Numbered from the stretch's first letter, positions 1 through 62,581 are shown. The stretch: 62,581 bases of DNA from Rhodothermales bacterium (GCA_022820435.1 JAJEFL010000009.1:1-62581); one strand, 5' to 3'. Numbers and translations: made by a program. The notes: generated from the sequence alone by a model not told the origin.

Positions 1-2030
1 TCGATTTGATGGGGAAGATTCCAGTCGGCAGGAAAAAAAGTCACGGTATGTCTGTCCAGAGTCAGATCCGGTTCGCCATCGGTGCCCGTATCATCCATGG
101 AAATCGTGACCGTGACATCCTCTGGCGGCCGCGCCGCCAGTTCAACCAGAAAGGTCGCCGATGCCGCTTCCGTCACCTCTACCGGGATGGGAGTAACCGT
201 GAGCCCGGGCGCGTCATCGTCAATGATCTCGATAAAAATAGATCCCCGCTCACGGTCATAGCCGCCTCCGCTTGCGGTCAGCCACAGTCTGCCTGAAGCG
301 TCTGAAAAATCATTATCGTCTACCGCCGTCACTGTTACTGTTTGCTCAGTATCCCAGTCCATGGAGGTGAAGGTCAGACTGGATGAGCTTACCGTCAAAA
401 ATCCTTCAGGAATGGGAATTGCGACCGTAACATCATTGGTTCCTATCGTTCCTGCAGGCGGATCCGAGAGTCTGACCGTAAAGTCTTTGCCTGCCTCTCC
501 TTCGTAAATCCGTAAACTTGATGGGTTAACGATCAGTCCTGGATCATCATCATCCTCAATTCGGATATGAATCGAATGTTTCACATCTCTGAATTCAGGT
601 GGTTCTGTGACGGCAAGAATCAAAGGAATTTGATCGTCCACATCATCGTTGTCATCCTTTGCACTAAATCTTATCGGTACTTTGTCGGAACATTGGGTAT
701 TTACGACCTGCCCTCGGCGGTTAACGGTGCAAGGATGCCAGGTGTCCGCATCAAAGATTAACATGTCCGGGTTTACCTCCAAATCCGTTCCTCGGTGCCC
801 CGTAATCGCAGAGATTGCGTTGACTTTGGGTTTGCTCCCGGTAAGTCGATAAGTAGTAGTTCTGCTAGAACCCTCTGGAATCAGGAATTCGTCTGGAGGC
901 CGATCCCAAAGGGTGACCTCCATAGTGTATTTTAAGCCACTGTAGCCTCCGCCTGAAGCCGTAAATGTCAGCGTGATATATTCATCCAGAAGATCGGCAT
1001 CCAATTTTGTTCCGAATATGAGGCGTTGATCGTTCCACCAGGAGTCTTTCGGGAAAGTCAGTTCTGTGTTTTGAGGGAGTAGATTGGTGTGCTCATGCCC
1101 TGTAATCGTGAAGATTACATCATCGGAAGGCGGGGCCAGTGCAGTCCAAAGTGGAATCGAGAAACTTCGGATACTACCTTCCTCAATCGTTCGAGGCGTG
1201 AGTGTCACCGGCCTTTCGTCGTCTATAATCGTCACCGTTGACTGTACCGGGGCCTGACTTATACCAGAGCCTGAATAGGTCTGCGTCAGTGTGATCGTTT
1301 CATCATCCGCATCAGGGTCTGAGGCCGCCGTGAACGTCAGGGGTTGCCCTACATCCCAGTTGGCAGAAGTAAAAGTAAGTGTCGTCGGGCTGATCGTTAA
1401 GGCTGAGCCTTCATGTCCGGTAATCGTGATCGTTACATCCACCGGGGGGCGCTGGGTAAGGTTAACGTCTTCGACCCGGGTATTCCCCTCCAAAATCATC
1501 GGTGAAATTCTAGCCTGCCTGTTTTTCTGTTGCAGGTTCTGCAAACGATTGCCCAGGAATCCGGTTGCATTCCCAGACGGATCAGGAGCATCTGCGGCTG
1601 AACGCTGCGGAGGAGTAAACGGGGCGGGAATCTTGGGAAAGAAGTTCCCCCGGGGGAGATTCAGTTCGCTGGACCTGGTGAATCCAGATGGATGAATGAT
1701 CTGTCCATCTTCGCCAATCAGCACAACCTGAAGACGGAGGGTTGTCTCATCGTTTCTTCCAGATTCTTGCGGGGTTGAATTTAAAAGGGATTCAGGAATT
1801 GGCACGGGAACCCGCTGAAGTTCAAGTTTCGGTGTCTGCTGCTGTGCCAGCGAAATGACAGGAAAAAACAGCACTAGAAGTCCCGCGACATGCAGGGACT
1901 GTCTGATGAAGGCCACAGGGCCGCAGCCTTGGTCACACGAAATGTGTTGGATCACTCCAGTGCCATTTTGAATTATGGAATCCATAGACATTGTACGAAA
2001 TTTATTCAGCAATGTCAACCTTCGGACCAT
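1..2030 (-). CDS. Large secreted beta-sandwich-repeat surface protein; only the N-terminal ~660-675 aa are present, as the gene runs off the window start
   Basis: Absent from the supplied ORF track because there is no stop inside the window. My hand translation of the minus strand is open from the TGA at 2045..2043 down to base 1. Candidate starts are ATG 2030, ATG 1991, ATG 1985 and GTG 1916. The N-terminus reads ...MSMDSIIQNGTGVIQHISCDQGCGPVAFIRQSLHVAGLLVLFFPVISLAQQQTPKLELQ, which is signal-peptide-like. It is followed by modules such as VDVTITITGHEGSALTISPTTLTFTSANWDVGQPLTFTAASDPDADDETITLTQ and VTVAIPIPEGFLTVSSSSLTFTSMDWDTEQTVTVTAVDDNDFSDASGRLWLTASGGGYDRE. These are the same ~105-aa module type as in the 47588..61243 protein. 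Confidence 0.8.
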   Translation of the reverse strand, partial: MVRRLTLLNKFRTMSMDSIIQNGTGVIQHISCDQGCGPVAFIRQSLHVAGLLVLFFPVISLAQQQTPKLELQRVPVPIPESLLNSTPQESGRNDETTLRLQVVLIGEDGQIIHPSGFTRSSELNLPRGNFFPKIPAPFTPPQRSAADAPDPSGNATGFLGNRLQNLQQKNRQARISPMILEGNTRVEDVNLTQRPPVDVTITITGHEGSALTISPTTLTFTSANWDVGQPLTFTAASDPDADDETITLTQTYSGSGISQAPVQSTVTIIDDERPVTLTPRTIEEGSIRSFSIPLWTALAPPSDDVIFTITGHEHTNLLPQNTELTFPKDSWWNDQRLIFGTKLDADLLDEYITLTFTASGGGYSGLKYTMEVTLWDRPPDEFLIPEGSSRTTTYRLTGSKPKVNAISAITGHRGTDLEVNPDMLIFDADTWHPCTVNRRGQVVNTQCSDKVPIRFSAKDDNDDVDDQIPLILAVTEPPEFRDVKHSIHIRIEDDDDPGLIVNPSSLRIYEGEAGKDFTVRLSDPPAGTIGTNDVTVAIPIPEGFLTVSSSSLTFTSMDWDTEQTVTVTAVDDNDFSDASGRLWLTASGGGYDRERGSIFIEIIDDDAPGLTVTPIPVEVTEAASATFLVELAARPPEDVTVTISMDDTGTDGEPDLTLDRHTVTFFPADWNLPHQI

Positions 2031-2551
2031 TCCGAAATACTTTCAGAGAACCGGGAACCGCAGGAAAATCTTGTAGCGCAGCAGAGTTTGATCTCCTTAT
2101 GCTCAACACATGAATATACAAACAGGAGCAATTTCTGTTCAGTCAGATGTGCGCACTGCCTGTCTGGATGACCGCCAAAAACGGACGACTATCCAAAAGA
2201 TGCCCCCCTAATCCGGACCGCAAAAATTGATTCTGCCGGATGGTTGTGGATAAAGATTCAGACCAATGCAGAAAAGAGGACAGCAGTGAGGATTCAAGTT
2301 ATTGATAATAATGTAGAGAAGGATCATGAGACGGTCCTCCTGACACGGACCGCAGTCACAGAATGCGTTGTGGGAATGGGCATAGGTGAGTGAAATTCAT
2401 TCTTCCAGGCGAGTCAAGGGCTTTCCCCGTTCCCTGTCTGGATCCAGTAGAGTACGAATCTGGAAACAGAAATTTCGGACGAATACGATCTTCGTGCACC
2501 GCCGCCCCATAGAAAGCTGATTTTTTCCTATTTTTACCGTGACATTTTAAA

Positions 2552-3196
2552 ATGCCGCGTTCAGGTTACTCTGACTATGTTGTTCAGGCGTATATTTCAA
2601 AAACTGAGTTCCCCATGTCTCTAATGGATCGAAGAACCGCATTACAGCGCATTGCTGTATTGATGGGAGGTGCGATTTCAGCATCTACGGCTGCCGGTGT
2701 TCTTGGCGGTTGCAGTGCCGGCGAAGAGGGGGCTGTCTTTAAAGCCCGTACTCTGACGCAGGGGCGTGATGAGTTGGTGGCGACGCTGTCCGAATTAATC
2801 ATTCCAGAAACGGATACGCCCGGGGCACGCGCAGCCAGGGTCCATGAGTTCGCAGATAATATGCTCACGGACTGGTACGATGAGGCGGAAACAGAGGAGT
2901 TTCTGGCAGGATTGGAAGATGTGCAGCAGCGTGCACATGAGCAGGGGGTAGCGTCCTTCACAGATCTGGATTCGGAGCAGCAGACGAAAATTCTGATCCA
3001 GATGGAGCAGGAGGCGGAACTCTGGCGGGAAAACGGAGAATCGGGGACGGCTCCCTTTTTTCAAACTGTGAAATCACTCACACTTTTTGGCTATTATACG
3101 TCCGAGGTGGGGGCAACGCAGGAATTGCGTGTCAACCCGATGGGAGTCTATAAGCCGGATATTCCTTTTTCGGAGATCGGCCGTGCATGGGCCTGA
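2552..3196 (+). CDS. Gluconate 2-dehydrogenase subunit 3 (gamma) family protein, Tat-signal
   Basis: The ORF track gives a 214-aa protein. It has the twin-arginine motif MDRRTALQRIAVLMGG (the likely true start is M at ~2615 or 2624). It also carries the family-typical LIIPETDTPGARAARVHEF and FFQTVKSLTLFGYYTSEVG motifs. Confidence 0.75.
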   Translation: MPRSGYSDYVVQAYISKTEFPMSLMDRRTALQRIAVLMGGAISASTAAGVLGGCSAGEEGAVFKARTLTQGRDELVATLSELIIPETDTPGARAARVHEFADNMLTDWYDEAETEEFLAGLEDVQQRAHEQGVASFTDLDSEQQTKILIQMEQEAELWRENGESGTAPFFQTVKSLTLFGYYTSEVGATQELRVNPMGVYKPDIPFSEIGRAWA

Positions 3197-3220
3197 TCAG
3201 GAACCTTAAGAATTTAATGC

Positions 3221-4090
3221 ATGATGAATAGACGAACGTTTTTGCAATCATCGGTGGCGCTTCCGGCAGCTGTGGGGGCCTTGGCCGGCTATACTTCGAA
3301 TCGCGCATCTGAATCCCGGGAATCAGAGGCATTGATGCCTCCGCGCTCCCCAGAGCGGATCGGAGTGCAATTGTACACGGTGAGACATCTGCTTTCCGAT
3401 GATTATAAGGGGACGATTCGAGCGGTCGCGGATGCGGGGTACGATGAAGTCGAAACCGTATGGGAGCCGGATCGCAATCCCGATGATATCCGTGCGCTCT
3501 TTGATGAACTTGGTTTAGCGGCACCATCGGGTCATGTTCCCCTAGGGGCGCTGAAAGATGACTTAGCAACGGTGCTGGATGCCTCCGGACGGATTGGGCA
3601 CTCGTATATCGTGTGCCCCTGGCTGAACGAAGATCAGCGTACGATGGCCCACTACAGAGAGTATGTGACCTTATTCAATGAGGTGGGGGCGGCATGCAGG
3701 GAGGTGGGAATTCAGTTTGCCTATCATAATCACGAATTTGAATTTGAGCCCGCCGAGGATGGAGTCATCCCCTATGACTTTATGCTGGATGAGATGGATC
3801 CTGACCTCGTGAAGATGGAACTGGACCTGTACTGGATTGTCTATGCAAACCGTGACCCGAATGAATACTTCCGGAAGTATTCGGGACAGTTCCCATTGTG
3901 TCACATCAAGGATATGGGGGCAGATCGCGAGATGACTCCGGTGGGTGAAGGTCAGATTGATTTTGGTGCAATCCTGGCAGAAAGCGAAACGGCCGGGCTC
4001 AAGCACTATTTCGTGGAGCACGATCATCCCGGGGATGCTCTGGCAAGTATTCGCACCAGTATTGCTCATCTAAGATCTCTGGAATTCTAA
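3221..4090 (+). CDS. Sugar phosphate isomerase/epimerase (xylose isomerase-like TIM barrel), Tat-signal
   Basis: A 289-aa ORF with the N-terminal motif MMNRRTFLQSSVALPAAVGALAG. TIM-barrel hallmarks are present: IGVQLYTVR, YDEVE, FAYHNHEFEF, LDLYW and HIKD. Confidence 0.85.
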   Translation: MMNRRTFLQSSVALPAAVGALAGYTSNRASESRESEALMPPRSPERIGVQLYTVRHLLSDDYKGTIRAVADAGYDEVETVWEPDRNPDDIRALFDELGLAAPSGHVPLGALKDDLATVLDASGRIGHSYIVCPWLNEDQRTMAHYREYVTLFNEVGAACREVGIQFAYHNHEFEFEPAEDGVIPYDFMLDEMDPDLVKMELDLYWIVYANRDPNEYFRKYSGQFPLCHIKDMGADREMTPVGEGQIDFGAILAESETAGLKHYFVEHDHPGDALASIRTSIAHLRSLEF

Positions 4091-4091
4091 A

Positions 4092-5255
4092 ATGGGGTTA
4101 GACCGAAAGCTTCGCTATGGTATGGTTGGCGGCGGTCCGGGTGCATTTATCGGGAATGTGCACCGGATGGCGGCTTCCCTTGACGGAACGATGGAGCTGG
4201 TTGCGGGCGCGTTCTCCTCGGATCCAGAGAAATCCAGGGCACAGGGAAAGGAGCTGGGGCTGGCCTCTGAGCGTTCTTATGGCTCCTTTACGGAGATGGC
4301 CGAGATGGAAGCCGCGCGTGAGGATCGCATTGATTTTGTCTCTATTGTGACCCCGAACCATATGCATTTTCCAGTTGCCAAGACGTTTCTTGAGGCAGGC
4401 TTTCATGTGATATGTGACAAGCCGATGACTAATACGCTGGCCGACGCGGAGGCATTGTGTGATCTGGTACGCAGGCATGATCGTGTATTTGCGCTTACGC
4501 ATAATTATACCGGTTATCCGATGGTTAAACAGGCACGCGCCATGATCCAGGAGGGCAGGATTGGGGCGGTTCGCAAGATTGTGGTTGAATATCCGCAGGG
4601 ATGGCTGGCAACCCCGCTTGAGCGCACTGGCCATAAGCAGGCCGGCTGGCGCACCGATCCGATCCGCGCCGGTGCAGGAGCACTGGGAGATATTGGATCC
4701 CATGCAGAAAACCTCGCCCGGTACATGACCGGGCTTGAACTTGAAGCATTATGTGCAGATGTCTCCACGTTTGTGGAAGGCCGGATAATTGATGATGATG
4801 TGAATATGCTGGTTCATTATCAGGGAGGTGCCCGGGGCGTATTACATGCATCCCAGATCTCGGTCGGAGAGGAGAACAACCTGAATATTCGGGTGCACGG
4901 CGAGACGGGATCCCTTCAGTGGTTCCAGGAACATCCAAATTGGCTCTATTATCGGGACCTGGATGGCCCTGAGCAGGTCTTCAAGCGCGGGAATGAGTAC
5001 CTGTCCGCGGCAGCGCAGCACAGCAGCCGTCTTCCAAGCGGTCATCCAGAGGCATTTCTTGAAGCGTTTGCCAATATTTACCTGAATGCAGGCAGAACGA
5101 TTGCGGCCTGCGAGGCGGGAGAGGCACCTGCACCGCAGGACTTGGATTTTCCTAGCGTGCAGGATGGGGCCCGGGGGGTCCATTTCATCCTCACTGCACT
5201 GGAGAGCGGAAAGTGCAGGGAATGGGTTGATGCCAGTTACACCCCCCCTGCATAA
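4092..5255 (+). CDS. Gfo/Idh/MocA family oxidoreductase (no signal peptide)
   Basis: A 387-aa ORF with an N-terminal Rossmann motif ([15 protein letters not shown]) and the EKP-like CDKPM motif. The ATG lies 1 nt after the upstream TAA, which suggests operon coupling. Confidence 0.9.
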
Positions 5256-5272
5256 GCCGGGGCAGTTCATGC

Positions 5273-6346
5273 ATGCACAGCGTATCCGATGTTCCTTTAA
5301 GCGTTACACGGGTATTGATTTCTATTTCGTCAGATTCAATTATATACATGGCACGTCCAGTCACTTTATTTACCGGTCAATGGGCCGATCTAACACTTGA
5401 AACACTTGCAGCAAAGGCCGCATCATGGGGCTATGATGGGCTGGAGCTTGCGTGCTGGGGGGATCATTTTGATGTCCAGCGGGCGCTCCGGGACCCTGAT
5501 TACTGCCAAGGCAGGCATGACCTTCTTGCCCGGTATGGCCTGAACGTCCATGCGATCAGCAACCACCTGGTCGGGCAGGCGGTCTGCGATCATGTGGATG
5601 AGCGCCATAAAGCGATCCTCCCGCCTCATGTATGGGGCGATGGGAATTTTTCCGAGGTTCAGGAGCGTGCGGCAAAGGAAATGCAGGATACCGCCCGCGC
5701 GGCCGCGAAACTGGGAGTCAAGGTGGTCAATGGTTTTACCGGCAGCAGTATCTGGCCGCTCCTTTACTCGTTTCCTCCGAATGACCCGGCAATGATTGAT
5801 GCGGGGTTTCAGGATTTTGCAGATCGCTGGAACCCCATTCTGGATGTCTTTGATGAGGTCGGGGTCCGGTTTGGCCTGGAAGTACATCCAACGGAAATCG
5901 CCTTTGATATTGCAAGCAGTGCACGCGCACTGGAAGCAATCGGGCATCGGGAAGCGTTTGGATTTAACTATGACCCGAGTCACCTTGGGTATCAGGGGGT
6001 GGATTATGTGGCGTTCATTGACCGCTTCGCAGATCGGATTTATCACACGCACATGAAGGATGTCTGGTGGTCCGACCGGCTGACTTCGGCAGGGGTATTT
6101 GGGGGGCACACAGATTTTGGTGCGCCAGGGCGTTTCTGGGACTTCCGCTCAATTGGTCGCGGATCCATCAATTTTGAGGAGATCATCCGTGCATTGAACC
6201 GAATCAACTACAATGGACCGCTCTCCATTGAGTGGGAGGATATTGGCATGGATCGGGAAGCGGGTGCTTCCGAGGCCTGCGCATTCGTTAAAAGGGTAGA
6301 CTTTAAGCCGTCAGGTGCGGCATTTGATGCAGCGTTTGCGAACTGA
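5273..6346 (+). CDS. Sugar phosphate isomerase/epimerase (TIM barrel), cytoplasmic
   Basis: A 357-aa maximal ORF; the likely start is [15 protein letters not shown] at ~5348. Supporting motifs are [26 protein letters not shown] and HTHMKD. Confidence 0.85.
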
Positions 6347-7307
6347 GATCGCTGCTGTTTTGTGGGTCGGCTTCGGAGTTGGAACCGCAGTCGCACAGCC
6401 GGAACCGGGAATGATTACGGACACAATCCCAGGAACCGGGGTGTATTTTACGATGGCTGGAGTGCAGGGAGGGACGTTTCTGATGGGGACTCCGGAAGAT
6501 GAGGCGGGACGGGATGCGGATGAGGGCCCCCGGCGCACCATCACCGTATCGCCGTTCTATATCGGTGTGCACGAGGTGACGTATGACGAGTTTCTTCTCT
6601 TTGCAAGCCTGGATCGTGACAGTCCTCAAGGCGCAGGGGGGACTGATTTTGATCCAGAGTTGATTGCGCGTCCAAGTCCTCCGTATGAGGATCCGGCGCA
6701 TGGTATGGGGACCAATGGATATCCGGCGGTTGGCATGACACAGTGGAGTGCACTTCAGTATACGCACTGGCTTTCCATCAAGACGGGTATTTTCTACAGG
6801 CTGCCGACCGAAGCGGAATGGGAGTATGCCTGTCGCGCAGGAACCTCCTCTGCATTCAGTTTTGGAGAGACGGCAGATTCCCTTGATCATTTTGCGTGGT
6901 ACGACGGCAACAGCAATGAGACGTATCAGCAGGTTGGGACCAAAGCGCCGAATTCATGGGGGCTTTATGACATGCACGGTAACGTTGCCGAATGGACACT
7001 GGATGAGTACAGTGGAGTTTTTTATGAGGGGTTGGAGGGACCATCTTCGGAAGATCCATGGAATCCGCCGACCCGTCTCCATCCGCGTACGGTCCGGGGC
7101 GGAGCCTACGATGATGCTCCAGAAGCATTGCGCTGTGGGGCGCGGCTCCGCTCCGATCTGGACTGGAAGCGTCGGGATCCACAGATTCCGCGATCCATGT
7201 GGTGGAATACAGACTCTCCCTTTGTCGGGTTTCGGATTGTCCGCCCCTATATTCAGCCGACCGAAGAGGAACAGCGGGAATTCTGGGCAAACGCACTGGG
7301 CGGGTAA
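6315..7307 (+). CDS. Formylglycine-generating enzyme (FGE-sulfatase/SUMF1) family protein, secreted
   Basis: A 330-aa ORF with a signal-like N-terminus ([16 protein letters not shown]). Family motifs are [48 protein letters not shown] and GFRIVRP. It overlaps the upstream gene by 20-32 nt. Confidence 0.85.
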
Positions 7308-7313
7308 TATCCG

Positions 7314-8714
7314 TTGTATTTCTTAAATTGCATTACACGAAATCAGAATACCATGAATCAATCCATGAATTCTTTCCATCGCCGGGACTTTGTCAAGAGT
7401 GGAGTGGCCGCCGTGGTTGGCGGCTCGGTTGCCGGTCAGTTTCCGATGCACGCCAGTGCTTTCTATGGCATGGACGATACGATCCGGGTGGGGCTGATCG
7501 GCTGTGGTGGAAGGGGAACCGGTGCGGCGCTTCAGGCACTGAAAGCGGCCGCAAACACAAAACTGGTGGCCATGGCAGATGCATTCAGCGACCGTATCGA
7601 AGAGAGTCATAAAAATATGATGGAGCCGGAAGAGGCGGACGAAGCAACCATGGATGCAATCCGCCGGATTGACGTGCCGGCAGAGATGCGCTTTGACGGT
7701 TTTGACGGATACAAAGAGGTCATCGCTGCCTCGGATGTGATTATTCTGACGACACCGCCAGGTTTTCGTCCTCTGCATTTTGAGGCGGCCGTTGAGGCGG
7801 GAAAACATGTCTTCATGGAGAAGCCGGTTGCCACAGATGCTCCAGGTATACGTCAGGTACTGGCGACTGCTGAAAAGGCAAAGCAGAAGAAATTAAATGT
7901 TGTGGTGGGACTGCAACGCCATTATCAAACGGTGTACCGTAAGTGGGTGGAGCAAATTCATGCGGGTGCAATCGGGGATATTATTCTAGGCCGCGTCTAT
8001 TGGAACAGCGGCGGTGTATGGGTTCGCTCCCGCGCAGAGTATGAAGAGAAAGCCGGGCGCCCCCTCACTGAGATGGAATATCAGATGCGTAACTGGTATT
8101 ACTTCAACTGGCTTTGCGGTGACCACATCGTAGAGCAGCATATTCACAACATTGATATTGGAAACTGGGTAAAGAAGGGACATCCTGTGAAAGCACAGGG
8201 GCAGGGAGGACGTCTGGTTCGCACAGGTCTGGATCATGGAGAAATCTATGATCACCACTTCGTTGAATTTGAATATGAGGATGGGAGCCGCATACTGAGT
8301 CAGTGCCGGCATATTCCAGATTGCATGAATCGGGTATCAGAGGCCTTTCACGGTACATCTGGGACTGCACCGTCACCGGGTGAACTCTATGATGCCTCTG
8401 GGTCTGCGATTCTCAAGCACAACAGCAAGGACGATCCCAACCCCTATCAGGTGGAGCATGACGAACTTTTTGCGGCGATTAACGCCGGGGAATTCCAGTA
8501 TGCGGATACAGAGAACGGGGCGATTGCAACGATGAGTTCCATCCTTGGCCGGATGGCGACCTATTCCGGTAAGGTAATCACCTGGGAGGAGGCGATGGCC
8601 AGTGATCTGGATTTGATGCCTGAGAAATTTGCATGGGATGCGGATCCTCCGGTTCTGCCAGATGCCGAAGGGCGTTACGAAATTCCAATGCCTGGTATAA
8701 CGAAGGCATTTTAG
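7314..8714 (+). CDS. Gfo/Idh/MocA family oxidoreductase, Tat-signal (periplasmic type)
   Basis: A 466-aa maximal ORF with a likely start at MNQSMNSFHRRDFVKSG (~7353). Supporting motifs are the Rossmann GLIGCGGRGTGAA, plus EKPV and IVEQHIHNIDIGNW. It is a paralogue of 14134..15441. Confidence 0.9.
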   Translation: MYFLNCITRNQNTMNQSMNSFHRRDFVKSGVAAVVGGSVAGQFPMHASAFYGMDDTIRVGLIGCGGRGTGAALQALKAAANTKLVAMADAFSDRIEESHKNMMEPEEADEATMDAIRRIDVPAEMRFDGFDGYKEVIAASDVIILTTPPGFRPLHFEAAVEAGKHVFMEKPVATDAPGIRQVLATAEKAKQKKLNVVVGLQRHYQTVYRKWVEQIHAGAIGDIILGRVYWNSGGVWVRSRAEYEEKAGRPLTEMEYQMRNWYYFNWLCGDHIVEQHIHNIDIGNWVKKGHPVKAQGQGGRLVRTGLDHGEIYDHHFVEFEYEDGSRILSQCRHIPDCMNRVSEAFHGTSGTAPSPGELYDASGSAILKHNSKDDPNPYQVEHDELFAAINAGEFQYADTENGAIATMSSILGRMATYSGKVITWEEAMASDLDLMPEKFAWDADPPVLPDAEGRYEIPMPGITKAF

Positions 8715-8910
8715 CCGGTTCGTGTGATTGAGTCCGGTCATAAGCGGATCACTGCTGCCGTATCCGGTTGGTTATCCGAAGTGAGGTGCTCGATGCTTTG
8801 GACAGCGTCTCAGAAGCCGTCCATGCGTGATCAGTGGATGCGTCCTTCGGCATGTCCGTAACTGGAGAGAGTTGTAGTGCCGGACATCCAATCAGATCAC
8901 CCTTGAATTC

Positions 8911-9936
8911 GTGCTAATGAAGGTTGCTGTAATGAGACGGCTCCCGGTGCGGATGATCATGCCGGTTATGCTGATCAGTTTGATCACAGCGATGGGGGCA
9001 GGTGGTCAGACTCCGAAGCGCCTGACATTCAAAAAACCTCTGATGGGTACAGAGGTCCGTATTGTCCTCTATGCGGCGGATTCAATTGCGGCATTCAAAG
9101 CAGTGGAATCTGCCTTCGCCCGTATGGAGGATCTCAATCAGTCCCTGAGTGATTATCTGACCGAGAGTGATGTGAGCCGTCTCTCGAATACGTATAATCA
9201 ATCGGTGCAAATCCCTGATGATCTGTGGCAGGTACTCGTTACTGCACAGGAGATTGCTCATGCATCTGAGGGGGCATTTGACGTAACGGCGGGGCCTCTG
9301 ACACGGTTATGGCGTCAAGCTATGCGAAGGTCGGTGCTTCCAGATTCTGCGGATCTAGACGAAGCCAGAACGGCGGTGGGGTATGAGTTTCTGGAATTAA
9401 ATATGGATACGCAAACCGCACGGTTAAACAGGGAACGTATGCGGCTTGACCTTGGGGGGATTGCAAAAGGATACGCAGCGGATCAGGCACTGGAGATTCT
9501 TGTTCAGAACGGATTTCCAAGTGCTGCTGTAGATGTGGGAGGTGATATTGCCGTGGGAAAAGCACCTCCAGATTCAGATGGATGGAGGATTCAGGTATTT
9601 ACGGGGATGTCCGAAACGGGGGAAATGATTCTGAAAAACTGCGGGATTGCCGTTTCGGGAGATTCTTATCGGTATCTGGATTATCGCGGAGTGAGATATT
9701 CTCACATTATTGATCCGAAGACCGGGTATGGAGTGATGCATGAGAGGAAAGTTGCGGTAATTGCTCCTAGCGCCATGATTGCGGATGCGTGGGCATCCGC
9801 GTACGGTGTAATGGAGTGGCAGGCAGTTTCTTACAGCATACAGGAGCAAGATGGTTTGAGTATCCAGATGGCAGAGCCGGATGGAGCCGGTCTTAAGGAG
9901 TTGAAAACGGGCGCGTTTCTAGATACGATACCGTAA
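8911..9936 (+). CDS. apbE: FAD:protein FMN transferase ApbE
   Basis: A 341-aa ORF with a signal/anchor N-terminus. ApbE motifs are present: LMGTEVRIVLY, FDVTAGPL, DLGGIAKGYAADQA, VDVGGDI and SHIIDPKTG. Confidence 0.85.
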   Translation: MLMKVAVMRRLPVRMIMPVMLISLITAMGAGGQTPKRLTFKKPLMGTEVRIVLYAADSIAAFKAVESAFARMEDLNQSLSDYLTESDVSRLSNTYNQSVQIPDDLWQVLVTAQEIAHASEGAFDVTAGPLTRLWRQAMRRSVLPDSADLDEARTAVGYEFLELNMDTQTARLNRERMRLDLGGIAKGYAADQALEILVQNGFPSAAVDVGGDIAVGKAPPDSDGWRIQVFTGMSETGEMILKNCGIAVSGDSYRYLDYRGVRYSHIIDPKTGYGVMHERKVAVIAPSAMIADAWASAYGVMEWQAVSYSIQEQDGLSIQMAEPDGAGLKELKTGAFLDTIP

Positions 9937-9987
9937 ATAATCTTGAAAATTGCATCGCTTTTTGTGTGGACACGCATCTTTGTCCCG

Positions 9988-10184
9988 CAGCCTGTGGACA
10001 AAGTCCAGAAAAATCTGAGTAACGCTTTTCGGATTGGTTTTTGGGGATTAGACTGCTCAAAACAGCCATAGAAGAGAGTTTTTTCGCCCTTTAGAATCTC
10101 AAAAAGTGCGAAAAACAGATGGCTTGGCCATCTGTGACACGCAGTTGGCTGTCCACTCTTCGACCAAACTTTATCCACGGGCTG
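9988..10184 (-). mobile_element. MITE-like non-coding element, copy A (197 bp, 17-bp terminal inverted repeats)
   Basis: By my manual alignment, its reverse complement matches 18751..18960 over ~200 bp at roughly 85% identity with one ~12-bp indel. The ends are CAGCCCGTGGATAAAGT (10184..10168, minus sense) and ACTTTGTCCACAGGCTG (10004..9988), which are inverted repeats of each other. The differences between copies are mostly non-synonymous in the ORF-track frames, so the element is non-coding. Confidence 0.7.
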
Positions 10185-10286
10185 CCAGCCCTGGAATGTG
10201 GCATCTCCATCACATCATCAAGTTCTGACTTGATTTCACGGGAAGACCGCCCTTCCTGGGCTTTTTCTCAATATCTCAGTTTTGAC

Positions 10287-10466
10287 CTACTGATCTATCG
10301 TCTCCATAGGAATGGTCTTGACCAGTATTCCCACAACACGGGCACTTTCCCGAAGTGCCAGAATGCGGGCTTCAGCTTCTTCCCAGTTTTCAGCAATAAT
10401 GGTAAAGCCATATTGGTCTCCCTCGAAAGTTTACTCGCCGCAGAATTCCAGGGGTTCGTCAGACAT
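10287..10466 (-). pseudogene. Small hypothetical ORF (59 codons) interrupted by an in-frame TAA at codon 12
   Basis: Hand translation gives MSDEPLEFCGE-TAA-TFEGDQYGFTIIAENWEEAEARILALRESARVVGILVKTIPMETIDQ-TAG. The ATG at 10466 overlaps the TAA of the upstream lipoprotein gene (TAATG). The in-frame TAA is at 10431..10433. Confidence 0.3.
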
Positions 10467-10780
10467 TAGACTCCAACTCGTCTGTAAATCTCTTTACAAC
10501 GGCCTTTTGTTAATGTAAATCTTCCGTGCTCGCGCAAACGGAGACAGTGCAGAATGGCCTGCTTATGCATCCATTCTGAATTCAGCAGAGAGTCAAATTT
10601 AGCCGAATCCTGAGTCAGAGACTCAAGAACTGTATTTGATTCATCTGTGGAATCGTACACAGGATCATAATTTGGTTCCGGCGCTTCACGGTAACAACCT
10701 GCGAGCGCAAGTAATGCGATCAGGATCAGACTACGTAGTATCGTCATTTTGTTCATCTTCAGATTTGCGGGATTTTTCAA
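10466..10780 (-). CDS. Small lipoprotein, hypothetical
   Basis: The ORF track gives a 104-aa ORF starting at TTG. The likely start is MNKMTILRSLILIALLALAGC at ~10756, which carries a lipobox (LAGC). Confidence 0.55.
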   Translation of the reverse strand: MKNPANLKMNKMTILRSLILIALLALAGCYREAPEPNYDPVYDSTDESNTVLESLTQDSAKFDSLLNSEWMHKQAILHCLRLREHGRFTLTKGRCKEIYRRVGV

Positions 10781-11317
10781 TCACCTTACTTACAGGTCCT
10801 GGGGAGTGATCACTGTAAAATACAAACGTTCAGTGTCTTGATCATCCACATCAGGCAACAGTTCCTCTATCAGGGGAGATTTTACCTGGCCAATCTCAGA
10901 CATCCTACTTGCAATTCTCAACCCAATGCAAAAGCAGATCCTCTGTCGTTTCCAGTAGTCGTCTGGCTTCATCACTAATGTTATGCTGATTCACGATGAA
11001 ACAAAATTCCTTCCCCGTTTCGTGCGACATTTCTTCGGCTGGGATTGCAGTCCAGTGCGTTATATCAGACGGACCCTTAGAGTGAATGCATGTAAAGATA
11101 TTCTCCGTCAAATCCGTGCAAGACAGCAAGATATCTCCCGATCTTCGTCCTCATAGTGTCTAGGTCAAGGCGAAATACCTGTCTACTCAGACATAAGATG
11201 TAATCCACTGAGAGGGGCCTGTCACGCAGCAGATAGAGATGCGGCAGAAGGAATCGGAATATCTTTCTGCATCATGATCCCTTCGGTTCCAAATGCATGT
11301 CCTACAAGCCCCTGTAC

Positions 11318-11803
11318 CTACCCATTGAGTGCATAGACTTTACCAGATAAGTCTTGAAGTTGAGTATTCGTAGCACTTTGTGTAACCTTAAGTTCATCTA
11401 TGGATTCTTTGACTCTGGTTTCATGCTGCCTGAGTGCCTTTATTTGTCGGGTCTCTACTTGTCCGACTTTGGCTTCAAGTTGTCCGACTCGGGCTTCAAG
11501 TCTGTCAAGTCGGGTTTCTACTTTTCCGACTCGGGCTTCGAGTCTGTCAAGTCGGGTCTCTACCTGTCCGACTCTGACTTAAAGCTGTCCGACTCTTACT
11601 TCAAGTTGTCCAACTCTGGTGTCAAGTTTGTCGATCTTAGCGCTAAGTTGTTCTATGGCACTGATAAGCGGTCGGATAATTCTCCGCACAAGCCCAAACA
11701 GGCTTGTGCGGATGATAATGACCGCAGTGATTGTGGTGACGATAAAAGTGATTGTAGTCACAGTCATGGTTACTGAACAAAGGTTACGAGTGGATAAACG
11801 CAA
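11318..11803 (-). pseudogene. Membrane-anchored heptad-repeat coiled-coil protein, interrupted by a nonsense codon
   Basis: The track ORF 11579..11803 (MRLSTRNLCSVTMTVTTITFIVTTITAVIII...KIDKLDTRVGQLEVRVGQL) ends at the TAA at 11579..11581. The same frame continues as VRVGQVETRLDRLEARVGKVETRLDRLEARVGQLEAKVGQVETRQIKALRQHETRVKESIDELKVTQSATNTQLQDLSGKVYALNG, ending at the TAG at 11318..11320. The TAA sits where the neighbouring repeat units have GAA (Glu). Confidence 0.6.
11447..11614. repeat. Tandem 21-bp (heptad-coding) repeat, 8 units, including two near-identical 42-bp units
   Basis: The minus-sense units are gttggacaacttgaagtaaga, gtcggacagctttaagtcaga, gtcggacaggtagagacccga, cttgacagactcgaagcccga, gtcggaaaagtagaaacccga, cttgacagacttgaagcccga, gtcggacaacttgaagccaaa and gtcggacaagtagagacccga. 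Confidence 0.8.
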
Positions 11804-12099
11804 CCGCGTCTTGATGGTTCCGGTAAGTTACGAAAAAACTTAGTCTAGAAGATGGTTACCTTGTGGATGATTAAATAGATGGGGGCTTGTACACATCAAA
11901 CTCGTTTGAGATGTACGTCACAGTCACAATGGGATGCATGCGAATCTTAGAGAATTATATCCATGTCTAAGAGCGGTCCGGATGGAACATGCCTGCGCAG
12001 GATGATCAGGGCGCACCATGGTCATATCTGCCATCGGTATCCGGGATTGGCCGGTTGCACGGCGAGGAGCATTCCTGTCAGAGACTTCAATGATTCGTG

Positions 12100-12284
12100 A
12101 AATGGATACAGTTGCTACGCGTTATGTGGTTACGTCTAACAGATGAAGACCGTGCGGGCATTGCCTCAACCTTTGTGCAGATCGCCCCCAAATCAGGACT
12201 GCAATCATGGAATCTCTGGCGAAGGCGGTCGGTGAGCGCAGGGCAGAGGAACGATTCATGGATGCGATCCACACGGAGGATTAG
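12100..12284 (+). pseudogene. Frameshifted remnant of a paralogue of the downstream AAA+ ATPase (C-terminal part)
   Basis: Two short stretches in different frames match the C-terminus of the 12616..13833 protein. DEDRAGIASTFVQ (12142..12180) matches GEDRAAIARAFEQ. AIMESLAKAVGE (12201..12236) matches AIMEYLTKAVGE. The 20-nt spacing between them implies a frameshift. Confidence 0.45.
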
Positions 12285-12615
12285 GTCACTGGAAGGGGCA
12301 GGCAAAATGTACACGGTTCCATAAGGCGTGTACGGAGCGGCTGACCGAGCCATACAGGGTGTGTGGCGATTGCTGGAGCATTTACCCATACGCGGACGCA
12401 TTGTCACAGACGGGCCCGGTAATCCGGGATTGTCTGCGCCAAGTGTCTGCTGCGGATAGAGTGAGGCAGATGTACATTCCGTCAAGCATTCCAGAGCGGG
12501 GTGCTGGCGAGGTGGACAGGCCGCCAGATCATTCCGTCCTCCGATACTGGAGCGGCAGAGTACGGAACCTCGGTGGGACTCGGCTGTCCAACCTGCTCTA
12601 CGGCATCCAATAACG

Positions 12616-13833
12616 ATGATGGACGATTACATTGCCGGCTGGGGCGGCGACATAAGCGATCGGGGAAAAGCTAAACATTTCCGCGGCCGGAAGCAGGTTC
12701 TGGCTAACTTCCGCAAGCGCCTTCGGAAGGCAGAGATTGATCCGGCGGAAGGGACCACATTCCTGATCCAGGGTGCGCCCGGTGCAGGAAAGAGTGCCCT
12801 GCTTCATGAATGTGCACGGCTAGCTGAGGGCGAAGGCTGGAAGGCCGCAGAGATAACTCTAGATGCCCTCTGGGATGTCCCCACCCTGCTTGATGCGTTG
12901 GGGAGGAGCAAAGAGTTTGACCAGAAAGGGGGCAGGTGGAGCGGGGGATTGAAGGCGGGGTTAGATCTACTGTCCTCTGTAACTGCGAAGGTGGGCGTGA
13001 ACTATAAATCCAAAAAAACTCCAGTCCCCCACAATACACGGGCCGTACTAAAGAGCGGCGAGGGGAAATTATTGCTCGTACTGGACGAGGCGCAGATGCT
13101 GGCAAAGCGAACCCCGCGTAAACATGCCCATCAGGTCACCATACTCATCGATGCGATCCATAACGGCAAACTGGGGTGTCCTGTGATGCTGGCTGTCGGC
13201 GGCCTCGCTACGACTCGGCAGGCCTTCAGGGACATGGATGTCTCCCGATTCAAAACGCATTGCTATGTCGAACTTGGACCGCTAAAACCGAAGTGGGAGC
13301 GGGAGATCATTACGGATTGGATCATGACGGAGGGCGAGGCCAAGGGGGATCCATTACCCTGGATTGATGCGATTGCAGCGCAGACACACGGATGGCCGCA
13401 GCACATTGCATTCTACGCTCAGGCGGCGGCGCTCCAGGTGCGTGCGGACCGCAGGGAGATGACATTGGAAGGGTTGAATGTGGTGCTGGATACGGGGCGG
13501 CGGGAGCAGGTGCATTTTTATGAGTCCCGTGCAGACGGGTTGGCAGGGGAAGACCGCGCGGCCATTGCCCGCGCATTTGAGCAGCCGCTCGATGATTGTA
13601 CGCAGACCAGAACAGCCATCATGGAGTACCTGACGAAGGCGGTCGGTGAGGGGAATGCAGATGCAGTGCTCAGGAAGGCGCTCAGTCAGGGGGTGCTGGA
13701 CTGGCGGGGGGACCGCCTTGTCATTCCAATCCCGTCGATGCAGGACTGGTTCATAGAGAATTACTGTTCAGATCAGGCTCCTTACTCCGGGCGATCCAAA
13801 CCTCCGGCCCCGTCGGATGCGGGCCATCCCTGA
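12616..13833 (+). CDS. AAA+ ATPase (Arch_ATPase/AAA_16-like with a DUF234-like winged-helix tail), orphan
   Basis: A 405-aa ORF. The motif FRGRKQVLANF precedes Walker A (LIQGAPGAGKSALL), and Walker B is LLLVLDEAQ. The C-terminal GVLDWRGDRLVIPIPSMQDWF resembles the DUF234 motif. This stretch looks more GC-rich than the 10.2-11.9 kb flank by eye. Confidence 0.7.
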   Translation: MMDDYIAGWGGDISDRGKAKHFRGRKQVLANFRKRLRKAEIDPAEGTTFLIQGAPGAGKSALLHECARLAEGEGWKAAEITLDALWDVPTLLDALGRSKEFDQKGGRWSGGLKAGLDLLSSVTAKVGVNYKSKKTPVPHNTRAVLKSGEGKLLLVLDEAQMLAKRTPRKHAHQVTILIDAIHNGKLGCPVMLAVGGLATTRQAFRDMDVSRFKTHCYVELGPLKPKWEREIITDWIMTEGEAKGDPLPWIDAIAAQTHGWPQHIAFYAQAAALQVRADRREMTLEGLNVVLDTGRREQVHFYESRADGLAGEDRAAIARAFEQPLDDCTQTRTAIMEYLTKAVGEGNADAVLRKALSQGVLDWRGDRLVIPIPSMQDWFIENYCSDQAPYSGRSKPPAPSDAGHP

Positions 13834-14133
13834 TCGGGGCGTCTGCAGGGGCGCAGTGTCCGTACAGGGAAGAGAGTCGGGGCGGTAAAGTGGGGGCCGG
13901 GACTTTCTGGATGAGTGCACCATCTGTTCCACAATCTCCGATGGATACCCCATACGCGACTTATTTTCGTCAGTCCCGGATACAGACGACCGAGGTGAAG
14001 TAGGATACTTTTACGGCAGGGAGGAGATTACTAAAGAGCTTCGAATCAGTGCATACGTAAACCTGCTGAACGCCGTATCTGTAAGTATTCCGGAAGAATC
14101 GTATATTTCGCCTGGGGAAATATCACATTCAAC

Positions 14134-15441
14134 ATGCACAAAAACGAAATCAGCAGACGAAACTTTGTAAAAGTTACGACCGCCGGAACGCTAGGGCTCA
14201 TGACTTCAGGGGATTTTGCCTACGCCGGTGGCCGTGATGCCCTGCGGGTAGGGGTGATTGGATGCGGTGGGCGGGGAACTGGAGCCGCACGGGACGCGGT
14301 GGTATCCAGTGAACAGGTCGAGATTGTTGCCATGGGCGACCTGTTCCAGGATCGCCTGGATGCATCCCGCAAGGCCCTGAAAGAAGAGATCGGAGACGCA
14401 TTCAAAGTGGACGACAATCATGCCTTTGTTGGCTTTGATGCCTATCAGCAGGTCATTGGCAGCAATGTAAATATGGTAATTCTGGCGGCACCGCCCGGTT
14501 TCCGCCCCGCTCATTTTTCATCTGCCGTCCATGCAGGCAAACATGTATTTATGGAAAAGCCGGTCAGCGTGGATGTCGCAGGGGCGCTGGAAATCATGGC
14601 GGCCGGCGAAGTGGCTGCACAAAAAGGCCTTTCCGTCGTTGCCGGGACGCTTTATCGTCGGCAGCCAAGCTTTGTGGAAGCAATCAGGCGCATTCACGAT
14701 GGAATGATTGGTGAGATTGTGGCCGCACAGGAGTATTACCTGACAGGGCCCGTCTGGCTGCGGGAGCGCAAGAGCGGGATGAGTGACATGGAGTGGCAGT
14801 GCCGTAACTGGTATTACTTTACATGGCTGAGTGGAGACCATATTGTGGAGCAGTTTGTGCACAACATTGATGTTATTAACTGGGTATTTCAGGGGCATCC
14901 GCAGAGTGCCGTTGCGATGGGGGGGCGGATTGCCAGAACCAGCCCGGATTACGGGCATATTTATGATCATTTCAGTGTGGAGTATGTCTATCCCGGGGAT
15001 ATCATTGTAGAGGCGAAGTGCAGACAATTTCAGGGAGCAACCAACCGGGTGTCGAACCGTGTGGTCGGAACGAAAGGAATTGCCGATCTGAACCCGCGTA
15101 ATTCAAAAATTCGATCCCATGACGGACATGTCTTGTACGAGATGCCCGAGCCTGGAGGCAACGGGTATGTGCAGGAACACGCAGACCTGATCCAGTCGAT
15201 TCGTGACGGTAAGCCGATTAATGAGGCCCATCAGATCGCAGCGAGTACACTTACAGCGGTATTAGGGCGGGAGAGTGCCTATACAGGACAACAGCTGAGT
15301 TGGGATGAGATGATGGCATCCGGTCTGGATCTGCTACCAAAGACCCTGGCCTTCGGACAGATGCCGATGCCGCAAGTACCGGTACCCGGTATTACGGAAT
15401 TATCCCGCTCTGCTGCAATCTCTGCTCAGGGAATGGAATAA
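14134..15441 (+). CDS. Gfo/Idh/MocA family oxidoreductase, Tat-signal
   Basis: A 435-aa ORF with motifs ISRRNFVKVTTAGTLGL, GVIGCGGRGTGAA, EKPV and IVEQFVHNIDVINW. It is a paralogue of 7314..8714. Confidence 0.9.
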   Translation: MHKNEISRRNFVKVTTAGTLGLMTSGDFAYAGGRDALRVGVIGCGGRGTGAARDAVVSSEQVEIVAMGDLFQDRLDASRKALKEEIGDAFKVDDNHAFVGFDAYQQVIGSNVNMVILAAPPGFRPAHFSSAVHAGKHVFMEKPVSVDVAGALEIMAAGEVAAQKGLSVVAGTLYRRQPSFVEAIRRIHDGMIGEIVAAQEYYLTGPVWLRERKSGMSDMEWQCRNWYYFTWLSGDHIVEQFVHNIDVINWVFQGHPQSAVAMGGRIARTSPDYGHIYDHFSVEYVYPGDIIVEAKCRQFQGATNRVSNRVVGTKGIADLNPRNSKIRSHDGHVLYEMPEPGGNGYVQEHADLIQSIRDGKPINEAHQIAASTLTAVLGRESAYTGQQLSWDEMMASGLDLLPKTLAFGQMPMPQVPVPGITELSRSAAISAQGME

Positions 15442-16340
15442 TGATGAAACGGAGAGATTTTTTGTTAACGGGGGCACTGGGTGCTGCCGGCCTTGCCCTG
15501 AGGCACAGGGATCTATTTGCCAGCCCCACCGCCGCATCTATTCGGAAGGCAGTGAAGTTTGGAATGATTCAGGAACCGGATCTGTCGATTGCAGAAAAAT
15601 TTCAATTACTCAAGGAGCTGGGCTTTGATGGGGTGGAGATGGACAGTCCAAATGATTTGGATCAAGGCGAAGTAATCGCTGCGCGAGATGCGGTTGGGTT
15701 GCCGATTCACGGTGTCGTTGATTCGGTGCACTGGACGCAGACGCTTTCTGATCCGGACTCCGCCGTGAGAGCGGCAGGACTGGATGGATTAAAGACAGCA
15801 ATTCAGGATGCACATGCCTATGGAGCATCTACGGTGCTTCTCGTACCGGGGATCGTCAATAAGCAAGTATCGTATGCAGATGCCTACAGGCGTTCTCAGG
15901 CGGAGGTCCGTAAAGTACTCCCGATGGCGGCAGAGCATAATATCAAGATTGCCTTTGAGAATGTGTGGAACCGGTTTCTCCTGAGTCCGCTTGAATGTGC
16001 AAGGTATGTGGATGAATTTGAGAGTGAATTTGTGGGTTGGTATTTTGATGTGGGGAATGTAGTGACATACGGATGGCCGGAGCATTGGATCCGAACCCTG
16101 GGATCTCGTATTCTGAAGTTGGATATTAAAGAATTCAGCCGGGCCAAAGCGGATAGTGAGGGGCCATATGAGGGCTTTGGTGTGCCGTTAGGTGAGGGGG
16201 ACTGTGACTGGCCGGCCGTGAATGAAGCTCTTGCCGAAATTGGCTTTGAAGGATGGGCAACCGCAGAGGTGGCAGGAGGGGATCGGACTCGTATGCAAGA
16301 ACTGGCTGATCGTATGGATCGCATTCTCCCGGTTCAATAG
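15441..16340 (+). CDS. Sugar phosphate isomerase/epimerase (TIM barrel), Tat-signal
   Basis: A 299-aa ORF with the N-terminal MMKRRDFLLTGALGAAGLAL. The start overlaps the upstream stop (TAATG). Supporting motifs are GFDGVEM, IAFENVWN and FDVGN. Confidence 0.85.
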   Translation: MMKRRDFLLTGALGAAGLALRHRDLFASPTAASIRKAVKFGMIQEPDLSIAEKFQLLKELGFDGVEMDSPNDLDQGEVIAARDAVGLPIHGVVDSVHWTQTLSDPDSAVRAAGLDGLKTAIQDAHAYGASTVLLVPGIVNKQVSYADAYRRSQAEVRKVLPMAAEHNIKIAFENVWNRFLLSPLECARYVDEFESEFVGWYFDVGNVVTYGWPEHWIRTLGSRILKLDIKEFSRAKADSEGPYEGFGVPLGEGDCDWPAVNEALAEIGFEGWATAEVAGGDRTRMQELADRMDRILPVQ

Positions 16341-16361
16341 ATTTTTTTTGAATTCAGACAA

Positions 16362-17222
16362 ATGACCATGAAACGACGATCATTTATCGAAACCGGCTTA
16401 ACTGGGTTTGCAGGGGCCAGTTTACTTGGCACGCTTCCTGTAAATCACATGAAAGGGCGGGTCAATCACAGTGTTTGTAAGTGGTGCTATCCAGATTTAT
16501 CCGTTGATGAACTTGCACAGGCAGCCGTGACGATGGGACTCACATCGATAGAGTTACTTGATATCCATGAATGGCCTGTTCTGGAAAAATATGGACTTAC
16601 GTGTGCAATGCCTTTTGGCCCTGTAGCTGAAGGGAAAGATCGTCTGACAGATGGATTTAATGAGCCTGCCAATCATGAATGGCTCGTTCCGATGTATACG
16701 GAGCGGATACGGGAGGTTGCAGAGGCCGGCTACGAACAGGTGATCTGCTTTTCAGGGAACCGGCGTGGAATGGATGATGCGAAAGGGCTTGAGAACTGTG
16801 TACAAGGGCTTGAAAAGATCATTCCGGCGGCAGAGGAACATGGGGTTATACTTTGCATGGAACTGCTCAACAGCAAAGTGAGTCATCCCGATTACATGTG
16901 TGATCACACCGCATGGGGGGTTGAACTGTGTAAGCGGATGGATTCAGAGCATTTCAAACTGCTCTATGATATCTATCATATGCAGATAATGGAGGGAGAT
17001 GTCATACGCACGATCCGGGATTATCATCCATATATCGGCCATTACCATACGGGTGGGAATCCTGGACGAAACGAAATTGATGCTTCGCAGGAATTGAACT
17101 ATCCTGCGATCATGCGTGCGATTGTGGAGACAGGATACACGGGATTTGTCGGTCAGGAATTTATTCCGACCCGAACTCCACTAATCTCATTGCGGGAGGC
17201 GGTACGTCTCTGTGATGTATAA
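16362..17222 (+). CDS. Hydroxypyruvate isomerase-like TIM-barrel protein, Tat-signal
   Basis: A 286-aa ORF with motifs MTMKRRSFIETGLTGFAGASL, LCMELLNSKVSHPDY, LLYDIYHMQIMEGD and HYHTGGNPGRNE. Confidence 0.8.
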   Translation: MTMKRRSFIETGLTGFAGASLLGTLPVNHMKGRVNHSVCKWCYPDLSVDELAQAAVTMGLTSIELLDIHEWPVLEKYGLTCAMPFGPVAEGKDRLTDGFNEPANHEWLVPMYTERIREVAEAGYEQVICFSGNRRGMDDAKGLENCVQGLEKIIPAAEEHGVILCMELLNSKVSHPDYMCDHTAWGVELCKRMDSEHFKLLYDIYHMQIMEGDVIRTIRDYHPYIGHYHTGGNPGRNEIDASQELNYPAIMRAIVETGYTGFVGQEFIPTRTPLISLREAVRLCDV

Positions 17223-17255
17223 CCATACAGTTCATTGTAGAATCAGACATAGTCG

Positions 17256-18167
17256 ATGATGACGCGCAGAGAATTTTTACCTTCGGTCCCTCTGATGCCT
17301 GCCGCTGCAGTCACATTGGGCTGTGCCCCCATGATTGGCAGTCAGAACAGCTTTTCAATGCGCTATGCGCCGCATTTTGGGATGTTCAAGCATAGTGCTG
17401 GTGATGATTTGGTGGATCAGATCAATTTTGCGGCGGATCAGGGATTCACTGCCTGGGAAGATAATGGCATGAAGGGACGCAGTACAGATGTGCAGGAGCG
17501 TATTGCATATGCAATGGAGCAGCGCGGCATGCAGATGGGGGTCTTTGTGGCACATACGATTTTCTGGCGCGAGCCGAATCTGGCCAGTGGGAATGCAGAT
17601 CACAGGGAGCAGTTTCTGAAGGAAATCCAGGAATCCGTTGAGGTTGCAAAACGGGTCAATGCAACCTGGATGACGGTTGTACCGGGATTTGTTGACCTCC
17701 GACTTGATATGGGCTATCAGACGGCCCATGTGATTGAGAGTCTGCGGCAAGCCTGTGATATTCTGGAGCCGCATGATCTCGTCATGGTTCTGGAGCCGCT
17801 CAACCCGCACAATCATCCTGGACTGTTTCTGACCAAGATCCCGCAGGCATACGAGATCTGCCGCGCAGTAGACAGCCCGGCATGTAAAATCCTGAATGAC
17901 TTATACCATCAGCAAATTACAGAGGGGAATCTGATCCCCAATATTGATGCTGCCTGGGACGAGATTGGTTATTTTCAGATCGGGGACAATCCAGGGCGCA
18001 AAGAGCCGACAACGGGAGAGATTAATTATACGAATGTCTTTGCTCATATCCGGAAGAAAGGGTTTAAGGGGATTTTAGGGATGGAGCATGGGAATGTGCA
18101 TCCCGGCGAGGAGGGGGAGATGGCACTCATTCAGGCCTATCGGAATGTTGACGGAAGTGACGGTTAG
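17256..18167 (+). CDS. Hydroxypyruvate isomerase-like TIM-barrel protein, Tat-like signal
   Basis: A 303-aa ORF with motifs MMTRREFLPSVPLMPAAAVTLGC, MVLEPLNPHNHPG, LNDLYHQQITEGN and FQIGDNPGRKEP. Confidence 0.8.
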   Translation: MMTRREFLPSVPLMPAAAVTLGCAPMIGSQNSFSMRYAPHFGMFKHSAGDDLVDQINFAADQGFTAWEDNGMKGRSTDVQERIAYAMEQRGMQMGVFVAHTIFWREPNLASGNADHREQFLKEIQESVEVAKRVNATWMTVVPGFVDLRLDMGYQTAHVIESLRQACDILEPHDLVMVLEPLNPHNHPGLFLTKIPQAYEICRAVDSPACKILNDLYHQQITEGNLIPNIDAAWDEIGYFQIGDNPGRKEPTTGEINYTNVFAHIRKKGFKGILGMEHGNVHPGEEGEMALIQAYRNVDGSDG

Positions 18168-18223
18168 CCGTATGATTTTTCCAGCAAATCAGTGAATACT
18201 TTAGTGGGAATCCATTTTGGGGA

Positions 18224-18685
18224 TTGTGGACAAATTTTTTGCTGGCGAAACCCGATGACAAAATAGAGCAGGTATACATGACGCGTATTTTCCTGTTATT
18301 CTCTATCATTATCGGCACAAGCGCCTGCAGTACATCTCAACCGATTACGTCTTCATCCGCTTTGGAAGGATTGTCCGAGGTCTATGATAAAGGTGCGGTG
18401 GATGATCCCCCTGAATTGATTGGGGGACACATGAAATTGCTGGGGCGTATCAGTTATCCCAGATCCTGCCGAAGAAGAGGAGGTGAGGGCCTTGTAGTTG
18501 TAGAGTTCGTCGTAGACAAACAAGGAAATATAGTTGAACCTTTAACGTATCAGGGGATTGATCGCAGTTGTGACAAAGCAGTAATTAGAGCCATGACGAA
18601 ACACGCCAGGTTTACTCCCGGCTATCTTGACGGTCGTGCAGTAAACGTAAAAATGATCTTTACATTTAACTTCAAATTATACTGA
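18224..18685 (+). CDS. TonB C-terminal domain lipoprotein
   Basis: A 153-aa maximal ORF; the likely start is MTRIFLLFSIIIGTSAC at ~18278. The TonB_C-like segment reads PPELIGG...YPRSCRRRGGEGLVVVEFVVDKQGNIV...FTPGYLDGRAVNVKMIFTFNF. Confidence 0.7.
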   Translation: MWTNFLLAKPDDKIEQVYMTRIFLLFSIIIGTSACSTSQPITSSSALEGLSEVYDKGAVDDPPELIGGHMKLLGRISYPRSCRRRGGEGLVVVEFVVDKQGNIVEPLTYQGIDRSCDKAVIRAMTKHARFTPGYLDGRAVNVKMIFTFNFKLY

Positions 18686-18750
18686 GTCACGAATTTCTCC
18701 ATGGATAAAGACAGATTTGGCGTGTGCACAAACACACGAATCAGATATAG

Positions 18751-18960
18751 CAGCCCGTGGATAAAGTATGATCACAGAATTAGACAGAATAACTGCGTGT
18801 CGTTAGACAGTCGTAGATGGCCAAATCATCTGTTTTTCGCCCTTTTTGAGACTCCAAGGGGCGAAAAACCGCTCTTCTATGGCTATTTTGAGCAGTCTAA
18901 TCTCCAAAGACCAGCCCGAAAAGCGTTCCTCAGATTTTTCTGGACTTTATCCACAGGCTG
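18751..18960 (+). mobile_element. MITE-like non-coding element, copy B (210 bp)
   Basis: The terminal inverted repeats are CAGCCCGTGGATAAAGT (18751..18767) and ACTTTATCCACAGGCTG (18944..18960), a 16/17 match. The element is flanked by ATAG on both sides (18747..18750 and 18961..18964), a candidate target-site duplication. An internal 10-bp stem forms between TTTTTCGCCC (18833..18842) and GGGCGAAAAA (18859..18868). Confidence 0.7.
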
Positions 18961-19160
18961 ATAGATGAAGGGGAATAAGCTATTCATCGAATCCAGGATG
19001 TCATGGACACTCCTGACACCATGGCTTAGTAGAATTTCAATCTATATGAGAATAGTTCTGTGCGCTGAAAACATGAGACCGCAGCCGGAATGTGATGGTA
19101 AGTTCGTTGTTTGTTACCATTCCCTGACAGGTTATTTTCTGACTCTTTGATCATCCTGTA

Positions 19161-20270
19161 TTGGTTTTTGTAATGGGACTGTTGTCTTTACTTTTTACGT
19201 TTGTATTTCAGGTGTCTCCGCTGACGGCCGGGAATGCGGACGCATCTGAATCCGTACGCATTGGAGTGGTCGGACTCGTTCATGGACATGCAGGCTGGAT
19301 CCTTGGACGGGAGGCGCGGGGAGATGTTGAGATTGTCGGGATCGCAGAATCCGATCACGAACTGGCCGAGCGTCACGCTGCGCGGTTCGGGTTCGATACC
19401 GGACTAGTCTATGCATCCGTTGAAGAGATGCTTACCGCGGCTCAGCCGGAGGCCATTACGGTTTTTACCAATATTTTCGATCATTTGGCGGTGACCAAAG
19501 CCGCCGCCGCACATGGCGTGCATGTGATGGTTGAAAAACCGCTGGCCATCTCCCTGGAGCATGCACAGCAAATGAAGGCGGTTGCAGATTCAGCAGGCAT
19601 CCATCTGCTGACCAATTATGAAACGACCTGGTATCCGAGCGTTCATTACGCCAAAGAATCGCTTGCCACACTCGGAGAATTACGCAAAATGGTGGTACGG
19701 GATGGCCATCCCGGTCCCATTGAGATTGGCGTGGGAGAGGAATTTTCTTCTTGGCTTCTAACCGAGGAGAAGAATGGAGGAGGGGCAATTACAGACTTCG
19801 GCTGCTATGGTGCGAACCTTATCGCCTGGTTTACAGGAGATCAGAGGCCTATCAGCGTAACGGCAGTGACGCAAATCTTCAAGCCAGACCCGCCTTATGG
19901 CCAAGTGGATGACGAAGCAACGATCATTGTGACCTATCCGTCCGCACAGGGAATTATCCAGGCATCCTGGAACTGGCCGTTCAATCGCAAGGACATGGAT
20001 GTCTACGGCACCGGCGGCTACATCTATACAGAAGATGCAACGAGCGGTACTGTCCGTCGTTCCGGTTCGGATCCAGAGCATTTTCAGTTACGCCCAAATC
20101 GGGAAAGTCCGTATGATGATCCGTTTGCATTTCTTGCAGCTGTAGTGCGTGGTGAGATTGATCCAGAGGGAAGCCTGTCTTCATTGTCCATCAATATGGT
20201 GGCAATGGAAATTCTTGATGCCGCCATTCAGTCTGCCAAGTCAGGGAATACCGTGATGCTGCCACGCTGA
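19161..20270 (+). CDS. Gfo/Idh/MocA family oxidoreductase, Sec-type signal
   Basis: A 369-aa ORF with a likely ATG at ~19173. Supporting motifs are MGLLSLLFTFVFQVSPLTAG, RIGVVGLVHGHAG and VEKPLA. Confidence 0.85.
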   Translation: MVFVMGLLSLLFTFVFQVSPLTAGNADASESVRIGVVGLVHGHAGWILGREARGDVEIVGIAESDHELAERHAARFGFDTGLVYASVEEMLTAAQPEAITVFTNIFDHLAVTKAAAAHGVHVMVEKPLAISLEHAQQMKAVADSAGIHLLTNYETTWYPSVHYAKESLATLGELRKMVVRDGHPGPIEIGVGEEFSSWLLTEEKNGGGAITDFGCYGANLIAWFTGDQRPISVTAVTQIFKPDPPYGQVDDEATIIVTYPSAQGIIQASWNWPFNRKDMDVYGTGGYIYTEDATSGTVRRSGSDPEHFQLRPNRESPYDDPFAFLAAVVRGEIDPEGSLSSLSINMVAMEILDAAIQSAKSGNTVMLPR

Positions 20271-20275
20271 TCAGA

Positions 20276-21424
20276 CTATCTGTTTGGCCAGTCAGGGGGA
20301 CGATATTCCTTGGGAACCTTGTCAGCAATACGCTCAAATGCATAGTAGCCGTACACGACGACACCGTACGGATCAATGACCTCGCCAGACTCATCAATCA
20401 GTGTGGGGCCTGAATTCAACTCCATAAAAGAGCGCTGATGCCCAGGGCGTTTCCAGGTTGGCTCACGCTGCCATTTCTTAAAACTCTCATCTTCGGATTC
20501 ATTGGTGTATGTGATCTCCAGTACACCATGAAAGGTGAGGTACTGCTCAAGCGGGGTAGGGCCGGGGTCCAGCAATTCGTTCGGATCCATTGCAAATCGG
20601 GCGCTATTGGACTCAAGAGAAAAGCGTCGATGTATCTCAAACCCTTCTTCCTGCGTCCGGCCTCTCAACAGTGAGAGCAGAAAGTGTCGCTGGGAACCAT
20701 AAAATGCCGCCTTCCGGTTCACCAGCCAACGCTGCCATTCGGCACTGTCTGCCGGGGTCAGTTCTGAAAAAGATGGCTCACCGTCATATTTGATGGTATT
20801 GCCGTAGTAAAAAAATTCCTTCAGGTAATACTGGAGTCGGTAACCAAGAGCACGATTTTCTATGATCAGAGGTTCATTTGCAGTCGCTGATAATTTTCCG
20901 AGACGACTTGTAAAACTCAGGGCCTCGGGGTTGATAATGGTGCTCAACGTACTGTTGTTGGTTTCCCCTAAAAAGAGACGTGTAAATTTACTCAGACGAC
21001 GTTGCCACCTGCGGGCCAGCCGGGCATTCACCACCACCTCTTCCAATTCAATCGTCGTAGGTTTCAAGTTCAGATCAAGTTCATAGTTCGTACTGCTCCT
21101 TAAAAGAGTATCTATTGTGGCGGGCTCATAGCCCAGCATGGTGACAACAATCCGATGAGCGCCGGCAGGGAGATCTTCCAGAATGAACTGCCCGTCATCG
21201 TCCGTCGCCGTTCCAATGAGGGACGAAGCAATAAAGACATGAGCATCCCGCAAACCTCGCTGAGAGGTACTGTCGATGACCGTACCTCTTAGCACAATAT
21301 TCTGCCCAGATACAAGTGTACAAGGTGTGAGCAGCAGCAGATAGATAAGTCCACTAAAAATTGTCGCCCTGATTCCAGGGGCGAAATTCTTTCGGCATTG
21401 CATCTGCTGTACGTTCATATCCAA
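20276..21424 (-). CDS. Carboxypeptidase-regulatory-like (CarboxypepD_reg) domain protein
   Basis: A 382-aa ORF. The signal peptide is followed by LRGTVIDSTSQRGLRDAHVFIASSLIGTATDDDGQFILEDLPAGAHRIVVTMLGYEP. The C-terminal ~270 aa are shared with the neighbouring paralogue. Confidence 0.75.
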   Translation of the reverse strand: MDMNVQQMQCRKNFAPGIRATIFSGLIYLLLLTPCTLVSGQNIVLRGTVIDSTSQRGLRDAHVFIASSLIGTATDDDGQFILEDLPAGAHRIVVTMLGYEPATIDTLLRSSTNYELDLNLKPTTIELEEVVVNARLARRWQRRLSKFTRLFLGETNNSTLSTIINPEALSFTSRLGKLSATANEPLIIENRALGYRLQYYLKEFFYYGNTIKYDGEPSFSELTPADSAEWQRWLVNRKAAFYGSQRHFLLSLLRGRTQEEGFEIHRRFSLESNSARFAMDPNELLDPGPTPLEQYLTFHGVLEITYTNESEDESFKKWQREPTWKRPGHQRSFMELNSGPTLIDESGEVIDPYGVVVYGYYAFERIADKVPKEYRPPDWPNR

Positions 21425-22550
21425 AATATCCCCCGTAAAAGGTTACACCATAGGGATCCAGGGGATCTCCCTTCAGGTCAACAACCGTCGGCCCCCGATC
21501 AAGGCGGATTGTCGAGGTCTGATAGCGTGGGCGGCTTCGCCCGCGTCGCTGTAATTGAAGATAGGCCTGACTTTCAAGTTCGTGCGTGTAGACGATATCA
21601 ATGTAGCCCTTAAAGTCAAGGATCCGCTCGTCATCGTTTTCCCCAGGGCGGATAATTTCGGATGCTTTGAGGGGAAAGCGGTTTTCCTGCCTGGCGGCCG
21701 CGCCACCTCTTGGGTCTATCATACGCTGATTGGAACCCGGTTTGGAATAAATCTTAAATCCCTGCTCGTCCACCTGATCATTGAGCACGGCCAGAAGGAA
21801 ATGCCGGAAGGATCCATAGAATGCGGAATCCCGTCGTGCACTCCACTGGGCGGCTTCTTCGGGGCTGGATGGATGCAACGGCTCAAATAATGGCTCCCCG
21901 TCCCAGCGCCAGCTGTTGGGTTCAGAGACAAATTCTTCCAGGAAGTAGGTGAGTTTATAGCCGAGGCCTCGATTCTCAATAACAAGAGGTTCATTTGCCT
22001 GTGCCCTGAATTCTCCGCCCCGCCCCGAAAAATCCAGAACATCGGGATTCGTGATGACCGTCTGCTGTGCATTTGGACTGACACCGATAAAGATTTCCGT
22101 GAATCGTTCCAGTTGGCGCTGCCATCTTCGGTTATTACTTGTAACGGTGATGGACCCTAGTTCATAAATTTTCTCGGTGATCTGAAAGTCCTGTGTGTAT
22201 ACGCGTGCTTCGCGCAGAAAGAGATCCACATGACTGGGTTCATAGCCGGTGCGGGATACAACAAGACGTAATGTTCCCAGGGGGATGCCCCGCAAGGTAT
22301 AGTTGCCATCGCTGTTTGTGGTGGTTCCTGCCATTGAGGAGGCAATGAATACGTTCACATCTGCAATCGGCATTCCCGTCGTGTCGGTCACGGTGCCCGT
22401 GATGGTTGCGGCGGTCTGTGCACCTGCAAGGTGGGCAGAAAAGAGAAAGAGTATATAAACAGGGAGATGTTTCAGGATCAGCATCGTTCTATGGAGACTA
22501 TGCTTTGTAGAATTCCACTCCGCGCCCGGCCATATCAGCCACGCGTTCAA
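21354..22550 (-). CDS. Carboxypeptidase-regulatory-like (CarboxypepD_reg) domain protein, tandem paralogue
   Basis: A 398-aa maximal ORF; the likely start is MLILKHLPVYILFLFSAHLAGAQ at ~22484. The domain motif is ITGTVTDTTGMPIADVNVFIASSMAGTTTNSDGNYTLRGIPLGTLRLVVSRTGYEP. Confidence 0.75.
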   Translation of the reverse strand: MNAWLIWPGAEWNSTKHSLHRTMLILKHLPVYILFLFSAHLAGAQTAATITGTVTDTTGMPIADVNVFIASSMAGTTTNSDGNYTLRGIPLGTLRLVVSRTGYEPSHVDLFLREARVYTQDFQITEKIYELGSITVTSNNRRWQRQLERFTEIFIGVSPNAQQTVITNPDVLDFSGRGGEFRAQANEPLVIENRGLGYKLTYFLEEFVSEPNSWRWDGEPLFEPLHPSSPEEAAQWSARRDSAFYGSFRHFLLAVLNDQVDEQGFKIYSKPGSNQRMIDPRGGAAARQENRFPLKASEIIRPGENDDERILDFKGYIDIVYTHELESQAYLQLQRRGRSRPRYQTSTIRLDRGPTVVDLKGDPLDPYGVTFYGGYFGYERTADAMPKEFRPWNQGDNF

Positions 22551-23523
22551 TGAGTTCTATTCGTTTCTTTTCGGAGAGGCCGGAAAACGTATGTGCCAAA
22601 GAAATCTTTTCTTCCAGCTGCTCAACATTATCCGGGCCGGTTACAATTACGCTGACGGGCAGAGACCACACAAAATGGAGAGCTTCCTGGATGGAGAGGT
22701 GGTCCGGCACGATCTTCGGCCGGTCTCCGTGTTGACCATGAGAGGAACCGCCAAAAAATCCACCATTGGCAAGTGTCTTCATGGCAATCACCCCCATGTT
22801 GCGTTCAATCACGACAGGCATCACCGTTCGGGTGAAGCTTTTGTAGCTTACATCAGCCACGTTAATCGGGCATTGGACACAATGGAAGATGTCCGTTAAA
22901 TCCAGCAGGTGACGGTGAGCAGCGGGGTCCGTATGTCCGGTAAAGCCTATATGCCGTGTCTTTCCTTCCGCAAGTGCCTGCTCCATCACATCAAGGACCC
23001 CTTCACGGATTCGGCGGTCTACATCCTGTGGGCTGGTAATGGCATGCATCTGCCATAAATCCAGATAACCGGTATTGAGCCGCCTCAATGTTTCTTCAAG
23101 ATGCCTGCGGGCTCCTTTAGCAGTCGTTGCAGTTGTCTTGGACATCAGGTAAACTTTCTCACGGTATTTCGGGACGAGAAATTCTCCAAGGTACCGTTCA
23201 CTTCCGCCATTCTGATAGGATTCGGCGGAATCAAAAAAACGGATTCCGCCTTCCATTGCGGCTTCAATTGTGGCCTGGGCATTTTGCGCATTCATCCGTC
23301 CGATATGCCATCCGCCCAGACCCAGCATGGTGACCTCTTCGTTCGTGCGGCCAAAGGCGCGAAGGGGCAACTCACCGGAACGGGCCGGTGACCGTGGGTG
23401 AATGAATCCGGCGGATCCGGCAGCAAGGATCCACTGAACAAAATCTCTTCGATTCATGACTGAGTTATTTGATTGGATTCCAGGGCCATTGCACGCAGGA
23501 TTGGACATCTGGAAAAAGTACAA
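22498..23523 (-). CDS. Aldo/keto reductase, Tat-signal
   Basis: A 341-aa maximal ORF; the likely start is MNRRDFVQWILAAGSAGF at ~23457. AKR motifs are LGLGGWHIG, FFDSAESYQNGGSE, YLDLWQMH and IGFTGH. Confidence 0.9.
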   Translation of the reverse strand: MYFFQMSNPACNGPGIQSNNSVMNRRDFVQWILAAGSAGFIHPRSPARSGELPLRAFGRTNEEVTMLGLGGWHIGRMNAQNAQATIEAAMEGGIRFFDSAESYQNGGSERYLGEFLVPKYREKVYLMSKTTATTAKGARRHLEETLRRLNTGYLDLWQMHAITSPQDVDRRIREGVLDVMEQALAEGKTRHIGFTGHTDPAAHRHLLDLTDIFHCVQCPINVADVSYKSFTRTVMPVVIERNMGVIAMKTLANGGFFGGSSHGQHGDRPKIVPDHLSIQEALHFVWSLPVSVIVTGPDNVEQLEEKISLAHTFSGLSEKKRIELIERVADMAGRGVEFYKA

Positions 23524-23887
23524 TATCGGCGTTTCCTTTCAGTGCCATGGTTGTAATTACAGTCTGTGGCAGCATGTTTCTTGCGGTTTGCAATGTCTTG
23601 CCGGAAACCACCACATCATCAACCAGAAGGATCTTTTTTGTTCCTGCCGGTGTCGAAAACGGCGCATACAACTGGGGACTTGAATGTACTGGAGCATGAT
23701 CGGATCCCCGATAATTGAGCCAGATGATGCACATTGAACATCTTAATTCATATGCGGCCATGGCGGCTGGCACGACTCCACCGGATCCAATTCCAATAAC
23801 TAGATCAACGTCAGGAAGTTGGGTGTTCCGCAGAGTCTCTGCAATGGATTCAAATGCAATCGCGGGAAGATGGGTTTTTGCAGCCAT
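23465..23887 (-). CDS. Phosphoribosyltransferase family protein
   Basis: A 140-aa ORF with the PRPP-binding motif ILLVDDVVVSGKTL, plus GIGSGGVVPAA. Confidence 0.8.
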   Translation of the reverse strand: MAAKTHLPAIAFESIAETLRNTQLPDVDLVIGIGSGGVVPAAMAAYELRCSMCIIWLNYRGSDHAPVHSSPQLYAPFSTPAGTKKILLVDDVVVSGKTLQTARNMLPQTVITTMALKGNADIVLFPDVQSCVQWPWNPIK

Positions 23888-24296
23888 GATTTTTGGGTTG
23901 AGGGTGATTGATTACAGCAAGGCGATCACGAGTACGCAACGTAATTGTGATGAATATAAAAACTGTTCCCTTTTGTCAATCCTGCCAAAAACGTGCCATG
24001 GATCACCTTTGTCTGTGACCGGCTGCCCCGAATTGAGAGTTCTCTCCAGCAGGACAGGTCTGAAAATTTTCAGGTGCAATCCCCAAACCGTCGAAGTCAG
24101 GATAGGAAGGAGAATGGGCATATCGTCCCTTTTTCCTGCCTTCGGAGAGGCCAAACCTTCCGATGTTCAGACTCGTCAATGCATGCCGGACTGCAAATCG
24201 ACAAAAACCATCGAAAAAATTGAACCCGGAGTCTGCTCCCAAAACCTTGTCCCTGAAAACCGCGTATTCTGCAGCTGGTATCGTATTTATGCACAA

Positions 24297-25715
24297 TCAG
24301 GGAAAAATTCCACTTCGGAGATACCCCTGGGCAATTTTGTCAATGGCATTGATGAAGGCACCGGTGCGCAGATCCGTATTATGAGTGCGGGCGGTTTCAT
24401 GGATTTCGTGATAGGCACCGACCATTGTGTCCTCTAGTCCAGAGTCTACGAGATCGGCTTCACTGGCCCCAAATGCCAGATTGGATTCAATGTTTGAGAT
24501 CGTGTCGGGGTCAAAATTTTTCCCAATGAGGCCCTGTACAGTTTCTAGAATTTGCAGGGCATTGTGCGCTTCGCGGCGCCGGCTCATCCGTCCGTGCCGT
24601 ACATGGGACAGGTTGCGGAGCCATTCAAAATAGGAAACCGTCACCCCGCCTGCATTCAGATACACATCCGGGATCACCACGACCCCATTGTCGATCAGCC
24701 ACTGGTCGGCAGCAGAGGTGATGGGGCCGTTGGCCGCCTCTGCGACAATCTTCGCTCGGATTCGGCTTACGTTATCGCTTCGGATTTGACTCTCCAGAGC
24801 GGCCGGAACCAGAATGTCACATTCCTGCTCAAGGATTTTACTGGAATCAGTAAAATTTTTCGCATCGGGAAAATTGAGCGTTGATCTGGTCTCCTTTCGA
24901 TGGGCGACCACATCCGCTAGTCGGAGCCCCTCGGGATTGTACAGGCCGCCGTCATACTCTGCGATGCCAATAATTTTTGCCCCCGCCTGTTCAAGGTACA
25001 GCGCCGCATGATAGCCCACATTGCCCAGTCCCTGAATGATCACATGTTTCCCCTCCAGTCCGGTACGGAGTCCGAGCGCATCCATATCTTCTTCAATGCT
25101 GCATGCTTCACGGATCCCAAAGAAAACCCCGCGACCGGTTGCCTCTGTGCGCCCGCGAACCCCTCCCATTCCAACCGGTTTGCCAGTCACGCACGCCAGA
25201 GCATCCAGCGGGTTATTTGCGACGGAACGGTAGGTATCAAAAATCCAGCTCATTTCGGTGCTGGTTGTGCCGTAGTCTGGTGCAGGCACATCCACCCCGG
25301 GGCCAATGAAATTTTTCTTTGTCAGTTCAAAGGTGTATCGCCTCGTGATCCGCTCCAGTTCCGCCTGAGAGTAGTTTTGCCGATTAATACAGATTCCTCC
25401 CTTTGCGCCGCCGTACGGCACATCTACGATGGCGCACTTATAAGACATGAGTGCTGCCAGGGCCATGACCTCGTCCGCATTGACGGAGGGAGCATAACGT
25501 ATCCCTCCCTTGGTCGGCTGCATATGGTGACTGTGTTCGGCGCGGTAGGCATTGATGACATCAATACTTCCATTATCCCGTACAAGCGGGAAACTCATGT
25601 GATAGACGCTGTTGCAACTTTTAATTTGCGCAAGCAATCCTGGAGAGTGACTGGTGTATTTTGCTGCGCGGGCAAACATCTTGTTGACTTCAGCAAAGAA
25701 AGAATTTTGATGCAT
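24297..25715 (-). CDS. Glu/Leu/Phe/Val dehydrogenase (glutamate dehydrogenase)
   Basis: A 472-aa ORF. It has the catalytic-region motif TKGGIRYAPSVNADEV...VDVPYGGAKGGI and the dinucleotide fold IIQGLGNVGYHAA. Confidence 0.9.
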   Translation of the reverse strand: MHQNSFFAEVNKMFARAAKYTSHSPGLLAQIKSCNSVYHMSFPLVRDNGSIDVINAYRAEHSHHMQPTKGGIRYAPSVNADEVMALAALMSYKCAIVDVPYGGAKGGICINRQNYSQAELERITRRYTFELTKKNFIGPGVDVPAPDYGTTSTEMSWIFDTYRSVANNPLDALACVTGKPVGMGGVRGRTEATGRGVFFGIREACSIEEDMDALGLRTGLEGKHVIIQGLGNVGYHAALYLEQAGAKIIGIAEYDGGLYNPEGLRLADVVAHRKETRSTLNFPDAKNFTDSSKILEQECDILVPAALESQIRSDNVSRIRAKIVAEAANGPITSAADQWLIDNGVVVIPDVYLNAGGVTVSYFEWLRNLSHVRHGRMSRRREAHNALQILETVQGLIGKNFDPDTISNIESNLAFGASEADLVDSGLEDTMVGAYHEIHETARTHNTDLRTGAFINAIDKIAQGYLRSGIFP

Positions 25716-25966
25716 GGATTTTTTTGTTGATCAGGGTTGTTTGGAAGCGCTTCCAATATTGCCAATATTAATACATTCGAAGGTTAATTAGGTTGCTTTT
25801 TCATCCCGTCAGGGATGTTGCCGAAAAAATAATCATGGAGAAGAACGGAAGGGGGTATGTACTCAGATCTACGATAAGAATGCTATATTAATAGGGGAAT
25901 AGCAGCAGGTTCCGATACCATGCGATCTGAAGAAGCACGATTTACGAAAACAAACCGCCCGATTAC

Positions 25967-28279
25967 GTGAGTGGAACGGTCTTGATCAACATTGTTGTGG
26001 TCATTGCGCTGGCAATCGGCTCACAGTGGCTGGGATGGAGGATTCGCGTACCATCAATCCTTCTTCTGCTGGTTGTAGGGTTTTTAGCAGGCCCGGTGAT
26101 GCAGATTCTGCCTCCTGAGCAGTTACAGGGGGAGTGGATCTTTGCCTTCGTGTCTCTGGCCATTGGGATTATCCTGTTTGAGGGGGGACTGAATCTGCGG
26201 TTATCTGAGCTCAGGGGAGTTGGACAGGCAGTATTCAATCTGGTGACCATCGGGGTTGCGGTTACGGGGATTCTAGCTGCCATAGCTGCACGCTATGTAC
26301 TGGAGATCCCATGGGAAATTGCAGTCGTACTGGGGGCGATCCTTACGGTTACCGGCCCGACCGTCGTCTTGCCGCTTATCCGGCATGTACGCCCTAGCGG
26401 CCGGGTCAATGCCATCGCAAAATGGGAAGGAATCACGATTGATCCCGTGGGGGCAATTGTGGCCGTTCTGGTACTTGAGGCAGTGATCGTAATGCATGAG
26501 CACGGTGCAGATGGCGGCACCGAAGGAATGTTAGCCCCAGTCCTCCCTTCGCTGGAAGCACTTATGACCATCGCAGCGGTGAGTATTGGAGTGAGTCTGC
26601 TGGGGGGCGCACTGATGCTCTTTCTGCTTCGCCGGCATCTGGTCCCCGATTATCTGCAAAGTTCGTTTGCACTGACTGTCGTCATCGTTGTGTTTGCCCT
26701 CTCGAACAGCCTACATGAAGAATCCGGGTTGTTTTCAGTGACCATCATGGGGGTATTTCTTGCAAATCAGCCGTACGTAAATGTCCGCAGTATCACCAAA
26801 TTCAAAGAAGATCTGCAATCGCTTCTGATTGGCTGCCTGTTCATCTTGTTAAGTGCCAGGCTTGATTTTGATGCACTAGCCTATTTTGATGCGCGTGCGT
26901 TCATTTTTCTGGGAATTTTGATTGTTCTGGTGCGTCCGGTTGCCGTGGCACTTTCAAGTCTTCGAACTGGACTCAACTGGAAGGAGCAGGGATTTATTGC
27001 CTGGCTTGCACCGCGTGGAATTGTGGCGGCGGCGGTGGCCTCTCTCTTCTCGGTTCGTGTTGAAGCTGTCTATGGTGCGGATGCTGCCGGGCCGCTGGTG
27101 CCGATTGTGTATATGGTGATTATCGGGACCGTAACCGTGTACGGGTTAACCCTGCAGCCGGTGGCCCGCCTGCTCGGAATGGCGGATGCCAATCCGCAGG
27201 GAATCCTGTTTTTAGGGGCCAAGACATGGGTACAGAGCATTGCGAAGGCAATTCAGGAACAGGGGATTTCTGTTCTTTTGATTGATGCCAATGAGCGGAA
27301 TATTGAACAGGCGCAGGATCAGGGATTGCCTGCGATTGTTGCGGATGCGCTGGAAGAGCAGGTGCTGGATGAACTGGATCTAAGCGGGATCCGGCGGTTC
27401 ATGGCGCTTACGGCCAACGATGACACCAATTCTCTGGCTGCTCTTCGCTTCAAAGAGGTCTTTGGCAGTGGAGATGTCTATCAGCCTGCGGGGCCTCCCT
27501 TGCGTCCGGAAGCCTCACTGGTCAGAGTGCCGACTCACATGCGTGGACGATCCCTGTTTGGCGGGGTCTATACCGCGTATGACCTGGAACACCGCTTTGA
27601 GGCCGGCGGCGAGATCCGAACGTTTGGGATCACCGAGACAGGATCCTACGAAGCACTGGAGGCCAAGTATGGACATGAGCTGATCCTCCTTTTCATTGTT
27701 CGAGGGTCAAATCTTCTGATTCATGCCGAAGAAAAGAGCCTAGTCCCCCAAATGGGAGACACGGTCGTCATGATGCTTCCTCCCTTTCAAATTGATGAGG
27801 ATATGAAAGATACGACGATCTTTCATGACCTGTTGGATCATGCGTTTATTATCGACTATGTGATTGAGGTCACCCCGGAGCACATGATCTCAAGTGTGGC
27901 CAGATTATTGAGTCAGCGGGTGCCTGAATCTGCGGATCATCTGGCGAAGGGGTTGGCGGAGGGTTTGGATGAGGAAGCCTCTATTTTGGCACCGGGTGTT
28001 GCGCTTCTACATATGCGGGTCAATAAGATTTCGCGCAGTGAACTGGTCATTGTGCGCTGCCAGATGCCGATTGAATTGCCCCATGTGAGCGATCCCATTG
28101 AGGCCCTTGCATTTTTTGTGAGCCCGGAAGATGATCCGGCGCAGCACCTTCGTGTGCAGGCACATCTGGCAGGACGCCTTGGCCGCCGTTCCCTCTTGCC
28201 TGCGTGGCGTGAAGCTGCAGATGAGGAAGAGTTACGGGCAATGCTGCGTGCGACCAAATTTGAGCCTGTATTCGGCTAG
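25967..28279 (+). CDS. Cation:proton antiporter (CPA1-type) fused to an RCK/TrkA-N-like domain and a PTS EIIA-2-like domain
   Basis: A 770-aa ORF with a GTG start. The N-terminal ~400 aa are polytopic membrane segments. The middle part reads ILFLGAKTWVQSIAKAIQEQGISVLLIDAN. The C-terminal part, ILAPGVALLHMRV...ALAFFVSPEDD, resembles EIIA(Ntr). Confidence 0.8.
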   Translation: MSGTVLINIVVVIALAIGSQWLGWRIRVPSILLLLVVGFLAGPVMQILPPEQLQGEWIFAFVSLAIGIILFEGGLNLRLSELRGVGQAVFNLVTIGVAVTGILAAIAARYVLEIPWEIAVVLGAILTVTGPTVVLPLIRHVRPSGRVNAIAKWEGITIDPVGAIVAVLVLEAVIVMHEHGADGGTEGMLAPVLPSLEALMTIAAVSIGVSLLGGALMLFLLRRHLVPDYLQSSFALTVVIVVFALSNSLHEESGLFSVTIMGVFLANQPYVNVRSITKFKEDLQSLLIGCLFILLSARLDFDALAYFDARAFIFLGILIVLVRPVAVALSSLRTGLNWKEQGFIAWLAPRGIVAAAVASLFSVRVEAVYGADAAGPLVPIVYMVIIGTVTVYGLTLQPVARLLGMADANPQGILFLGAKTWVQSIAKAIQEQGISVLLIDANERNIEQAQDQGLPAIVADALEEQVLDELDLSGIRRFMALTANDDTNSLAALRFKEVFGSGDVYQPAGPPLRPEASLVRVPTHMRGRSLFGGVYTAYDLEHRFEAGGEIRTFGITETGSYEALEAKYGHELILLFIVRGSNLLIHAEEKSLVPQMGDTVVMMLPPFQIDEDMKDTTIFHDLLDHAFIIDYVIEVTPEHMISSVARLLSQRVPESADHLAKGLAEGLDEEASILAPGVALLHMRVNKISRSELVIVRCQMPIELPHVSDPIEALAFFVSPEDDPAQHLRVQAHLAGRLGRRSLLPAWREAADEEELRAMLRATKFEPVFG

Positions 28280-28329
28280 CAGAGTGGGAATATGACATTT
28301 GACAGGTCTTACGCACGGCGATTCTGAGC

Positions 28330-29181
28330 ATGGTTTTTCCTGATGCAAACACGGAAATGATCGCTATTTTAGGTCATCCGGTTGATCATTCGTTATCCCC
28401 GATCATTCACAATACGGCCCTGCAGCGACAGGGGTTGAATTATATCTATTTGGCGGTTGATCTTGTGCCGGAGCGGGTATCGGAGGCCATCCGCGGTTTA
28501 AGTGCTCTCGGCTTTGCCGGAGCAAATGTAACCATCCCGCACAAGCAGGCCGTTCTGTCTCACATGGATGATCTTTCTGATGCGGCCGGTGCCATTCGGG
28601 CTGTGAATACGATTGTCTGCAAAGAAGGACGGCTCTATGGCGACAATACAGATATTGAGGGGTTTTTGGCCCCTCTCAGAGACATGAAGTTGCATGGAGC
28701 CCCGATGACGCTTCTTGGTGCAGGCGGTGCAGCGCGGGCCGCCGCCTATGGTTTGCTGCGGGATTATTGCCCGAATCCATTAACACTGGTTGCCCGCAGA
28801 ACCAGCCAGGCAGAAATATTGGTCCGTGATTTTGCTAACTTTGGCGGATGTCTGGAAGTATGCGATTTTGATTCGGCATCGAAATTTATCCGGAACAGCC
28901 GTTTGATTGTAAACAGCACTCCGATAGGAATGTATCCAAACGTACAGGAAACTCCCTGGAAGCAGAAGGAAGATTTTACGCCGGAGCAAATTGTTTATGA
29001 TCTGGTCTACCGTCCGCATCGTACCCGGCTGCTGCAAGATGCCGCTGAGCGTGGTGCAATGACCATCGGTGGACTCACAATGTTGATCGAACAGGCTGCC
29101 GCTTCATACCGGCAGTGGACAAACCGGGAGATGCCGGTTGGAACTGTGCGTGATACACTGGCAAAATTATTTACCGATTGA
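28330..29181 (+). CDS. aroE: Shikimate dehydrogenase
   Basis: A 283-aa ORF with motifs ILGHPVDHSLSPIIHN, GANVTIPHK, NTIV, GDNTDIEGF and LLGAGGAARA. Confidence 0.9.
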   Translation: MVFPDANTEMIAILGHPVDHSLSPIIHNTALQRQGLNYIYLAVDLVPERVSEAIRGLSALGFAGANVTIPHKQAVLSHMDDLSDAAGAIRAVNTIVCKEGRLYGDNTDIEGFLAPLRDMKLHGAPMTLLGAGGAARAAAYGLLRDYCPNPLTLVARRTSQAEILVRDFANFGGCLEVCDFDSASKFIRNSRLIVNSTPIGMYPNVQETPWKQKEDFTPEQIVYDLVYRPHRTRLLQDAAERGAMTIGGLTMLIEQAAASYRQWTNREMPVGTVRDTLAKLFTD

Positions 29182-30741
29182 ACATGTATTTTCGTTATTC
29201 GATAACGCTATTTACATTCTTGTTTTTTGTTGCCTGCCCGGTGGCTCAGGTTACGGGGCTGGGAAGTACAATATTTGAAAATTCAGGCTCATTGCAGGCG
29301 CAGGAGCAGTTTTCGAGAGGCCTCCTTTTATTGCACAGTTTTGAGTATGTTGATGCCAGAGAGGCATTTGCGGAGGCTCGCCGGATTGATCCTGATTTTG
29401 CAATGGCGTACTGGGGGGAGGCCATGACGTATAATCACCCCATCTGGATGCAGCAGAATGCAGAGGATGGTCGTGGAGTGCTTCTTGCACTCGCCCCGGA
29501 TCTGGAGGGTCGTCTGCAAAAAGCCCCCACCGGACGTGAGAAAGGCTACCTCCTTGCAATAGAGGCACTTTACTTCGGCAAAGGAGATAAGAAGGTGCGG
29601 GATTTTGCGTATGAGAGGAAGATGGGAGAACTGGCGGCCAGATACCCGGAAGATCTGGATGCGGCGGCGCTGCATGCATTGTCCATTCTGGGATTGGGGC
29701 ATGATGGACGGGATTTCAGGTTGTATATGCGTGCTGCGGCGATTGCAGAGGAGGTGTTTGCCCGGAATCCGCAGCATCCAGGCGCAGCACACTATCTGAT
29801 TCATGCCTATGATGATGCAATTCATGCACCGCTTGGACTGCGTGCGGCCCGTGTGTATGCCGACATTGCGCCGGAAGCGACGCATGCCCTGCATATGCCG
29901 TCACACATTTTTACGGCAATGGGGATGTGGCCCGAGGTGGCATCGGCGAACGAAGCTTCCTACGCCGCAAGTGATGCGCGTGTACAGGAAAGGGGACTGA
30001 GTGTAAATGAGCGGTCGTTCCACGCCAGGAACTGGCTCGCCTATGCGTACCTGCAGCAGGGCCGTTATACGGAGGCGGAATCTTTGATGCAGGACATGAT
30101 CAGCGATCTGAAAGAGGGCGGGAAGATCAGGTCGGCGAGAGGGTACACGGTGATGATGACCGCGACCTATCTTGCAGAGACCAGGCAGTGGAATTCAGAG
30201 TTTGCACATAGAGATTTTGATCTTGAAGGGATGTCATCGATCAGCAGGGCCAACATTCATTTTATCCGAGGCAAACGGGCACTGTCTGACGGGGATGAAG
30301 AAAGCGCCCGGCAGTCACTGATGGCGCTCATGGAACTGGAGGATAACGAGCAGTTGAGTGCGTTATTGCAGCATCAGCTCAAGGCCGATTTACTGGTGCT
30401 GGAGGGAGATCTGGATGCGGCCATTCATCTGCTCAGAACTGCGGCAGAGATTGAGGAAAACAGGCCGTTGGATTATGGCCCCCCCGATGCCCGCCAAGCC
30501 GACGTATGAACTTCTGGGCGAATACTGTCTTAAGGCAAAGAATGGCGTGGATGCGGCAAAGGCATTTCAGGCATCTTTAGGCAGGGCACCTGGACGGTCA
30601 TCATCTCTGGTTGGATTGATCCATGCCGCGAAAATGATGAAAGATGAGAATTTGTATGCGGAGGTGATCACGAAATTAAAGAAGAACTGGAAACATGCGG
30701 ACTCCGGTGTTTTGGAGGCGCTGTTGGTTTCGGATCGTTGA
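29178..30741 (+). pseudogene. TPR-like secreted protein, split by a frameshift in a C7 homopolymer
   Basis: Track ORFs 29178..30509 (443 aa) and 30358..30741 (127 aa) are contiguous parts of one protein in frames offset by 1 nt. The first frame ends ...ENRPLDYGPPDARQADV-stop. The second reads APPMPAKPTYELLGEYCLKAKNG... across the same bases. The switch point is the run of 7 C at 30479..30485. Removing one C gives ...LDYGPPMPAKPTYELLGEY... The likely ATG is at 29184. Confidence 0.6.
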
Positions 30742-33258
30742 GTGATGGTCTCTATCAGCACAGGATGTACATTGCCCACCTTTGTCATTTTATCTGATGA
30801 TTTGCGGACAGTCAGGAAATTTCCCCCTGCTGATCCCCTCAGGAGATGTGTGCCAGTAAATTTTTGCACAAAACTCCATGGACTGCCATAAGTATTGATC
30901 CATGTTGATCGCCCCGCGTATCCTCCCCCATTTGATAAACTTCTGTGCTCTCCCATGTTCATTCGTGCACGCCCCTATAGCACTGTGGATGGCAGAAAAG
31001 GACAAAGCTTTTCGCTCATCCAGTCCCATCGTGTCGACGGTACGCCCCGACACTCCACCCTGCTAAATCTCGGACAGGATTTCTCCATTCCCAAAGAGGA
31101 CTGGAGCGAACTCACCCAATGCGTCGTTTCCCGCCTAAAAGGGCAGGATGTTCCCTCCTGCAAAGAGGACGATGAAGTTTTCCAGAAAGCGTTGGATCAC
31201 ATCGTTCAACAACTTAAGGATAAGGACTATGATGTTTATGCGAAGCCGCCCGATTCCCGGGATAAGATCCTCACCGACGAGGTCCGCCATACGGAGTCCC
31301 GCACCGTTGCGGGGGAGCGGATGGCATTGGAAGCCATGGAGCATGTCGAGCTCCCGCAGATTCTTCGGGATCTGAATCTCTCGGAAACTCATATTAAACT
31401 GATCTGTGCACTGATTGCCGGGCGATTAATCCATCCTGGAAGTAACCAGTCCACGCGTTACTGGATGATCGAAATATCCAGTATTCTGGACTTGCTTGGA
31501 ATGAATGCATACCATCTGAGTACGGTGTACTGTGTTCTGGACAAGTTATCGAAGCATCGGCAGGAGATCATAGATCGCATCTTTACATCCACGCAGGATC
31601 TGTTGAACTTTGGCAAAACGATCATTTTTTATGAATTGACCAATACGTTTTATGATGGAGAGGAAGATAGGGAACTCTTGCACTGGAGGCCCAGGAAGGA
31701 GCGGCGCCATGATTGTCCGCTGGTTACCTTAGCACTGGTCTTGAATGCCTCGGGGGTCCCGTGTTGGATGAAGGTTCTGCCGGGCAATGCCAGTGTGCCA
31801 GCCGCATTGAAACCCGCCATGGAGGAGTTGAAAGGCGAAGCGCCGACGGTGATCATGGATGCGGGGATTGCCACCGAGGAGAATCTGGCGTATCTGCGGG
31901 AGCGGGGGCTGGATTATGTCCGTGTGGAGCGGGTAAAAACGCCGCCGGTTCCCATCGGGGACCCCGATCACGAGTTCACCACGGCCGGGAAGAAGAAAAT
32001 CAAGGCTTGGCGGCTTCCAGATCAGCAAGAAGAGCAGGAAACTGGACCGGAACTGCAACTGGAGCAGCAGCAAGCCCCAAAGGAGCAGCGGATCTATGTT
32101 CATAGTGAAGCGAAGCAGTACACCGAAGAGCAGATTCAAGACACGAAATGTGCCAAATATGAAGCCGCACTGACGAATCTGCACGAAGACATCTCCATGT
32201 CTGGATGCCTGAAAGAGCTGGAGAAAATATACATCCAACTTGGGCGTTTACAGGAAGAGCATAAGAATGTATCTCACTTGTATGAGATTATGGTCACGGA
32301 CAAACCGGGTCCCCGAAAAGGACAGCGGTATGCCGAGAGTCTGACCTTTACCCGGAAAGTGGTGCACCAACTGAAATATTCGGTTTCCAGCATGTCTGGA
32401 TACAGTGGGTATGTAATCCGCACCGCTCATCTCGACTGGACGATGGAACAGGTGACACGAATGTACTGGCGGCTCACGGAGATTGAGCGTGTCTTCCGTG
32501 CCATGCAATCGGACCTCGGACTCCATCCTCTGTATCACCGCAAAAATGATCGGATTGAGTCGCACATGTTCCTCACCATTCTGGCGTATCCTATCTCCCA
32601 TTTGATCCGTTTCCAACTCAAACAGGCGGGGCATCATCACAGTTGGGACACAATTCGAACGGAACTGAACCAGATGCGGCGGATCACGACGCACCTGCCC
32701 AAAAGTAAACATCGCTGCATGGTCACCGAAATTGATCAGGATCTATCGCCGTTACTGGAGGAGATCTTTTACATTCTTGGATTCCGGTACGATCCTGATG
32801 AAACCCGAATCAAAACCGAATACACCGAGGAAAAGAAGCCCCCGAAAAAACACCGGATTCGTGAACCGGAAGCCGGCTCACAGGATGGGTAGCAAAGGCG
32901 ACTCCAAGCGGAGCGGCCTAGGCGGTGTCCAGTTGGGACGCACGGAGGGAAGGATATTTGGTCAGGGGAAACCACCAGACAGATGGAAACATCTGCTCAA
33001 ATCAGATTTTCATGATGGAGGAACTTGGGAAAGCCCGGATCTCATCAAAAAACAAAGACGGGACTGGAGAAACTGTGCGCTTCACAGCCCCGCAAATTGA
33101 CGATCCGGGTTGTGTGCTGTTTCCAGATGAATACGGCAGCAGAGAACCCCAGGATACCTGATTTGCCGGATCTATAAACACGCGCAGCCTCGCGGATTGT
33201 AGAAGCAGGGGCGGCACGTAAACGCAGAACTAGCTGTATTGATGAGTTCAAAAACGCA
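30742..33258. mobile_element. IS1634-family (IS4-like) insertion sequence; ends not resolved
   Basis: It contains the transposase gene below. It occupies the whole interval between the TPR-like gene and uxaC, including 366 bp of apparently non-coding DNA 3' of the transposase. I could not identify convincing terminal inverted repeats or target duplications by eye, so the coordinates are the maximal interval. Confidence 0.45.
30895..32892 (+). CDS. IS1634-family DDE transposase
   Basis: A 665-aa maximal ORF; the likely start is MFIRARPYSTVDGRKGQSFSLIQSHRVDGTPRHSTLLNLG at ~30955, an N-terminus typical of IS1634 transposases. The DDE-region motif is VIMDAGIATEENLAYL. The IS4-type Y-R-E-K region is MYWRLTEIERVFRAMQSDLGLHPLYHRKNDRIESHMF. 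Confidence 0.8.
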   Translation: MIHVDRPAYPPPFDKLLCSPMFIRARPYSTVDGRKGQSFSLIQSHRVDGTPRHSTLLNLGQDFSIPKEDWSELTQCVVSRLKGQDVPSCKEDDEVFQKALDHIVQQLKDKDYDVYAKPPDSRDKILTDEVRHTESRTVAGERMALEAMEHVELPQILRDLNLSETHIKLICALIAGRLIHPGSNQSTRYWMIEISSILDLLGMNAYHLSTVYCVLDKLSKHRQEIIDRIFTSTQDLLNFGKTIIFYELTNTFYDGEEDRELLHWRPRKERRHDCPLVTLALVLNASGVPCWMKVLPGNASVPAALKPAMEELKGEAPTVIMDAGIATEENLAYLRERGLDYVRVERVKTPPVPIGDPDHEFTTAGKKKIKAWRLPDQQEEQETGPELQLEQQQAPKEQRIYVHSEAKQYTEEQIQDTKCAKYEAALTNLHEDISMSGCLKELEKIYIQLGRLQEEHKNVSHLYEIMVTDKPGPRKGQRYAESLTFTRKVVHQLKYSVSSMSGYSGYVIRTAHLDWTMEQVTRMYWRLTEIERVFRAMQSDLGLHPLYHRKNDRIESHMFLTILAYPISHLIRFQLKQAGHHHSWDTIRTELNQMRRITTHLPKSKHRCMVTEIDQDLSPLLEEIFYILGFRYDPDETRIKTEYTEEKKPPKKHRIREPEAGSQDG

Positions 33259-34710
33259 TCAGGAATCGAAAACATCAGGAAGCAGCCGGGGGATCTTGGT
33301 ATTGCCTGATTCCGGGAGACGAAAACGGAAAAATTTTCGGGCGTTGTGATAGCAGATATCTTGCACGATTTGTCCGATCCAGGGTAAATCATACGGAAGC
33401 TCTCCATGGTGAATCTGGCCCCCAATCATGTTGCAGAGAATGCGGCGGAAGTATTCATGTCTTGGAAAGGACAGAAAACTTCGGGAGTCGGTAAGCATGC
33501 CCACAAAGTGACGTAAAAGCCCCATGTTTGCAAATGCCGTCAACTGGCGCTCCATCCCGTCAATCTGATCCATGAACCACCACGCAGTCCCAAATTGTAT
33601 TTTACCGGCGACAGGGTGCTCACAGAAATTGCCGCACATTGAGGCCATGACTTCGTTGTGGGTCGGGTTGACCGAATACAGGATGGTTCGGGGCAGTTGA
33701 TCCGTTGCATGAAGGCGATCCATAAAGCGGGAAACTCCCTCCGCAATTCTAAAATCTCCAATGGAATCGTAGCCACTGTCGGGCTTTGGAGCACGGGAAT
33801 TGTTATTGCGAAGGGCAGAAAGATGAAACTGCTGGGTCCAGCCAGACGCATGGTCCATTTTGGCCAACTCGTAGAGCAGCCAACTTTTGAATAGGGCGAT
33901 CTCTGAATCTGAAGGCTGAATTTGCTGTAATGTACGGTCAAAAATTCGCCGGATATCTGTCGGGGAATAGCTTTCTGCATGCAGTTGTTCCTCTCCATGA
34001 TCACTGACCATACATCCGTTTGCAGCAAAAAAATCGTGTCGCCGCTGGAGAGCTTCCAGTAGATCCTCTGGAGATGTGATCCTCAGGTTTGCTGCTTCCT
34101 CAAGCGAGCGGATATATGCACACCAAATTTCTGGACTCCCTATTTGAGAGGCCTTGTCCGCCCGGAATCCTGGCACAACGACCAAGTCCCGGTATTGCTG
34201 CTTGAGTGTCGTGTGTGCAGACAGATCTTCAACCGGATCGTTGGTCGTACACACCACATGTACGTTCATCTGGTTCAAGAGGGCACGACAACTGTATTCC
34301 GGGCTTTGCAGGTGTTCCGTACATCGGTCATAAATTTTTTGAGCAGACGAGGGGGTCAGCAGAGTTTCAATTCCAAAATATCGCCGCAATTCCAGATGCG
34401 TCCAATGGTACAGCGGATTCATGATGGTGGAAGGGACGGTGCGGGCCCAGGCATCAAATTTTTCCCGATCTGATGCAGAACCTGTACAGTAGTCCTCATG
34501 GATGCCATTCATGCGCATGGCGCGCCATTTATAGTGATCGCCTTCCAGCCATGCGTGTGTAAGGTTCCGGAACCTTCGATCTATTGCAATATCCTCTGCC
34601 GGCAGGTGGCAGTGATAATCAATGATCGGCATCTCGGCCGCATACTCGTGGTAGAGTATTTCAGCCGCGTTGTTGTGGAGCAAAAAATTCTCGTCAAGAA
34701 ATTCTCTCAT
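33259..34710 (-). CDS. uxaC: Glucuronate isomerase
   Basis: A 483-aa ORF. The N-terminus MREFLDENFLLHNNAAEILYHEYAAEMPIIDYHCHL and the rest of the sequence are characteristic of UxaC. Confidence 0.95.
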   Translation of the reverse strand: MREFLDENFLLHNNAAEILYHEYAAEMPIIDYHCHLPAEDIAIDRRFRNLTHAWLEGDHYKWRAMRMNGIHEDYCTGSASDREKFDAWARTVPSTIMNPLYHWTHLELRRYFGIETLLTPSSAQKIYDRCTEHLQSPEYSCRALLNQMNVHVVCTTNDPVEDLSAHTTLKQQYRDLVVVPGFRADKASQIGSPEIWCAYIRSLEEAANLRITSPEDLLEALQRRHDFFAANGCMVSDHGEEQLHAESYSPTDIRRIFDRTLQQIQPSDSEIALFKSWLLYELAKMDHASGWTQQFHLSALRNNNSRAPKPDSGYDSIGDFRIAEGVSRFMDRLHATDQLPRTILYSVNPTHNEVMASMCGNFCEHPVAGKIQFGTAWWFMDQIDGMERQLTAFANMGLLRHFVGMLTDSRSFLSFPRHEYFRRILCNMIGGQIHHGELPYDLPWIGQIVQDICYHNARKFFRFRLPESGNTKIPRLLPDVFDS

Positions 34711-35155
34711 GCAGGATCCGCTGACCGGCGATCTACAGTCCGGTTGATGTTAACGCATGTTCTACGGGCGCAAGACATGTCCACCAAGAGATCGGCTGCA
34801 AAGGCATTCAGGAAGACATATGTATCTGTGTTCATATCTGGGAGTATACCGAAAAATATTTTTTCACGCAATCAGGAACATCTTGCCTGACAGGCACTAT
34901 AACATGCCCCATCCGGTGGAAGTCAGTTAGATATATCCATATGGATCTGGGATACTCACTTCGTGGAAAATAGTTTTTCCCGATTAAAGGAAAGACATGA
35001 TCATTCCGGTCAAGGTGAGCGTTGAAGCGTTTTTTGCCCCGAAATCCGGGTTTATCTGCGGCTGCAGGGAATTTTATAGAGTCAGCATAACAGGTGACTG
35101 CCGGAAACGGGCATTTGTTGGAATTTTCATATATTTCGGGTAAGGCAAAGATGGA

Positions 35156-38100
35156 ATGGTAGGCAGCATCAGGTTTTATCTGCATGTCGGGAGGGTTGCA
35201 TTCTTTGGGCAACCCTTAGTTGGCTGCCGCCAATCCTCAAAATGCCGCCTACCTGATTTTCCATCCGTTCTGATGGTGGTCGGGCTCGTGCTTTCCGTTC
35301 TATCCTTCGCTGCATTCGATTCGAAAGGCTCCGAAAATCATCATGAATCGCCGTCACTTTTTGTCGGTGCAGATCATGGCGGGGCCCCCTGGGAGGCTTG
35401 GGGCAGTCTGGGTCCGGAGTTACTCCCCAGGAATGTTGCAGATTTGAGGCGGACGAATTCCCGCCAAGTGCCTGCGGCCACAGATCTGGAGCAGAACGAT
35501 ACAGAGGATCAGAAAAAAACAGCCGTTCCCCACCTTGAGGAGGGAGTGGAGGAGCATCCTTTGAGCACCAGACGCGGCAACTTCGGTGCTGATTTATCTG
35601 AACATAAGATAAATTCAGATGCTTCCGGCCGGGATATAGTCCCCCTAATGAGTGGATCTGCAGAGGAGGTGATCACGAATCCCCGGACCGTTCCTGCTGT
35701 GATTACCGGCAGCCGCAGGGATGCGACATCGGTGAATATTCCGGTAACTGTTTTTGATGACCGTGTCGACGAGAGTGACGGGGATATCATTCAGATGCTG
35801 GCAGGCACTTCGGACTATACCGCAGGGTTTGACGATGAATATACGCTGACGATCATGGATGATGATCAACCGGAGGCGTACTTTTACTATGAGGATGATA
35901 CGGTCACAGAAGATTATGGCACCGTCTATATCACGATAGATCTCACCGAGGCCCCGTTAGCAGATCTTGACCTGAGTTATCGTCTCGGCGGTACGGCGAC
36001 AGAGGGGGATGACTACGATATTACCGGTGGATCGGGGACTGTGACGGTGCTTGCAGGTTATTATAGTACAGAAATTGAGATAGAGATTACAGATGACATT
36101 GTAGACGAGGATGATGAGGAGACGCTGATTGTGACGCTCATCAGTGGTTCGGGCTACGATGTGGGAACAAGCAGCGTATACACACTGACGATTGAGGACA
36201 ATGATATAACCCCGGAGGTTGAATTTCAAAGCGATAGCTACTCAGCCCCCGAATCAGAAGGTACGATTGATGTATGGATAGATCTCAGTGATGCGGCCAG
36301 CGCGGATCTCACATTGAATTACAGCTTGGGGGGCACGGCCGACGAGGGGACGGACTACAGTATTACGGGTTCGGGAACGGTTTTGGTGGATGTCAGCGAG
36401 GATGCATACTCGGCGACGATCCCGGTTCAGATCATCGACGACATAGCAGACGAGGATGACGAAGAAACCGTCATCCTAACATTAACCAGTGGCACGGGGT
36501 ATACGCTGGGCACGGATCTTGTGTACACATTGACGATTGAGGATGATGATGAGACACCGGATATCGAGTTTAATTATGTTGAGTTTACAGAAGATGAACA
36601 CGTCGGTTTGGTTCCCGGCATAGGCATCTCGTCAAGTATTGATCCCCAGGCAGATTTAACCGTGAACTACGATCTGGGCGGCACGGCGGATGAGGGAACG
36701 GACTACAGCATTACGGGGTCAGGGGCGGTGACCTTTACTGCCGGTATTAACTATGTTGAAATCCCGCTAGAAGTTATTGACGACAGTGAAGATGAGGATG
36801 ATGAGACGGTAATTGTCACGCTGACCGGCGGCACGGGATACAATGTGGGAAGTCAGAATCAGTTTACTCTGACCATCAGAGACAATGATGTGACTCCGGA
36901 GGTTACGTTCGATAATGACTCGGATAATGTGGATGAAGATCATGGTACGGTTAATGTTACAGTAAGTCTCAGCGAGGCGGCGACAGCAGATTTTACATTG
37001 AATTATGGACTGAGCGGCACGGCGGTGCGGGGGATAGATTACACGATTACTGGCGCAGGGACGGTTTCAGTAGGGGCCGGTGAATCCTCAGTCAGTATTC
37101 CAGTGGTGGTTATCGATGACAGTGTGGGGGAGTATGACGAAACCGTCGTCTTAACGCTGACGAGCGGCACGGGATACACGGTGGGAAGTGCTAAGGTATA
37201 CACACTGACCATCGAGAATGATGATGGAACGCCGATAATTCTTCCGTCATTTACGTTTGCTTCAGTATCAGGCAGCGCGGGAGAGGGAGATGGCACCCAC
37301 AATGTAAGTGTAAATGTCAGTCCAGCGCCAGCGACGAATCTTACCTTAAATTACAATCTTGGCGGTTCCGCAATAGAAAATACGGACTACAGTATTACGG
37401 GGTCAGGGACGGTTTCAGTTACGGCCGGTTTAACATCGGTGAATATCCCAATAGTGATTCTCAACGACACTGTGGAAGAGACGGACGAGAACGTAACCTT
37501 AACACTGGTTTCGGGGACGGGGTACAGTTTAGGCAGTGTTTATGAGCATACCCTGACGATTGTGGATAATGATGGGGTCCCGCAGGTTGCATTTGCATCC
37601 GTTTCGAGCAGTGTGGCCGAAGATGCCAGTACGAAATCGGTCACGGTGACCATCAGCCCTGTGTCCACGACGGATCTCACGTTGAAATACAGTCTGGGCG
37701 GTTCCGCAACAGAAAATACGGACTACAGTATTACGGGGTCAGGGACGCTTACTGTACCTGCGAATGCGACCTCGGCAGACATCGTGGCAGCCATTGTTGA
37801 TGATGCCGTAAACGAGCGTGATGAGGATATCATTCTGACACTGACACCTGCTTCGGGCTATACCGTAGGGTCTAATGATCAACATACGCTGACGATCACG
37901 GATGATGATGGGACCCCGGGTGCTGCGTTTGCTGCGAATACAGGCAGTGCGGGTGAAGGGGGAGGCACCCACAGTGTGCGGGTAAACATTGATCCGGTGT
38001 CATCGGTGGAACTCACATTGAATTACGATTTGGCCGGCACGGCCGATGAGGGTGTGGACTATGATATTACGGGCGGATCGGGAACGGTTACCATTACCGC

Positions 38101-41100
38101 CGGTGCAGACGGGGTGGACATCCCGGTGGCGATAGTTGAGGACAGCGATGATGAGCTAGACGAAACGGTAATTCTGACACTGACCGGCGGTACGGGGTAT
38201 CAGATAGGGAGTCCGAGTGTATATACGCTGACGATCACCGATAATGATCAGCCGGAGGTATCCTTTTTCTATGTGGATGAGACGGTCTTAGAAGATGTGG
38301 GTACCACCCGTATCACGATAGATCTCACGGATGACCCACCAGCAGATCTCGACCTGAGTTATCGTCTCGGCGGTACGGCGACAAAGGGGGATGACTACGA
38401 TATTACCGGTGGATCGGGGACGGTGACGGTGCGTGCAGGTTCCTACTCCGTAGTCATTGAGGTAGATGTTACAGATGACAGTATAGACGAGAGTGATGAG
38501 ACGGTGATAGTGACACTCATCAGCGGTTCAGGGTATGATGTGGGAACAAGCAGCGTACACACACTGACGATTGAGGACAATGATGTAACCCCGGAGGTTG
38601 AATTTCAAGGTGACAGCCATACAGCCGCCGAATCAGATGGCACGATTGATGTGACGATAGTTCTCAGTGATGCGGCCAGCGCGGATCTCACATTGAATTA
38701 CAGTTTGGGGGGCACGGCCGATGAGGGGACGGACTACCGTATTACGGGTTCGGGAACGGTTTTGGTGGATGTTAGCGAGGATGCATACTCGGCGACGATC
38801 CCGATTGAGATCATCGACGACATAGCGGACGAGGATGACGAAGAAACCGTCATCTTAACATTAACCAGTGGCACGGGGTACACGCTGGGCACGAATCTTG
38901 TGTACACATTGACGATTGAGGATGATGATGAGATACCGGATATCGAGTTTGATTATGTCGAGTTTACAGAAGACGAAAATGTCGGTTTTGTTTCCGGCAT
39001 AAGCATAGGGGCAAGTGTTGATGCCCAGGCAGATTTAACCGTGAACTATGATCTAGGCGGCACGGCGGATGAGGGAACGGACTACAGTATTACGGGATCA
39101 GGGGCGGTGACCTTGATTGCGGGTACGAACTATGCTGAAATCCCGCTGGAAGTACTTGATGACAGTGAAGATGAGGATGATGAGACGGTAATTGTGACGC
39201 TGACCGGCGGTACGGGATACAATGTGGGAAGTCAGAATCAGTTTACGCTGATCATCAGAGACAATGATGTGACTCCGGAGGTTACGTTCGATAATGACTC
39301 GGATAATGTGGATGAAGATCATGGTACGGTTGATGTTGCACTAAGTCTCAGCGAGGCGGCGACTTCAGATTTTACGTTGAATTACGGACTGGGCGGCACG
39401 GCGGTGCAGGGGACGGATTATACGCTTTCTTGGTATCCAGGGGCGCTTTCGGTGATGACTGGTGAATCCTCAATCAGCATTTCGGTGGAGATTACCGATG
39501 ACAGTGTGGGGGAGGATGACGAAACCGTCGTCTTAACGCTGATGGACGGCACGGGATACACGGTGGGAAGTGCTAAGGTACACACATTGACCATCGTGAA
39601 CGATGATGTGAGGCCGGCGATGGATTTCGCTGCGGCTTCTGCCAGTGTGGGGGAGGATGCTGGTACGCACAATGTGACGGTGGGGCTCAGTGCCGCGCCA
39701 GCGGCAAGTCTTACCTTAAACTACAGCCTGAAGGGCTCGGCAGTGCGGAACGCGGACTACACCAGTCCGGGGACGGTTTCAGTTGCCGCAAATGCAACAT
39801 CGGTGAATATCCCGGTCACCATTACGGATGACAACCTGCAGGAGAGCGACGAGACAATTATTTTGACGCTTACAAGTGGTACAGGGTACAGTGTAGGCAG
39901 TGCAAATGTATATACGCTTACCGTTACGGATAATGATAAGCCGACTGTTGTTTTTGCTCCGGTTTCGGCTGCTGTAAGCGAAGATGCTGGCACGCGGAAT
40001 GTCGTATTAAATCTCACTCCCGCATCAACGACGAACTTCACATTGAACTACCGGCTGGGGGGTACGGCAATCCTGGGGACGGATTACAGCATCAGTGGAG
40101 CCGGGACCTTTTCGGTTCCCGCGAATACATCGTCGGTACGTATTCCGGTATCAATCACCGATGACCGCGTTAACGAGAGCAGCGAGACGATCATCCTGAC
40201 GCTGACTCCCGGTGCGGGATATAATATCGGAGCCGCGCCTGAACATACGTTGACCATCACGGACAATGATACGCCGGAAGTTGCGTTTGCCTTGGCTTCG
40301 GCCAGTGTGGGCGAAGGTGCCGGTCAGTACGATGTAAGGGTAAACGTCAATCCTGCGCCAGTGACCGACCTTGCATTGAGTTACAATTTGACGGGGACGG
40401 CGATCAAAGGAGCAGATTACAGTATTGCAACATCGGGAACAGTCACCGTCGTTGCGGCTGCGGCCTCAGTGGATATTCCGATCATGCTGATTGATGACAG
40501 TGCGGACGAAATTAATGAGACGGTCATCCTCACGCTGACTTCCGGAGCGGGGTATGATATAGGCAGTATAGGGGTACATACGCTGACGGTTACGGACAAT
40601 GATCAGCCGGCAGTCGGTTTTGCTTTGGCTTCAGGCAGTGTGGACGAGGATGTCGGCCGTCATAACATAACGGTAAATGTCCGCCCTCTGCCAGCAGCAG
40701 GCTTTACGTTCAGTTATCGTCTTACGGGCTCGGCGAACGAAGGGACAGATTACAGTATTGCAAATTCAGGGACGGTGGCGGTGGCTGCAAATGCATCCTC
40801 GGTCAATATCCCGGTAGCGATTACAGATGATCGCATTGATGAGAATCTCGAGACGGTCATTCTAACGTTGACGACCGGCACGGGATATGATGTGAGTGGT
40901 ACGAGTGTACACACATTGACCATCACAGACAATGACTTACCCGCGGTTGAATTCCCATCGGCTTCGGGAAGTGTAGGTGAAAATGCAGGTATACATAGTG
41001 TGACCGTCAATATTAATCCTGCGACAGCGGCGGGCTTTACGTTGTATTGCACTTATATCGGTACTGCAGTGCATAACACCGACTATACTGGTCCAAAAAT

Positions 41101-44100
41101 TATTTCAGTGCCCGCCGGCGCAACCTCGGTGGAGATTCCGGTTACAATTATTGATGACAGCAGGGATGAGTCGAATGAGGTGGCCGTCTTAACTCTGACG
41201 ACCGACTTAACGGAGTATACCCTGGGAAATGACTATTCGTATAGACTGATTATCACAGACAACGATATATCCGGGGTCAATTTTGCTTCGGCCTCGGGTC
41301 GCGTGGACGAAGGGGCCGGTACGCATAATGTGACGGTAGATATTGATCCCGTGTCTGCAACGGGCTTCACATTAAGTTACGGACTAGGCGGCACGGCAAT
41401 TGAAGGAACGGATTACAGCATTACCGGATCAGGAACGGTTTTTGTCGCGGCGAATGTGACCTCGGTAAACATCCCGGTGGACCTTACGGATGATCTGGAC
41501 GACGAGGATGATGAGACGCTCATCCTGACGCTGACGGGCAGTTCAGAGTACACGCTCGGAAGTACGAGTGCGCATACGCTGACCATCACAGACAATGATG
41601 TGTCGGAAGCAGTTTTTGCTGCGGCTTCCGGCACCGTAAGCGAAGCGGCTGGTACGCACAATGTGAGGGTCAACATTGATCCCGCACCGGTGGCGGATTT
41701 CACGCTGACTTACAGTCTGGGAGGGACGGCGGCCGAGGGAACCGATTACAGCATTGCCGGATCAGGGGCAATTTCAGTGGGGGCCGGTGCGACCTCGGTG
41801 GATATCCCTGTTGTATTGACGGATGATAGCGAAGAGGAAAATGCCGAGACGGTGATCCTGACGCTGTCAAACAGCTCGGAATATATCTTGGGAACCATAA
41901 ACGAATATACTCTGACCATCACGGATAACGATTTACGGGTACCTCCGACGGTAGCTTTCGCCTCAACCTCGGCGAATGTGGATGAGGATGTCGGTACGCA
42001 AAACGTGACCGTAAGTCTGGGGCGGGCAGTCCCTGCGGGAGGCTTAGCCGTGAATTATCGTTTGGGAGGTTCAGCGACACAGGGAATCGATTACACCATT
42101 AGCGGGGCAGGGGTTATTTCTGCGGCCGCCGGTGCACTCTCGGTGGATATTCCAGTTGTGATTACCGATGATACGGTGAAAGAAGACGAAGAAACAGTGA
42201 TTCTAACGCTGATGAACGGCACGGGGTATGATGTGGGGAGTGACAACGTGTATACGCTGACGATCACGGATAATGACGAAACGCCAGAGGTTGCTTTTTC
42301 CACGGCTTCAGCCAGCATAGACGAAGGAGCCGGTACCCGAAACGTGACGGTGGACATCAGCCCGGCACCGGCGGTGGAATTTACGCTGAACTACGATTTG
42401 ACAGGAGACGCAGAAGAAGGGACGGACTATACTATCTCTGGAGCAAGGACGATTCCAGTGCCCGCAAATGCAATTTCGGTGAATATCCCGATTGTGGTTA
42501 CCGATGACAGCGTAGACGAGAATGATGAGACGATCATCCTCACGTTATTAAGCAGCACGGAGTATACCATAGGAGCTGTGAGCGAACATACATTGACGAT
42601 TACGGACAATGATGAGACACCGGAGGTTACGTTCGCATCGGGGTCATCCAGTGTACTTGAAGATGCCGGTACCCGGAACGTAACGGTAAATATCAGTTCT
42701 GCTCCTGTGGCAGATTTTACACTGACCTACGATTTGACGGGATCGGCGGTGGAGGGGACGGATTACAGTATTACCGGTGGTTCAGGGACGGTTCTATTCG
42801 CTGCGAATGAATTCTCGGTGGATATTCCGATTGAGATTATTGATGACAGTGATGATGAGAATGCTGAGACGGTGATCCTGAGTCTGATCACTACGGGTAC
42901 AGAGTATACGGTGGGAAGCATAAGCGAGCATACATTGACCATTACGGATAATGATGCGATACCGGAGGTGACCTTTGCGTCTACCTCCGTGAGTGTGGAT
43001 GAGGATGTCGGCACACAAAATGTGACGATAAATCTGAGTAGCGCTGCACCTGCGGGGGGCTTAACCTTGAATTACAGTCTGGATGGTTCGGCAGTAGAAG
43101 GAACAGACTACAGTATCACGGGATCAGGATCGGTTTCTGTGGCTGCGAATGCGATCTCGGAGAATATTCCGGTCGTGATTATCGATGACGGTGTGGACGA
43201 AAATGCTGAGACCGTGATTCTGACCTTGACGAGTGGCCTTGGATACACCGTGGGAAGTACAAGCGAGCATACGTTGACGATTGCGGACAATGATGGATTA
43301 CCGACGGCTGCATTTGCTTCGGCATCGGTCAGTGTCAATGAAGATGTGGGTATACACAACGTGGCGGTAAACATTAATCTCAGTTCTGCGCCTCCAGCAG
43401 ATTTTACGCTGAACTATCGTTTGACGGGGACGGCAGAGGAAGGAACGGATTACAGTATTGCCGGATCGGGGACGATTTTAGTCGCCGCAAATGCGACCTC
43501 GGCAAATATCCCGGTGGTGATTACAGATGACAGCACCGAAGAAGAAAGTGAGATCGTCATCCTGACGCTGACAAGTGGTACAGGGTACGATCTGGGAAGT
43601 GCGGATGAGTATACGCTGACGATCATAGACAATGATGCCACACCGGTGGTCGCTTTCGCTTCATCCTCAACCAGTGTGGGCGAAGAGGTGGGGATTCAGA
43701 ATGTGACGGTCAATATCAGCCCTGTATCAGGGGGAGACTTTACATTGAATTACAGTCTGGGTGGGGCGGCGACAGAAGGGACAGACTATCGTGTTGCAGG
43801 ATCAGGGGCCGTCTCTGTCCCTGCAAACGCAAACTCGGTGAATATACCGGTGGAAATTATTGACGACAATTTGGTGGAGAATGATGAGACAGTAGTTCTA
43901 ACCTTGATCAGCGGTACAGGATATGATGTGGGATCCGTGATCGAATATACGCTTACGATTACGGACAACGATACCCCGGAGGTTACCCTTGCTTCCATTT
44001 CAGAAGGTGTAGAGGAGGATTTCGGTACGCATAGCATAACGGTAAATCTGAGCAATACGGCACCTGCAGGAGGCTTTACCTTGAACTACGGCCTGAGTGG

Positions 44101-47100
44101 AACGGCAGTGCAGGGGATGGACTATACCAGTGCAGGCACAGTTTCCGTACCTGCAGGGGTAACCTCGGTAAATATTCCCATCGTGATTATTGATGACCGC
44201 GTTGCGGAGGATGACGAGACGGTGATTGTGACGTTAACCAACGGAGTCGGATATGATGTAGGAAGCCTGAAGGTGCATACACTGACGATTACGGACAATG
44301 ATGAAGCCGGAATTCAAGCCCCTGTTTCCGTATCCGTAGTGGAGGGACGAACGCGCACCTTCAATCTGTCTCTGACCTCGGAGCCGCCGGGAGAGGTCAC
44401 CGTAATGATGACCACACCTTCGGGGACCGACTTAACACTGACCCCCGCCGTTCGAGTTTTTACACCGGGCAGCTGGAATCAGCCGCAGGAGGTGACATTG
44501 AGTGCAGCGGAAGATCTTGACTTTGAGGATGATCCGGTACTGGTGACTTTAACCGCAATTGGGGGTGGATATACCGGGATTTTAGAAACAGTCACGGTCA
44601 CCATCAGGGACAATGATGCACCAGGGATTGATGCCCCTGCATTGTTGATTGTTCCAGAGGGTGGTTCAGAGGAGTTCAGGGTTGCGCTTGTCACGGTGCC
44701 GTCCGGCGAGGTATCGGTGACCTTCCCCGGCTTTTTGGGGGATCTCACCGCAACGCCAACACGCCTGACTTTCTCGTCAGGTAACTGGAGTACACCGCAG
44801 CTCATCACTTTAACGGCAAGTGAAGATGATGACTTTTTTCCTGATACAGAAACGCTTGTCCTGACGGCAAACGGGGGTGGTTACGCAGGGATAACGAGTC
44901 AGGTCTCTGTAACGATTACGGATGATGATGCCGCGGAAATCACAGCACCTGCAACGGTCACAGTTGGCGAGGGAGAGACGGAAATCTTTACGGTCGTTCT
45001 TTCATCGGAGCCATCGGGCCCGGTGACCGTGACAACCACGGGGCACGCGGGAACGGATCTGACACTGGATCAAGCCTCACTCACCTTCACGCGTGCGAAC
45101 TGGAATCTCCCGCGGACAGTAAGGTTGACTGCGGGGGAGGATGATGCAGATTATGTGGAGGACGAGGTCGTGTTAACGCTCGCTGCATCAGGCGGTGACT
45201 ATGATGGAGTTGAGCACACCACGCGGGTTACCATCACCGATAACGATACACCCGTGGTACTGCTGCCGATTTCCATTGAGAACGTAGCGGAATTGGAAAA
45301 TACAGGGATCTTTCAATTTCCCATTGAACTCAGTGAGCCCGCGGACAGGGTGGTCACGGTACAGTATACCACCTCAGAGGTAACTGCGAAATCGGGATTG
45401 GATTACACGGCATCACGGGGAATTGTCGTCTTTGATCCAGGGGCAACCCGGGGTGTAATTGAAATCACGATTGTTGATGATAAAATTTCGGAGCCGTCGG
45501 AAGAATTTTTGGTGACGCTGTCAGATCCGAGTAATGCAATTGTTGCACAAGAGGTTGTGACAGGTACAATCCTGGATGATGACGGGAGTGCAATTCTACG
45601 GGTGGAAGATGTGCTGGTATTGGAAGAAGACGGGGTGGTTCAATTTCGCGTATCGCTGTCACAGCCGCAGCCGCAGCCGGTCTCTGCAGCGTATCAGACC
45701 CAGGATGGGACGGCCAAAGCGGGAGAAGATTATGAAGCATCTTCCGGAGTCGTAACGCTGCCACCAGGAACCACGGAAGCCATGATTGCGGTGCAGCTTC
45801 TGAAAGACGGACTGGATTGGCAGGAGGAGACCTTCACCGTGCATCTAGTGTCGTCAGAGCACGCAGAGATCGGAAAAGCGGTGGGGGTGGCAACGATTCA
45901 GGAGTCAACGACGGTCAGTGAGGGGGTCATGGAAGCCTATGCGGCGCGGTTTGTGCGGACGGCCTCGGTGCAGGTGGTGGATGCATTGGGAGACCGGTTC
46001 CGGTTGGCAGCAGACGGCGCAGTGTGCACGGCCGCAGAGCGTACAGAGATGGCACAGCTTTGGTACTCCGCCTCCTCGTGGGATCCATCTTTGGGTGAAC
46101 TTCTGGCCGGCTGCCGCATGTCGCAGAGCATGCCCGTATCCGGCGGATCATTTGGCATATGGGGACAGGGCGCATTCCGGCAGTTCAATGGCCAGGGGGA
46201 GGGTGCGCTGACACTTCGTGGAGAGGTCGCCACAGGGATCGTGGGGGTGGACTATCGCTGGCACAGAGGATGGATGGCAGGAGTGCTTTTGGCGCATAGT
46301 CAGGGAGATGGATCGTTTGAGGTTCACCGGCAGTCCGGCGAAATCACATCGGGTCTGACAGGAATCTACCCGTATGTATCGTATGCGCGTACAGGATGGG
46401 ATATATGGATGAGCACAGGAATTGGACGCGGCAGTGCCGAGGTCTCTGAGTTAAAAGGTGATCTGGTATCACGGTTCGGGGCATTGGGAATGCGGGGAAC
46501 GCTCGCCTCCAGTGGTGCGATTGGCCTGAGCTATCATGGGGATATCCTGGTGACGGATGCAGATATTGAAGCGCATAACATCACGGCAGAAGTCTATCGG
46601 ATCCGGGCAGGTCTGGAAATGACTGCAGAGATCACAAATGGAATTCGGCCCTATGTGGAAGCGAATGTGCGTCAGGACGGTGGCAGTGCAGAGACGGGTA
46701 CCGGGCTGGAGCTGGGGGGTGGAGTGCGCTTCTCAAATTCGGTGTGGCGCATGCGAGGCGAGGTGCGGACGCAGGGGCTGGTCATGCATACGGCGGATGG
46801 GTTTACCGAGTGGGGGATCTCTGGATCGTTACAGATGGGGCGCAGTTTCGAGGGGTTGATGATGCGTCTGCGTCCATCCTGGGGACGGGGGCAGGGGATG
46901 TCTATGTACCGGCAGCAGACGATTCTGGATGCAGTTCCGATCAGGGCAAATATGTACCGGACCGAATTGGAATTAGGTTATGGGATTCCGTGGAAGGATG
47001 GTTCGGCCCGATCTGTGATGGGAGTAACCCAATTGCCGCAGGGGATGATGTACAGGCTGGGAGGTGAACTCCGTCCGTGGGAGCGGCTCTCCTTCTCGGT

Positions 47101-47176
47101 CTTTGGTCTGGCGCACGGACATGAAGCCGTTCCGGAAGGCATTGGCGTGAATGTGCAGGGGACACTGCAGTATTAG
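35156..47176 (+). CDS. Giant (4006 aa) Calx-beta-repeat surface protein with an autotransporter-like C-terminal beta-barrel
   Basis: A single uninterrupted ORF. An alternative start at M40 (35273) gives MVVGLVLSVLSFAAFDS, which is signal-like. After a ~160-aa unique N-terminus I count about 26 Calx-beta-like modules, with consensus NVTV...FTLNY.LGGTA.EGTDYSI.GSGTV.V.A...SV.IPV.I.DD..DE..ETVILTLT.GTGY..GS...HTLTITDND. These are followed by 3 modules of a second type, then 2 canonical Calx-beta domains (for example VVTVQYTTSEVTAKSGLDYTASRGIVVFDPGATRGVIEITIVDDKISEPSEEF), then ~430 aa of barrel-like sequence. Confidence 0.9.
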   Translation: MVGSIRFYLHVGRVAFFGQPLVGCRQSSKCRLPDFPSVLMVVGLVLSVLSFAAFDSKGSENHHESPSLFVGADHGGAPWEAWGSLGPELLPRNVADLRRTNSRQVPAATDLEQNDTEDQKKTAVPHLEEGVEEHPLSTRRGNFGADLSEHKINSDASGRDIVPLMSGSAEEVITNPRTVPAVITGSRRDATSVNIPVTVFDDRVDESDGDIIQMLAGTSDYTAGFDDEYTLTIMDDDQPEAYFYYEDDTVTEDYGTVYITIDLTEAPLADLDLSYRLGGTATEGDDYDITGGSGTVTVLAGYYSTEIEIEITDDIVDEDDEETLIVTLISGSGYDVGTSSVYTLTIEDNDITPEVEFQSDSYSAPESEGTIDVWIDLSDAASADLTLNYSLGGTADEGTDYSITGSGTVLVDVSEDAYSATIPVQIIDDIADEDDEETVILTLTSGTGYTLGTDLVYTLTIEDDDETPDIEFNYVEFTEDEHVGLVPGIGISSSIDPQADLTVNYDLGGTADEGTDYSITGSGAVTFTAGINYVEIPLEVIDDSEDEDDETVIVTLTGGTGYNVGSQNQFTLTIRDNDVTPEVTFDNDSDNVDEDHGTVNVTVSLSEAATADFTLNYGLSGTAVRGIDYTITGAGTVSVGAGESSVSIPVVVIDDSVGEYDETVVLTLTSGTGYTVGSAKVYTLTIENDDGTPIILPSFTFASVSGSAGEGDGTHNVSVNVSPAPATNLTLNYNLGGSAIENTDYSITGSGTVSVTAGLTSVNIPIVILNDTVEETDENVTLTLVSGTGYSLGSVYEHTLTIVDNDGVPQVAFASVSSSVAEDASTKSVTVTISPVSTTDLTLKYSLGGSATENTDYSITGSGTLTVPANATSADIVAAIVDDAVNERDEDIILTLTPASGYTVGSNDQHTLTITDDDGTPGAAFAANTGSAGEGGGTHSVRVNIDPVSSVELTLNYDLAGTADEGVDYDITGGSGTVTITAGADGVDIPVAIVEDSDDELDETVILTLTGGTGYQIGSPSVYTLTITDNDQPEVSFFYVDETVLEDVGTTRITIDLTDDPPADLDLSYRLGGTATKGDDYDITGGSGTVTVRAGSYSVVIEVDVTDDSIDESDETVIVTLISGSGYDVGTSSVHTLTIEDNDVTPEVEFQGDSHTAAESDGTIDVTIVLSDAASADLTLNYSLGGTADEGTDYRITGSGTVLVDVSEDAYSATIPIEIIDDIADEDDEETVILTLTSGTGYTLGTNLVYTLTIEDDDEIPDIEFDYVEFTEDENVGFVSGISIGASVDAQADLTVNYDLGGTADEGTDYSITGSGAVTLIAGTNYAEIPLEVLDDSEDEDDETVIVTLTGGTGYNVGSQNQFTLIIRDNDVTPEVTFDNDSDNVDEDHGTVDVALSLSEAATSDFTLNYGLGGTAVQGTDYTLSWYPGALSVMTGESSISISVEITDDSVGEDDETVVLTLMDGTGYTVGSAKVHTLTIVNDDVRPAMDFAAASASVGEDAGTHNVTVGLSAAPAASLTLNYSLKGSAVRNADYTSPGTVSVAANATSVNIPVTITDDNLQESDETIILTLTSGTGYSVGSANVYTLTVTDNDKPTVVFAPVSAAVSEDAGTRNVVLNLTPASTTNFTLNYRLGGTAILGTDYSISGAGTFSVPANTSSVRIPVSITDDRVNESSETIILTLTPGAGYNIGAAPEHTLTITDNDTPEVAFALASASVGEGAGQYDVRVNVNPAPVTDLALSYNLTGTAIKGADYSIATSGTVTVVAAAASVDIPIMLIDDSADEINETVILTLTSGAGYDIGSIGVHTLTVTDNDQPAVGFALASGSVDEDVGRHNITVNVRPLPAAGFTFSYRLTGSANEGTDYSIANSGTVAVAANASSVNIPVAITDDRIDENLETVILTLTTGTGYDVSGTSVHTLTITDNDLPAVEFPSASGSVGENAGIHSVTVNINPATAAGFTLYCTYIGTAVHNTDYTGPKIISVPAGATSVEIPVTIIDDSRDESNEVAVLTLTTDLTEYTLGNDYSYRLIITDNDISGVNFASASGRVDEGAGTHNVTVDIDPVSATGFTLSYGLGGTAIEGTDYSITGSGTVFVAANVTSVNIPVDLTDDLDDEDDETLILTLTGSSEYTLGSTSAHTLTITDNDVSEAVFAAASGTVSEAAGTHNVRVNIDPAPVADFTLTYSLGGTAAEGTDYSIAGSGAISVGAGATSVDIPVVLTDDSEEENAETVILTLSNSSEYILGTINEYTLTITDNDLRVPPTVAFASTSANVDEDVGTQNVTVSLGRAVPAGGLAVNYRLGGSATQGIDYTISGAGVISAAAGALSVDIPVVITDDTVKEDEETVILTLMNGTGYDVGSDNVYTLTITDNDETPEVAFSTASASIDEGAGTRNVTVDISPAPAVEFTLNYDLTGDAEEGTDYTISGARTIPVPANAISVNIPIVVTDDSVDENDETIILTLLSSTEYTIGAVSEHTLTITDNDETPEVTFASGSSSVLEDAGTRNVTVNISSAPVADFTLTYDLTGSAVEGTDYSITGGSGTVLFAANEFSVDIPIEIIDDSDDENAETVILSLITTGTEYTVGSISEHTLTITDNDAIPEVTFASTSVSVDEDVGTQNVTINLSSAAPAGGLTLNYSLDGSAVEGTDYSITGSGSVSVAANAISENIPVVIIDDGVDENAETVILTLTSGLGYTVGSTSEHTLTIADNDGLPTAAFASASVSVNEDVGIHNVAVNINLSSAPPADFTLNYRLTGTAEEGTDYSIAGSGTILVAANATSANIPVVITDDSTEEESEIVILTLTSGTGYDLGSADEYTLTIIDNDATPVVAFASSSTSVGEEVGIQNVTVNISPVSGGDFTLNYSLGGAATEGTDYRVAGSGAVSVPANANSVNIPVEIIDDNLVENDETVVLTLISGTGYDVGSVIEYTLTITDNDTPEVTLASISEGVEEDFGTHSITVNLSNTAPAGGFTLNYGLSGTAVQGMDYTSAGTVSVPAGVTSVNIPIVIIDDRVAEDDETVIVTLTNGVGYDVGSLKVHTLTITDNDEAGIQAPVSVSVVEGRTRTFNLSLTSEPPGEVTVMMTTPSGTDLTLTPAVRVFTPGSWNQPQEVTLSAAEDLDFEDDPVLVTLTAIGGGYTGILETVTVTIRDNDAPGIDAPALLIVPEGGSEEFRVALVTVPSGEVSVTFPGFLGDLTATPTRLTFSSGNWSTPQLITLTASEDDDFFPDTETLVLTANGGGYAGITSQVSVTITDDDAAEITAPATVTVGEGETEIFTVVLSSEPSGPVTVTTTGHAGTDLTLDQASLTFTRANWNLPRTVRLTAGEDDADYVEDEVVLTLAASGGDYDGVEHTTRVTITDNDTPVVLLPISIENVAELENTGIFQFPIELSEPADRVVTVQYTTSEVTAKSGLDYTASRGIVVFDPGATRGVIEITIVDDKISEPSEEFLVTLSDPSNAIVAQEVVTGTILDDDGSAILRVEDVLVLEEDGVVQFRVSLSQPQPQPVSAAYQTQDGTAKAGEDYEASSGVVTLPPGTTEAMIAVQLLKDGLDWQEETFTVHLVSSEHAEIGKAVGVATIQESTTVSEGVMEAYAARFVRTASVQVVDALGDRFRLAADGAVCTAAERTEMAQLWYSASSWDPSLGELLAGCRMSQSMPVSGGSFGIWGQGAFRQFNGQGEGALTLRGEVATGIVGVDYRWHRGWMAGVLLAHSQGDGSFEVHRQSGEITSGLTGIYPYVSYARTGWDIWMSTGIGRGSAEVSELKGDLVSRFGALGMRGTLASSGAIGLSYHGDILVTDADIEAHNITAEVYRIRAGLEMTAEITNGIRPYVEANVRQDGGSAETGTGLELGGGVRFSNSVWRMRGEVRTQGLVMHTADGFTEWGISGSLQMGRSFEGLMMRLRPSWGRGQGMSMYRQQTILDAVPIRANMYRTELELGYGIPWKDGSARSVMGVTQLPQGMMYRLGGELRPWERLSFSVFGLAHGHEAVPEGIGVNVQGTLQY
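35650..44302 (+). repeat. Array of about 26 tandem ~321-bp (~107-aa) Calx-beta-like coding repeats
   Basis: I counted module boundaries by the recurring (Y/H)TLTI.D(N/D)D motif in the ORF-track translation. Units are divergent, apart from the segmental duplication reported in the findings. Confidence 0.8.
45903..47176 (+). other. Linker plus autotransporter-like outer-membrane beta-barrel domain of the 4006-aa protein
   Basis: The sequence reads STTVSEGVMEAYAARFVRTAS...GGSFGIWGQGAFRQFNGQGEGALTLRGEVATGIVGVDYRW...GVLLAHSQGDGSF...LTGIYPYVSYAR...IRPYVEANVRQDGG...EWGISGSLQM...GIGVNVQGTLQY. It shows an alternating hydrophobic strand pattern, G/aromatic-rich turns and a terminal aromatic residue. 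Confidence 0.7.
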
Positions 47177-47587
47177 ATGCCAGAGAAAAAACATTCATGC
47201 AACCACCTCGCTGCCGAGTTCTGAACGTATCATTACGAGTATCCTGTTCAATGCGGGTATATGAGTTAATATATCTGTTTCGGACAACTCCGGCACGAAA
47301 GGTCTCCTTGGAACTAAACCGAACAGAGTTCTTATATCCAGGATATTCGCCGGTTCATGTGGCAGGATACGTTTGCGTGTGGGTACAGGCATGTGACGTT
47401 TCCTAGTCTGTTTTGCGTATTTTTGGGGAAATGGGGTAGAATGGAAGACGATACCGAACTTTGTCTGTTTTCTGCGGGGAGTGTATTTTCCCTGCGGGTA
47501 CGAACCTATTCGCCAGTGCTGCGACCCGTGGTGCGGATTGTCTGTTCCCCAGGCTTTCTTTGTCCAAGTTCGAAGTAGTCTACTCTC

Positions 47588-50500
47588 ATGAAGTTTGGGT
47601 TTCGGCTTTCTATCCTGCTTCTGGCCGTCATTGATTCAGAAGGTGTTGGAAACCATCTCGTTCGGGCTTTACTCCACACAGATGGTGTTGCGTTGTCAAC
47701 AATATCCTGGGTCCGTGAAAAAACTGCACCGTACGCAGAATTGACATCTAGGGGCAGTCTGGATTTTGCGGCGGAAGATGACAGCATATCTGTATGGGAA
47801 AGCCTTCAGTCCGACATAGATGAGCAAATTTGGGATGTTCATGTTTCAAAGGGGGAGGAAAGTTTCGGTACTCGAATCGAGATGGAGGATGGGGGTGCGG
47901 AGAATGGGACAGAAGATCTGTTTTTTTCAGTCCGTTCACATTCAGGATCTGGGGCAGGGAAATTGAGGGAATCAGGATGTCGCCCTTCAAACTGCCGACC
48001 TCCAGTTCAGGAGAAAAAACCGACACTTGCCATCAGCAATGTACCGGGCAGGATCAATTCCATGACCACATTTACGGCCACCTTCACTTTCAGTGAGAAT
48101 GTGACCGGCTTTGAGGATAGGGATGTGACGGTCACCGGTGGTTCCAGAGGGAGTATTTCGGGAAGCGGGAGGGGCTACACGCTGCCGGTCACGCCGGATG
48201 GCGAGGCCGGTGTGACGGTGGAGGTGGCGGCGAATTCAGTAATAAACGGCTCCGGCTATACTGGACCGATCTTGGCGATTTCGGCCACGGCGGTCTGGGA
48301 TGTGGCAGTCCCGGCCGTGACGATCTCGGTGCCCGGCAGAATCAATCCCCCGGCTGCCTTCACATTCAGAGAGGCGGTAATGGGCTTTACGGATGCATAC
48401 ATAAGCGTAACCGGCGGCACGAGGGGCGTGCTGAACGGAAATGGATACACCTACACGGTGCATGCGGGTGATATAGGGGGTACGATTTTAATGACTGCGG
48501 ATTCGATTGATGGGGATAAGACGTTCAGGGTGGTTCCGGGTGCAGGCGACCTGTTATCCGGCGTTAGCGGAGGGATACCGAATCAGGTTGCGGTGACCGC
48601 TTATGAGCCGCTGAAAGTAGAATTTGATCTATCTGCAGAGACGGTGTATGAAGGCGAAAGTGTCACCGTGACAGCAAGGTTTTTTAATTCACAGGCTACT
48701 TTACCGGGGGATGTAACGATCCCTTTTCTAATATATGATCAGAATTGGCATTCCGGCAAACCCCCCGTTGTTCGTCCGCAGGCTCCAGAAAAACTTGAAC
48801 TTGTGATCAAGGCGGGGACTATGGAGGACACCGGCACGCTTGAGACGATCATAGATGGAAGCGGGAGAGATGAAGAAGTTAGTGTGGTGTTCGGAACATT
48901 GCCGCCGGAGGTAGAGCGTGCGACGACCAGTGCCAGATTAATCATTAAGGGGAGTAAGCGGACTGTAACATTGTCTGCGACCCCCAATCCGGTATTTGAG
49001 GGTTCACCGGACGGGGTGGCGGTAACCGCTGAACTTTCGTACGCGCATTCACAGGATGTCCGTATTCCGTTGACGTATCGTGACAAGACGACGCCCGGAT
49101 TCTCTTTGACGGCAGAGCCCACGGATTATGAGGATGTCGGTTTTATCACGATTCCCGTAAATGGCACGACCGGGGAGGAAACGATCAAGATCCCTGATGA
49201 GCCCCTTACCCCCCAGGATACCGAGGATGAAACGTTTGCGGTGGCAATTGATGAATCTACGCTCCCGTCAGACTTGATGGCAGGGCTTTCAAAAGAGGTG
49301 GAGATTACCATCGTTGACAAGGACAGGCCACTGGTGTACGCCGCGCCTCTGATCGTTGAAGAGGGCAAAACGGGAGATCTGAAGGTAGCACTCACAGAGC
49401 CGCCCTCTACGACCTTCACGGTAGAGATTGGCGGGTATCAGGGTACGGACTTTGAGGCGACTCCACCGAATCCGCTGACACTGCAGTTTGACGGGACAGA
49501 CTGGGATACTCCGAAATCTGTGACCCTGACGGCAGCGGAAGACGATGATGATTACGAGGATGAAGACGAAGAATTGTTGCTGACGGTCAAGATCGGTAGT
49601 GCGCCCTTTGGTACCGGTGTCAAGGTACCGGTCACCATCAGAGACAACGATAAGGTGGAAGTGAATTTAGAATTGCTTTCGCCTGCAGTTGTGCTTGAAG
49701 GCGAAAGGGTTACACCAATAAATCCTACAGCAAAAATACGTGTAGAGCTCTCAAAGGTGCTATCGCGTGATGTTTCAATTTCATTGTTAAGAACTCAGAA
49801 TCTTCCGACAGCAGGTCAACCCATAGCGCTATGCCCTGTAGTAATCAAAGCGGGAACCAAGCACAGGGATTTATTGGAATTGTATAACGCAGATGAGAAT
49901 GACGATGATGAGCAGTATACCGTCACGCTGGACCCATCTCCGCCTGCACCTACGCATTCCTGTCATGTTTCCTCCTGGCCGGTTGAGGTACTTGAGGGAT
50001 CGGATAACTCGGTCACGTATACGATTCAGGATCGGCCAGTGGTAAAATTAACCGCATCTCCAACAACGGTAAATGAAGGAGACTCGGTGGGGGTCAGACT
50101 GGAACTTTCGTATGCATTAGGGCAAGATGTGAGGATTAAAGTCAATGCGGTACCAAGGACGGATCCTGCATATGCTACTACGTCATGGGATGATTTTGAA
50201 AAACTGTGGGATGGGACCGGGATTCTGATCCCCAAAGGAACAACAATCGGCAGAGATACGGTTGCTATCAGGGCAGATTTTGAGGTCGAATCAGATGAGG
50301 TCTTTAATCTGGGGTATCCGTCCAGTTTGTTGCCGGAGGCGGTGCGGCAAGGTGAGTCAAGAAAAATCTCGCTTCCCGGTACTCCCTGTGACGACCTTAC
50401 CTGTGCCACTATAATCAAAGATGTTCAGGTAGAGCAGGTTATAACCTTATCGGCATCCCCGAATCCGGTTTTTGAGGGAAATTCCACAACGCTGACCGTA

Positions 50501-53500
50501 ACGCTGGCAAAACCGTTGACCGCGGACCAGTATGGAATTAGAGGACTCCAAATCCTTAGTGACGACAAGAATTCCCAGGCCGACAAAAATGACTTTACTT
50601 TACCCTATCTGGATGAACAACTTCGCATCTGGAATGCCTGGTGGTTTTTCCTTGATGAGGGTGAAACCAGAAAGGATGTCGTAATTGAAATAGAAGATGA
50701 TGGTCTGGATGAAGGTGACGAGAACTTAATCTGGGATATTGTAGGTTATGCATCAGGAAATATGGAAGCGAATCTGGCTTGTAATAATAATCCCGATTCC
50801 GTCTGCGAGATCACCATTAAAATCAGGGATCCTGCGGAAATTGTAGCGAATCCGTCAGATTTCAGGATGACGGAGGGAGGCAGTGCGACCTTTGAGGTGT
50901 CGCTAAATACGGCACCGAGTGCGGATGTGACGGTGACGATCAGTGATGACGGAGACAGTGACCTTAGCTGGGCAGGCACTGCTATGCTGACGGATGGCAA
51001 TAAACTGACGTTTACGCCAGCGGATTACAGTACTCCACAGCTGGTGAGTTTAACGGCGGGCGAGGATGACAGTGATATTGCCAACGACACGGAGACCTTA
51101 ACCTTGACAGCATCTGGTGCACCGGAATACACCGGCGTATCTGCCGAGGTAGAGGTAACGATTATAGATAATGATCGTGGTATCACGGTCATGCCTTCTG
51201 TGGTGACGATAGATGAGGGAGCGACGGTCAGGGATGCATTTAAGGTATCACTCACGGCTGCCCCGACGGGGGAGGTGAAGGTCACCCTCGGCGATGATGG
51301 GGACAGTGATGTCAGTTGGTCAGGCACTGCTGGGCTGACGGATGGTAATAAGCTGACGTTTACGCCGACGGATTACAGTACTCCACAGCCGGTGAGTTTA
51401 ACGGCGGCGGAGGATGATGATTACGTGAATGATGTGGAGTTCTTGGCTCTTGTTGCCTTTGGCGCGGAATATGAAGGAAATTATGCGAAGTCGATGCAGG
51501 TGACGATCATCGATAATGACGATGCAGAGATCATAGCAACCCCGCCGGATGTTCCGGTAATGGAGGGAGGTACTGCGACCTTTAGTGTGTCACTTAGCGT
51601 TAAGCCATCCGGAAATGTCACGGTAGCCGTGAGTGGTCACACAGGTACGGATCTGGCAACTACCCCCCCGGATCCGCTGACTGTGACCTTCACATCTGCG
51701 AATTACGGTACGCCACAGGATGTAACCATCACCGCGGATGAAGATCCAGACATTTGGGATGATCCAGTGACACTAACCTTAACGGGTTCGAGTAGTGATA
51801 CGGAATATGACGGATTGACCACGAATGTAGCGGTGACGATTGAGGATAATGATGCTGGAACGATCATGGCTGCCCCGTCGGATGTTCTGGTGACAGAGGG
51901 AGGTACTGCGACCTTTAAGGTGTCGTTGAGTGCTGCGCCATCTCAAAATGTGACGGTAGCCGTGAGTGGTCACACAGGTACGGATCTGGCAGGTACCCCT
52001 CCGGATCCGCCGAGTCTGACCTTTACGCCTGTGGATTACAATACGCCACAGGATGTAACCATCACCGCGGATGAAGATTCAGACATTCTGGATGATTCAG
52101 TACCACTGACCTTGATGGGTTCTAATGCAGAATATGATGGACTGACGGCCGAGGTAACGGTAATGATTGATGATGATGATATAGGCTCAATCCGGGCTCC
52201 ATTTTTATTGACTATGAACGAAGGAGAAACGTCAAATTCGTTGCTAGATGTCTCATTGAGTGATGCACCTTCAGGGGAGGTAACGGTGACGGTCACCGGA
52301 CATGAAGGGACGGATTTGGAAGGGGCTACTCCCGACTCACCCGACCCGGTGACGTTGATATTTACGCAGACAAACTACAGTATTCCACAGCCGGTGAGTT
52401 TAACGGCGAAGGAGGATGATGATTCGCTGGATGATACGGTGAATCTGCTCTTGAAGGCCACAGGTGCGGAATACAGCGGGTTGACCAAGCGATCCCAGAT
52501 ACGGATTTCGGATAATGACGATGCAAAGATCATCGCAACCCCGCCGGAGGTCAGGATTAAGGAGGGAGGGACTGCGACCTTTGATGTAACACTGAGTGCT
52601 GCGCCGTCTCAAGATGTGACGGTAGAGTTGCATGGGTATAAGAAAACAGTACTAGAAACTACGCCCCCTGATCCGCTGCACCTAACATTTACTCCTGCGA
52701 ACTACGGAATGCGGCAGACGATAACATTGAGCGCAGGTCATGATTTAAATGATTTTGATGAATACACGATTTTGACACTACGTGCCTCTGGGGCGGAATA
52801 TAATAATGCAAAAACAAAATTGCCTGTGTCCATTGATGATGACGAGGTCTGGGAACTCACGATCAAGGAAGGAGGGATGAAATTCTTAGCTTCGAGATTT
52901 ACAAGTAAGCCAAGATCAAATATAGTGCAGAAAATTACCGGCCACGCAGGTACAGATCTGGATGTTCATCCTTCGACATGGACAGTTACGCCCCAGAATT
53001 ACAATACGCCATGGCAGAAGACGTTTACCGCGGGTGAGGATCCAGATATTTGGGATGATGAAGTGATGTTGGTCTGGGAGGATTTTGGCCGAGGTTTCAA
53101 GTATGACATGAATATGCGGTTCACCATTGAGGATAACGATGATGGAAAAATTATCGCGAGCCCGTCGGGTGTTCCGGTGACGGAGGGCAGTACTGCGACC
53201 TTTGAGGTGTCGCTAAGTCACGCACCATCTCAGAAGGTCACGGTAACGGTAAGTGGCCACACAGGTACGGATTTGGCAGGTACACCCCCGGATCCGCTGA
53301 GTCTGACCTTTAGGCCCGATAATTACGATGAGCCGCAGCCTGTCACCATCACCGCGGATGAGGATCCAGACATTACGAATGATACAGCGACTCTGATTTT
53401 AACGGGTTCGGATGCGGAATATGACGGGTTAACCACCAATGTAGTGGTCACGATTGAGGATAAAGATGCCGGAATGATCATCGCTGCCCCGTCAGATGTT

Positions 53501-56500
53501 AAGATAATGGAGGGAGGTACTGCGACCTTTGATGTGTCACTCAGTGTTAAGCCAACAGCAAACGTGACCGTAGCCGTAAGTGGTCACGCAGGCACGGATC
53601 TGGCAGGTACCCCCCCGGATCCGTTGAATCTGACCTTTACACCTTTAAATTACGATAAGCCGCAGTCCGTGACCTTAACGGCAGGCGAAGATCAAGATAT
53701 TTATGACCGGTTTGAGTGGTTACACTTAGATGCCTCTGATGCGGAATACGATGATGTTCAGGCATTGGTCGGGGTACTCATTGATGATAACGATGCCGGA
53801 CAAATCACGATGAATGAAGGGAGTTCGGCAGAGGCCTTTGTTCTATCCCTGCCTGATGAACCGACATCAAGCGTGACGGCGATGATTACCGGATATGCAG
53901 GTACAGATCTGGCGACGAACCCGCCGGATCCGCAGACGATAGTATTTACACCTCAGAATTACAGTACGGGGGAGACCGTGACTTTGACTGCGGACGAGGA
54001 TCCGGATATATGGGATGATCTGGTGATGTTGGTCACAGAGTTTTCCGGCGGAGGCTATGGCGGGCAGGACATAAAACTCCAGGTCACGATTCGGGATAAC
54101 GATGATGGAAAGATTATCGCTATCCCGTCGGATGTTCCGGTGACGGAGGGAGGTACTGCGACCTTTAATGTAACACTGAGTCACGCGCCATCTCAAAATG
54201 TGACGGTAGCAGTGGGCGGTTACGAAGGAACAGATCTGGCGGGTACGCCTCCAGATCCGCCAAGTCTGACCTTTAGGCCTGATAATTACAGTACGTCGCA
54301 GCAGATCACCATCACCGCGGATGAGGATCCAGACATTACAAATGATCTGGCGACACTGACCTTAACGGGTTCGAATGTGGAATATGACGGATTAACCACG
54401 AATGTAGCGGTGACGATTGAAGATAATGACAGCGGAACGATCATCGCGAACCCGTCAACTGTCAAGATAAGGGAGGGAGCCGCTGCGGCCCTTGAAGTGT
54501 CGCTGAGTGCTGCGCCATCTCAAAATGTGACCGTAGCCGTAAGTGGTCACACAGGCACGGATCTGGCCGGTACCCCTCCGGATCCGCTAAATCTGACCTT
54601 TAGGCCTGATAATTACGCTGATCCGCAGTTGGTGACCTTGACGGCAGATGAGGATCCAGATATTCTAGATCAATTTGAGTGGTTGTACTTAGATGCATCT
54701 AATGCGGAATATGACGGTGTACAGACATTGGTCGGGGTACTCATTGATGATAACGATGTATGGGAAATCACGATGAACGAGGGAAGTTCGGTCGAGGCCT
54801 TTGGTCTAGCTCTGCCTGATGAACCGACATCAAATGTGACAGTGACGATTACCGGATATGCAGGTACAGATCTGGCGACTATCCCACCAGATCCGCGGAT
54901 GATAATATTTACGACACAGAATTACAGTACGGTGAGGCCCGTGACTTTGACCGCGGATGAGGATCAAGATATATGGGATGATGTAGTGATGTTGACTGCA
55001 GAGTTTTCTGGCGGAGATTATGGCGAGCAGGATATGAAACTTCAGGTTACGATTCGGGATAACGATGGTGGAAAGATTATCGCGACCCCGCCGGATGTTC
55101 CGGTGACGGAGGGAGGTACTGCGACCTTTGATGTGACACTGAGTGCAGCGCCATCCGAAAATGTGACGGTGACGGTGAGTAGTCATGGAGGTACGGATTT
55201 GGCAGGTACCCCACCGCATCCGCTGAGTCTGACCTTTAGGCCTGATAATTATAATACGCCGCGGCAGATCACCATCACCGCAGATGAGGATCAAGATATT
55301 ATTGATGATAAGGAAATACTGATCTTAGAGGCTTCCGGCGCAGAATATGAGGGGTTGAGTGAGGAGGTACGGGTGACAATTAAGGATAATGACGATGGGG
55401 GCATTATCGCAACCCCGTACGCGGTCACGATGACGGAGGGAGCCACGGAAACCTTTGATGTGACACTTGGTGCCGCGCCGTCGGCAAATGTGACGGTGAA
55501 GATTAGTGGTTATTCAGGTACGGATCTAGCAGGTATCCCGCCTGATCCGCCGGAGTTGACGTTTACGCCGACAGATTACGGTAAGGCGCAGACGGTAACC
55601 TTGACCGCCGGGGAGGATGCGGATGTTACAAATGATATGGAGACGTTGCGCCTAACGGCTTCGGGGGCCGAATATACCGGGGCCGTCACCGATGTAAAAG
55701 TGTCCATTATCGATAAGGATCAAGCAGGGATTGTAGCAAATCCGTCCGTAGTCCCTATTGCAGAGGGAACTTCGGCTACGTTTGATGTAACCTTGAGTGC
55801 CGTGCCTTCGGCGGATGTGACCGTGGCCATCACTGGATACACGGGAACGGATTTAGCCCCGATACCACCTAATCCAGACAGGTTGATGTTTACGAAGACA
55901 GATTACGGTAAGGCGCAGACGGTGACCTTGACTGCAGGGACGGATCTAGATATTATTGATGAAACAGAAACATTGTTACTAACGGCATCTGGAGCGGGAT
56001 ATACTGGCGTGGAAACGAAGGTAACGGTGACGATTAATGATAAGGATGCAGGTTCAATTATTGCTCCAGCTGCGTTGACGATTACAGAGGGGAGTACGGG
56101 GACCTTTAAGCTGTCGCTAAGCAACGCGCCTTCGGAGGATATCACCGTGGCCGTCACTGGATACATGGGAACGGATTTAGCCGGGATACCACCTAGTCCA
56201 AACAAGTTGACGTTTACGAAGACGAACTATGGTGATGTACAGACAGTGACCTTGACCGCAGGGGGGGATCCAGATATTCTGGATGATGCTGAGGCATTGA
56301 TACTGACAGCGTCTGGAGCGGAGTATGCTGGCATGAAAAAGAAGATAGCGGTGACGATTAAGGATAAGGATGCGGGTTCAATCATTGTGCCAGCTGCGTT
56401 AACAATAACAGAGGGGAGTACGGGGAACTTTGATGTGTGGTTAAGTAATGCGCCTTCGGAGAATGTGACCGTGTTGGTTAGCGGGCATGCAGGCACCGGT

Positions 56501-59500
56501 CTGGCCGGTACGCCACCGAATCCATTACGCCTGACCTTTACGCCTGCAGATTACGGTACGCCGCAGCCGGTTACCTTAACGGCAGATGAGGATAATCACG
56601 ATCTGTTTGATGAAGAAGTAACACTTACCTTAACGGCTTCTGGCTCGGAATATGCCGGGGTATCTGCGAATTTAGCAGTAACGATTGAGGATAATGACGA
56701 TGGAGTAATTATTGCAGCCCCGTCGGCGGTCACGATGACGGAGGGAGGTACGGGAACCTTTGATGTATCATTGGGAGTCATGCCGTCAACGAGTGTGACG
56801 GTCGTCGTGAGCGGGTACGCGGGTACGGATCTGGCAGGTACGCCGCCGAGTCCGCTGACTCTGATGTTTACAAAGACGAATTACAGCACACCGCAACCAG
56901 TAACCTTAACCGCAGATCAGGACCCAGATATTATTAATGAAAAGGAAACGCTGCGCTTAACGGCTTCTGGTGCAGAATATGACGGGGTAAGCACACCTTT
57001 AACGGTGTCAATCATTGATAACGACCAGACAGGGATCGTTGTCAGTCCATCTGCAGTTACGGTACTGGAGGGTGCCGCGGCCACCTTTGATGTATCATTG
57101 AGTGCAATGCCATCGGCGAATGTAACGGTGGCCGTGAGTGGTTATGCAGGTACGGATTTAGCCGGTACGCCACCAAGTCCAGCAAGTCTGACCTTTACAT
57201 CTGCAAACTATAACACGGCGCAGTTCATAACCTTAACTGCAGAAGAGGATCTAGACATCTTGGATGATCAGGAAGTATTGCGACTAACGGCATCAGGTTC
57301 AGAATATGATGGAGTGACTGTAAATGTACCCGTCACGATTAAGGATAACGGTCACGACCCAGGCATTTCGGTGCGTCTATCGGCGAGTCCCACCTCGGTT
57401 ATAGAGGGCGGTACGATTACGGTTACGGCGACATTGTCGAAGGTGTTTTCGGAGGCGGTTACGATCCCATTGGAATATACGCCCGGCACCCCTGGACCGA
57501 CGGAGCCAAATGATTATGATCGGCTTGCAGTCATCACGATCCCTGGAGGAGTATTGAGTGGATCCGGCAAGATTGTCACAAAAGAGGACAGGGTTTTTGA
57601 GGGGAACGAGACATTCATGGTGGCACTGGGAGATTTACCGTCGGATCTATATCCCGGCATCCCCGCCTCACTGGAACTCACGATAGAAGACAATGACATG
57701 CCACCCCCGGTGGAGGTAACACTCTCCGTTGATCCGCAAGATGTTATTGAGGGGAATTTGGTGACCGTAACGGCAACCCTGGCGGGTGCACTTGAAGTGG
57801 ATGTGACGATTCCGCTGGACTATAACACGGGTACATCCGAGCCTGGAGATTATAAAGAACTTGAACATGTAACGGTTCCCGTTGGCGAGACGGAGGGGGC
57901 CGGACAAATCCAGACATTTCAGGATTCAGATCTTGAGGATGAGACATTTATTGTAGCACTGGGAAGTGATTTACCCCCCGAGGTGGACCCAGGGCGGGCA
58001 TCTTTCCAGACCATCACGATCCGGGATATAATTCCACCGCAAGATGTGAGTGTACAATTTTTGACGGCGACCCAATCGGTGAATGAAGGAGAGACGGTTC
58101 CCGTAACCATAGAATTGGACGAAGGTCTGCCCGCGGATGTGGTGATTCCCTTGACGGTGATGGCTGGCGCGGCAGATGCACAGGACTACCGTGTTTCATC
58201 ACCGATTCAGGTAGGGATTAAAGCCGGGGAGACAAGAGGAACTTCGGTAATCCCCACGATTCAGGATGATATTGTAGAATCGGACGAGACCTTTTCGGTG
58301 GAGGTGGGGGAACTGCCGTCTGGAATCATACCGGGGGAACTCTCGGAAGTGGTCGTGACCATTATTGACGACGATGAAGCAGGATTGAATGTATTGCCCT
58401 CAATGTCTATTGTGGAGGGAGCCTCGGTCGCATTGAATTTTTCGCTGACATCAAAACCAGAGAGTGCAGTCAATGTGGAGATAATCTGGCCTTCAGGGAC
58501 GGATCTGACCGTGCTTCCCGTTCAGCGAATCTTTACGCCGGATAACTGGCAGACATTGCAGATGGTGCTCTTCAGTGCCGCGGAGGATCCCGATTTTAAT
58601 GATGATCAGGTATTGGTGACGTTGGCCGCAACCGGGGGCGGCTACCCAGGAATTTCCCAAACGGTCGATGTAACCATCATTGACAATGATGTGGCCGGGA
58701 TTCATGCGCCGGCATCGGTGATGGTTTCCGAGGGAGGATCAGAAACCTTTGATATTCGGCTTGTTGCCGCGCCTTCGGCTGCGGTGACCGTAACGGTTCC
58801 CGGAACGCTGGGAGATCTCACCGCAACGCCAACGCGTCTGACCTTTACAGAAGATAACTGGGCGAGGCCCCGGTCCATTACCCTGATGGCAGGTGAGGAT
58901 GATGATTTTCTTCCTGATACCGAGATACTCACCTTCACGGCCAATGGAGGTGGCTATGACGGTGAAACACGAGATATGAGTGTGACGATTATGGATGATG
59001 ATGAGGCGGGGATTGAAGCTCCTTTGGAGGTGACGATAGAAGAGGGGGGTACCGGTACACTGCCCGTCCGCCTTCTGGCCGCCCCATCCGGTCCGGTAAC
59101 GTTAACATTGGCAGGGCACATGGGCACAGATCTGGCACTGTCGGGAACTTCGCTTACCTTCACCGGCACAGATTGGAATGTCCTGCAGACGGTGACCTTG
59201 ACCGCAGTGGAGGATAATGACTTTACGGATGACCGTGTGGAACTTGTGCTCACCGCCTCGGGAGGGGATTACGATCATGTACACACGACCCTTGTCACGA
59301 TCATGGACAATGATGAGCAGGAGTTGCCCGTAACAATCGGAATCTATGATGAAAGAGATTCGGAAGATGCAGGCAGCCTGCAGCTGGCGATTGAACTCAG
59401 TCGCTCGGCGGATGAGGTGGTGACGGTGCAGTATGCAACATCAAACATAGAAGCAGAGGCAGGTCTGGACTATACGGCATCCCGCGGAGTCGTGATCTTT

Positions 59501-61243
59501 GATCCCGGCGCAACTCGTGGTGTGATAGAGATTGAGATTATGGATGATGATATCTTTGAGGAATCGGAGCGGTTTACGGTGACCCTGTCGAATCCGGCGA
59601 ATGCGGTCATTGCACGTGGCACAGGAACGGGGACGATTCTGGATAATGACGGGAGTGCAAAACTTCGGGTAGACGATGCATTGGTACAGGAAGAGGAGGG
59701 GGTGGTTGTGTTCCGGGTATTGCTATCCCATCCGCAGCGTCAGATGGTGACGGCAGAATACCGTACGCGGGACGGGAGCGCAAAAGCAGGGGAGGACTAT
59801 GAAGCATCTTCGGGAGTCGTAACCATCGCACCGGGAACCATGGAAGCCCTGATTGCAGTGTCGATCTTGAAAGACGGGCTGGACTGGCAGGAAGAGACGT
59901 TTACCGTACACCTGGAGTCTGCAAAGCATGCCGAGATTGAAAAGGCGGTGGGTGTGGCAACGATTCAGGAGTCGACGACGGTAAGTGAGGGAGTTCTGGA
60001 GGCGTATGCGTCCAGATTTGTACGGACGGCTTCCGTGGAGGTGGTGGACGCACTGGGAGACCGATTCCGTGCAGCCGCAGACGGAGCGATGTGCACCGCA
60101 GCAGAGCGTGCAGAAATGGCACAGCTTTGGTACTCGGCTTCTTCGTGGGACCCATCTCTGGGCGAACTTTTGGCGGACTGCCGCCTGTCTCAAAGTATGC
60201 CGGTATCCGGTGGATCCTTTGGCGTGTGGGGGCAGGGTGCCTTTCGGCAGTTCAATGGTCGGGGCGACGAGGCATTGACGCTCCGCGGAGAGGTGACAAC
60301 GGGGATGCTGGGAGCGGATTACCGCTGGCGCAGAGGCTGGCTGGCTGGCGTGCTTCTGGCGCATAGTCAGGGAGATGGATCGTTTGAGGTAAAAGAGGAG
60401 TCCGGAGAGATGAACTCCGCATTGACGGGGATCTATCCGTATGTGTCGTATACGCGTGCAGGATGGGATGTATGGGTGAGTGCAGGTGCTGGACGTGGCA
60501 GTGCGGAAGTGTCCGAGTTAAAAGGAGACTTGACTTCCCGCTTTGGAGCGATGGGCATGCGGGGTACACTAGCATCCGGCGGGGCTGTTGGACTGAGTTA
60601 TCATGGCGATATTCTGATGACCGATGCAGAGATTGCCGACCATAACATTACAGCAGAAGTGTACCGGGTTCGTGCAGGCATTGAAATGACCACACAGATT
60701 ACAGGAGAAATCCGTCCCTATATGGAAGCGAATGTACGTCAGGATGGGGGCAGTGCAGAGACGGGCACGGGACTGGAACTGGGGGGCGGCGTACGCTTTT
60801 CGAATCCGGCATGGCGTTTACGGGGGGAAGTGCGGACGCAGGGGCTGGTCATGCATACGGCGGATGGATTTACCGAATGGGGAATCTCTGGATCGTTGCA
60901 GATGGGGAGCAGTTCCGAGGGATTGATGATGCGTCTGCGTCCGTCATGGGGACGCGGTCATGGGATGTCCATGTACAATCAGCAGACGATTCTGGATGCG
61001 GCCCCAACCGGAGCAAATGCGCATCGGACCGAATTGGAGTTGGGATACGGCGTTCCTTGGAAGGGTGGCTCGGCTAGATCTATCATGGGGGTGACGCAGT
61101 TGTCCCGGGGAATGATGTACCGGATGGGAGGGGAACTTCGTCCATGGGAACGGCTCTCCTTCTCCGTCTTTGGCTTAGCGCACGGGCGTGAAGCCGTATT
61201 GGGAGACATTGGTGTGAATGTGCAGGGATCACTCCGGTATTGA
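47588..61243 (+). CDS. Giant (4551 aa) beta-sandwich-repeat surface protein with an autotransporter-like C-terminal beta-barrel
   Basis: A single uninterrupted ORF with a short signal-like N-terminus (MKFGFRLSILLLAVIDS). It has two Ig-like modules (FTATFTFSENVTGFEDRDVTVTGGSRGSISGSGRGYTLPVTP) and about 7 Calx-beta-like modules. Twenty modules of the second type follow, with consensus P..V.V.EGGTATF.V.LSAAPS.NVTV.VSGH.GTDLAGTPPDPL.LTF.P.NY..PQ.VT.TADEDPDI.D....L.L.ASGAEY.G....V.VTI.DND. The protein ends with 3 Calx-like modules, 3 second-type modules, 2 canonical Calx-beta domains and the barrel. Confidence 0.9.
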   Translation: MKFGFRLSILLLAVIDSEGVGNHLVRALLHTDGVALSTISWVREKTAPYAELTSRGSLDFAAEDDSISVWESLQSDIDEQIWDVHVSKGEESFGTRIEMEDGGAENGTEDLFFSVRSHSGSGAGKLRESGCRPSNCRPPVQEKKPTLAISNVPGRINSMTTFTATFTFSENVTGFEDRDVTVTGGSRGSISGSGRGYTLPVTPDGEAGVTVEVAANSVINGSGYTGPILAISATAVWDVAVPAVTISVPGRINPPAAFTFREAVMGFTDAYISVTGGTRGVLNGNGYTYTVHAGDIGGTILMTADSIDGDKTFRVVPGAGDLLSGVSGGIPNQVAVTAYEPLKVEFDLSAETVYEGESVTVTARFFNSQATLPGDVTIPFLIYDQNWHSGKPPVVRPQAPEKLELVIKAGTMEDTGTLETIIDGSGRDEEVSVVFGTLPPEVERATTSARLIIKGSKRTVTLSATPNPVFEGSPDGVAVTAELSYAHSQDVRIPLTYRDKTTPGFSLTAEPTDYEDVGFITIPVNGTTGEETIKIPDEPLTPQDTEDETFAVAIDESTLPSDLMAGLSKEVEITIVDKDRPLVYAAPLIVEEGKTGDLKVALTEPPSTTFTVEIGGYQGTDFEATPPNPLTLQFDGTDWDTPKSVTLTAAEDDDDYEDEDEELLLTVKIGSAPFGTGVKVPVTIRDNDKVEVNLELLSPAVVLEGERVTPINPTAKIRVELSKVLSRDVSISLLRTQNLPTAGQPIALCPVVIKAGTKHRDLLELYNADENDDDEQYTVTLDPSPPAPTHSCHVSSWPVEVLEGSDNSVTYTIQDRPVVKLTASPTTVNEGDSVGVRLELSYALGQDVRIKVNAVPRTDPAYATTSWDDFEKLWDGTGILIPKGTTIGRDTVAIRADFEVESDEVFNLGYPSSLLPEAVRQGESRKISLPGTPCDDLTCATIIKDVQVEQVITLSASPNPVFEGNSTTLTVTLAKPLTADQYGIRGLQILSDDKNSQADKNDFTLPYLDEQLRIWNAWWFFLDEGETRKDVVIEIEDDGLDEGDENLIWDIVGYASGNMEANLACNNNPDSVCEITIKIRDPAEIVANPSDFRMTEGGSATFEVSLNTAPSADVTVTISDDGDSDLSWAGTAMLTDGNKLTFTPADYSTPQLVSLTAGEDDSDIANDTETLTLTASGAPEYTGVSAEVEVTIIDNDRGITVMPSVVTIDEGATVRDAFKVSLTAAPTGEVKVTLGDDGDSDVSWSGTAGLTDGNKLTFTPTDYSTPQPVSLTAAEDDDYVNDVEFLALVAFGAEYEGNYAKSMQVTIIDNDDAEIIATPPDVPVMEGGTATFSVSLSVKPSGNVTVAVSGHTGTDLATTPPDPLTVTFTSANYGTPQDVTITADEDPDIWDDPVTLTLTGSSSDTEYDGLTTNVAVTIEDNDAGTIMAAPSDVLVTEGGTATFKVSLSAAPSQNVTVAVSGHTGTDLAGTPPDPPSLTFTPVDYNTPQDVTITADEDSDILDDSVPLTLMGSNAEYDGLTAEVTVMIDDDDIGSIRAPFLLTMNEGETSNSLLDVSLSDAPSGEVTVTVTGHEGTDLEGATPDSPDPVTLIFTQTNYSIPQPVSLTAKEDDDSLDDTVNLLLKATGAEYSGLTKRSQIRISDNDDAKIIATPPEVRIKEGGTATFDVTLSAAPSQDVTVELHGYKKTVLETTPPDPLHLTFTPANYGMRQTITLSAGHDLNDFDEYTILTLRASGAEYNNAKTKLPVSIDDDEVWELTIKEGGMKFLASRFTSKPRSNIVQKITGHAGTDLDVHPSTWTVTPQNYNTPWQKTFTAGEDPDIWDDEVMLVWEDFGRGFKYDMNMRFTIEDNDDGKIIASPSGVPVTEGSTATFEVSLSHAPSQKVTVTVSGHTGTDLAGTPPDPLSLTFRPDNYDEPQPVTITADEDPDITNDTATLILTGSDAEYDGLTTNVVVTIEDKDAGMIIAAPSDVKIMEGGTATFDVSLSVKPTANVTVAVSGHAGTDLAGTPPDPLNLTFTPLNYDKPQSVTLTAGEDQDIYDRFEWLHLDASDAEYDDVQALVGVLIDDNDAGQITMNEGSSAEAFVLSLPDEPTSSVTAMITGYAGTDLATNPPDPQTIVFTPQNYSTGETVTLTADEDPDIWDDLVMLVTEFSGGGYGGQDIKLQVTIRDNDDGKIIAIPSDVPVTEGGTATFNVTLSHAPSQNVTVAVGGYEGTDLAGTPPDPPSLTFRPDNYSTSQQITITADEDPDITNDLATLTLTGSNVEYDGLTTNVAVTIEDNDSGTIIANPSTVKIREGAAAALEVSLSAAPSQNVTVAVSGHTGTDLAGTPPDPLNLTFRPDNYADPQLVTLTADEDPDILDQFEWLYLDASNAEYDGVQTLVGVLIDDNDVWEITMNEGSSVEAFGLALPDEPTSNVTVTITGYAGTDLATIPPDPRMIIFTTQNYSTVRPVTLTADEDQDIWDDVVMLTAEFSGGDYGEQDMKLQVTIRDNDGGKIIATPPDVPVTEGGTATFDVTLSAAPSENVTVTVSSHGGTDLAGTPPHPLSLTFRPDNYNTPRQITITADEDQDIIDDKEILILEASGAEYEGLSEEVRVTIKDNDDGGIIATPYAVTMTEGATETFDVTLGAAPSANVTVKISGYSGTDLAGIPPDPPELTFTPTDYGKAQTVTLTAGEDADVTNDMETLRLTASGAEYTGAVTDVKVSIIDKDQAGIVANPSVVPIAEGTSATFDVTLSAVPSADVTVAITGYTGTDLAPIPPNPDRLMFTKTDYGKAQTVTLTAGTDLDIIDETETLLLTASGAGYTGVETKVTVTINDKDAGSIIAPAALTITEGSTGTFKLSLSNAPSEDITVAVTGYMGTDLAGIPPSPNKLTFTKTNYGDVQTVTLTAGGDPDILDDAEALILTASGAEYAGMKKKIAVTIKDKDAGSIIVPAALTITEGSTGNFDVWLSNAPSENVTVLVSGHAGTGLAGTPPNPLRLTFTPADYGTPQPVTLTADEDNHDLFDEEVTLTLTASGSEYAGVSANLAVTIEDNDDGVIIAAPSAVTMTEGGTGTFDVSLGVMPSTSVTVVVSGYAGTDLAGTPPSPLTLMFTKTNYSTPQPVTLTADQDPDIINEKETLRLTASGAEYDGVSTPLTVSIIDNDQTGIVVSPSAVTVLEGAAATFDVSLSAMPSANVTVAVSGYAGTDLAGTPPSPASLTFTSANYNTAQFITLTAEEDLDILDDQEVLRLTASGSEYDGVTVNVPVTIKDNGHDPGISVRLSASPTSVIEGGTITVTATLSKVFSEAVTIPLEYTPGTPGPTEPNDYDRLAVITIPGGVLSGSGKIVTKEDRVFEGNETFMVALGDLPSDLYPGIPASLELTIEDNDMPPPVEVTLSVDPQDVIEGNLVTVTATLAGALEVDVTIPLDYNTGTSEPGDYKELEHVTVPVGETEGAGQIQTFQDSDLEDETFIVALGSDLPPEVDPGRASFQTITIRDIIPPQDVSVQFLTATQSVNEGETVPVTIELDEGLPADVVIPLTVMAGAADAQDYRVSSPIQVGIKAGETRGTSVIPTIQDDIVESDETFSVEVGELPSGIIPGELSEVVVTIIDDDEAGLNVLPSMSIVEGASVALNFSLTSKPESAVNVEIIWPSGTDLTVLPVQRIFTPDNWQTLQMVLFSAAEDPDFNDDQVLVTLAATGGGYPGISQTVDVTIIDNDVAGIHAPASVMVSEGGSETFDIRLVAAPSAAVTVTVPGTLGDLTATPTRLTFTEDNWARPRSITLMAGEDDDFLPDTEILTFTANGGGYDGETRDMSVTIMDDDEAGIEAPLEVTIEEGGTGTLPVRLLAAPSGPVTLTLAGHMGTDLALSGTSLTFTGTDWNVLQTVTLTAVEDNDFTDDRVELVLTASGGDYDHVHTTLVTIMDNDEQELPVTIGIYDERDSEDAGSLQLAIELSRSADEVVTVQYATSNIEAEAGLDYTASRGVVIFDPGATRGVIEIEIMDDDIFEESERFTVTLSNPANAVIARGTGTGTILDNDGSAKLRVDDALVQEEEGVVVFRVLLSHPQRQMVTAEYRTRDGSAKAGEDYEASSGVVTIAPGTMEALIAVSILKDGLDWQEETFTVHLESAKHAEIEKAVGVATIQESTTVSEGVLEAYASRFVRTASVEVVDALGDRFRAAADGAMCTAAERAEMAQLWYSASSWDPSLGELLADCRLSQSMPVSGGSFGVWGQGAFRQFNGRGDEALTLRGEVTTGMLGADYRWRRGWLAGVLLAHSQGDGSFEVKEESGEMNSALTGIYPYVSYTRAGWDVWVSAGAGRGSAEVSELKGDLTSRFGAMGMRGTLASGGAVGLSYHGDILMTDAEIADHNITAEVYRVRAGIEMTTQITGEIRPYMEANVRQDGGSAETGTGLELGGGVRFSNPAWRLRGEVRTQGLVMHTADGFTEWGISGSLQMGSSSEGLMMRLRPSWGRGHGMSMYNQQTILDAAPTGANAHRTELELGYGVPWKGGSARSIMGVTQLSRGMMYRMGGELRPWERLSFSVFGLAHGREAVLGDIGVNVQGSLRY
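50827..57352 (+). repeat. Array of 20 tandem ~326-bp (~108-aa) coding repeats of the second (non-canonical) beta-sandwich type
   Basis: I counted boundaries by the recurring VT(I/V).D(N/K)D...(I/V)(I/V)A.PS motif in the translation. The array includes a 963-bp three-module superunit present twice. Confidence 0.8.
59966..61243 (+). other. Linker plus autotransporter-like outer-membrane beta-barrel domain of the 4551-aa protein
   Basis: The sequence reads STTVSEGVLEAYASRFVRTAS...GGSFGVWGQGAFRQFNGRGDEALTLRGEVTTGMLGADYRW...GIGVNVQGSLRY. It is collinear with, and highly similar to, 45903..47176. Confidence 0.7.
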
Positions 61244-61513
61244 AAGCATCAACGGCGGACTTGCACACACGACCCGCAGAGTTATCCGATGGTGTAACTT
61301 GAGTCAGCGCCAGCGACGGATTGCCGCGGCGTGCATGGATATTGAAGAGCACTCACGCAACGCCATTCCACAGGACTGGCAGTGGGATGGACTGCTCCGA
61401 GCATTAAAACGGCATGGTAAAACCAAAAACGCTATCTTGTACCCCGACAAAGCTTCAGGGAATTTCACTAACAATGGTGCATTCCCGTTTATCATGGATT
61501 GGCCGAAAGTCTT

Positions 61514-62581
61514 ATGGTATTCATCCGAGTTTTAAGTATTTCCGCGCTGACGTTCTGTTGGATTTCCGGCAATGTATTTGCACAGACCGATCAAGCCGCC
61601 AGTGGAGTTGCCAGTAAATCCGGGCGGCATACTGATGTTCAGCCCTCTATCCCGCATGCCTTGTGGAGGGCATCCCCGGATGGACAAGGTGCCTACGGGA
61701 TTCTGAGTATATATCCGAAAATAATTCGGATTAGTGACACTGAACGTAAGCAATCTTTCATTCGTGAATTTGAAGTTACTGCAAATTCCCCCCCGCGCAA
61801 TGCTATTGACGGTAAATGGGATGTGATTATTGAGCCAAAGGATGAACATAGTGCAGTTCTGAAGGTCAATCCGAATGAATTGGAGATTAACAATACTAAT
61901 TGGCTTTCTTACCAGAAGGTTACAATATCTCACACGGGAAGCCCGGAAATCAGTGTGGACAAATTAGATTTTCGATTGACACTCAAAGAAAGGGATCGCA
62001 AGCTAGACGAAGATATTTTCTCAATTGAGGTGGATAAGCCATATGTCTGGATAGAAGCGATCCCAGACTCGGTAGACGAGGGTGAATCAGTCGAAATCAG
62101 AGTACATATTTCAGAGATTCAGGAGAATCGGGATGCATATATTCTCCTTGAGGTTCGGCCCCCTTCACCGATGCAAGAGAATTTCCGTGACATTAACGTT
62201 GGTACTGCGACTTTTGTCGAAATCAAACGAGGCGAATCATGGGCTAAGGTAGACATCAAAATCGTTGATGATGACCTACCCGAGCCGGACGAGATTTTTG
62301 AGGTATTCATCAATAAAGCCAAACTGCCGAAATGGCTTGAAACTCTTGGGGATAAATGGCCACGTCACACGGTTAGAATTAAATTCACGATCAATGCCAG
62401 CGACAATGAGCCCGAGATTATCGTAGAAGAGGAATTTCTGACGGTGACGGAGGGGCAGACGGACACGCTGAGGGTAAAGTTGTCGCAGAAGCCGAAGCCC
62501 TCGGAGAAGGTGCAGGTGACGATCACTGGATATGAGTCCACGGATCTGGATACCACTGCCTCCAGGCCATGGGAGTTTTCA
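61514..62581 (+). CDS. Third large repeat surface protein; only the N-terminal 356 aa are present, as the gene runs off the window end
   Basis: Absent from the ORF track because there is no stop inside the window. Hand translation from ATG 61514 gives MVFIRVLSISALTFCWISGNVFAQTDQAASGV... (signal peptide with an AQ-T-type cleavage site), open to 62581. It includes a Calx-like module (VDEGESVEIRVHISE...GTATFVEIKRGESWAKVDIKIVDDDLPEPDEIFEVFI). It ends in a second-type module (LTVTEGQTDTLRVKLSQKPKPSEKVQVTITGYESTDLDTT). The upstream in-frame stop is at ~61469. Confidence 0.8.
   Translation, partial: MVFIRVLSISALTFCWISGNVFAQTDQAASGVASKSGRHTDVQPSIPHALWRASPDGQGAYGILSIYPKIIRISDTERKQSFIREFEVTANSPPRNAIDGKWDVIIEPKDEHSAVLKVNPNELEINNTNWLSYQKVTISHTGSPEISVDKLDFRLTLKERDRKLDEDIFSIEVDKPYVWIEAIPDSVDEGESVEIRVHISEIQENRDAYILLEVRPPSPMQENFRDINVGTATFVEIKRGESWAKVDIKIVDDDLPEPDEIFEVFINKAKLPKWLETLGDKWPRHTVRIKFTINASDNEPEIIVEEEFLTVTEGQTDTLRVKLSQKPKPSEKVQVTITGYESTDLDTTASRPWEFS

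Follow-up and report, generated by a model that had tools for sequence, protein, structure and literature searches.

Giant tandem beta-sandwich proteins with a predicted autotransporter-related C-terminal barrel in a sponge-associated Rhodothermales bacterium

How are giant proteins that consist almost entirely of beta-sandwich modules exported and held at the cell surface, if each of them ends in what resembles an autotransporter barrel? Classical type V barrels are regarded as 12-stranded, and their passengers are almost always beta-helical. The inverse autotransporters (type Ve: intimin, invasin) show that the type V route can handle tandem arrays of Ig-like sandwiches. The question is raised by a 62,581 nt stretch of DNA (hereafter the window; GCA_022820435.1 JAJEFL010000009.1:1-62581) from a Rhodothermales bacterium, in which a reading made from the sequence alone had proposed a tandem array of giant Calx-beta autotransporters. 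According to its source record the window originates from a Caribbean Ircinia sponge metagenome, and the nearest MAGs likewise come from Ircinia sponge metagenomes. A protein identical to the first gene product, p1, is found on ENA record KELL22-1_SAMN22237334_METAG-scaffold_643.

Three giant genes in tandem

The ORF list of the window contains three tandem ORFs on the plus strand with spacers of 411 and 270 bp, which matches exactly the three same-strand genes, sizes and gaps given by the sequence-only reading. Gene p1 (35156..47176, +; 12,021 nt, 4006 aa) encodes a protein that opens with a hydrophobic, signal-like segment, continues with 31 Calx-beta-type modules and closes with a linker and a predicted C-terminal barrel. 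Translation and Pfam scans of p2 (47588..61243, +; 13,656 nt, 4551 aa) gave a signal peptide and Big_12 Ig-like domains ahead of about 31-33 Calx-beta-like modules, with a linker and a predicted barrel at the end. Of p3 the window holds the 5′ part (61514..62581, +; 1,068 nt, 356 aa), the gene running past the window end. Its translation starts with MVFIRVLSIS and shows a clear signal peptide, ending in ISGNVFA before QTDQ, and then the first Calx-beta-like modules. Across all 356 aa it is 88% identical to P0077, a protein of 2164 aa with the family barrel at aa 1827-2164, and this similarity makes it very probable that p3 belongs to the family as well, as its third member here.

By inspection, p2 carries a Sec signal peptide that begins MKFGFRLSILLLAVI, as p3 does in the form given above. 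In p1 the hydrophobic stretch VLMVVGLVLSVLSFAAF is preceded by a 38-aa leader and the start codon is therefore uncertain. Typical Sec signal peptides were seen in many homologues. On inspection, the proteins thus show the two ends expected of type Va, a Sec signal peptide at the N-terminus and an aromatic beta-signal at the C-terminus. The N-terminal region of p2 contains a Big_12 bacterial Ig-like domain (48011..48265, +; aa 142-226; PF19078, E 5.7e-16, 2 stretches) followed by a second copy. Neither the translation nor Pfam revealed a recognisable ligand-binding head domain at the distal N-terminus of p1.

Searches of the window for tRNA genes and Rfam families were negative. The regions 5′ of p1, p2 and p3 showed no conservation, and scans for sigma-70 promoters and terminators stayed at chance level. 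No ABC, HlyD or TolC (T1SS) genes are encoded at positions 1-35 kb of the window, upstream of the array.

Passengers built of Calx-beta-type modules

The module array of p1 (35606..45904, +; aa 151-3583) consists of 31 tandem modules of 110-116 aa, that of p2 (48629..59971, +; aa 348-4128) of 31-33 modules, both delimited by jackhmmer and DNA repeats. The repeat families D1, D3, D7 and D9 of p1 have a period of 333-348 nt, and families D2 and D4-D6 of p2 a spacing of 324-333 nt and 636/963 nt. Module length thus ranges from 109 to 116 aa over both proteins, which replaces the earlier figure of about 105 aa. The earlier count of about 31 modules holds for p1, whereas about 37 for p2 was too high.

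Pfam Calx-beta (PF03160) was matched in 27 stretches of p1 (E 7e-196) but in only 3 stretches of p2. The description as Calx-beta arrays consequently applies in full to p1, while p2 is mostly made up of a divergent Calx-beta-like type which has no name in Pfam and joins the family only via jackhmmer. These 'type B' modules of about 109 aa (xGHxGTDL...TLTAxEDxD...TIxDND) are arranged with 3-module super-repeats, and the final two modules of the array are Pfam Calx-beta. Iterative searches started from either module type returned the same module set; judged by this sequence similarity, all modules of p1 and p2 are members of one Calx-beta-related superfamily. The p1 array matches the CBD (= Calx-beta) domains of Na/Ca exchangers, and the last modules align with NCX1 CBD across the DDDIFEEDE site. 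No solved relative of the p2 array was found by sequence.

An acidic loop motif of the type IIDDxxDExDE occurs in 28 of 31 p1 modules and a terminal motif of the type T-I-x-D-N-D in 30 of 31; both together were counted in 28/31 modules of p1 and 20/31 of p2. Acidic motifs like the Ca2+ sites of NCX Calx-beta are present in 28/31 and 21/31 modules, respectively; the repeats combine such motifs with matches to PF03160. The passengers are strongly acidic throughout (D+E against K+R: 588 vs 85 in p1, 669 vs 203 in p2), and from their sequence the acidic modules probably bind Ca2+. Pfam scans and jackhmmer detected no Pertactin, PL1_Passenger_AT or autochaperone (AC) domains in p1 or p2. The passenger is wholly of Calx-beta-type and Ig-like sandwiches and contains no beta-helix of the type Va kind.

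A conserved C-terminal cassette

Towards the C-terminus p1 and p2 become alike. A gapless, colinear alignment defines a common cassette (44312..47173, +; p1 aa ~3053-4006) of three type B modules, two Calx-beta modules, the linker and the barrel. The two proteins share about 60% identity over the type B modules; the value rises to about 70% for the Calx-beta modules and about 84% for linker and barrel, but is only about 30% upstream of the cassette. In alignment A1 the last modules are kept in homologues too, and the linker is conserved across the family. The linker (p1: 45917..46144, +, aa 3588-3663; p2: 59984..60211, +, aa 4133-4208) comprises a helix predicted by AF2 and a disulfide-type loop bracketed by two conserved cysteines (Cys 3624 and 3653 in p1, Cys 4169 and 4198 in p2). 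The helix spans 28 residues (residues 2-29 of both models) with a pLDDT of 82-93 overall and 87-93 in p2, and is predicted to lie about 45 residues before the first barrel strand.

The barrel itself (p1: 46145..47173, +, aa 3664-4006, 343 aa; p2: 60212..61240, +, aa 4209-4551) is predicted to have 18 strands in both proteins. Both C-termini contain the motif GSFG(I/V)WGQGAFRQFNG and end with an aromatic residue (GTLQY in p1, GSLRY in p2); in homologues the last residue is Y, F or W. Autotransporter (PF03797) was the only Pfam family matched by the last 480 aa. Scanned alone, this segment scored 28.2 bits in p1 (profile positions 1-94 of 255) and 29.4 bits in p2 (1-123 of 255) at a cutoff of 26, while in full-length scans p2 reached 23.4 bits, below the cutoff, and p1 had no match at E<=0.01. 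Distant relatives whose passengers are of the Big_9, cadherin, fn3 or SWM type scored 38-39 bits; P0186, at 38.5 bits, covers profile positions 1-246 of 255, others 9-212 and 6-221. The Gammaproteobacterial relative P0189, with a barrel of about 250 aa, carries the NCBI name 'autotransporter outer membrane beta-barrel domain-containing protein'.

Other profile searches were negative. Searched against NCBIfam at E<=10, the two C-termini did not match TIGR01414 and gave a single irrelevant weak match, and no other barrel family in Pfam or NCBIfam scored above PF03797. Among PDB chains neither the barrel alone nor the family profiles A1 and A3 found an autotransporter or other barrel; A1, whose alignment still held the last Calx modules, matched only NCX Calx-beta domains. 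Comparison of family profile A2 with the beta-domain of E. coli K-12 Ag43 by hhalign was not significant (probability 0.2), the single-sequence template being too weak.

Secretion signals of other systems were sought in the same proteins. No T9SS sorting domain (PF18962, TIGR04183, TIGR04131) was found in the last 480 aa at E<=10 in Pfam or NCBIfam, no RTX nonapeptides (GGxGxDxUx) or PF00353 in p1 and p2, and no IAT_beta (PF11924), LysM or YadA_anchor (PF03895) in the Pfam scans. That RTX repeats and a T9SS C-terminal sorting domain are lacking, as had been noted from the sequence, is hence confirmed by HMM and motif searches.

Structure prediction of the barrel

AF2 predicted the C-terminal ~420 aa of both p1 and p2 as a membrane beta-barrel with a helix before it. 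Model 1 (p1) has a pLDDT of 66.7 and 18 strands according to DSSP, model 2 (p2) a pLDDT of 79.8, a pTM of 0.76 and likewise 18 strands. The alignment for the second run was shallow (33 sequences), because word-indexed homologue searches had given only 22-39 proteins, mostly fragments. Both independent models place the helix before the 18 strands and long loops on the expected extracellular side. All predicted strands alternate between hydrophobic and polar residues, b13-b18 being as amphipathic as b1-b12.

The structural neighbours differ by model. For model 1 the top Foldseek matches were solved type Va barrels, namely EstA (3e-7), Hbp, BrkA, NalP and EspP, with a TM score of 0.71 for BrkA when normalised to the target. 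Model 2, the more confident of the two, was nearer to 22-strand TonB-dependent receptors (TMq 0.47-0.49) than to EstA and EspP (0.26-0.32), EstA ranking fifth. Neither model shows the 12 strands of type Va, and the barrel exceeds the 255-position Pfam model by about 90 residues. The claim of an autotransporter-type C-terminus thus survives in part: a membrane beta-barrel is predicted after a helix and PF03797 is matched marginally, but with 18 predicted strands and no match to TIGR01414 this would be no classical type Va barrel.

Relatives in other genomes

We identified 73 related loci, all in MAGs of Rhodothermales or other Bacteroidota, at least three of them sponge-derived. Single genomes hold at least 7-18 divergent paralogues, often in tandem, so that the proposed expansion as a local gene family is borne out both at this locus and genome-wide. 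The barrel sits at the exact C-terminus in all 86 related ORFs (206 to >3700 aa). About 70 of the 86 reach 1,000 aa or more, and those below this length are either truncated at a contig end or short ORFs. In the search of a representative library 81 of the best 150 matches carry the barrel; profile A1 used there was partly driven by Calx-beta, and its 52,516 total matches are Calx-beta proteins, not the barrel family.

The expectation that no close homologue is characterised was upheld, public homologues being named 'hypothetical protein'. In the literature we found no such homologue and no description of an autotransporter with Calx-beta or Ig-like passengers, or of one in Rhodothermales.

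Proposed export route and rival readings

Taken together, sequence comparison and structure models make it probable that p1 and p2 are giant surface fibres, self-anchored and most probably self-exported via their own autotransporter-related C-terminal barrel. The protein would pass the inner membrane by Sec via its N-terminal signal peptide, and BAM would insert the C-terminal barrel, the last strand of which has an aromatic end. The conserved helix and the Cys-bracketed loop would remain in the barrel lumen as linker or plug, while the passenger of about 3,600-4,100 aa with its 31-33 Calx-beta-type sandwiches would exit with its C-terminal end first. The conserved last five modules might then fold earliest and the remainder one module after another once outside, with seawater Ca2+ bound at acidic inter-module sites as the stabilising factor. 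The product would be a rigid acidic rod, still attached to the barrel, of the order of 150 nm at about 4-5 nm per module. We infer in this way the route and direction of export, that Ca2+ is bound, that the passenger is exposed at the surface and that it acts in adhesion; the terms 'adhesin' and 'calcium-rigidified' of the sequence-only reading are to be taken in this sense.

Against this reading stand the marginal and partial PF03797 match, the missing matches to TIGR01414 and to any solved autotransporter, and the differing structural neighbours of the two models. Moreover, Ca2+ is not excluded from the marine periplasm, yet at least 30 sandwich modules must stay unfolded before export.

Since the barrel exceeds classical ones by about 90 residues and is predicted to have 18 strands instead of 12, we read it as an enlarged-barrel variant of type V rather than canonical type Va. 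It might instead be an ordinary 12-strand type Va barrel with the extra ~90-100 residues forming an inserted hairpin subdomain or extracellular extensions, only the passenger being unusual. The 12-strand autotransporters at the top of the Foldseek list for model 1 would agree with this, as would Pfam positions 1-123, which cover predicted strands one to six, the same part as in classical barrels, and the barrel of P0189, which can be aligned over the length of the family barrel apart from a single block of about 100 residues. Since the aromatic terminus sits on the very last strand, however, the extra block is internal to the barrel sequence and not appended; the more confident model lies nearer to 22-strand barrels, and the extra strands b13-b18 match b1-b12 in amphipathicity. 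We consider the 12-strand alternative rather unlikely. It appears quite improbable that the barrel is a mere membrane anchor or porin-like domain, with the repeats using a separate machine (e.g. an unrecognised Bacteroidota pathway) or staying unexposed. Homology to autotransporters is weak, to our knowledge a wide 18-strand barrel has no precedent as a type V translocator, and T9SS cargo occurs in related genomes (a Por_Secre_tail protein in locus L001), all of which would suit an anchor. Against it, p1 and p2 have neither a T9SS CTD nor an RTX or T1SS signal, transporter genes are linked neither in the window nor in L001, a fibre of 30-plus modules at the estimated length is too long for the periplasm, and the type Va order of signal peptide, passenger, helix and C-terminal barrel is invariant in the 86 ORFs.

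If surface exposure is accepted, the main role of the proteins could still be something other than host adhesion, such as forming a coat that binds Ca2+ or a fringe like an S-layer, holding symbiont cells together in microcolonies, or shielding them from phage and phagocytosis. The extreme acidity, the many divergent paralogues per genome, which suit antigenic or coat variation, and the headless N-terminus of p1 point in this direction. Comparable long Ca2+-dependent beta-sandwich arrays (LapA, SiiE, BapP) are nevertheless adhesins (PMC12153261), and sponge symbionts show a statistical enrichment of Calx-beta domains over free-living relatives (PMC9531527, PMC11706023); on balance we regard such a role as unlikely. 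The target of adhesion could be the host matrix, with its own aggregation factor built of Calx-beta domains, or other cells.

Comparison with known systems

The proteins share with type Va autotransporters (EspP, NalP, BrkA, EstA, Ag43; PF03797) the domain order and C-terminal aromatic residue, the sole matching Pfam barrel family, and Foldseek neighbours at the top for model 1 and in fifth place for model 2. They differ by 31-33 Calx-beta-type sandwiches instead of a beta-helix, by a barrel of about 343 aa with 18 predicted strands instead of about 255 aa with 12, by the Cys-bracketed loop between helix and barrel, by the missing TIGR01414 match and by a Bacteroidota host. Type Ve proteins also display tandem Ig-like beta-sandwich domains via a type V barrel, but there the 12-strand barrel (PF11924) is N-terminal and the passenger C-terminal to it; with a C-terminal barrel and no PF11924 or LysM, type Ve is ruled out. 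Trimeric (Vc) autotransporters are likewise ruled out by the absence of PF03895, a short C-terminal anchor, and by a barrel of about 343 aa.

LapA, SiiE, MpIBP and BapP of Pseudoalteromonas tunicata have long acidic Ca2+-dependent arrays of beta-sandwiches of about 100 aa, some of them Calx-beta-like, in marine or biofilm settings (PMC12153261). The present arrays resemble them in length and acidity; unlike these giant RTX/T1SS adhesins and BapP, p1 and p2 combine a signal peptide with a C-terminal barrel and lack nonapeptides, a C-terminal T1SS signal and linked ABC/MFP/TolC genes. The T1SS RTX reading is ruled out by the absence of nonapeptides, PF00353 and linked ABC/HlyD/TolC genes. The T9SS-secreted adhesins SprB and RemA are giant repetitive surface proteins of the same phylum (Bacteroidota), in contrast to which p1 and p2 have none of the three T9SS domain models searched at E<=10; without a type A or B C-terminal sorting domain they are ruled out as T9SS cargo. 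The demosponge Aggregation Factor is described as made up for the most part of Calx-beta domains, with a function in cell adhesion and recognition that depends on Ca2+ (PMC5400394, PMC11670116). It shares the Calx-beta build and occurs in the host tissue where the bacterium lives, but, unlike p1 and p2, its proteins are secreted components of a eukaryotic proteoglycan and carry Wreath and VWA domains. Mimicry of, or interaction with, this factor is speculation.

Implications

For the type V field, this widespread family pairs an apparently much larger, autotransporter-related barrel with sandwich arrays of up to 4,500 aa. This raises the questions of what limits the size and foldedness of type V substrates, whether pore size co-evolves with the passenger fold, and why T9SS-bearing Bacteroidota use a type V-like route as well. 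A wider proposal, which we offer tentatively and as rather doubtful in its full extent, is an unrecognised type V subclass. Its barrels of about 340-385 aa, derived from the autotransporter type, enlarged to about 18 strands and plugged by a helix and a disulfide loop, would be specialised for exporting or anchoring beta-sandwich modules in tandem (Calx-beta, cadherin, Big_9, fn3, SWM) and not beta-helices, with 10-18 or more giant paralogues per sponge-symbiotic Rhodothermales genome, and the fibres would engage or mimic host adhesion by the Calx-beta aggregation factor. For surface display, a scaffold that exports long sandwich arrays by itself could also be of use.

For sponge symbiosis, Calx-beta has so far been only a statistically enriched 'eukaryote-like' Pfam. 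Through the genes described here, that enrichment can be tied to an actual class of proteins, with a predicted place in the cell and a number of copies, and a testable link to the Calx-beta aggregation factor of the host is added; the fibres may be a means by which the symbionts attach within their sponge.

Giant Proteins and Their Repeat Modules

Three consecutive giant genes are located on the plus strand at the end of the window. The first two, p1 (35156..47176) and p2 (47588..61243), are complete and encode proteins of 4006 and 4551 aa, and the third, p3, starts at 61514 and continues past the window end with 356 aa visible. According to the ORF list the genes are separated by 411 and 270 bp, which are the distances already given in the sequence-only reading. 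Across all 356 visible residues p3 is 88% identical to a protein of 2164 aa whose C-terminus is the barrel of this family, which argues that the window very probably carries three family members in tandem.

The translations of p1 and p2 are long acidic repeat arrays, with 588 D+E versus 85 K+R residues in the p1 passenger and 669 versus 203 in that of p2. Jackhmmer searches started from a module of either protein converged on one common set, and therefore all modules belong to one superfamily, of which p1 has 31 copies (aa 151-3583) and p2 has 31-33 (aa 348-4128). On the DNA level one repeat spans 333-348 nt in p1 versus 324-333 nt in p2; at a higher order there are segmental duplications, such as 36115-36414 versus 38494-38793 (91% identity), and p2 contains super-repeats of three modules. 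Pfam identified Calx-beta domains in 27 stretches of p1 (E 7e-196) and in only three stretches of p2, all near the C-terminal end, as well as two Big_12 Ig-like domains close to the p2 N-terminus. The majority of p2 modules are of a divergent form, here termed type B (…SGHxGTDL…TLTADEDxD…TIxDND), which has no Pfam name and for which sequence searches found no solved relative. RTX nonapeptides were absent from both passengers in a motif search.

From p1 aa ~3050 through the C-terminal end, p1 and p2 can be aligned without gaps. Identity within this cassette is ~60% over three type B modules, ~70% over two Calx-beta modules and ~84% over the barrel and its linker, a helix and Cys-bracketed loop that connects the barrel to the last module; upstream of the cassette it falls to ~30%, the usual level between modules. 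The linker Cys pair is conserved (residues 3624 and 3653 in p1, 4169 and 4198 in p2), and the family alignment showed that the last modules of the cassette are kept in homologues of other MAGs. At the opposite end, directly after the hydrophobic core of the signal peptide (p1 aa 40-62, window ~35273-35341; p2 aa 8-23; also seen in the homologues P0061 and P0074), one subset of the family carries the motif …(F/I/L)D-S-x-G-x-x-N-H and a second subset carries …ALGQ(E/A)Q(T/A)PKIQIH. Judging from these motifs, the family has at least two conserved types of N-terminal leader.

The C-Terminal Barrel

When the last 480 aa were scanned alone, Autotransporter PF03797 was the sole Pfam match for both p1 (28.2 bits) and p2 (29.4 bits; cutoff 26), with partial coverage of profile positions 1-94 and 1-123, respectively, of 255. 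Full-length p2 scored 23.4 bits and thus below the cutoff, and the Pfam scan of full-length p1 gave no PF03797 match. NCBIfam, including TIGR01414 and the T9SS sorting-domain models, returned no relevant match for either C-terminus at E<=10, nor did the barrel sequence and family profiles give a sequence-level match to solved proteins. Conservation across the entire barrel family is highest in the motif VRxDGGxAETGxGLELGGG (p1 aa ~3835-3857, window ~46658-46726; p2 aa ~4380-4402), which lies in the predicted strand 9-10 hairpin and persists even where relatives share just 27-30% identity; this motif may form a Ca2+ site or touch the linker.

The last 419 aa of p1 (model 1, 20 sequences, pLDDT 66.7) and of p2 (model 2, 33 sequences, pLDDT 79.8, pTM 0.76) were modelled with AlphaFold2. 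Both models have the same secondary structure, in which a helix predicted with confidence (residues 2-29) is followed by a segment of lower confidence with two conserved Cys and then by 18 beta-strands that start at residue 77 and end with the C-terminal Tyr. The two long loops, of 22 and 9 residues, would be on the extracellular side, provided that strand 1 begins in the periplasm. In Foldseek searches with model 1, solved type Va barrels ranked top, with EstA (3e-7) followed by Hbp, BrkA, NalP, EspP and AIDA-I, and BrkA reached a TM of 0.71 normalised to the target. With the better model 2, 22-strand TonB-dependent receptors were leading (TMq 0.47-0.49), and the autotransporters EstA and EspP scored 0.32 and 0.26-0.29. 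The family barrel measures ~343 aa versus 255 positions in the Pfam model, and compared with the ~250-aa barrel of the gammaproteobacterial relative P0189 it contains one extra block of ~100 residues before the last strand. The family alignment displays hydrophobic/polar alternation in all 18 predicted strands, the last six included. Our reading is that of an autotransporter-related barrel with a predicted gain of strands; less likely, the barrel has 12 strands and the extra residues form a subdomain inserted into it.

The initial description of these proteins as autotransporters was largely right, and the feature is real; an assignment to canonical type Va did not hold. PF03797 is marginal, TIGR01414 fails, and the passenger is a sandwich array whereas that of type Va is a beta-helix; moreover, 18 strands are predicted for the barrel compared to 12 in type Va. 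For these reasons we refer to the proteins as autotransporter-like.

Relatives and Distribution

Distant barrels (27-35% identity) form the C-termini of proteins with Big_9, cadherin, fn3, SWM_repeat or Calx-beta passengers. They are also long, with 328-384 aa between the WGxG motif and the C-terminal end, and score 22-39 bits against PF03797, with P0186 matching nearly end to end (positions 1-246 of 255). Among the best 150 representatives from a library of 1.8 billion proteins, 81 carry such a barrel, and all 81 end in an aromatic residue. Together with the varied sandwich passengers, this indicates that proteins combining a sandwich-repeat passenger with a long barrel of the autotransporter-like kind are widespread in metagenomes. 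PF03160 and PF03797 already co-occur in precomputed Pfam annotations; our literature searches found no published description of such proteins.

When GTDB genomes, one for each species, were scanned with the barrel profile, 125 matches were confirmed and 73 loci were kept, all of them in MAGs labelled Rhodothermales, Rhodothermaceae or 'Bacteroidetes bacterium'. These loci hold 86 barrel ORFs of 206 to >3,700 aa (~70 of them at least 1,000 aa), with the barrel at the exact C-terminus in every one; short barrel ORFs were either cut by contig ends or short as such. Two or three barrel ORFs stand in tandem on the same strand in 12 loci, and single MAGs encode at least 18, 12, 11, 10, 9 and 7 barrel genes. 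On the 4.15-Mb contig L001 of a related genome (4364-11935), 105 bp separate a 1843-aa Calx-beta ORF from the next ORF, which has 644 aa and contains both Calx-beta and the barrel. The pair could represent one family member that has been split or frameshifted, or else an arrangement of two genes; barrel ORFs as short as 330-720 aa also occur at several further loci. A family member on L001 adjoins a Por_Secre_tail protein and a TonB-dependent receptor, and therefore T9SS cargo is present in at least that genome.

An identical p1 protein was found on the ENA record KELL22-1_SAMN22237334_METAG-scaffold_643. The closest MAGs, jk18x9bins.87 and jk18xAbins.42 (barrel identity 81-82%), are named in the manner of Kelly et al. 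2022 on Caribbean Ircinia sponge microbiomes, where Rhodothermia were among the symbionts (PMC9531527). In the source records the homologues are named 'hypothetical protein' throughout. Other sponge metagenome studies are presumably the source of MAGs with names like CAR3_bin_6 and SB0661_bin_24.

Other Genes in the Window

A DDE_Tnp_1 transposase domain (E 3e-12) is encoded in a 665-aa ORF (30895-32892, plus strand) that precedes p1 by ~2.2 kb, and a mobile element beside the array may be relevant to the spread of the family within genomes. Pfam domains further revealed a dense run of sugar-modifying genes on the plus strand (2552-20270) with five GFO/IDH/MocA oxidoreductases, five xylose-isomerase-like TIM barrels, gluconate 2-dehydrogenase subunit 3, an FGE-sulfatase-type protein, ApbE and a TonB C-terminal domain protein. 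The run looks like a repertoire for the utilisation of carbohydrates or sulfated glycans; a glucuronate isomerase is encoded apart from it (33259-34710, minus strand). Positions 10000-12600 have a GC content of 0.457 versus ~0.52 and contain only short ORFs with no Pfam match. This stretch and the 405-aa AAA_16/NACHT-like ATPase that comes after it (12616-13833) may constitute a small foreign or defence-type island. Two adjoining paralogous ORFs of ~380-400 aa each (20276-22550, minus strand) start with a CarboxypepD_reg-like domain and are otherwise unannotated, and a 770-aa ORF (25967-28279, plus strand) encodes an unusual fusion of a Na+/H+ exchanger membrane domain, TrkA-N and PTS EIIA-2.

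Proposed Export and Function

The order of signal peptide, passenger, helix and C-terminal barrel with aromatic terminus is the layout of type V self-export, and no transporter genes linked to the giant genes were found in the window or on L001. The proteins would cross the inner membrane through Sec, the barrel would be inserted by BAM and the linker held in its lumen, and the passenger would exit with its C-terminal end first, the five conserved membrane-proximal modules being the first to fold. Before export, the modules would have to be kept from folding too early in a periplasm that contains Ca2+. Inverse autotransporters illustrate that Ig-like arrays are exportable by type V barrels. 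Should the number of ~18 strands be true, the lumen would be much wider than the type Va pore. Speculatively, such a barrel could ease the need for a fully unfolded passenger and would need a plug bulkier than a single helix.

Acidic motifs of the modules (IIDDxxDExDE-type loops, terminal D-N-D) match the Ca2+-site region of NCX Calx-beta domains, and the module alignment spans the DDDIFEEDE site of NCX1. This resemblance suggests that the passengers are likely Ca2+-stiffened rods in seawater. Ca2+-dependent long sandwich arrays of other bacteria are adhesins (PMC12153261), Calx-beta is among the Pfam domains enriched in sponge symbionts over free-living relatives (PMC9531527, PMC11706023), and Calx-beta domains make up the demosponge aggregation factor, the complex that serves the host itself in Ca2+-dependent adhesion and recognition (PMC5400394, PMC11670116). 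These three lines make it an attractive idea that the giant proteins may attach to the host adhesion system or mimic it; a possible alternative is that they serve as a coat, in cohesion or in shielding. As a tentative and still somewhat doubtful proposal, the family may represent a distinct enlarged-barrel subclass of type V that serves sandwich-repeat passengers exclusively and is linked to symbiosis with sponges.
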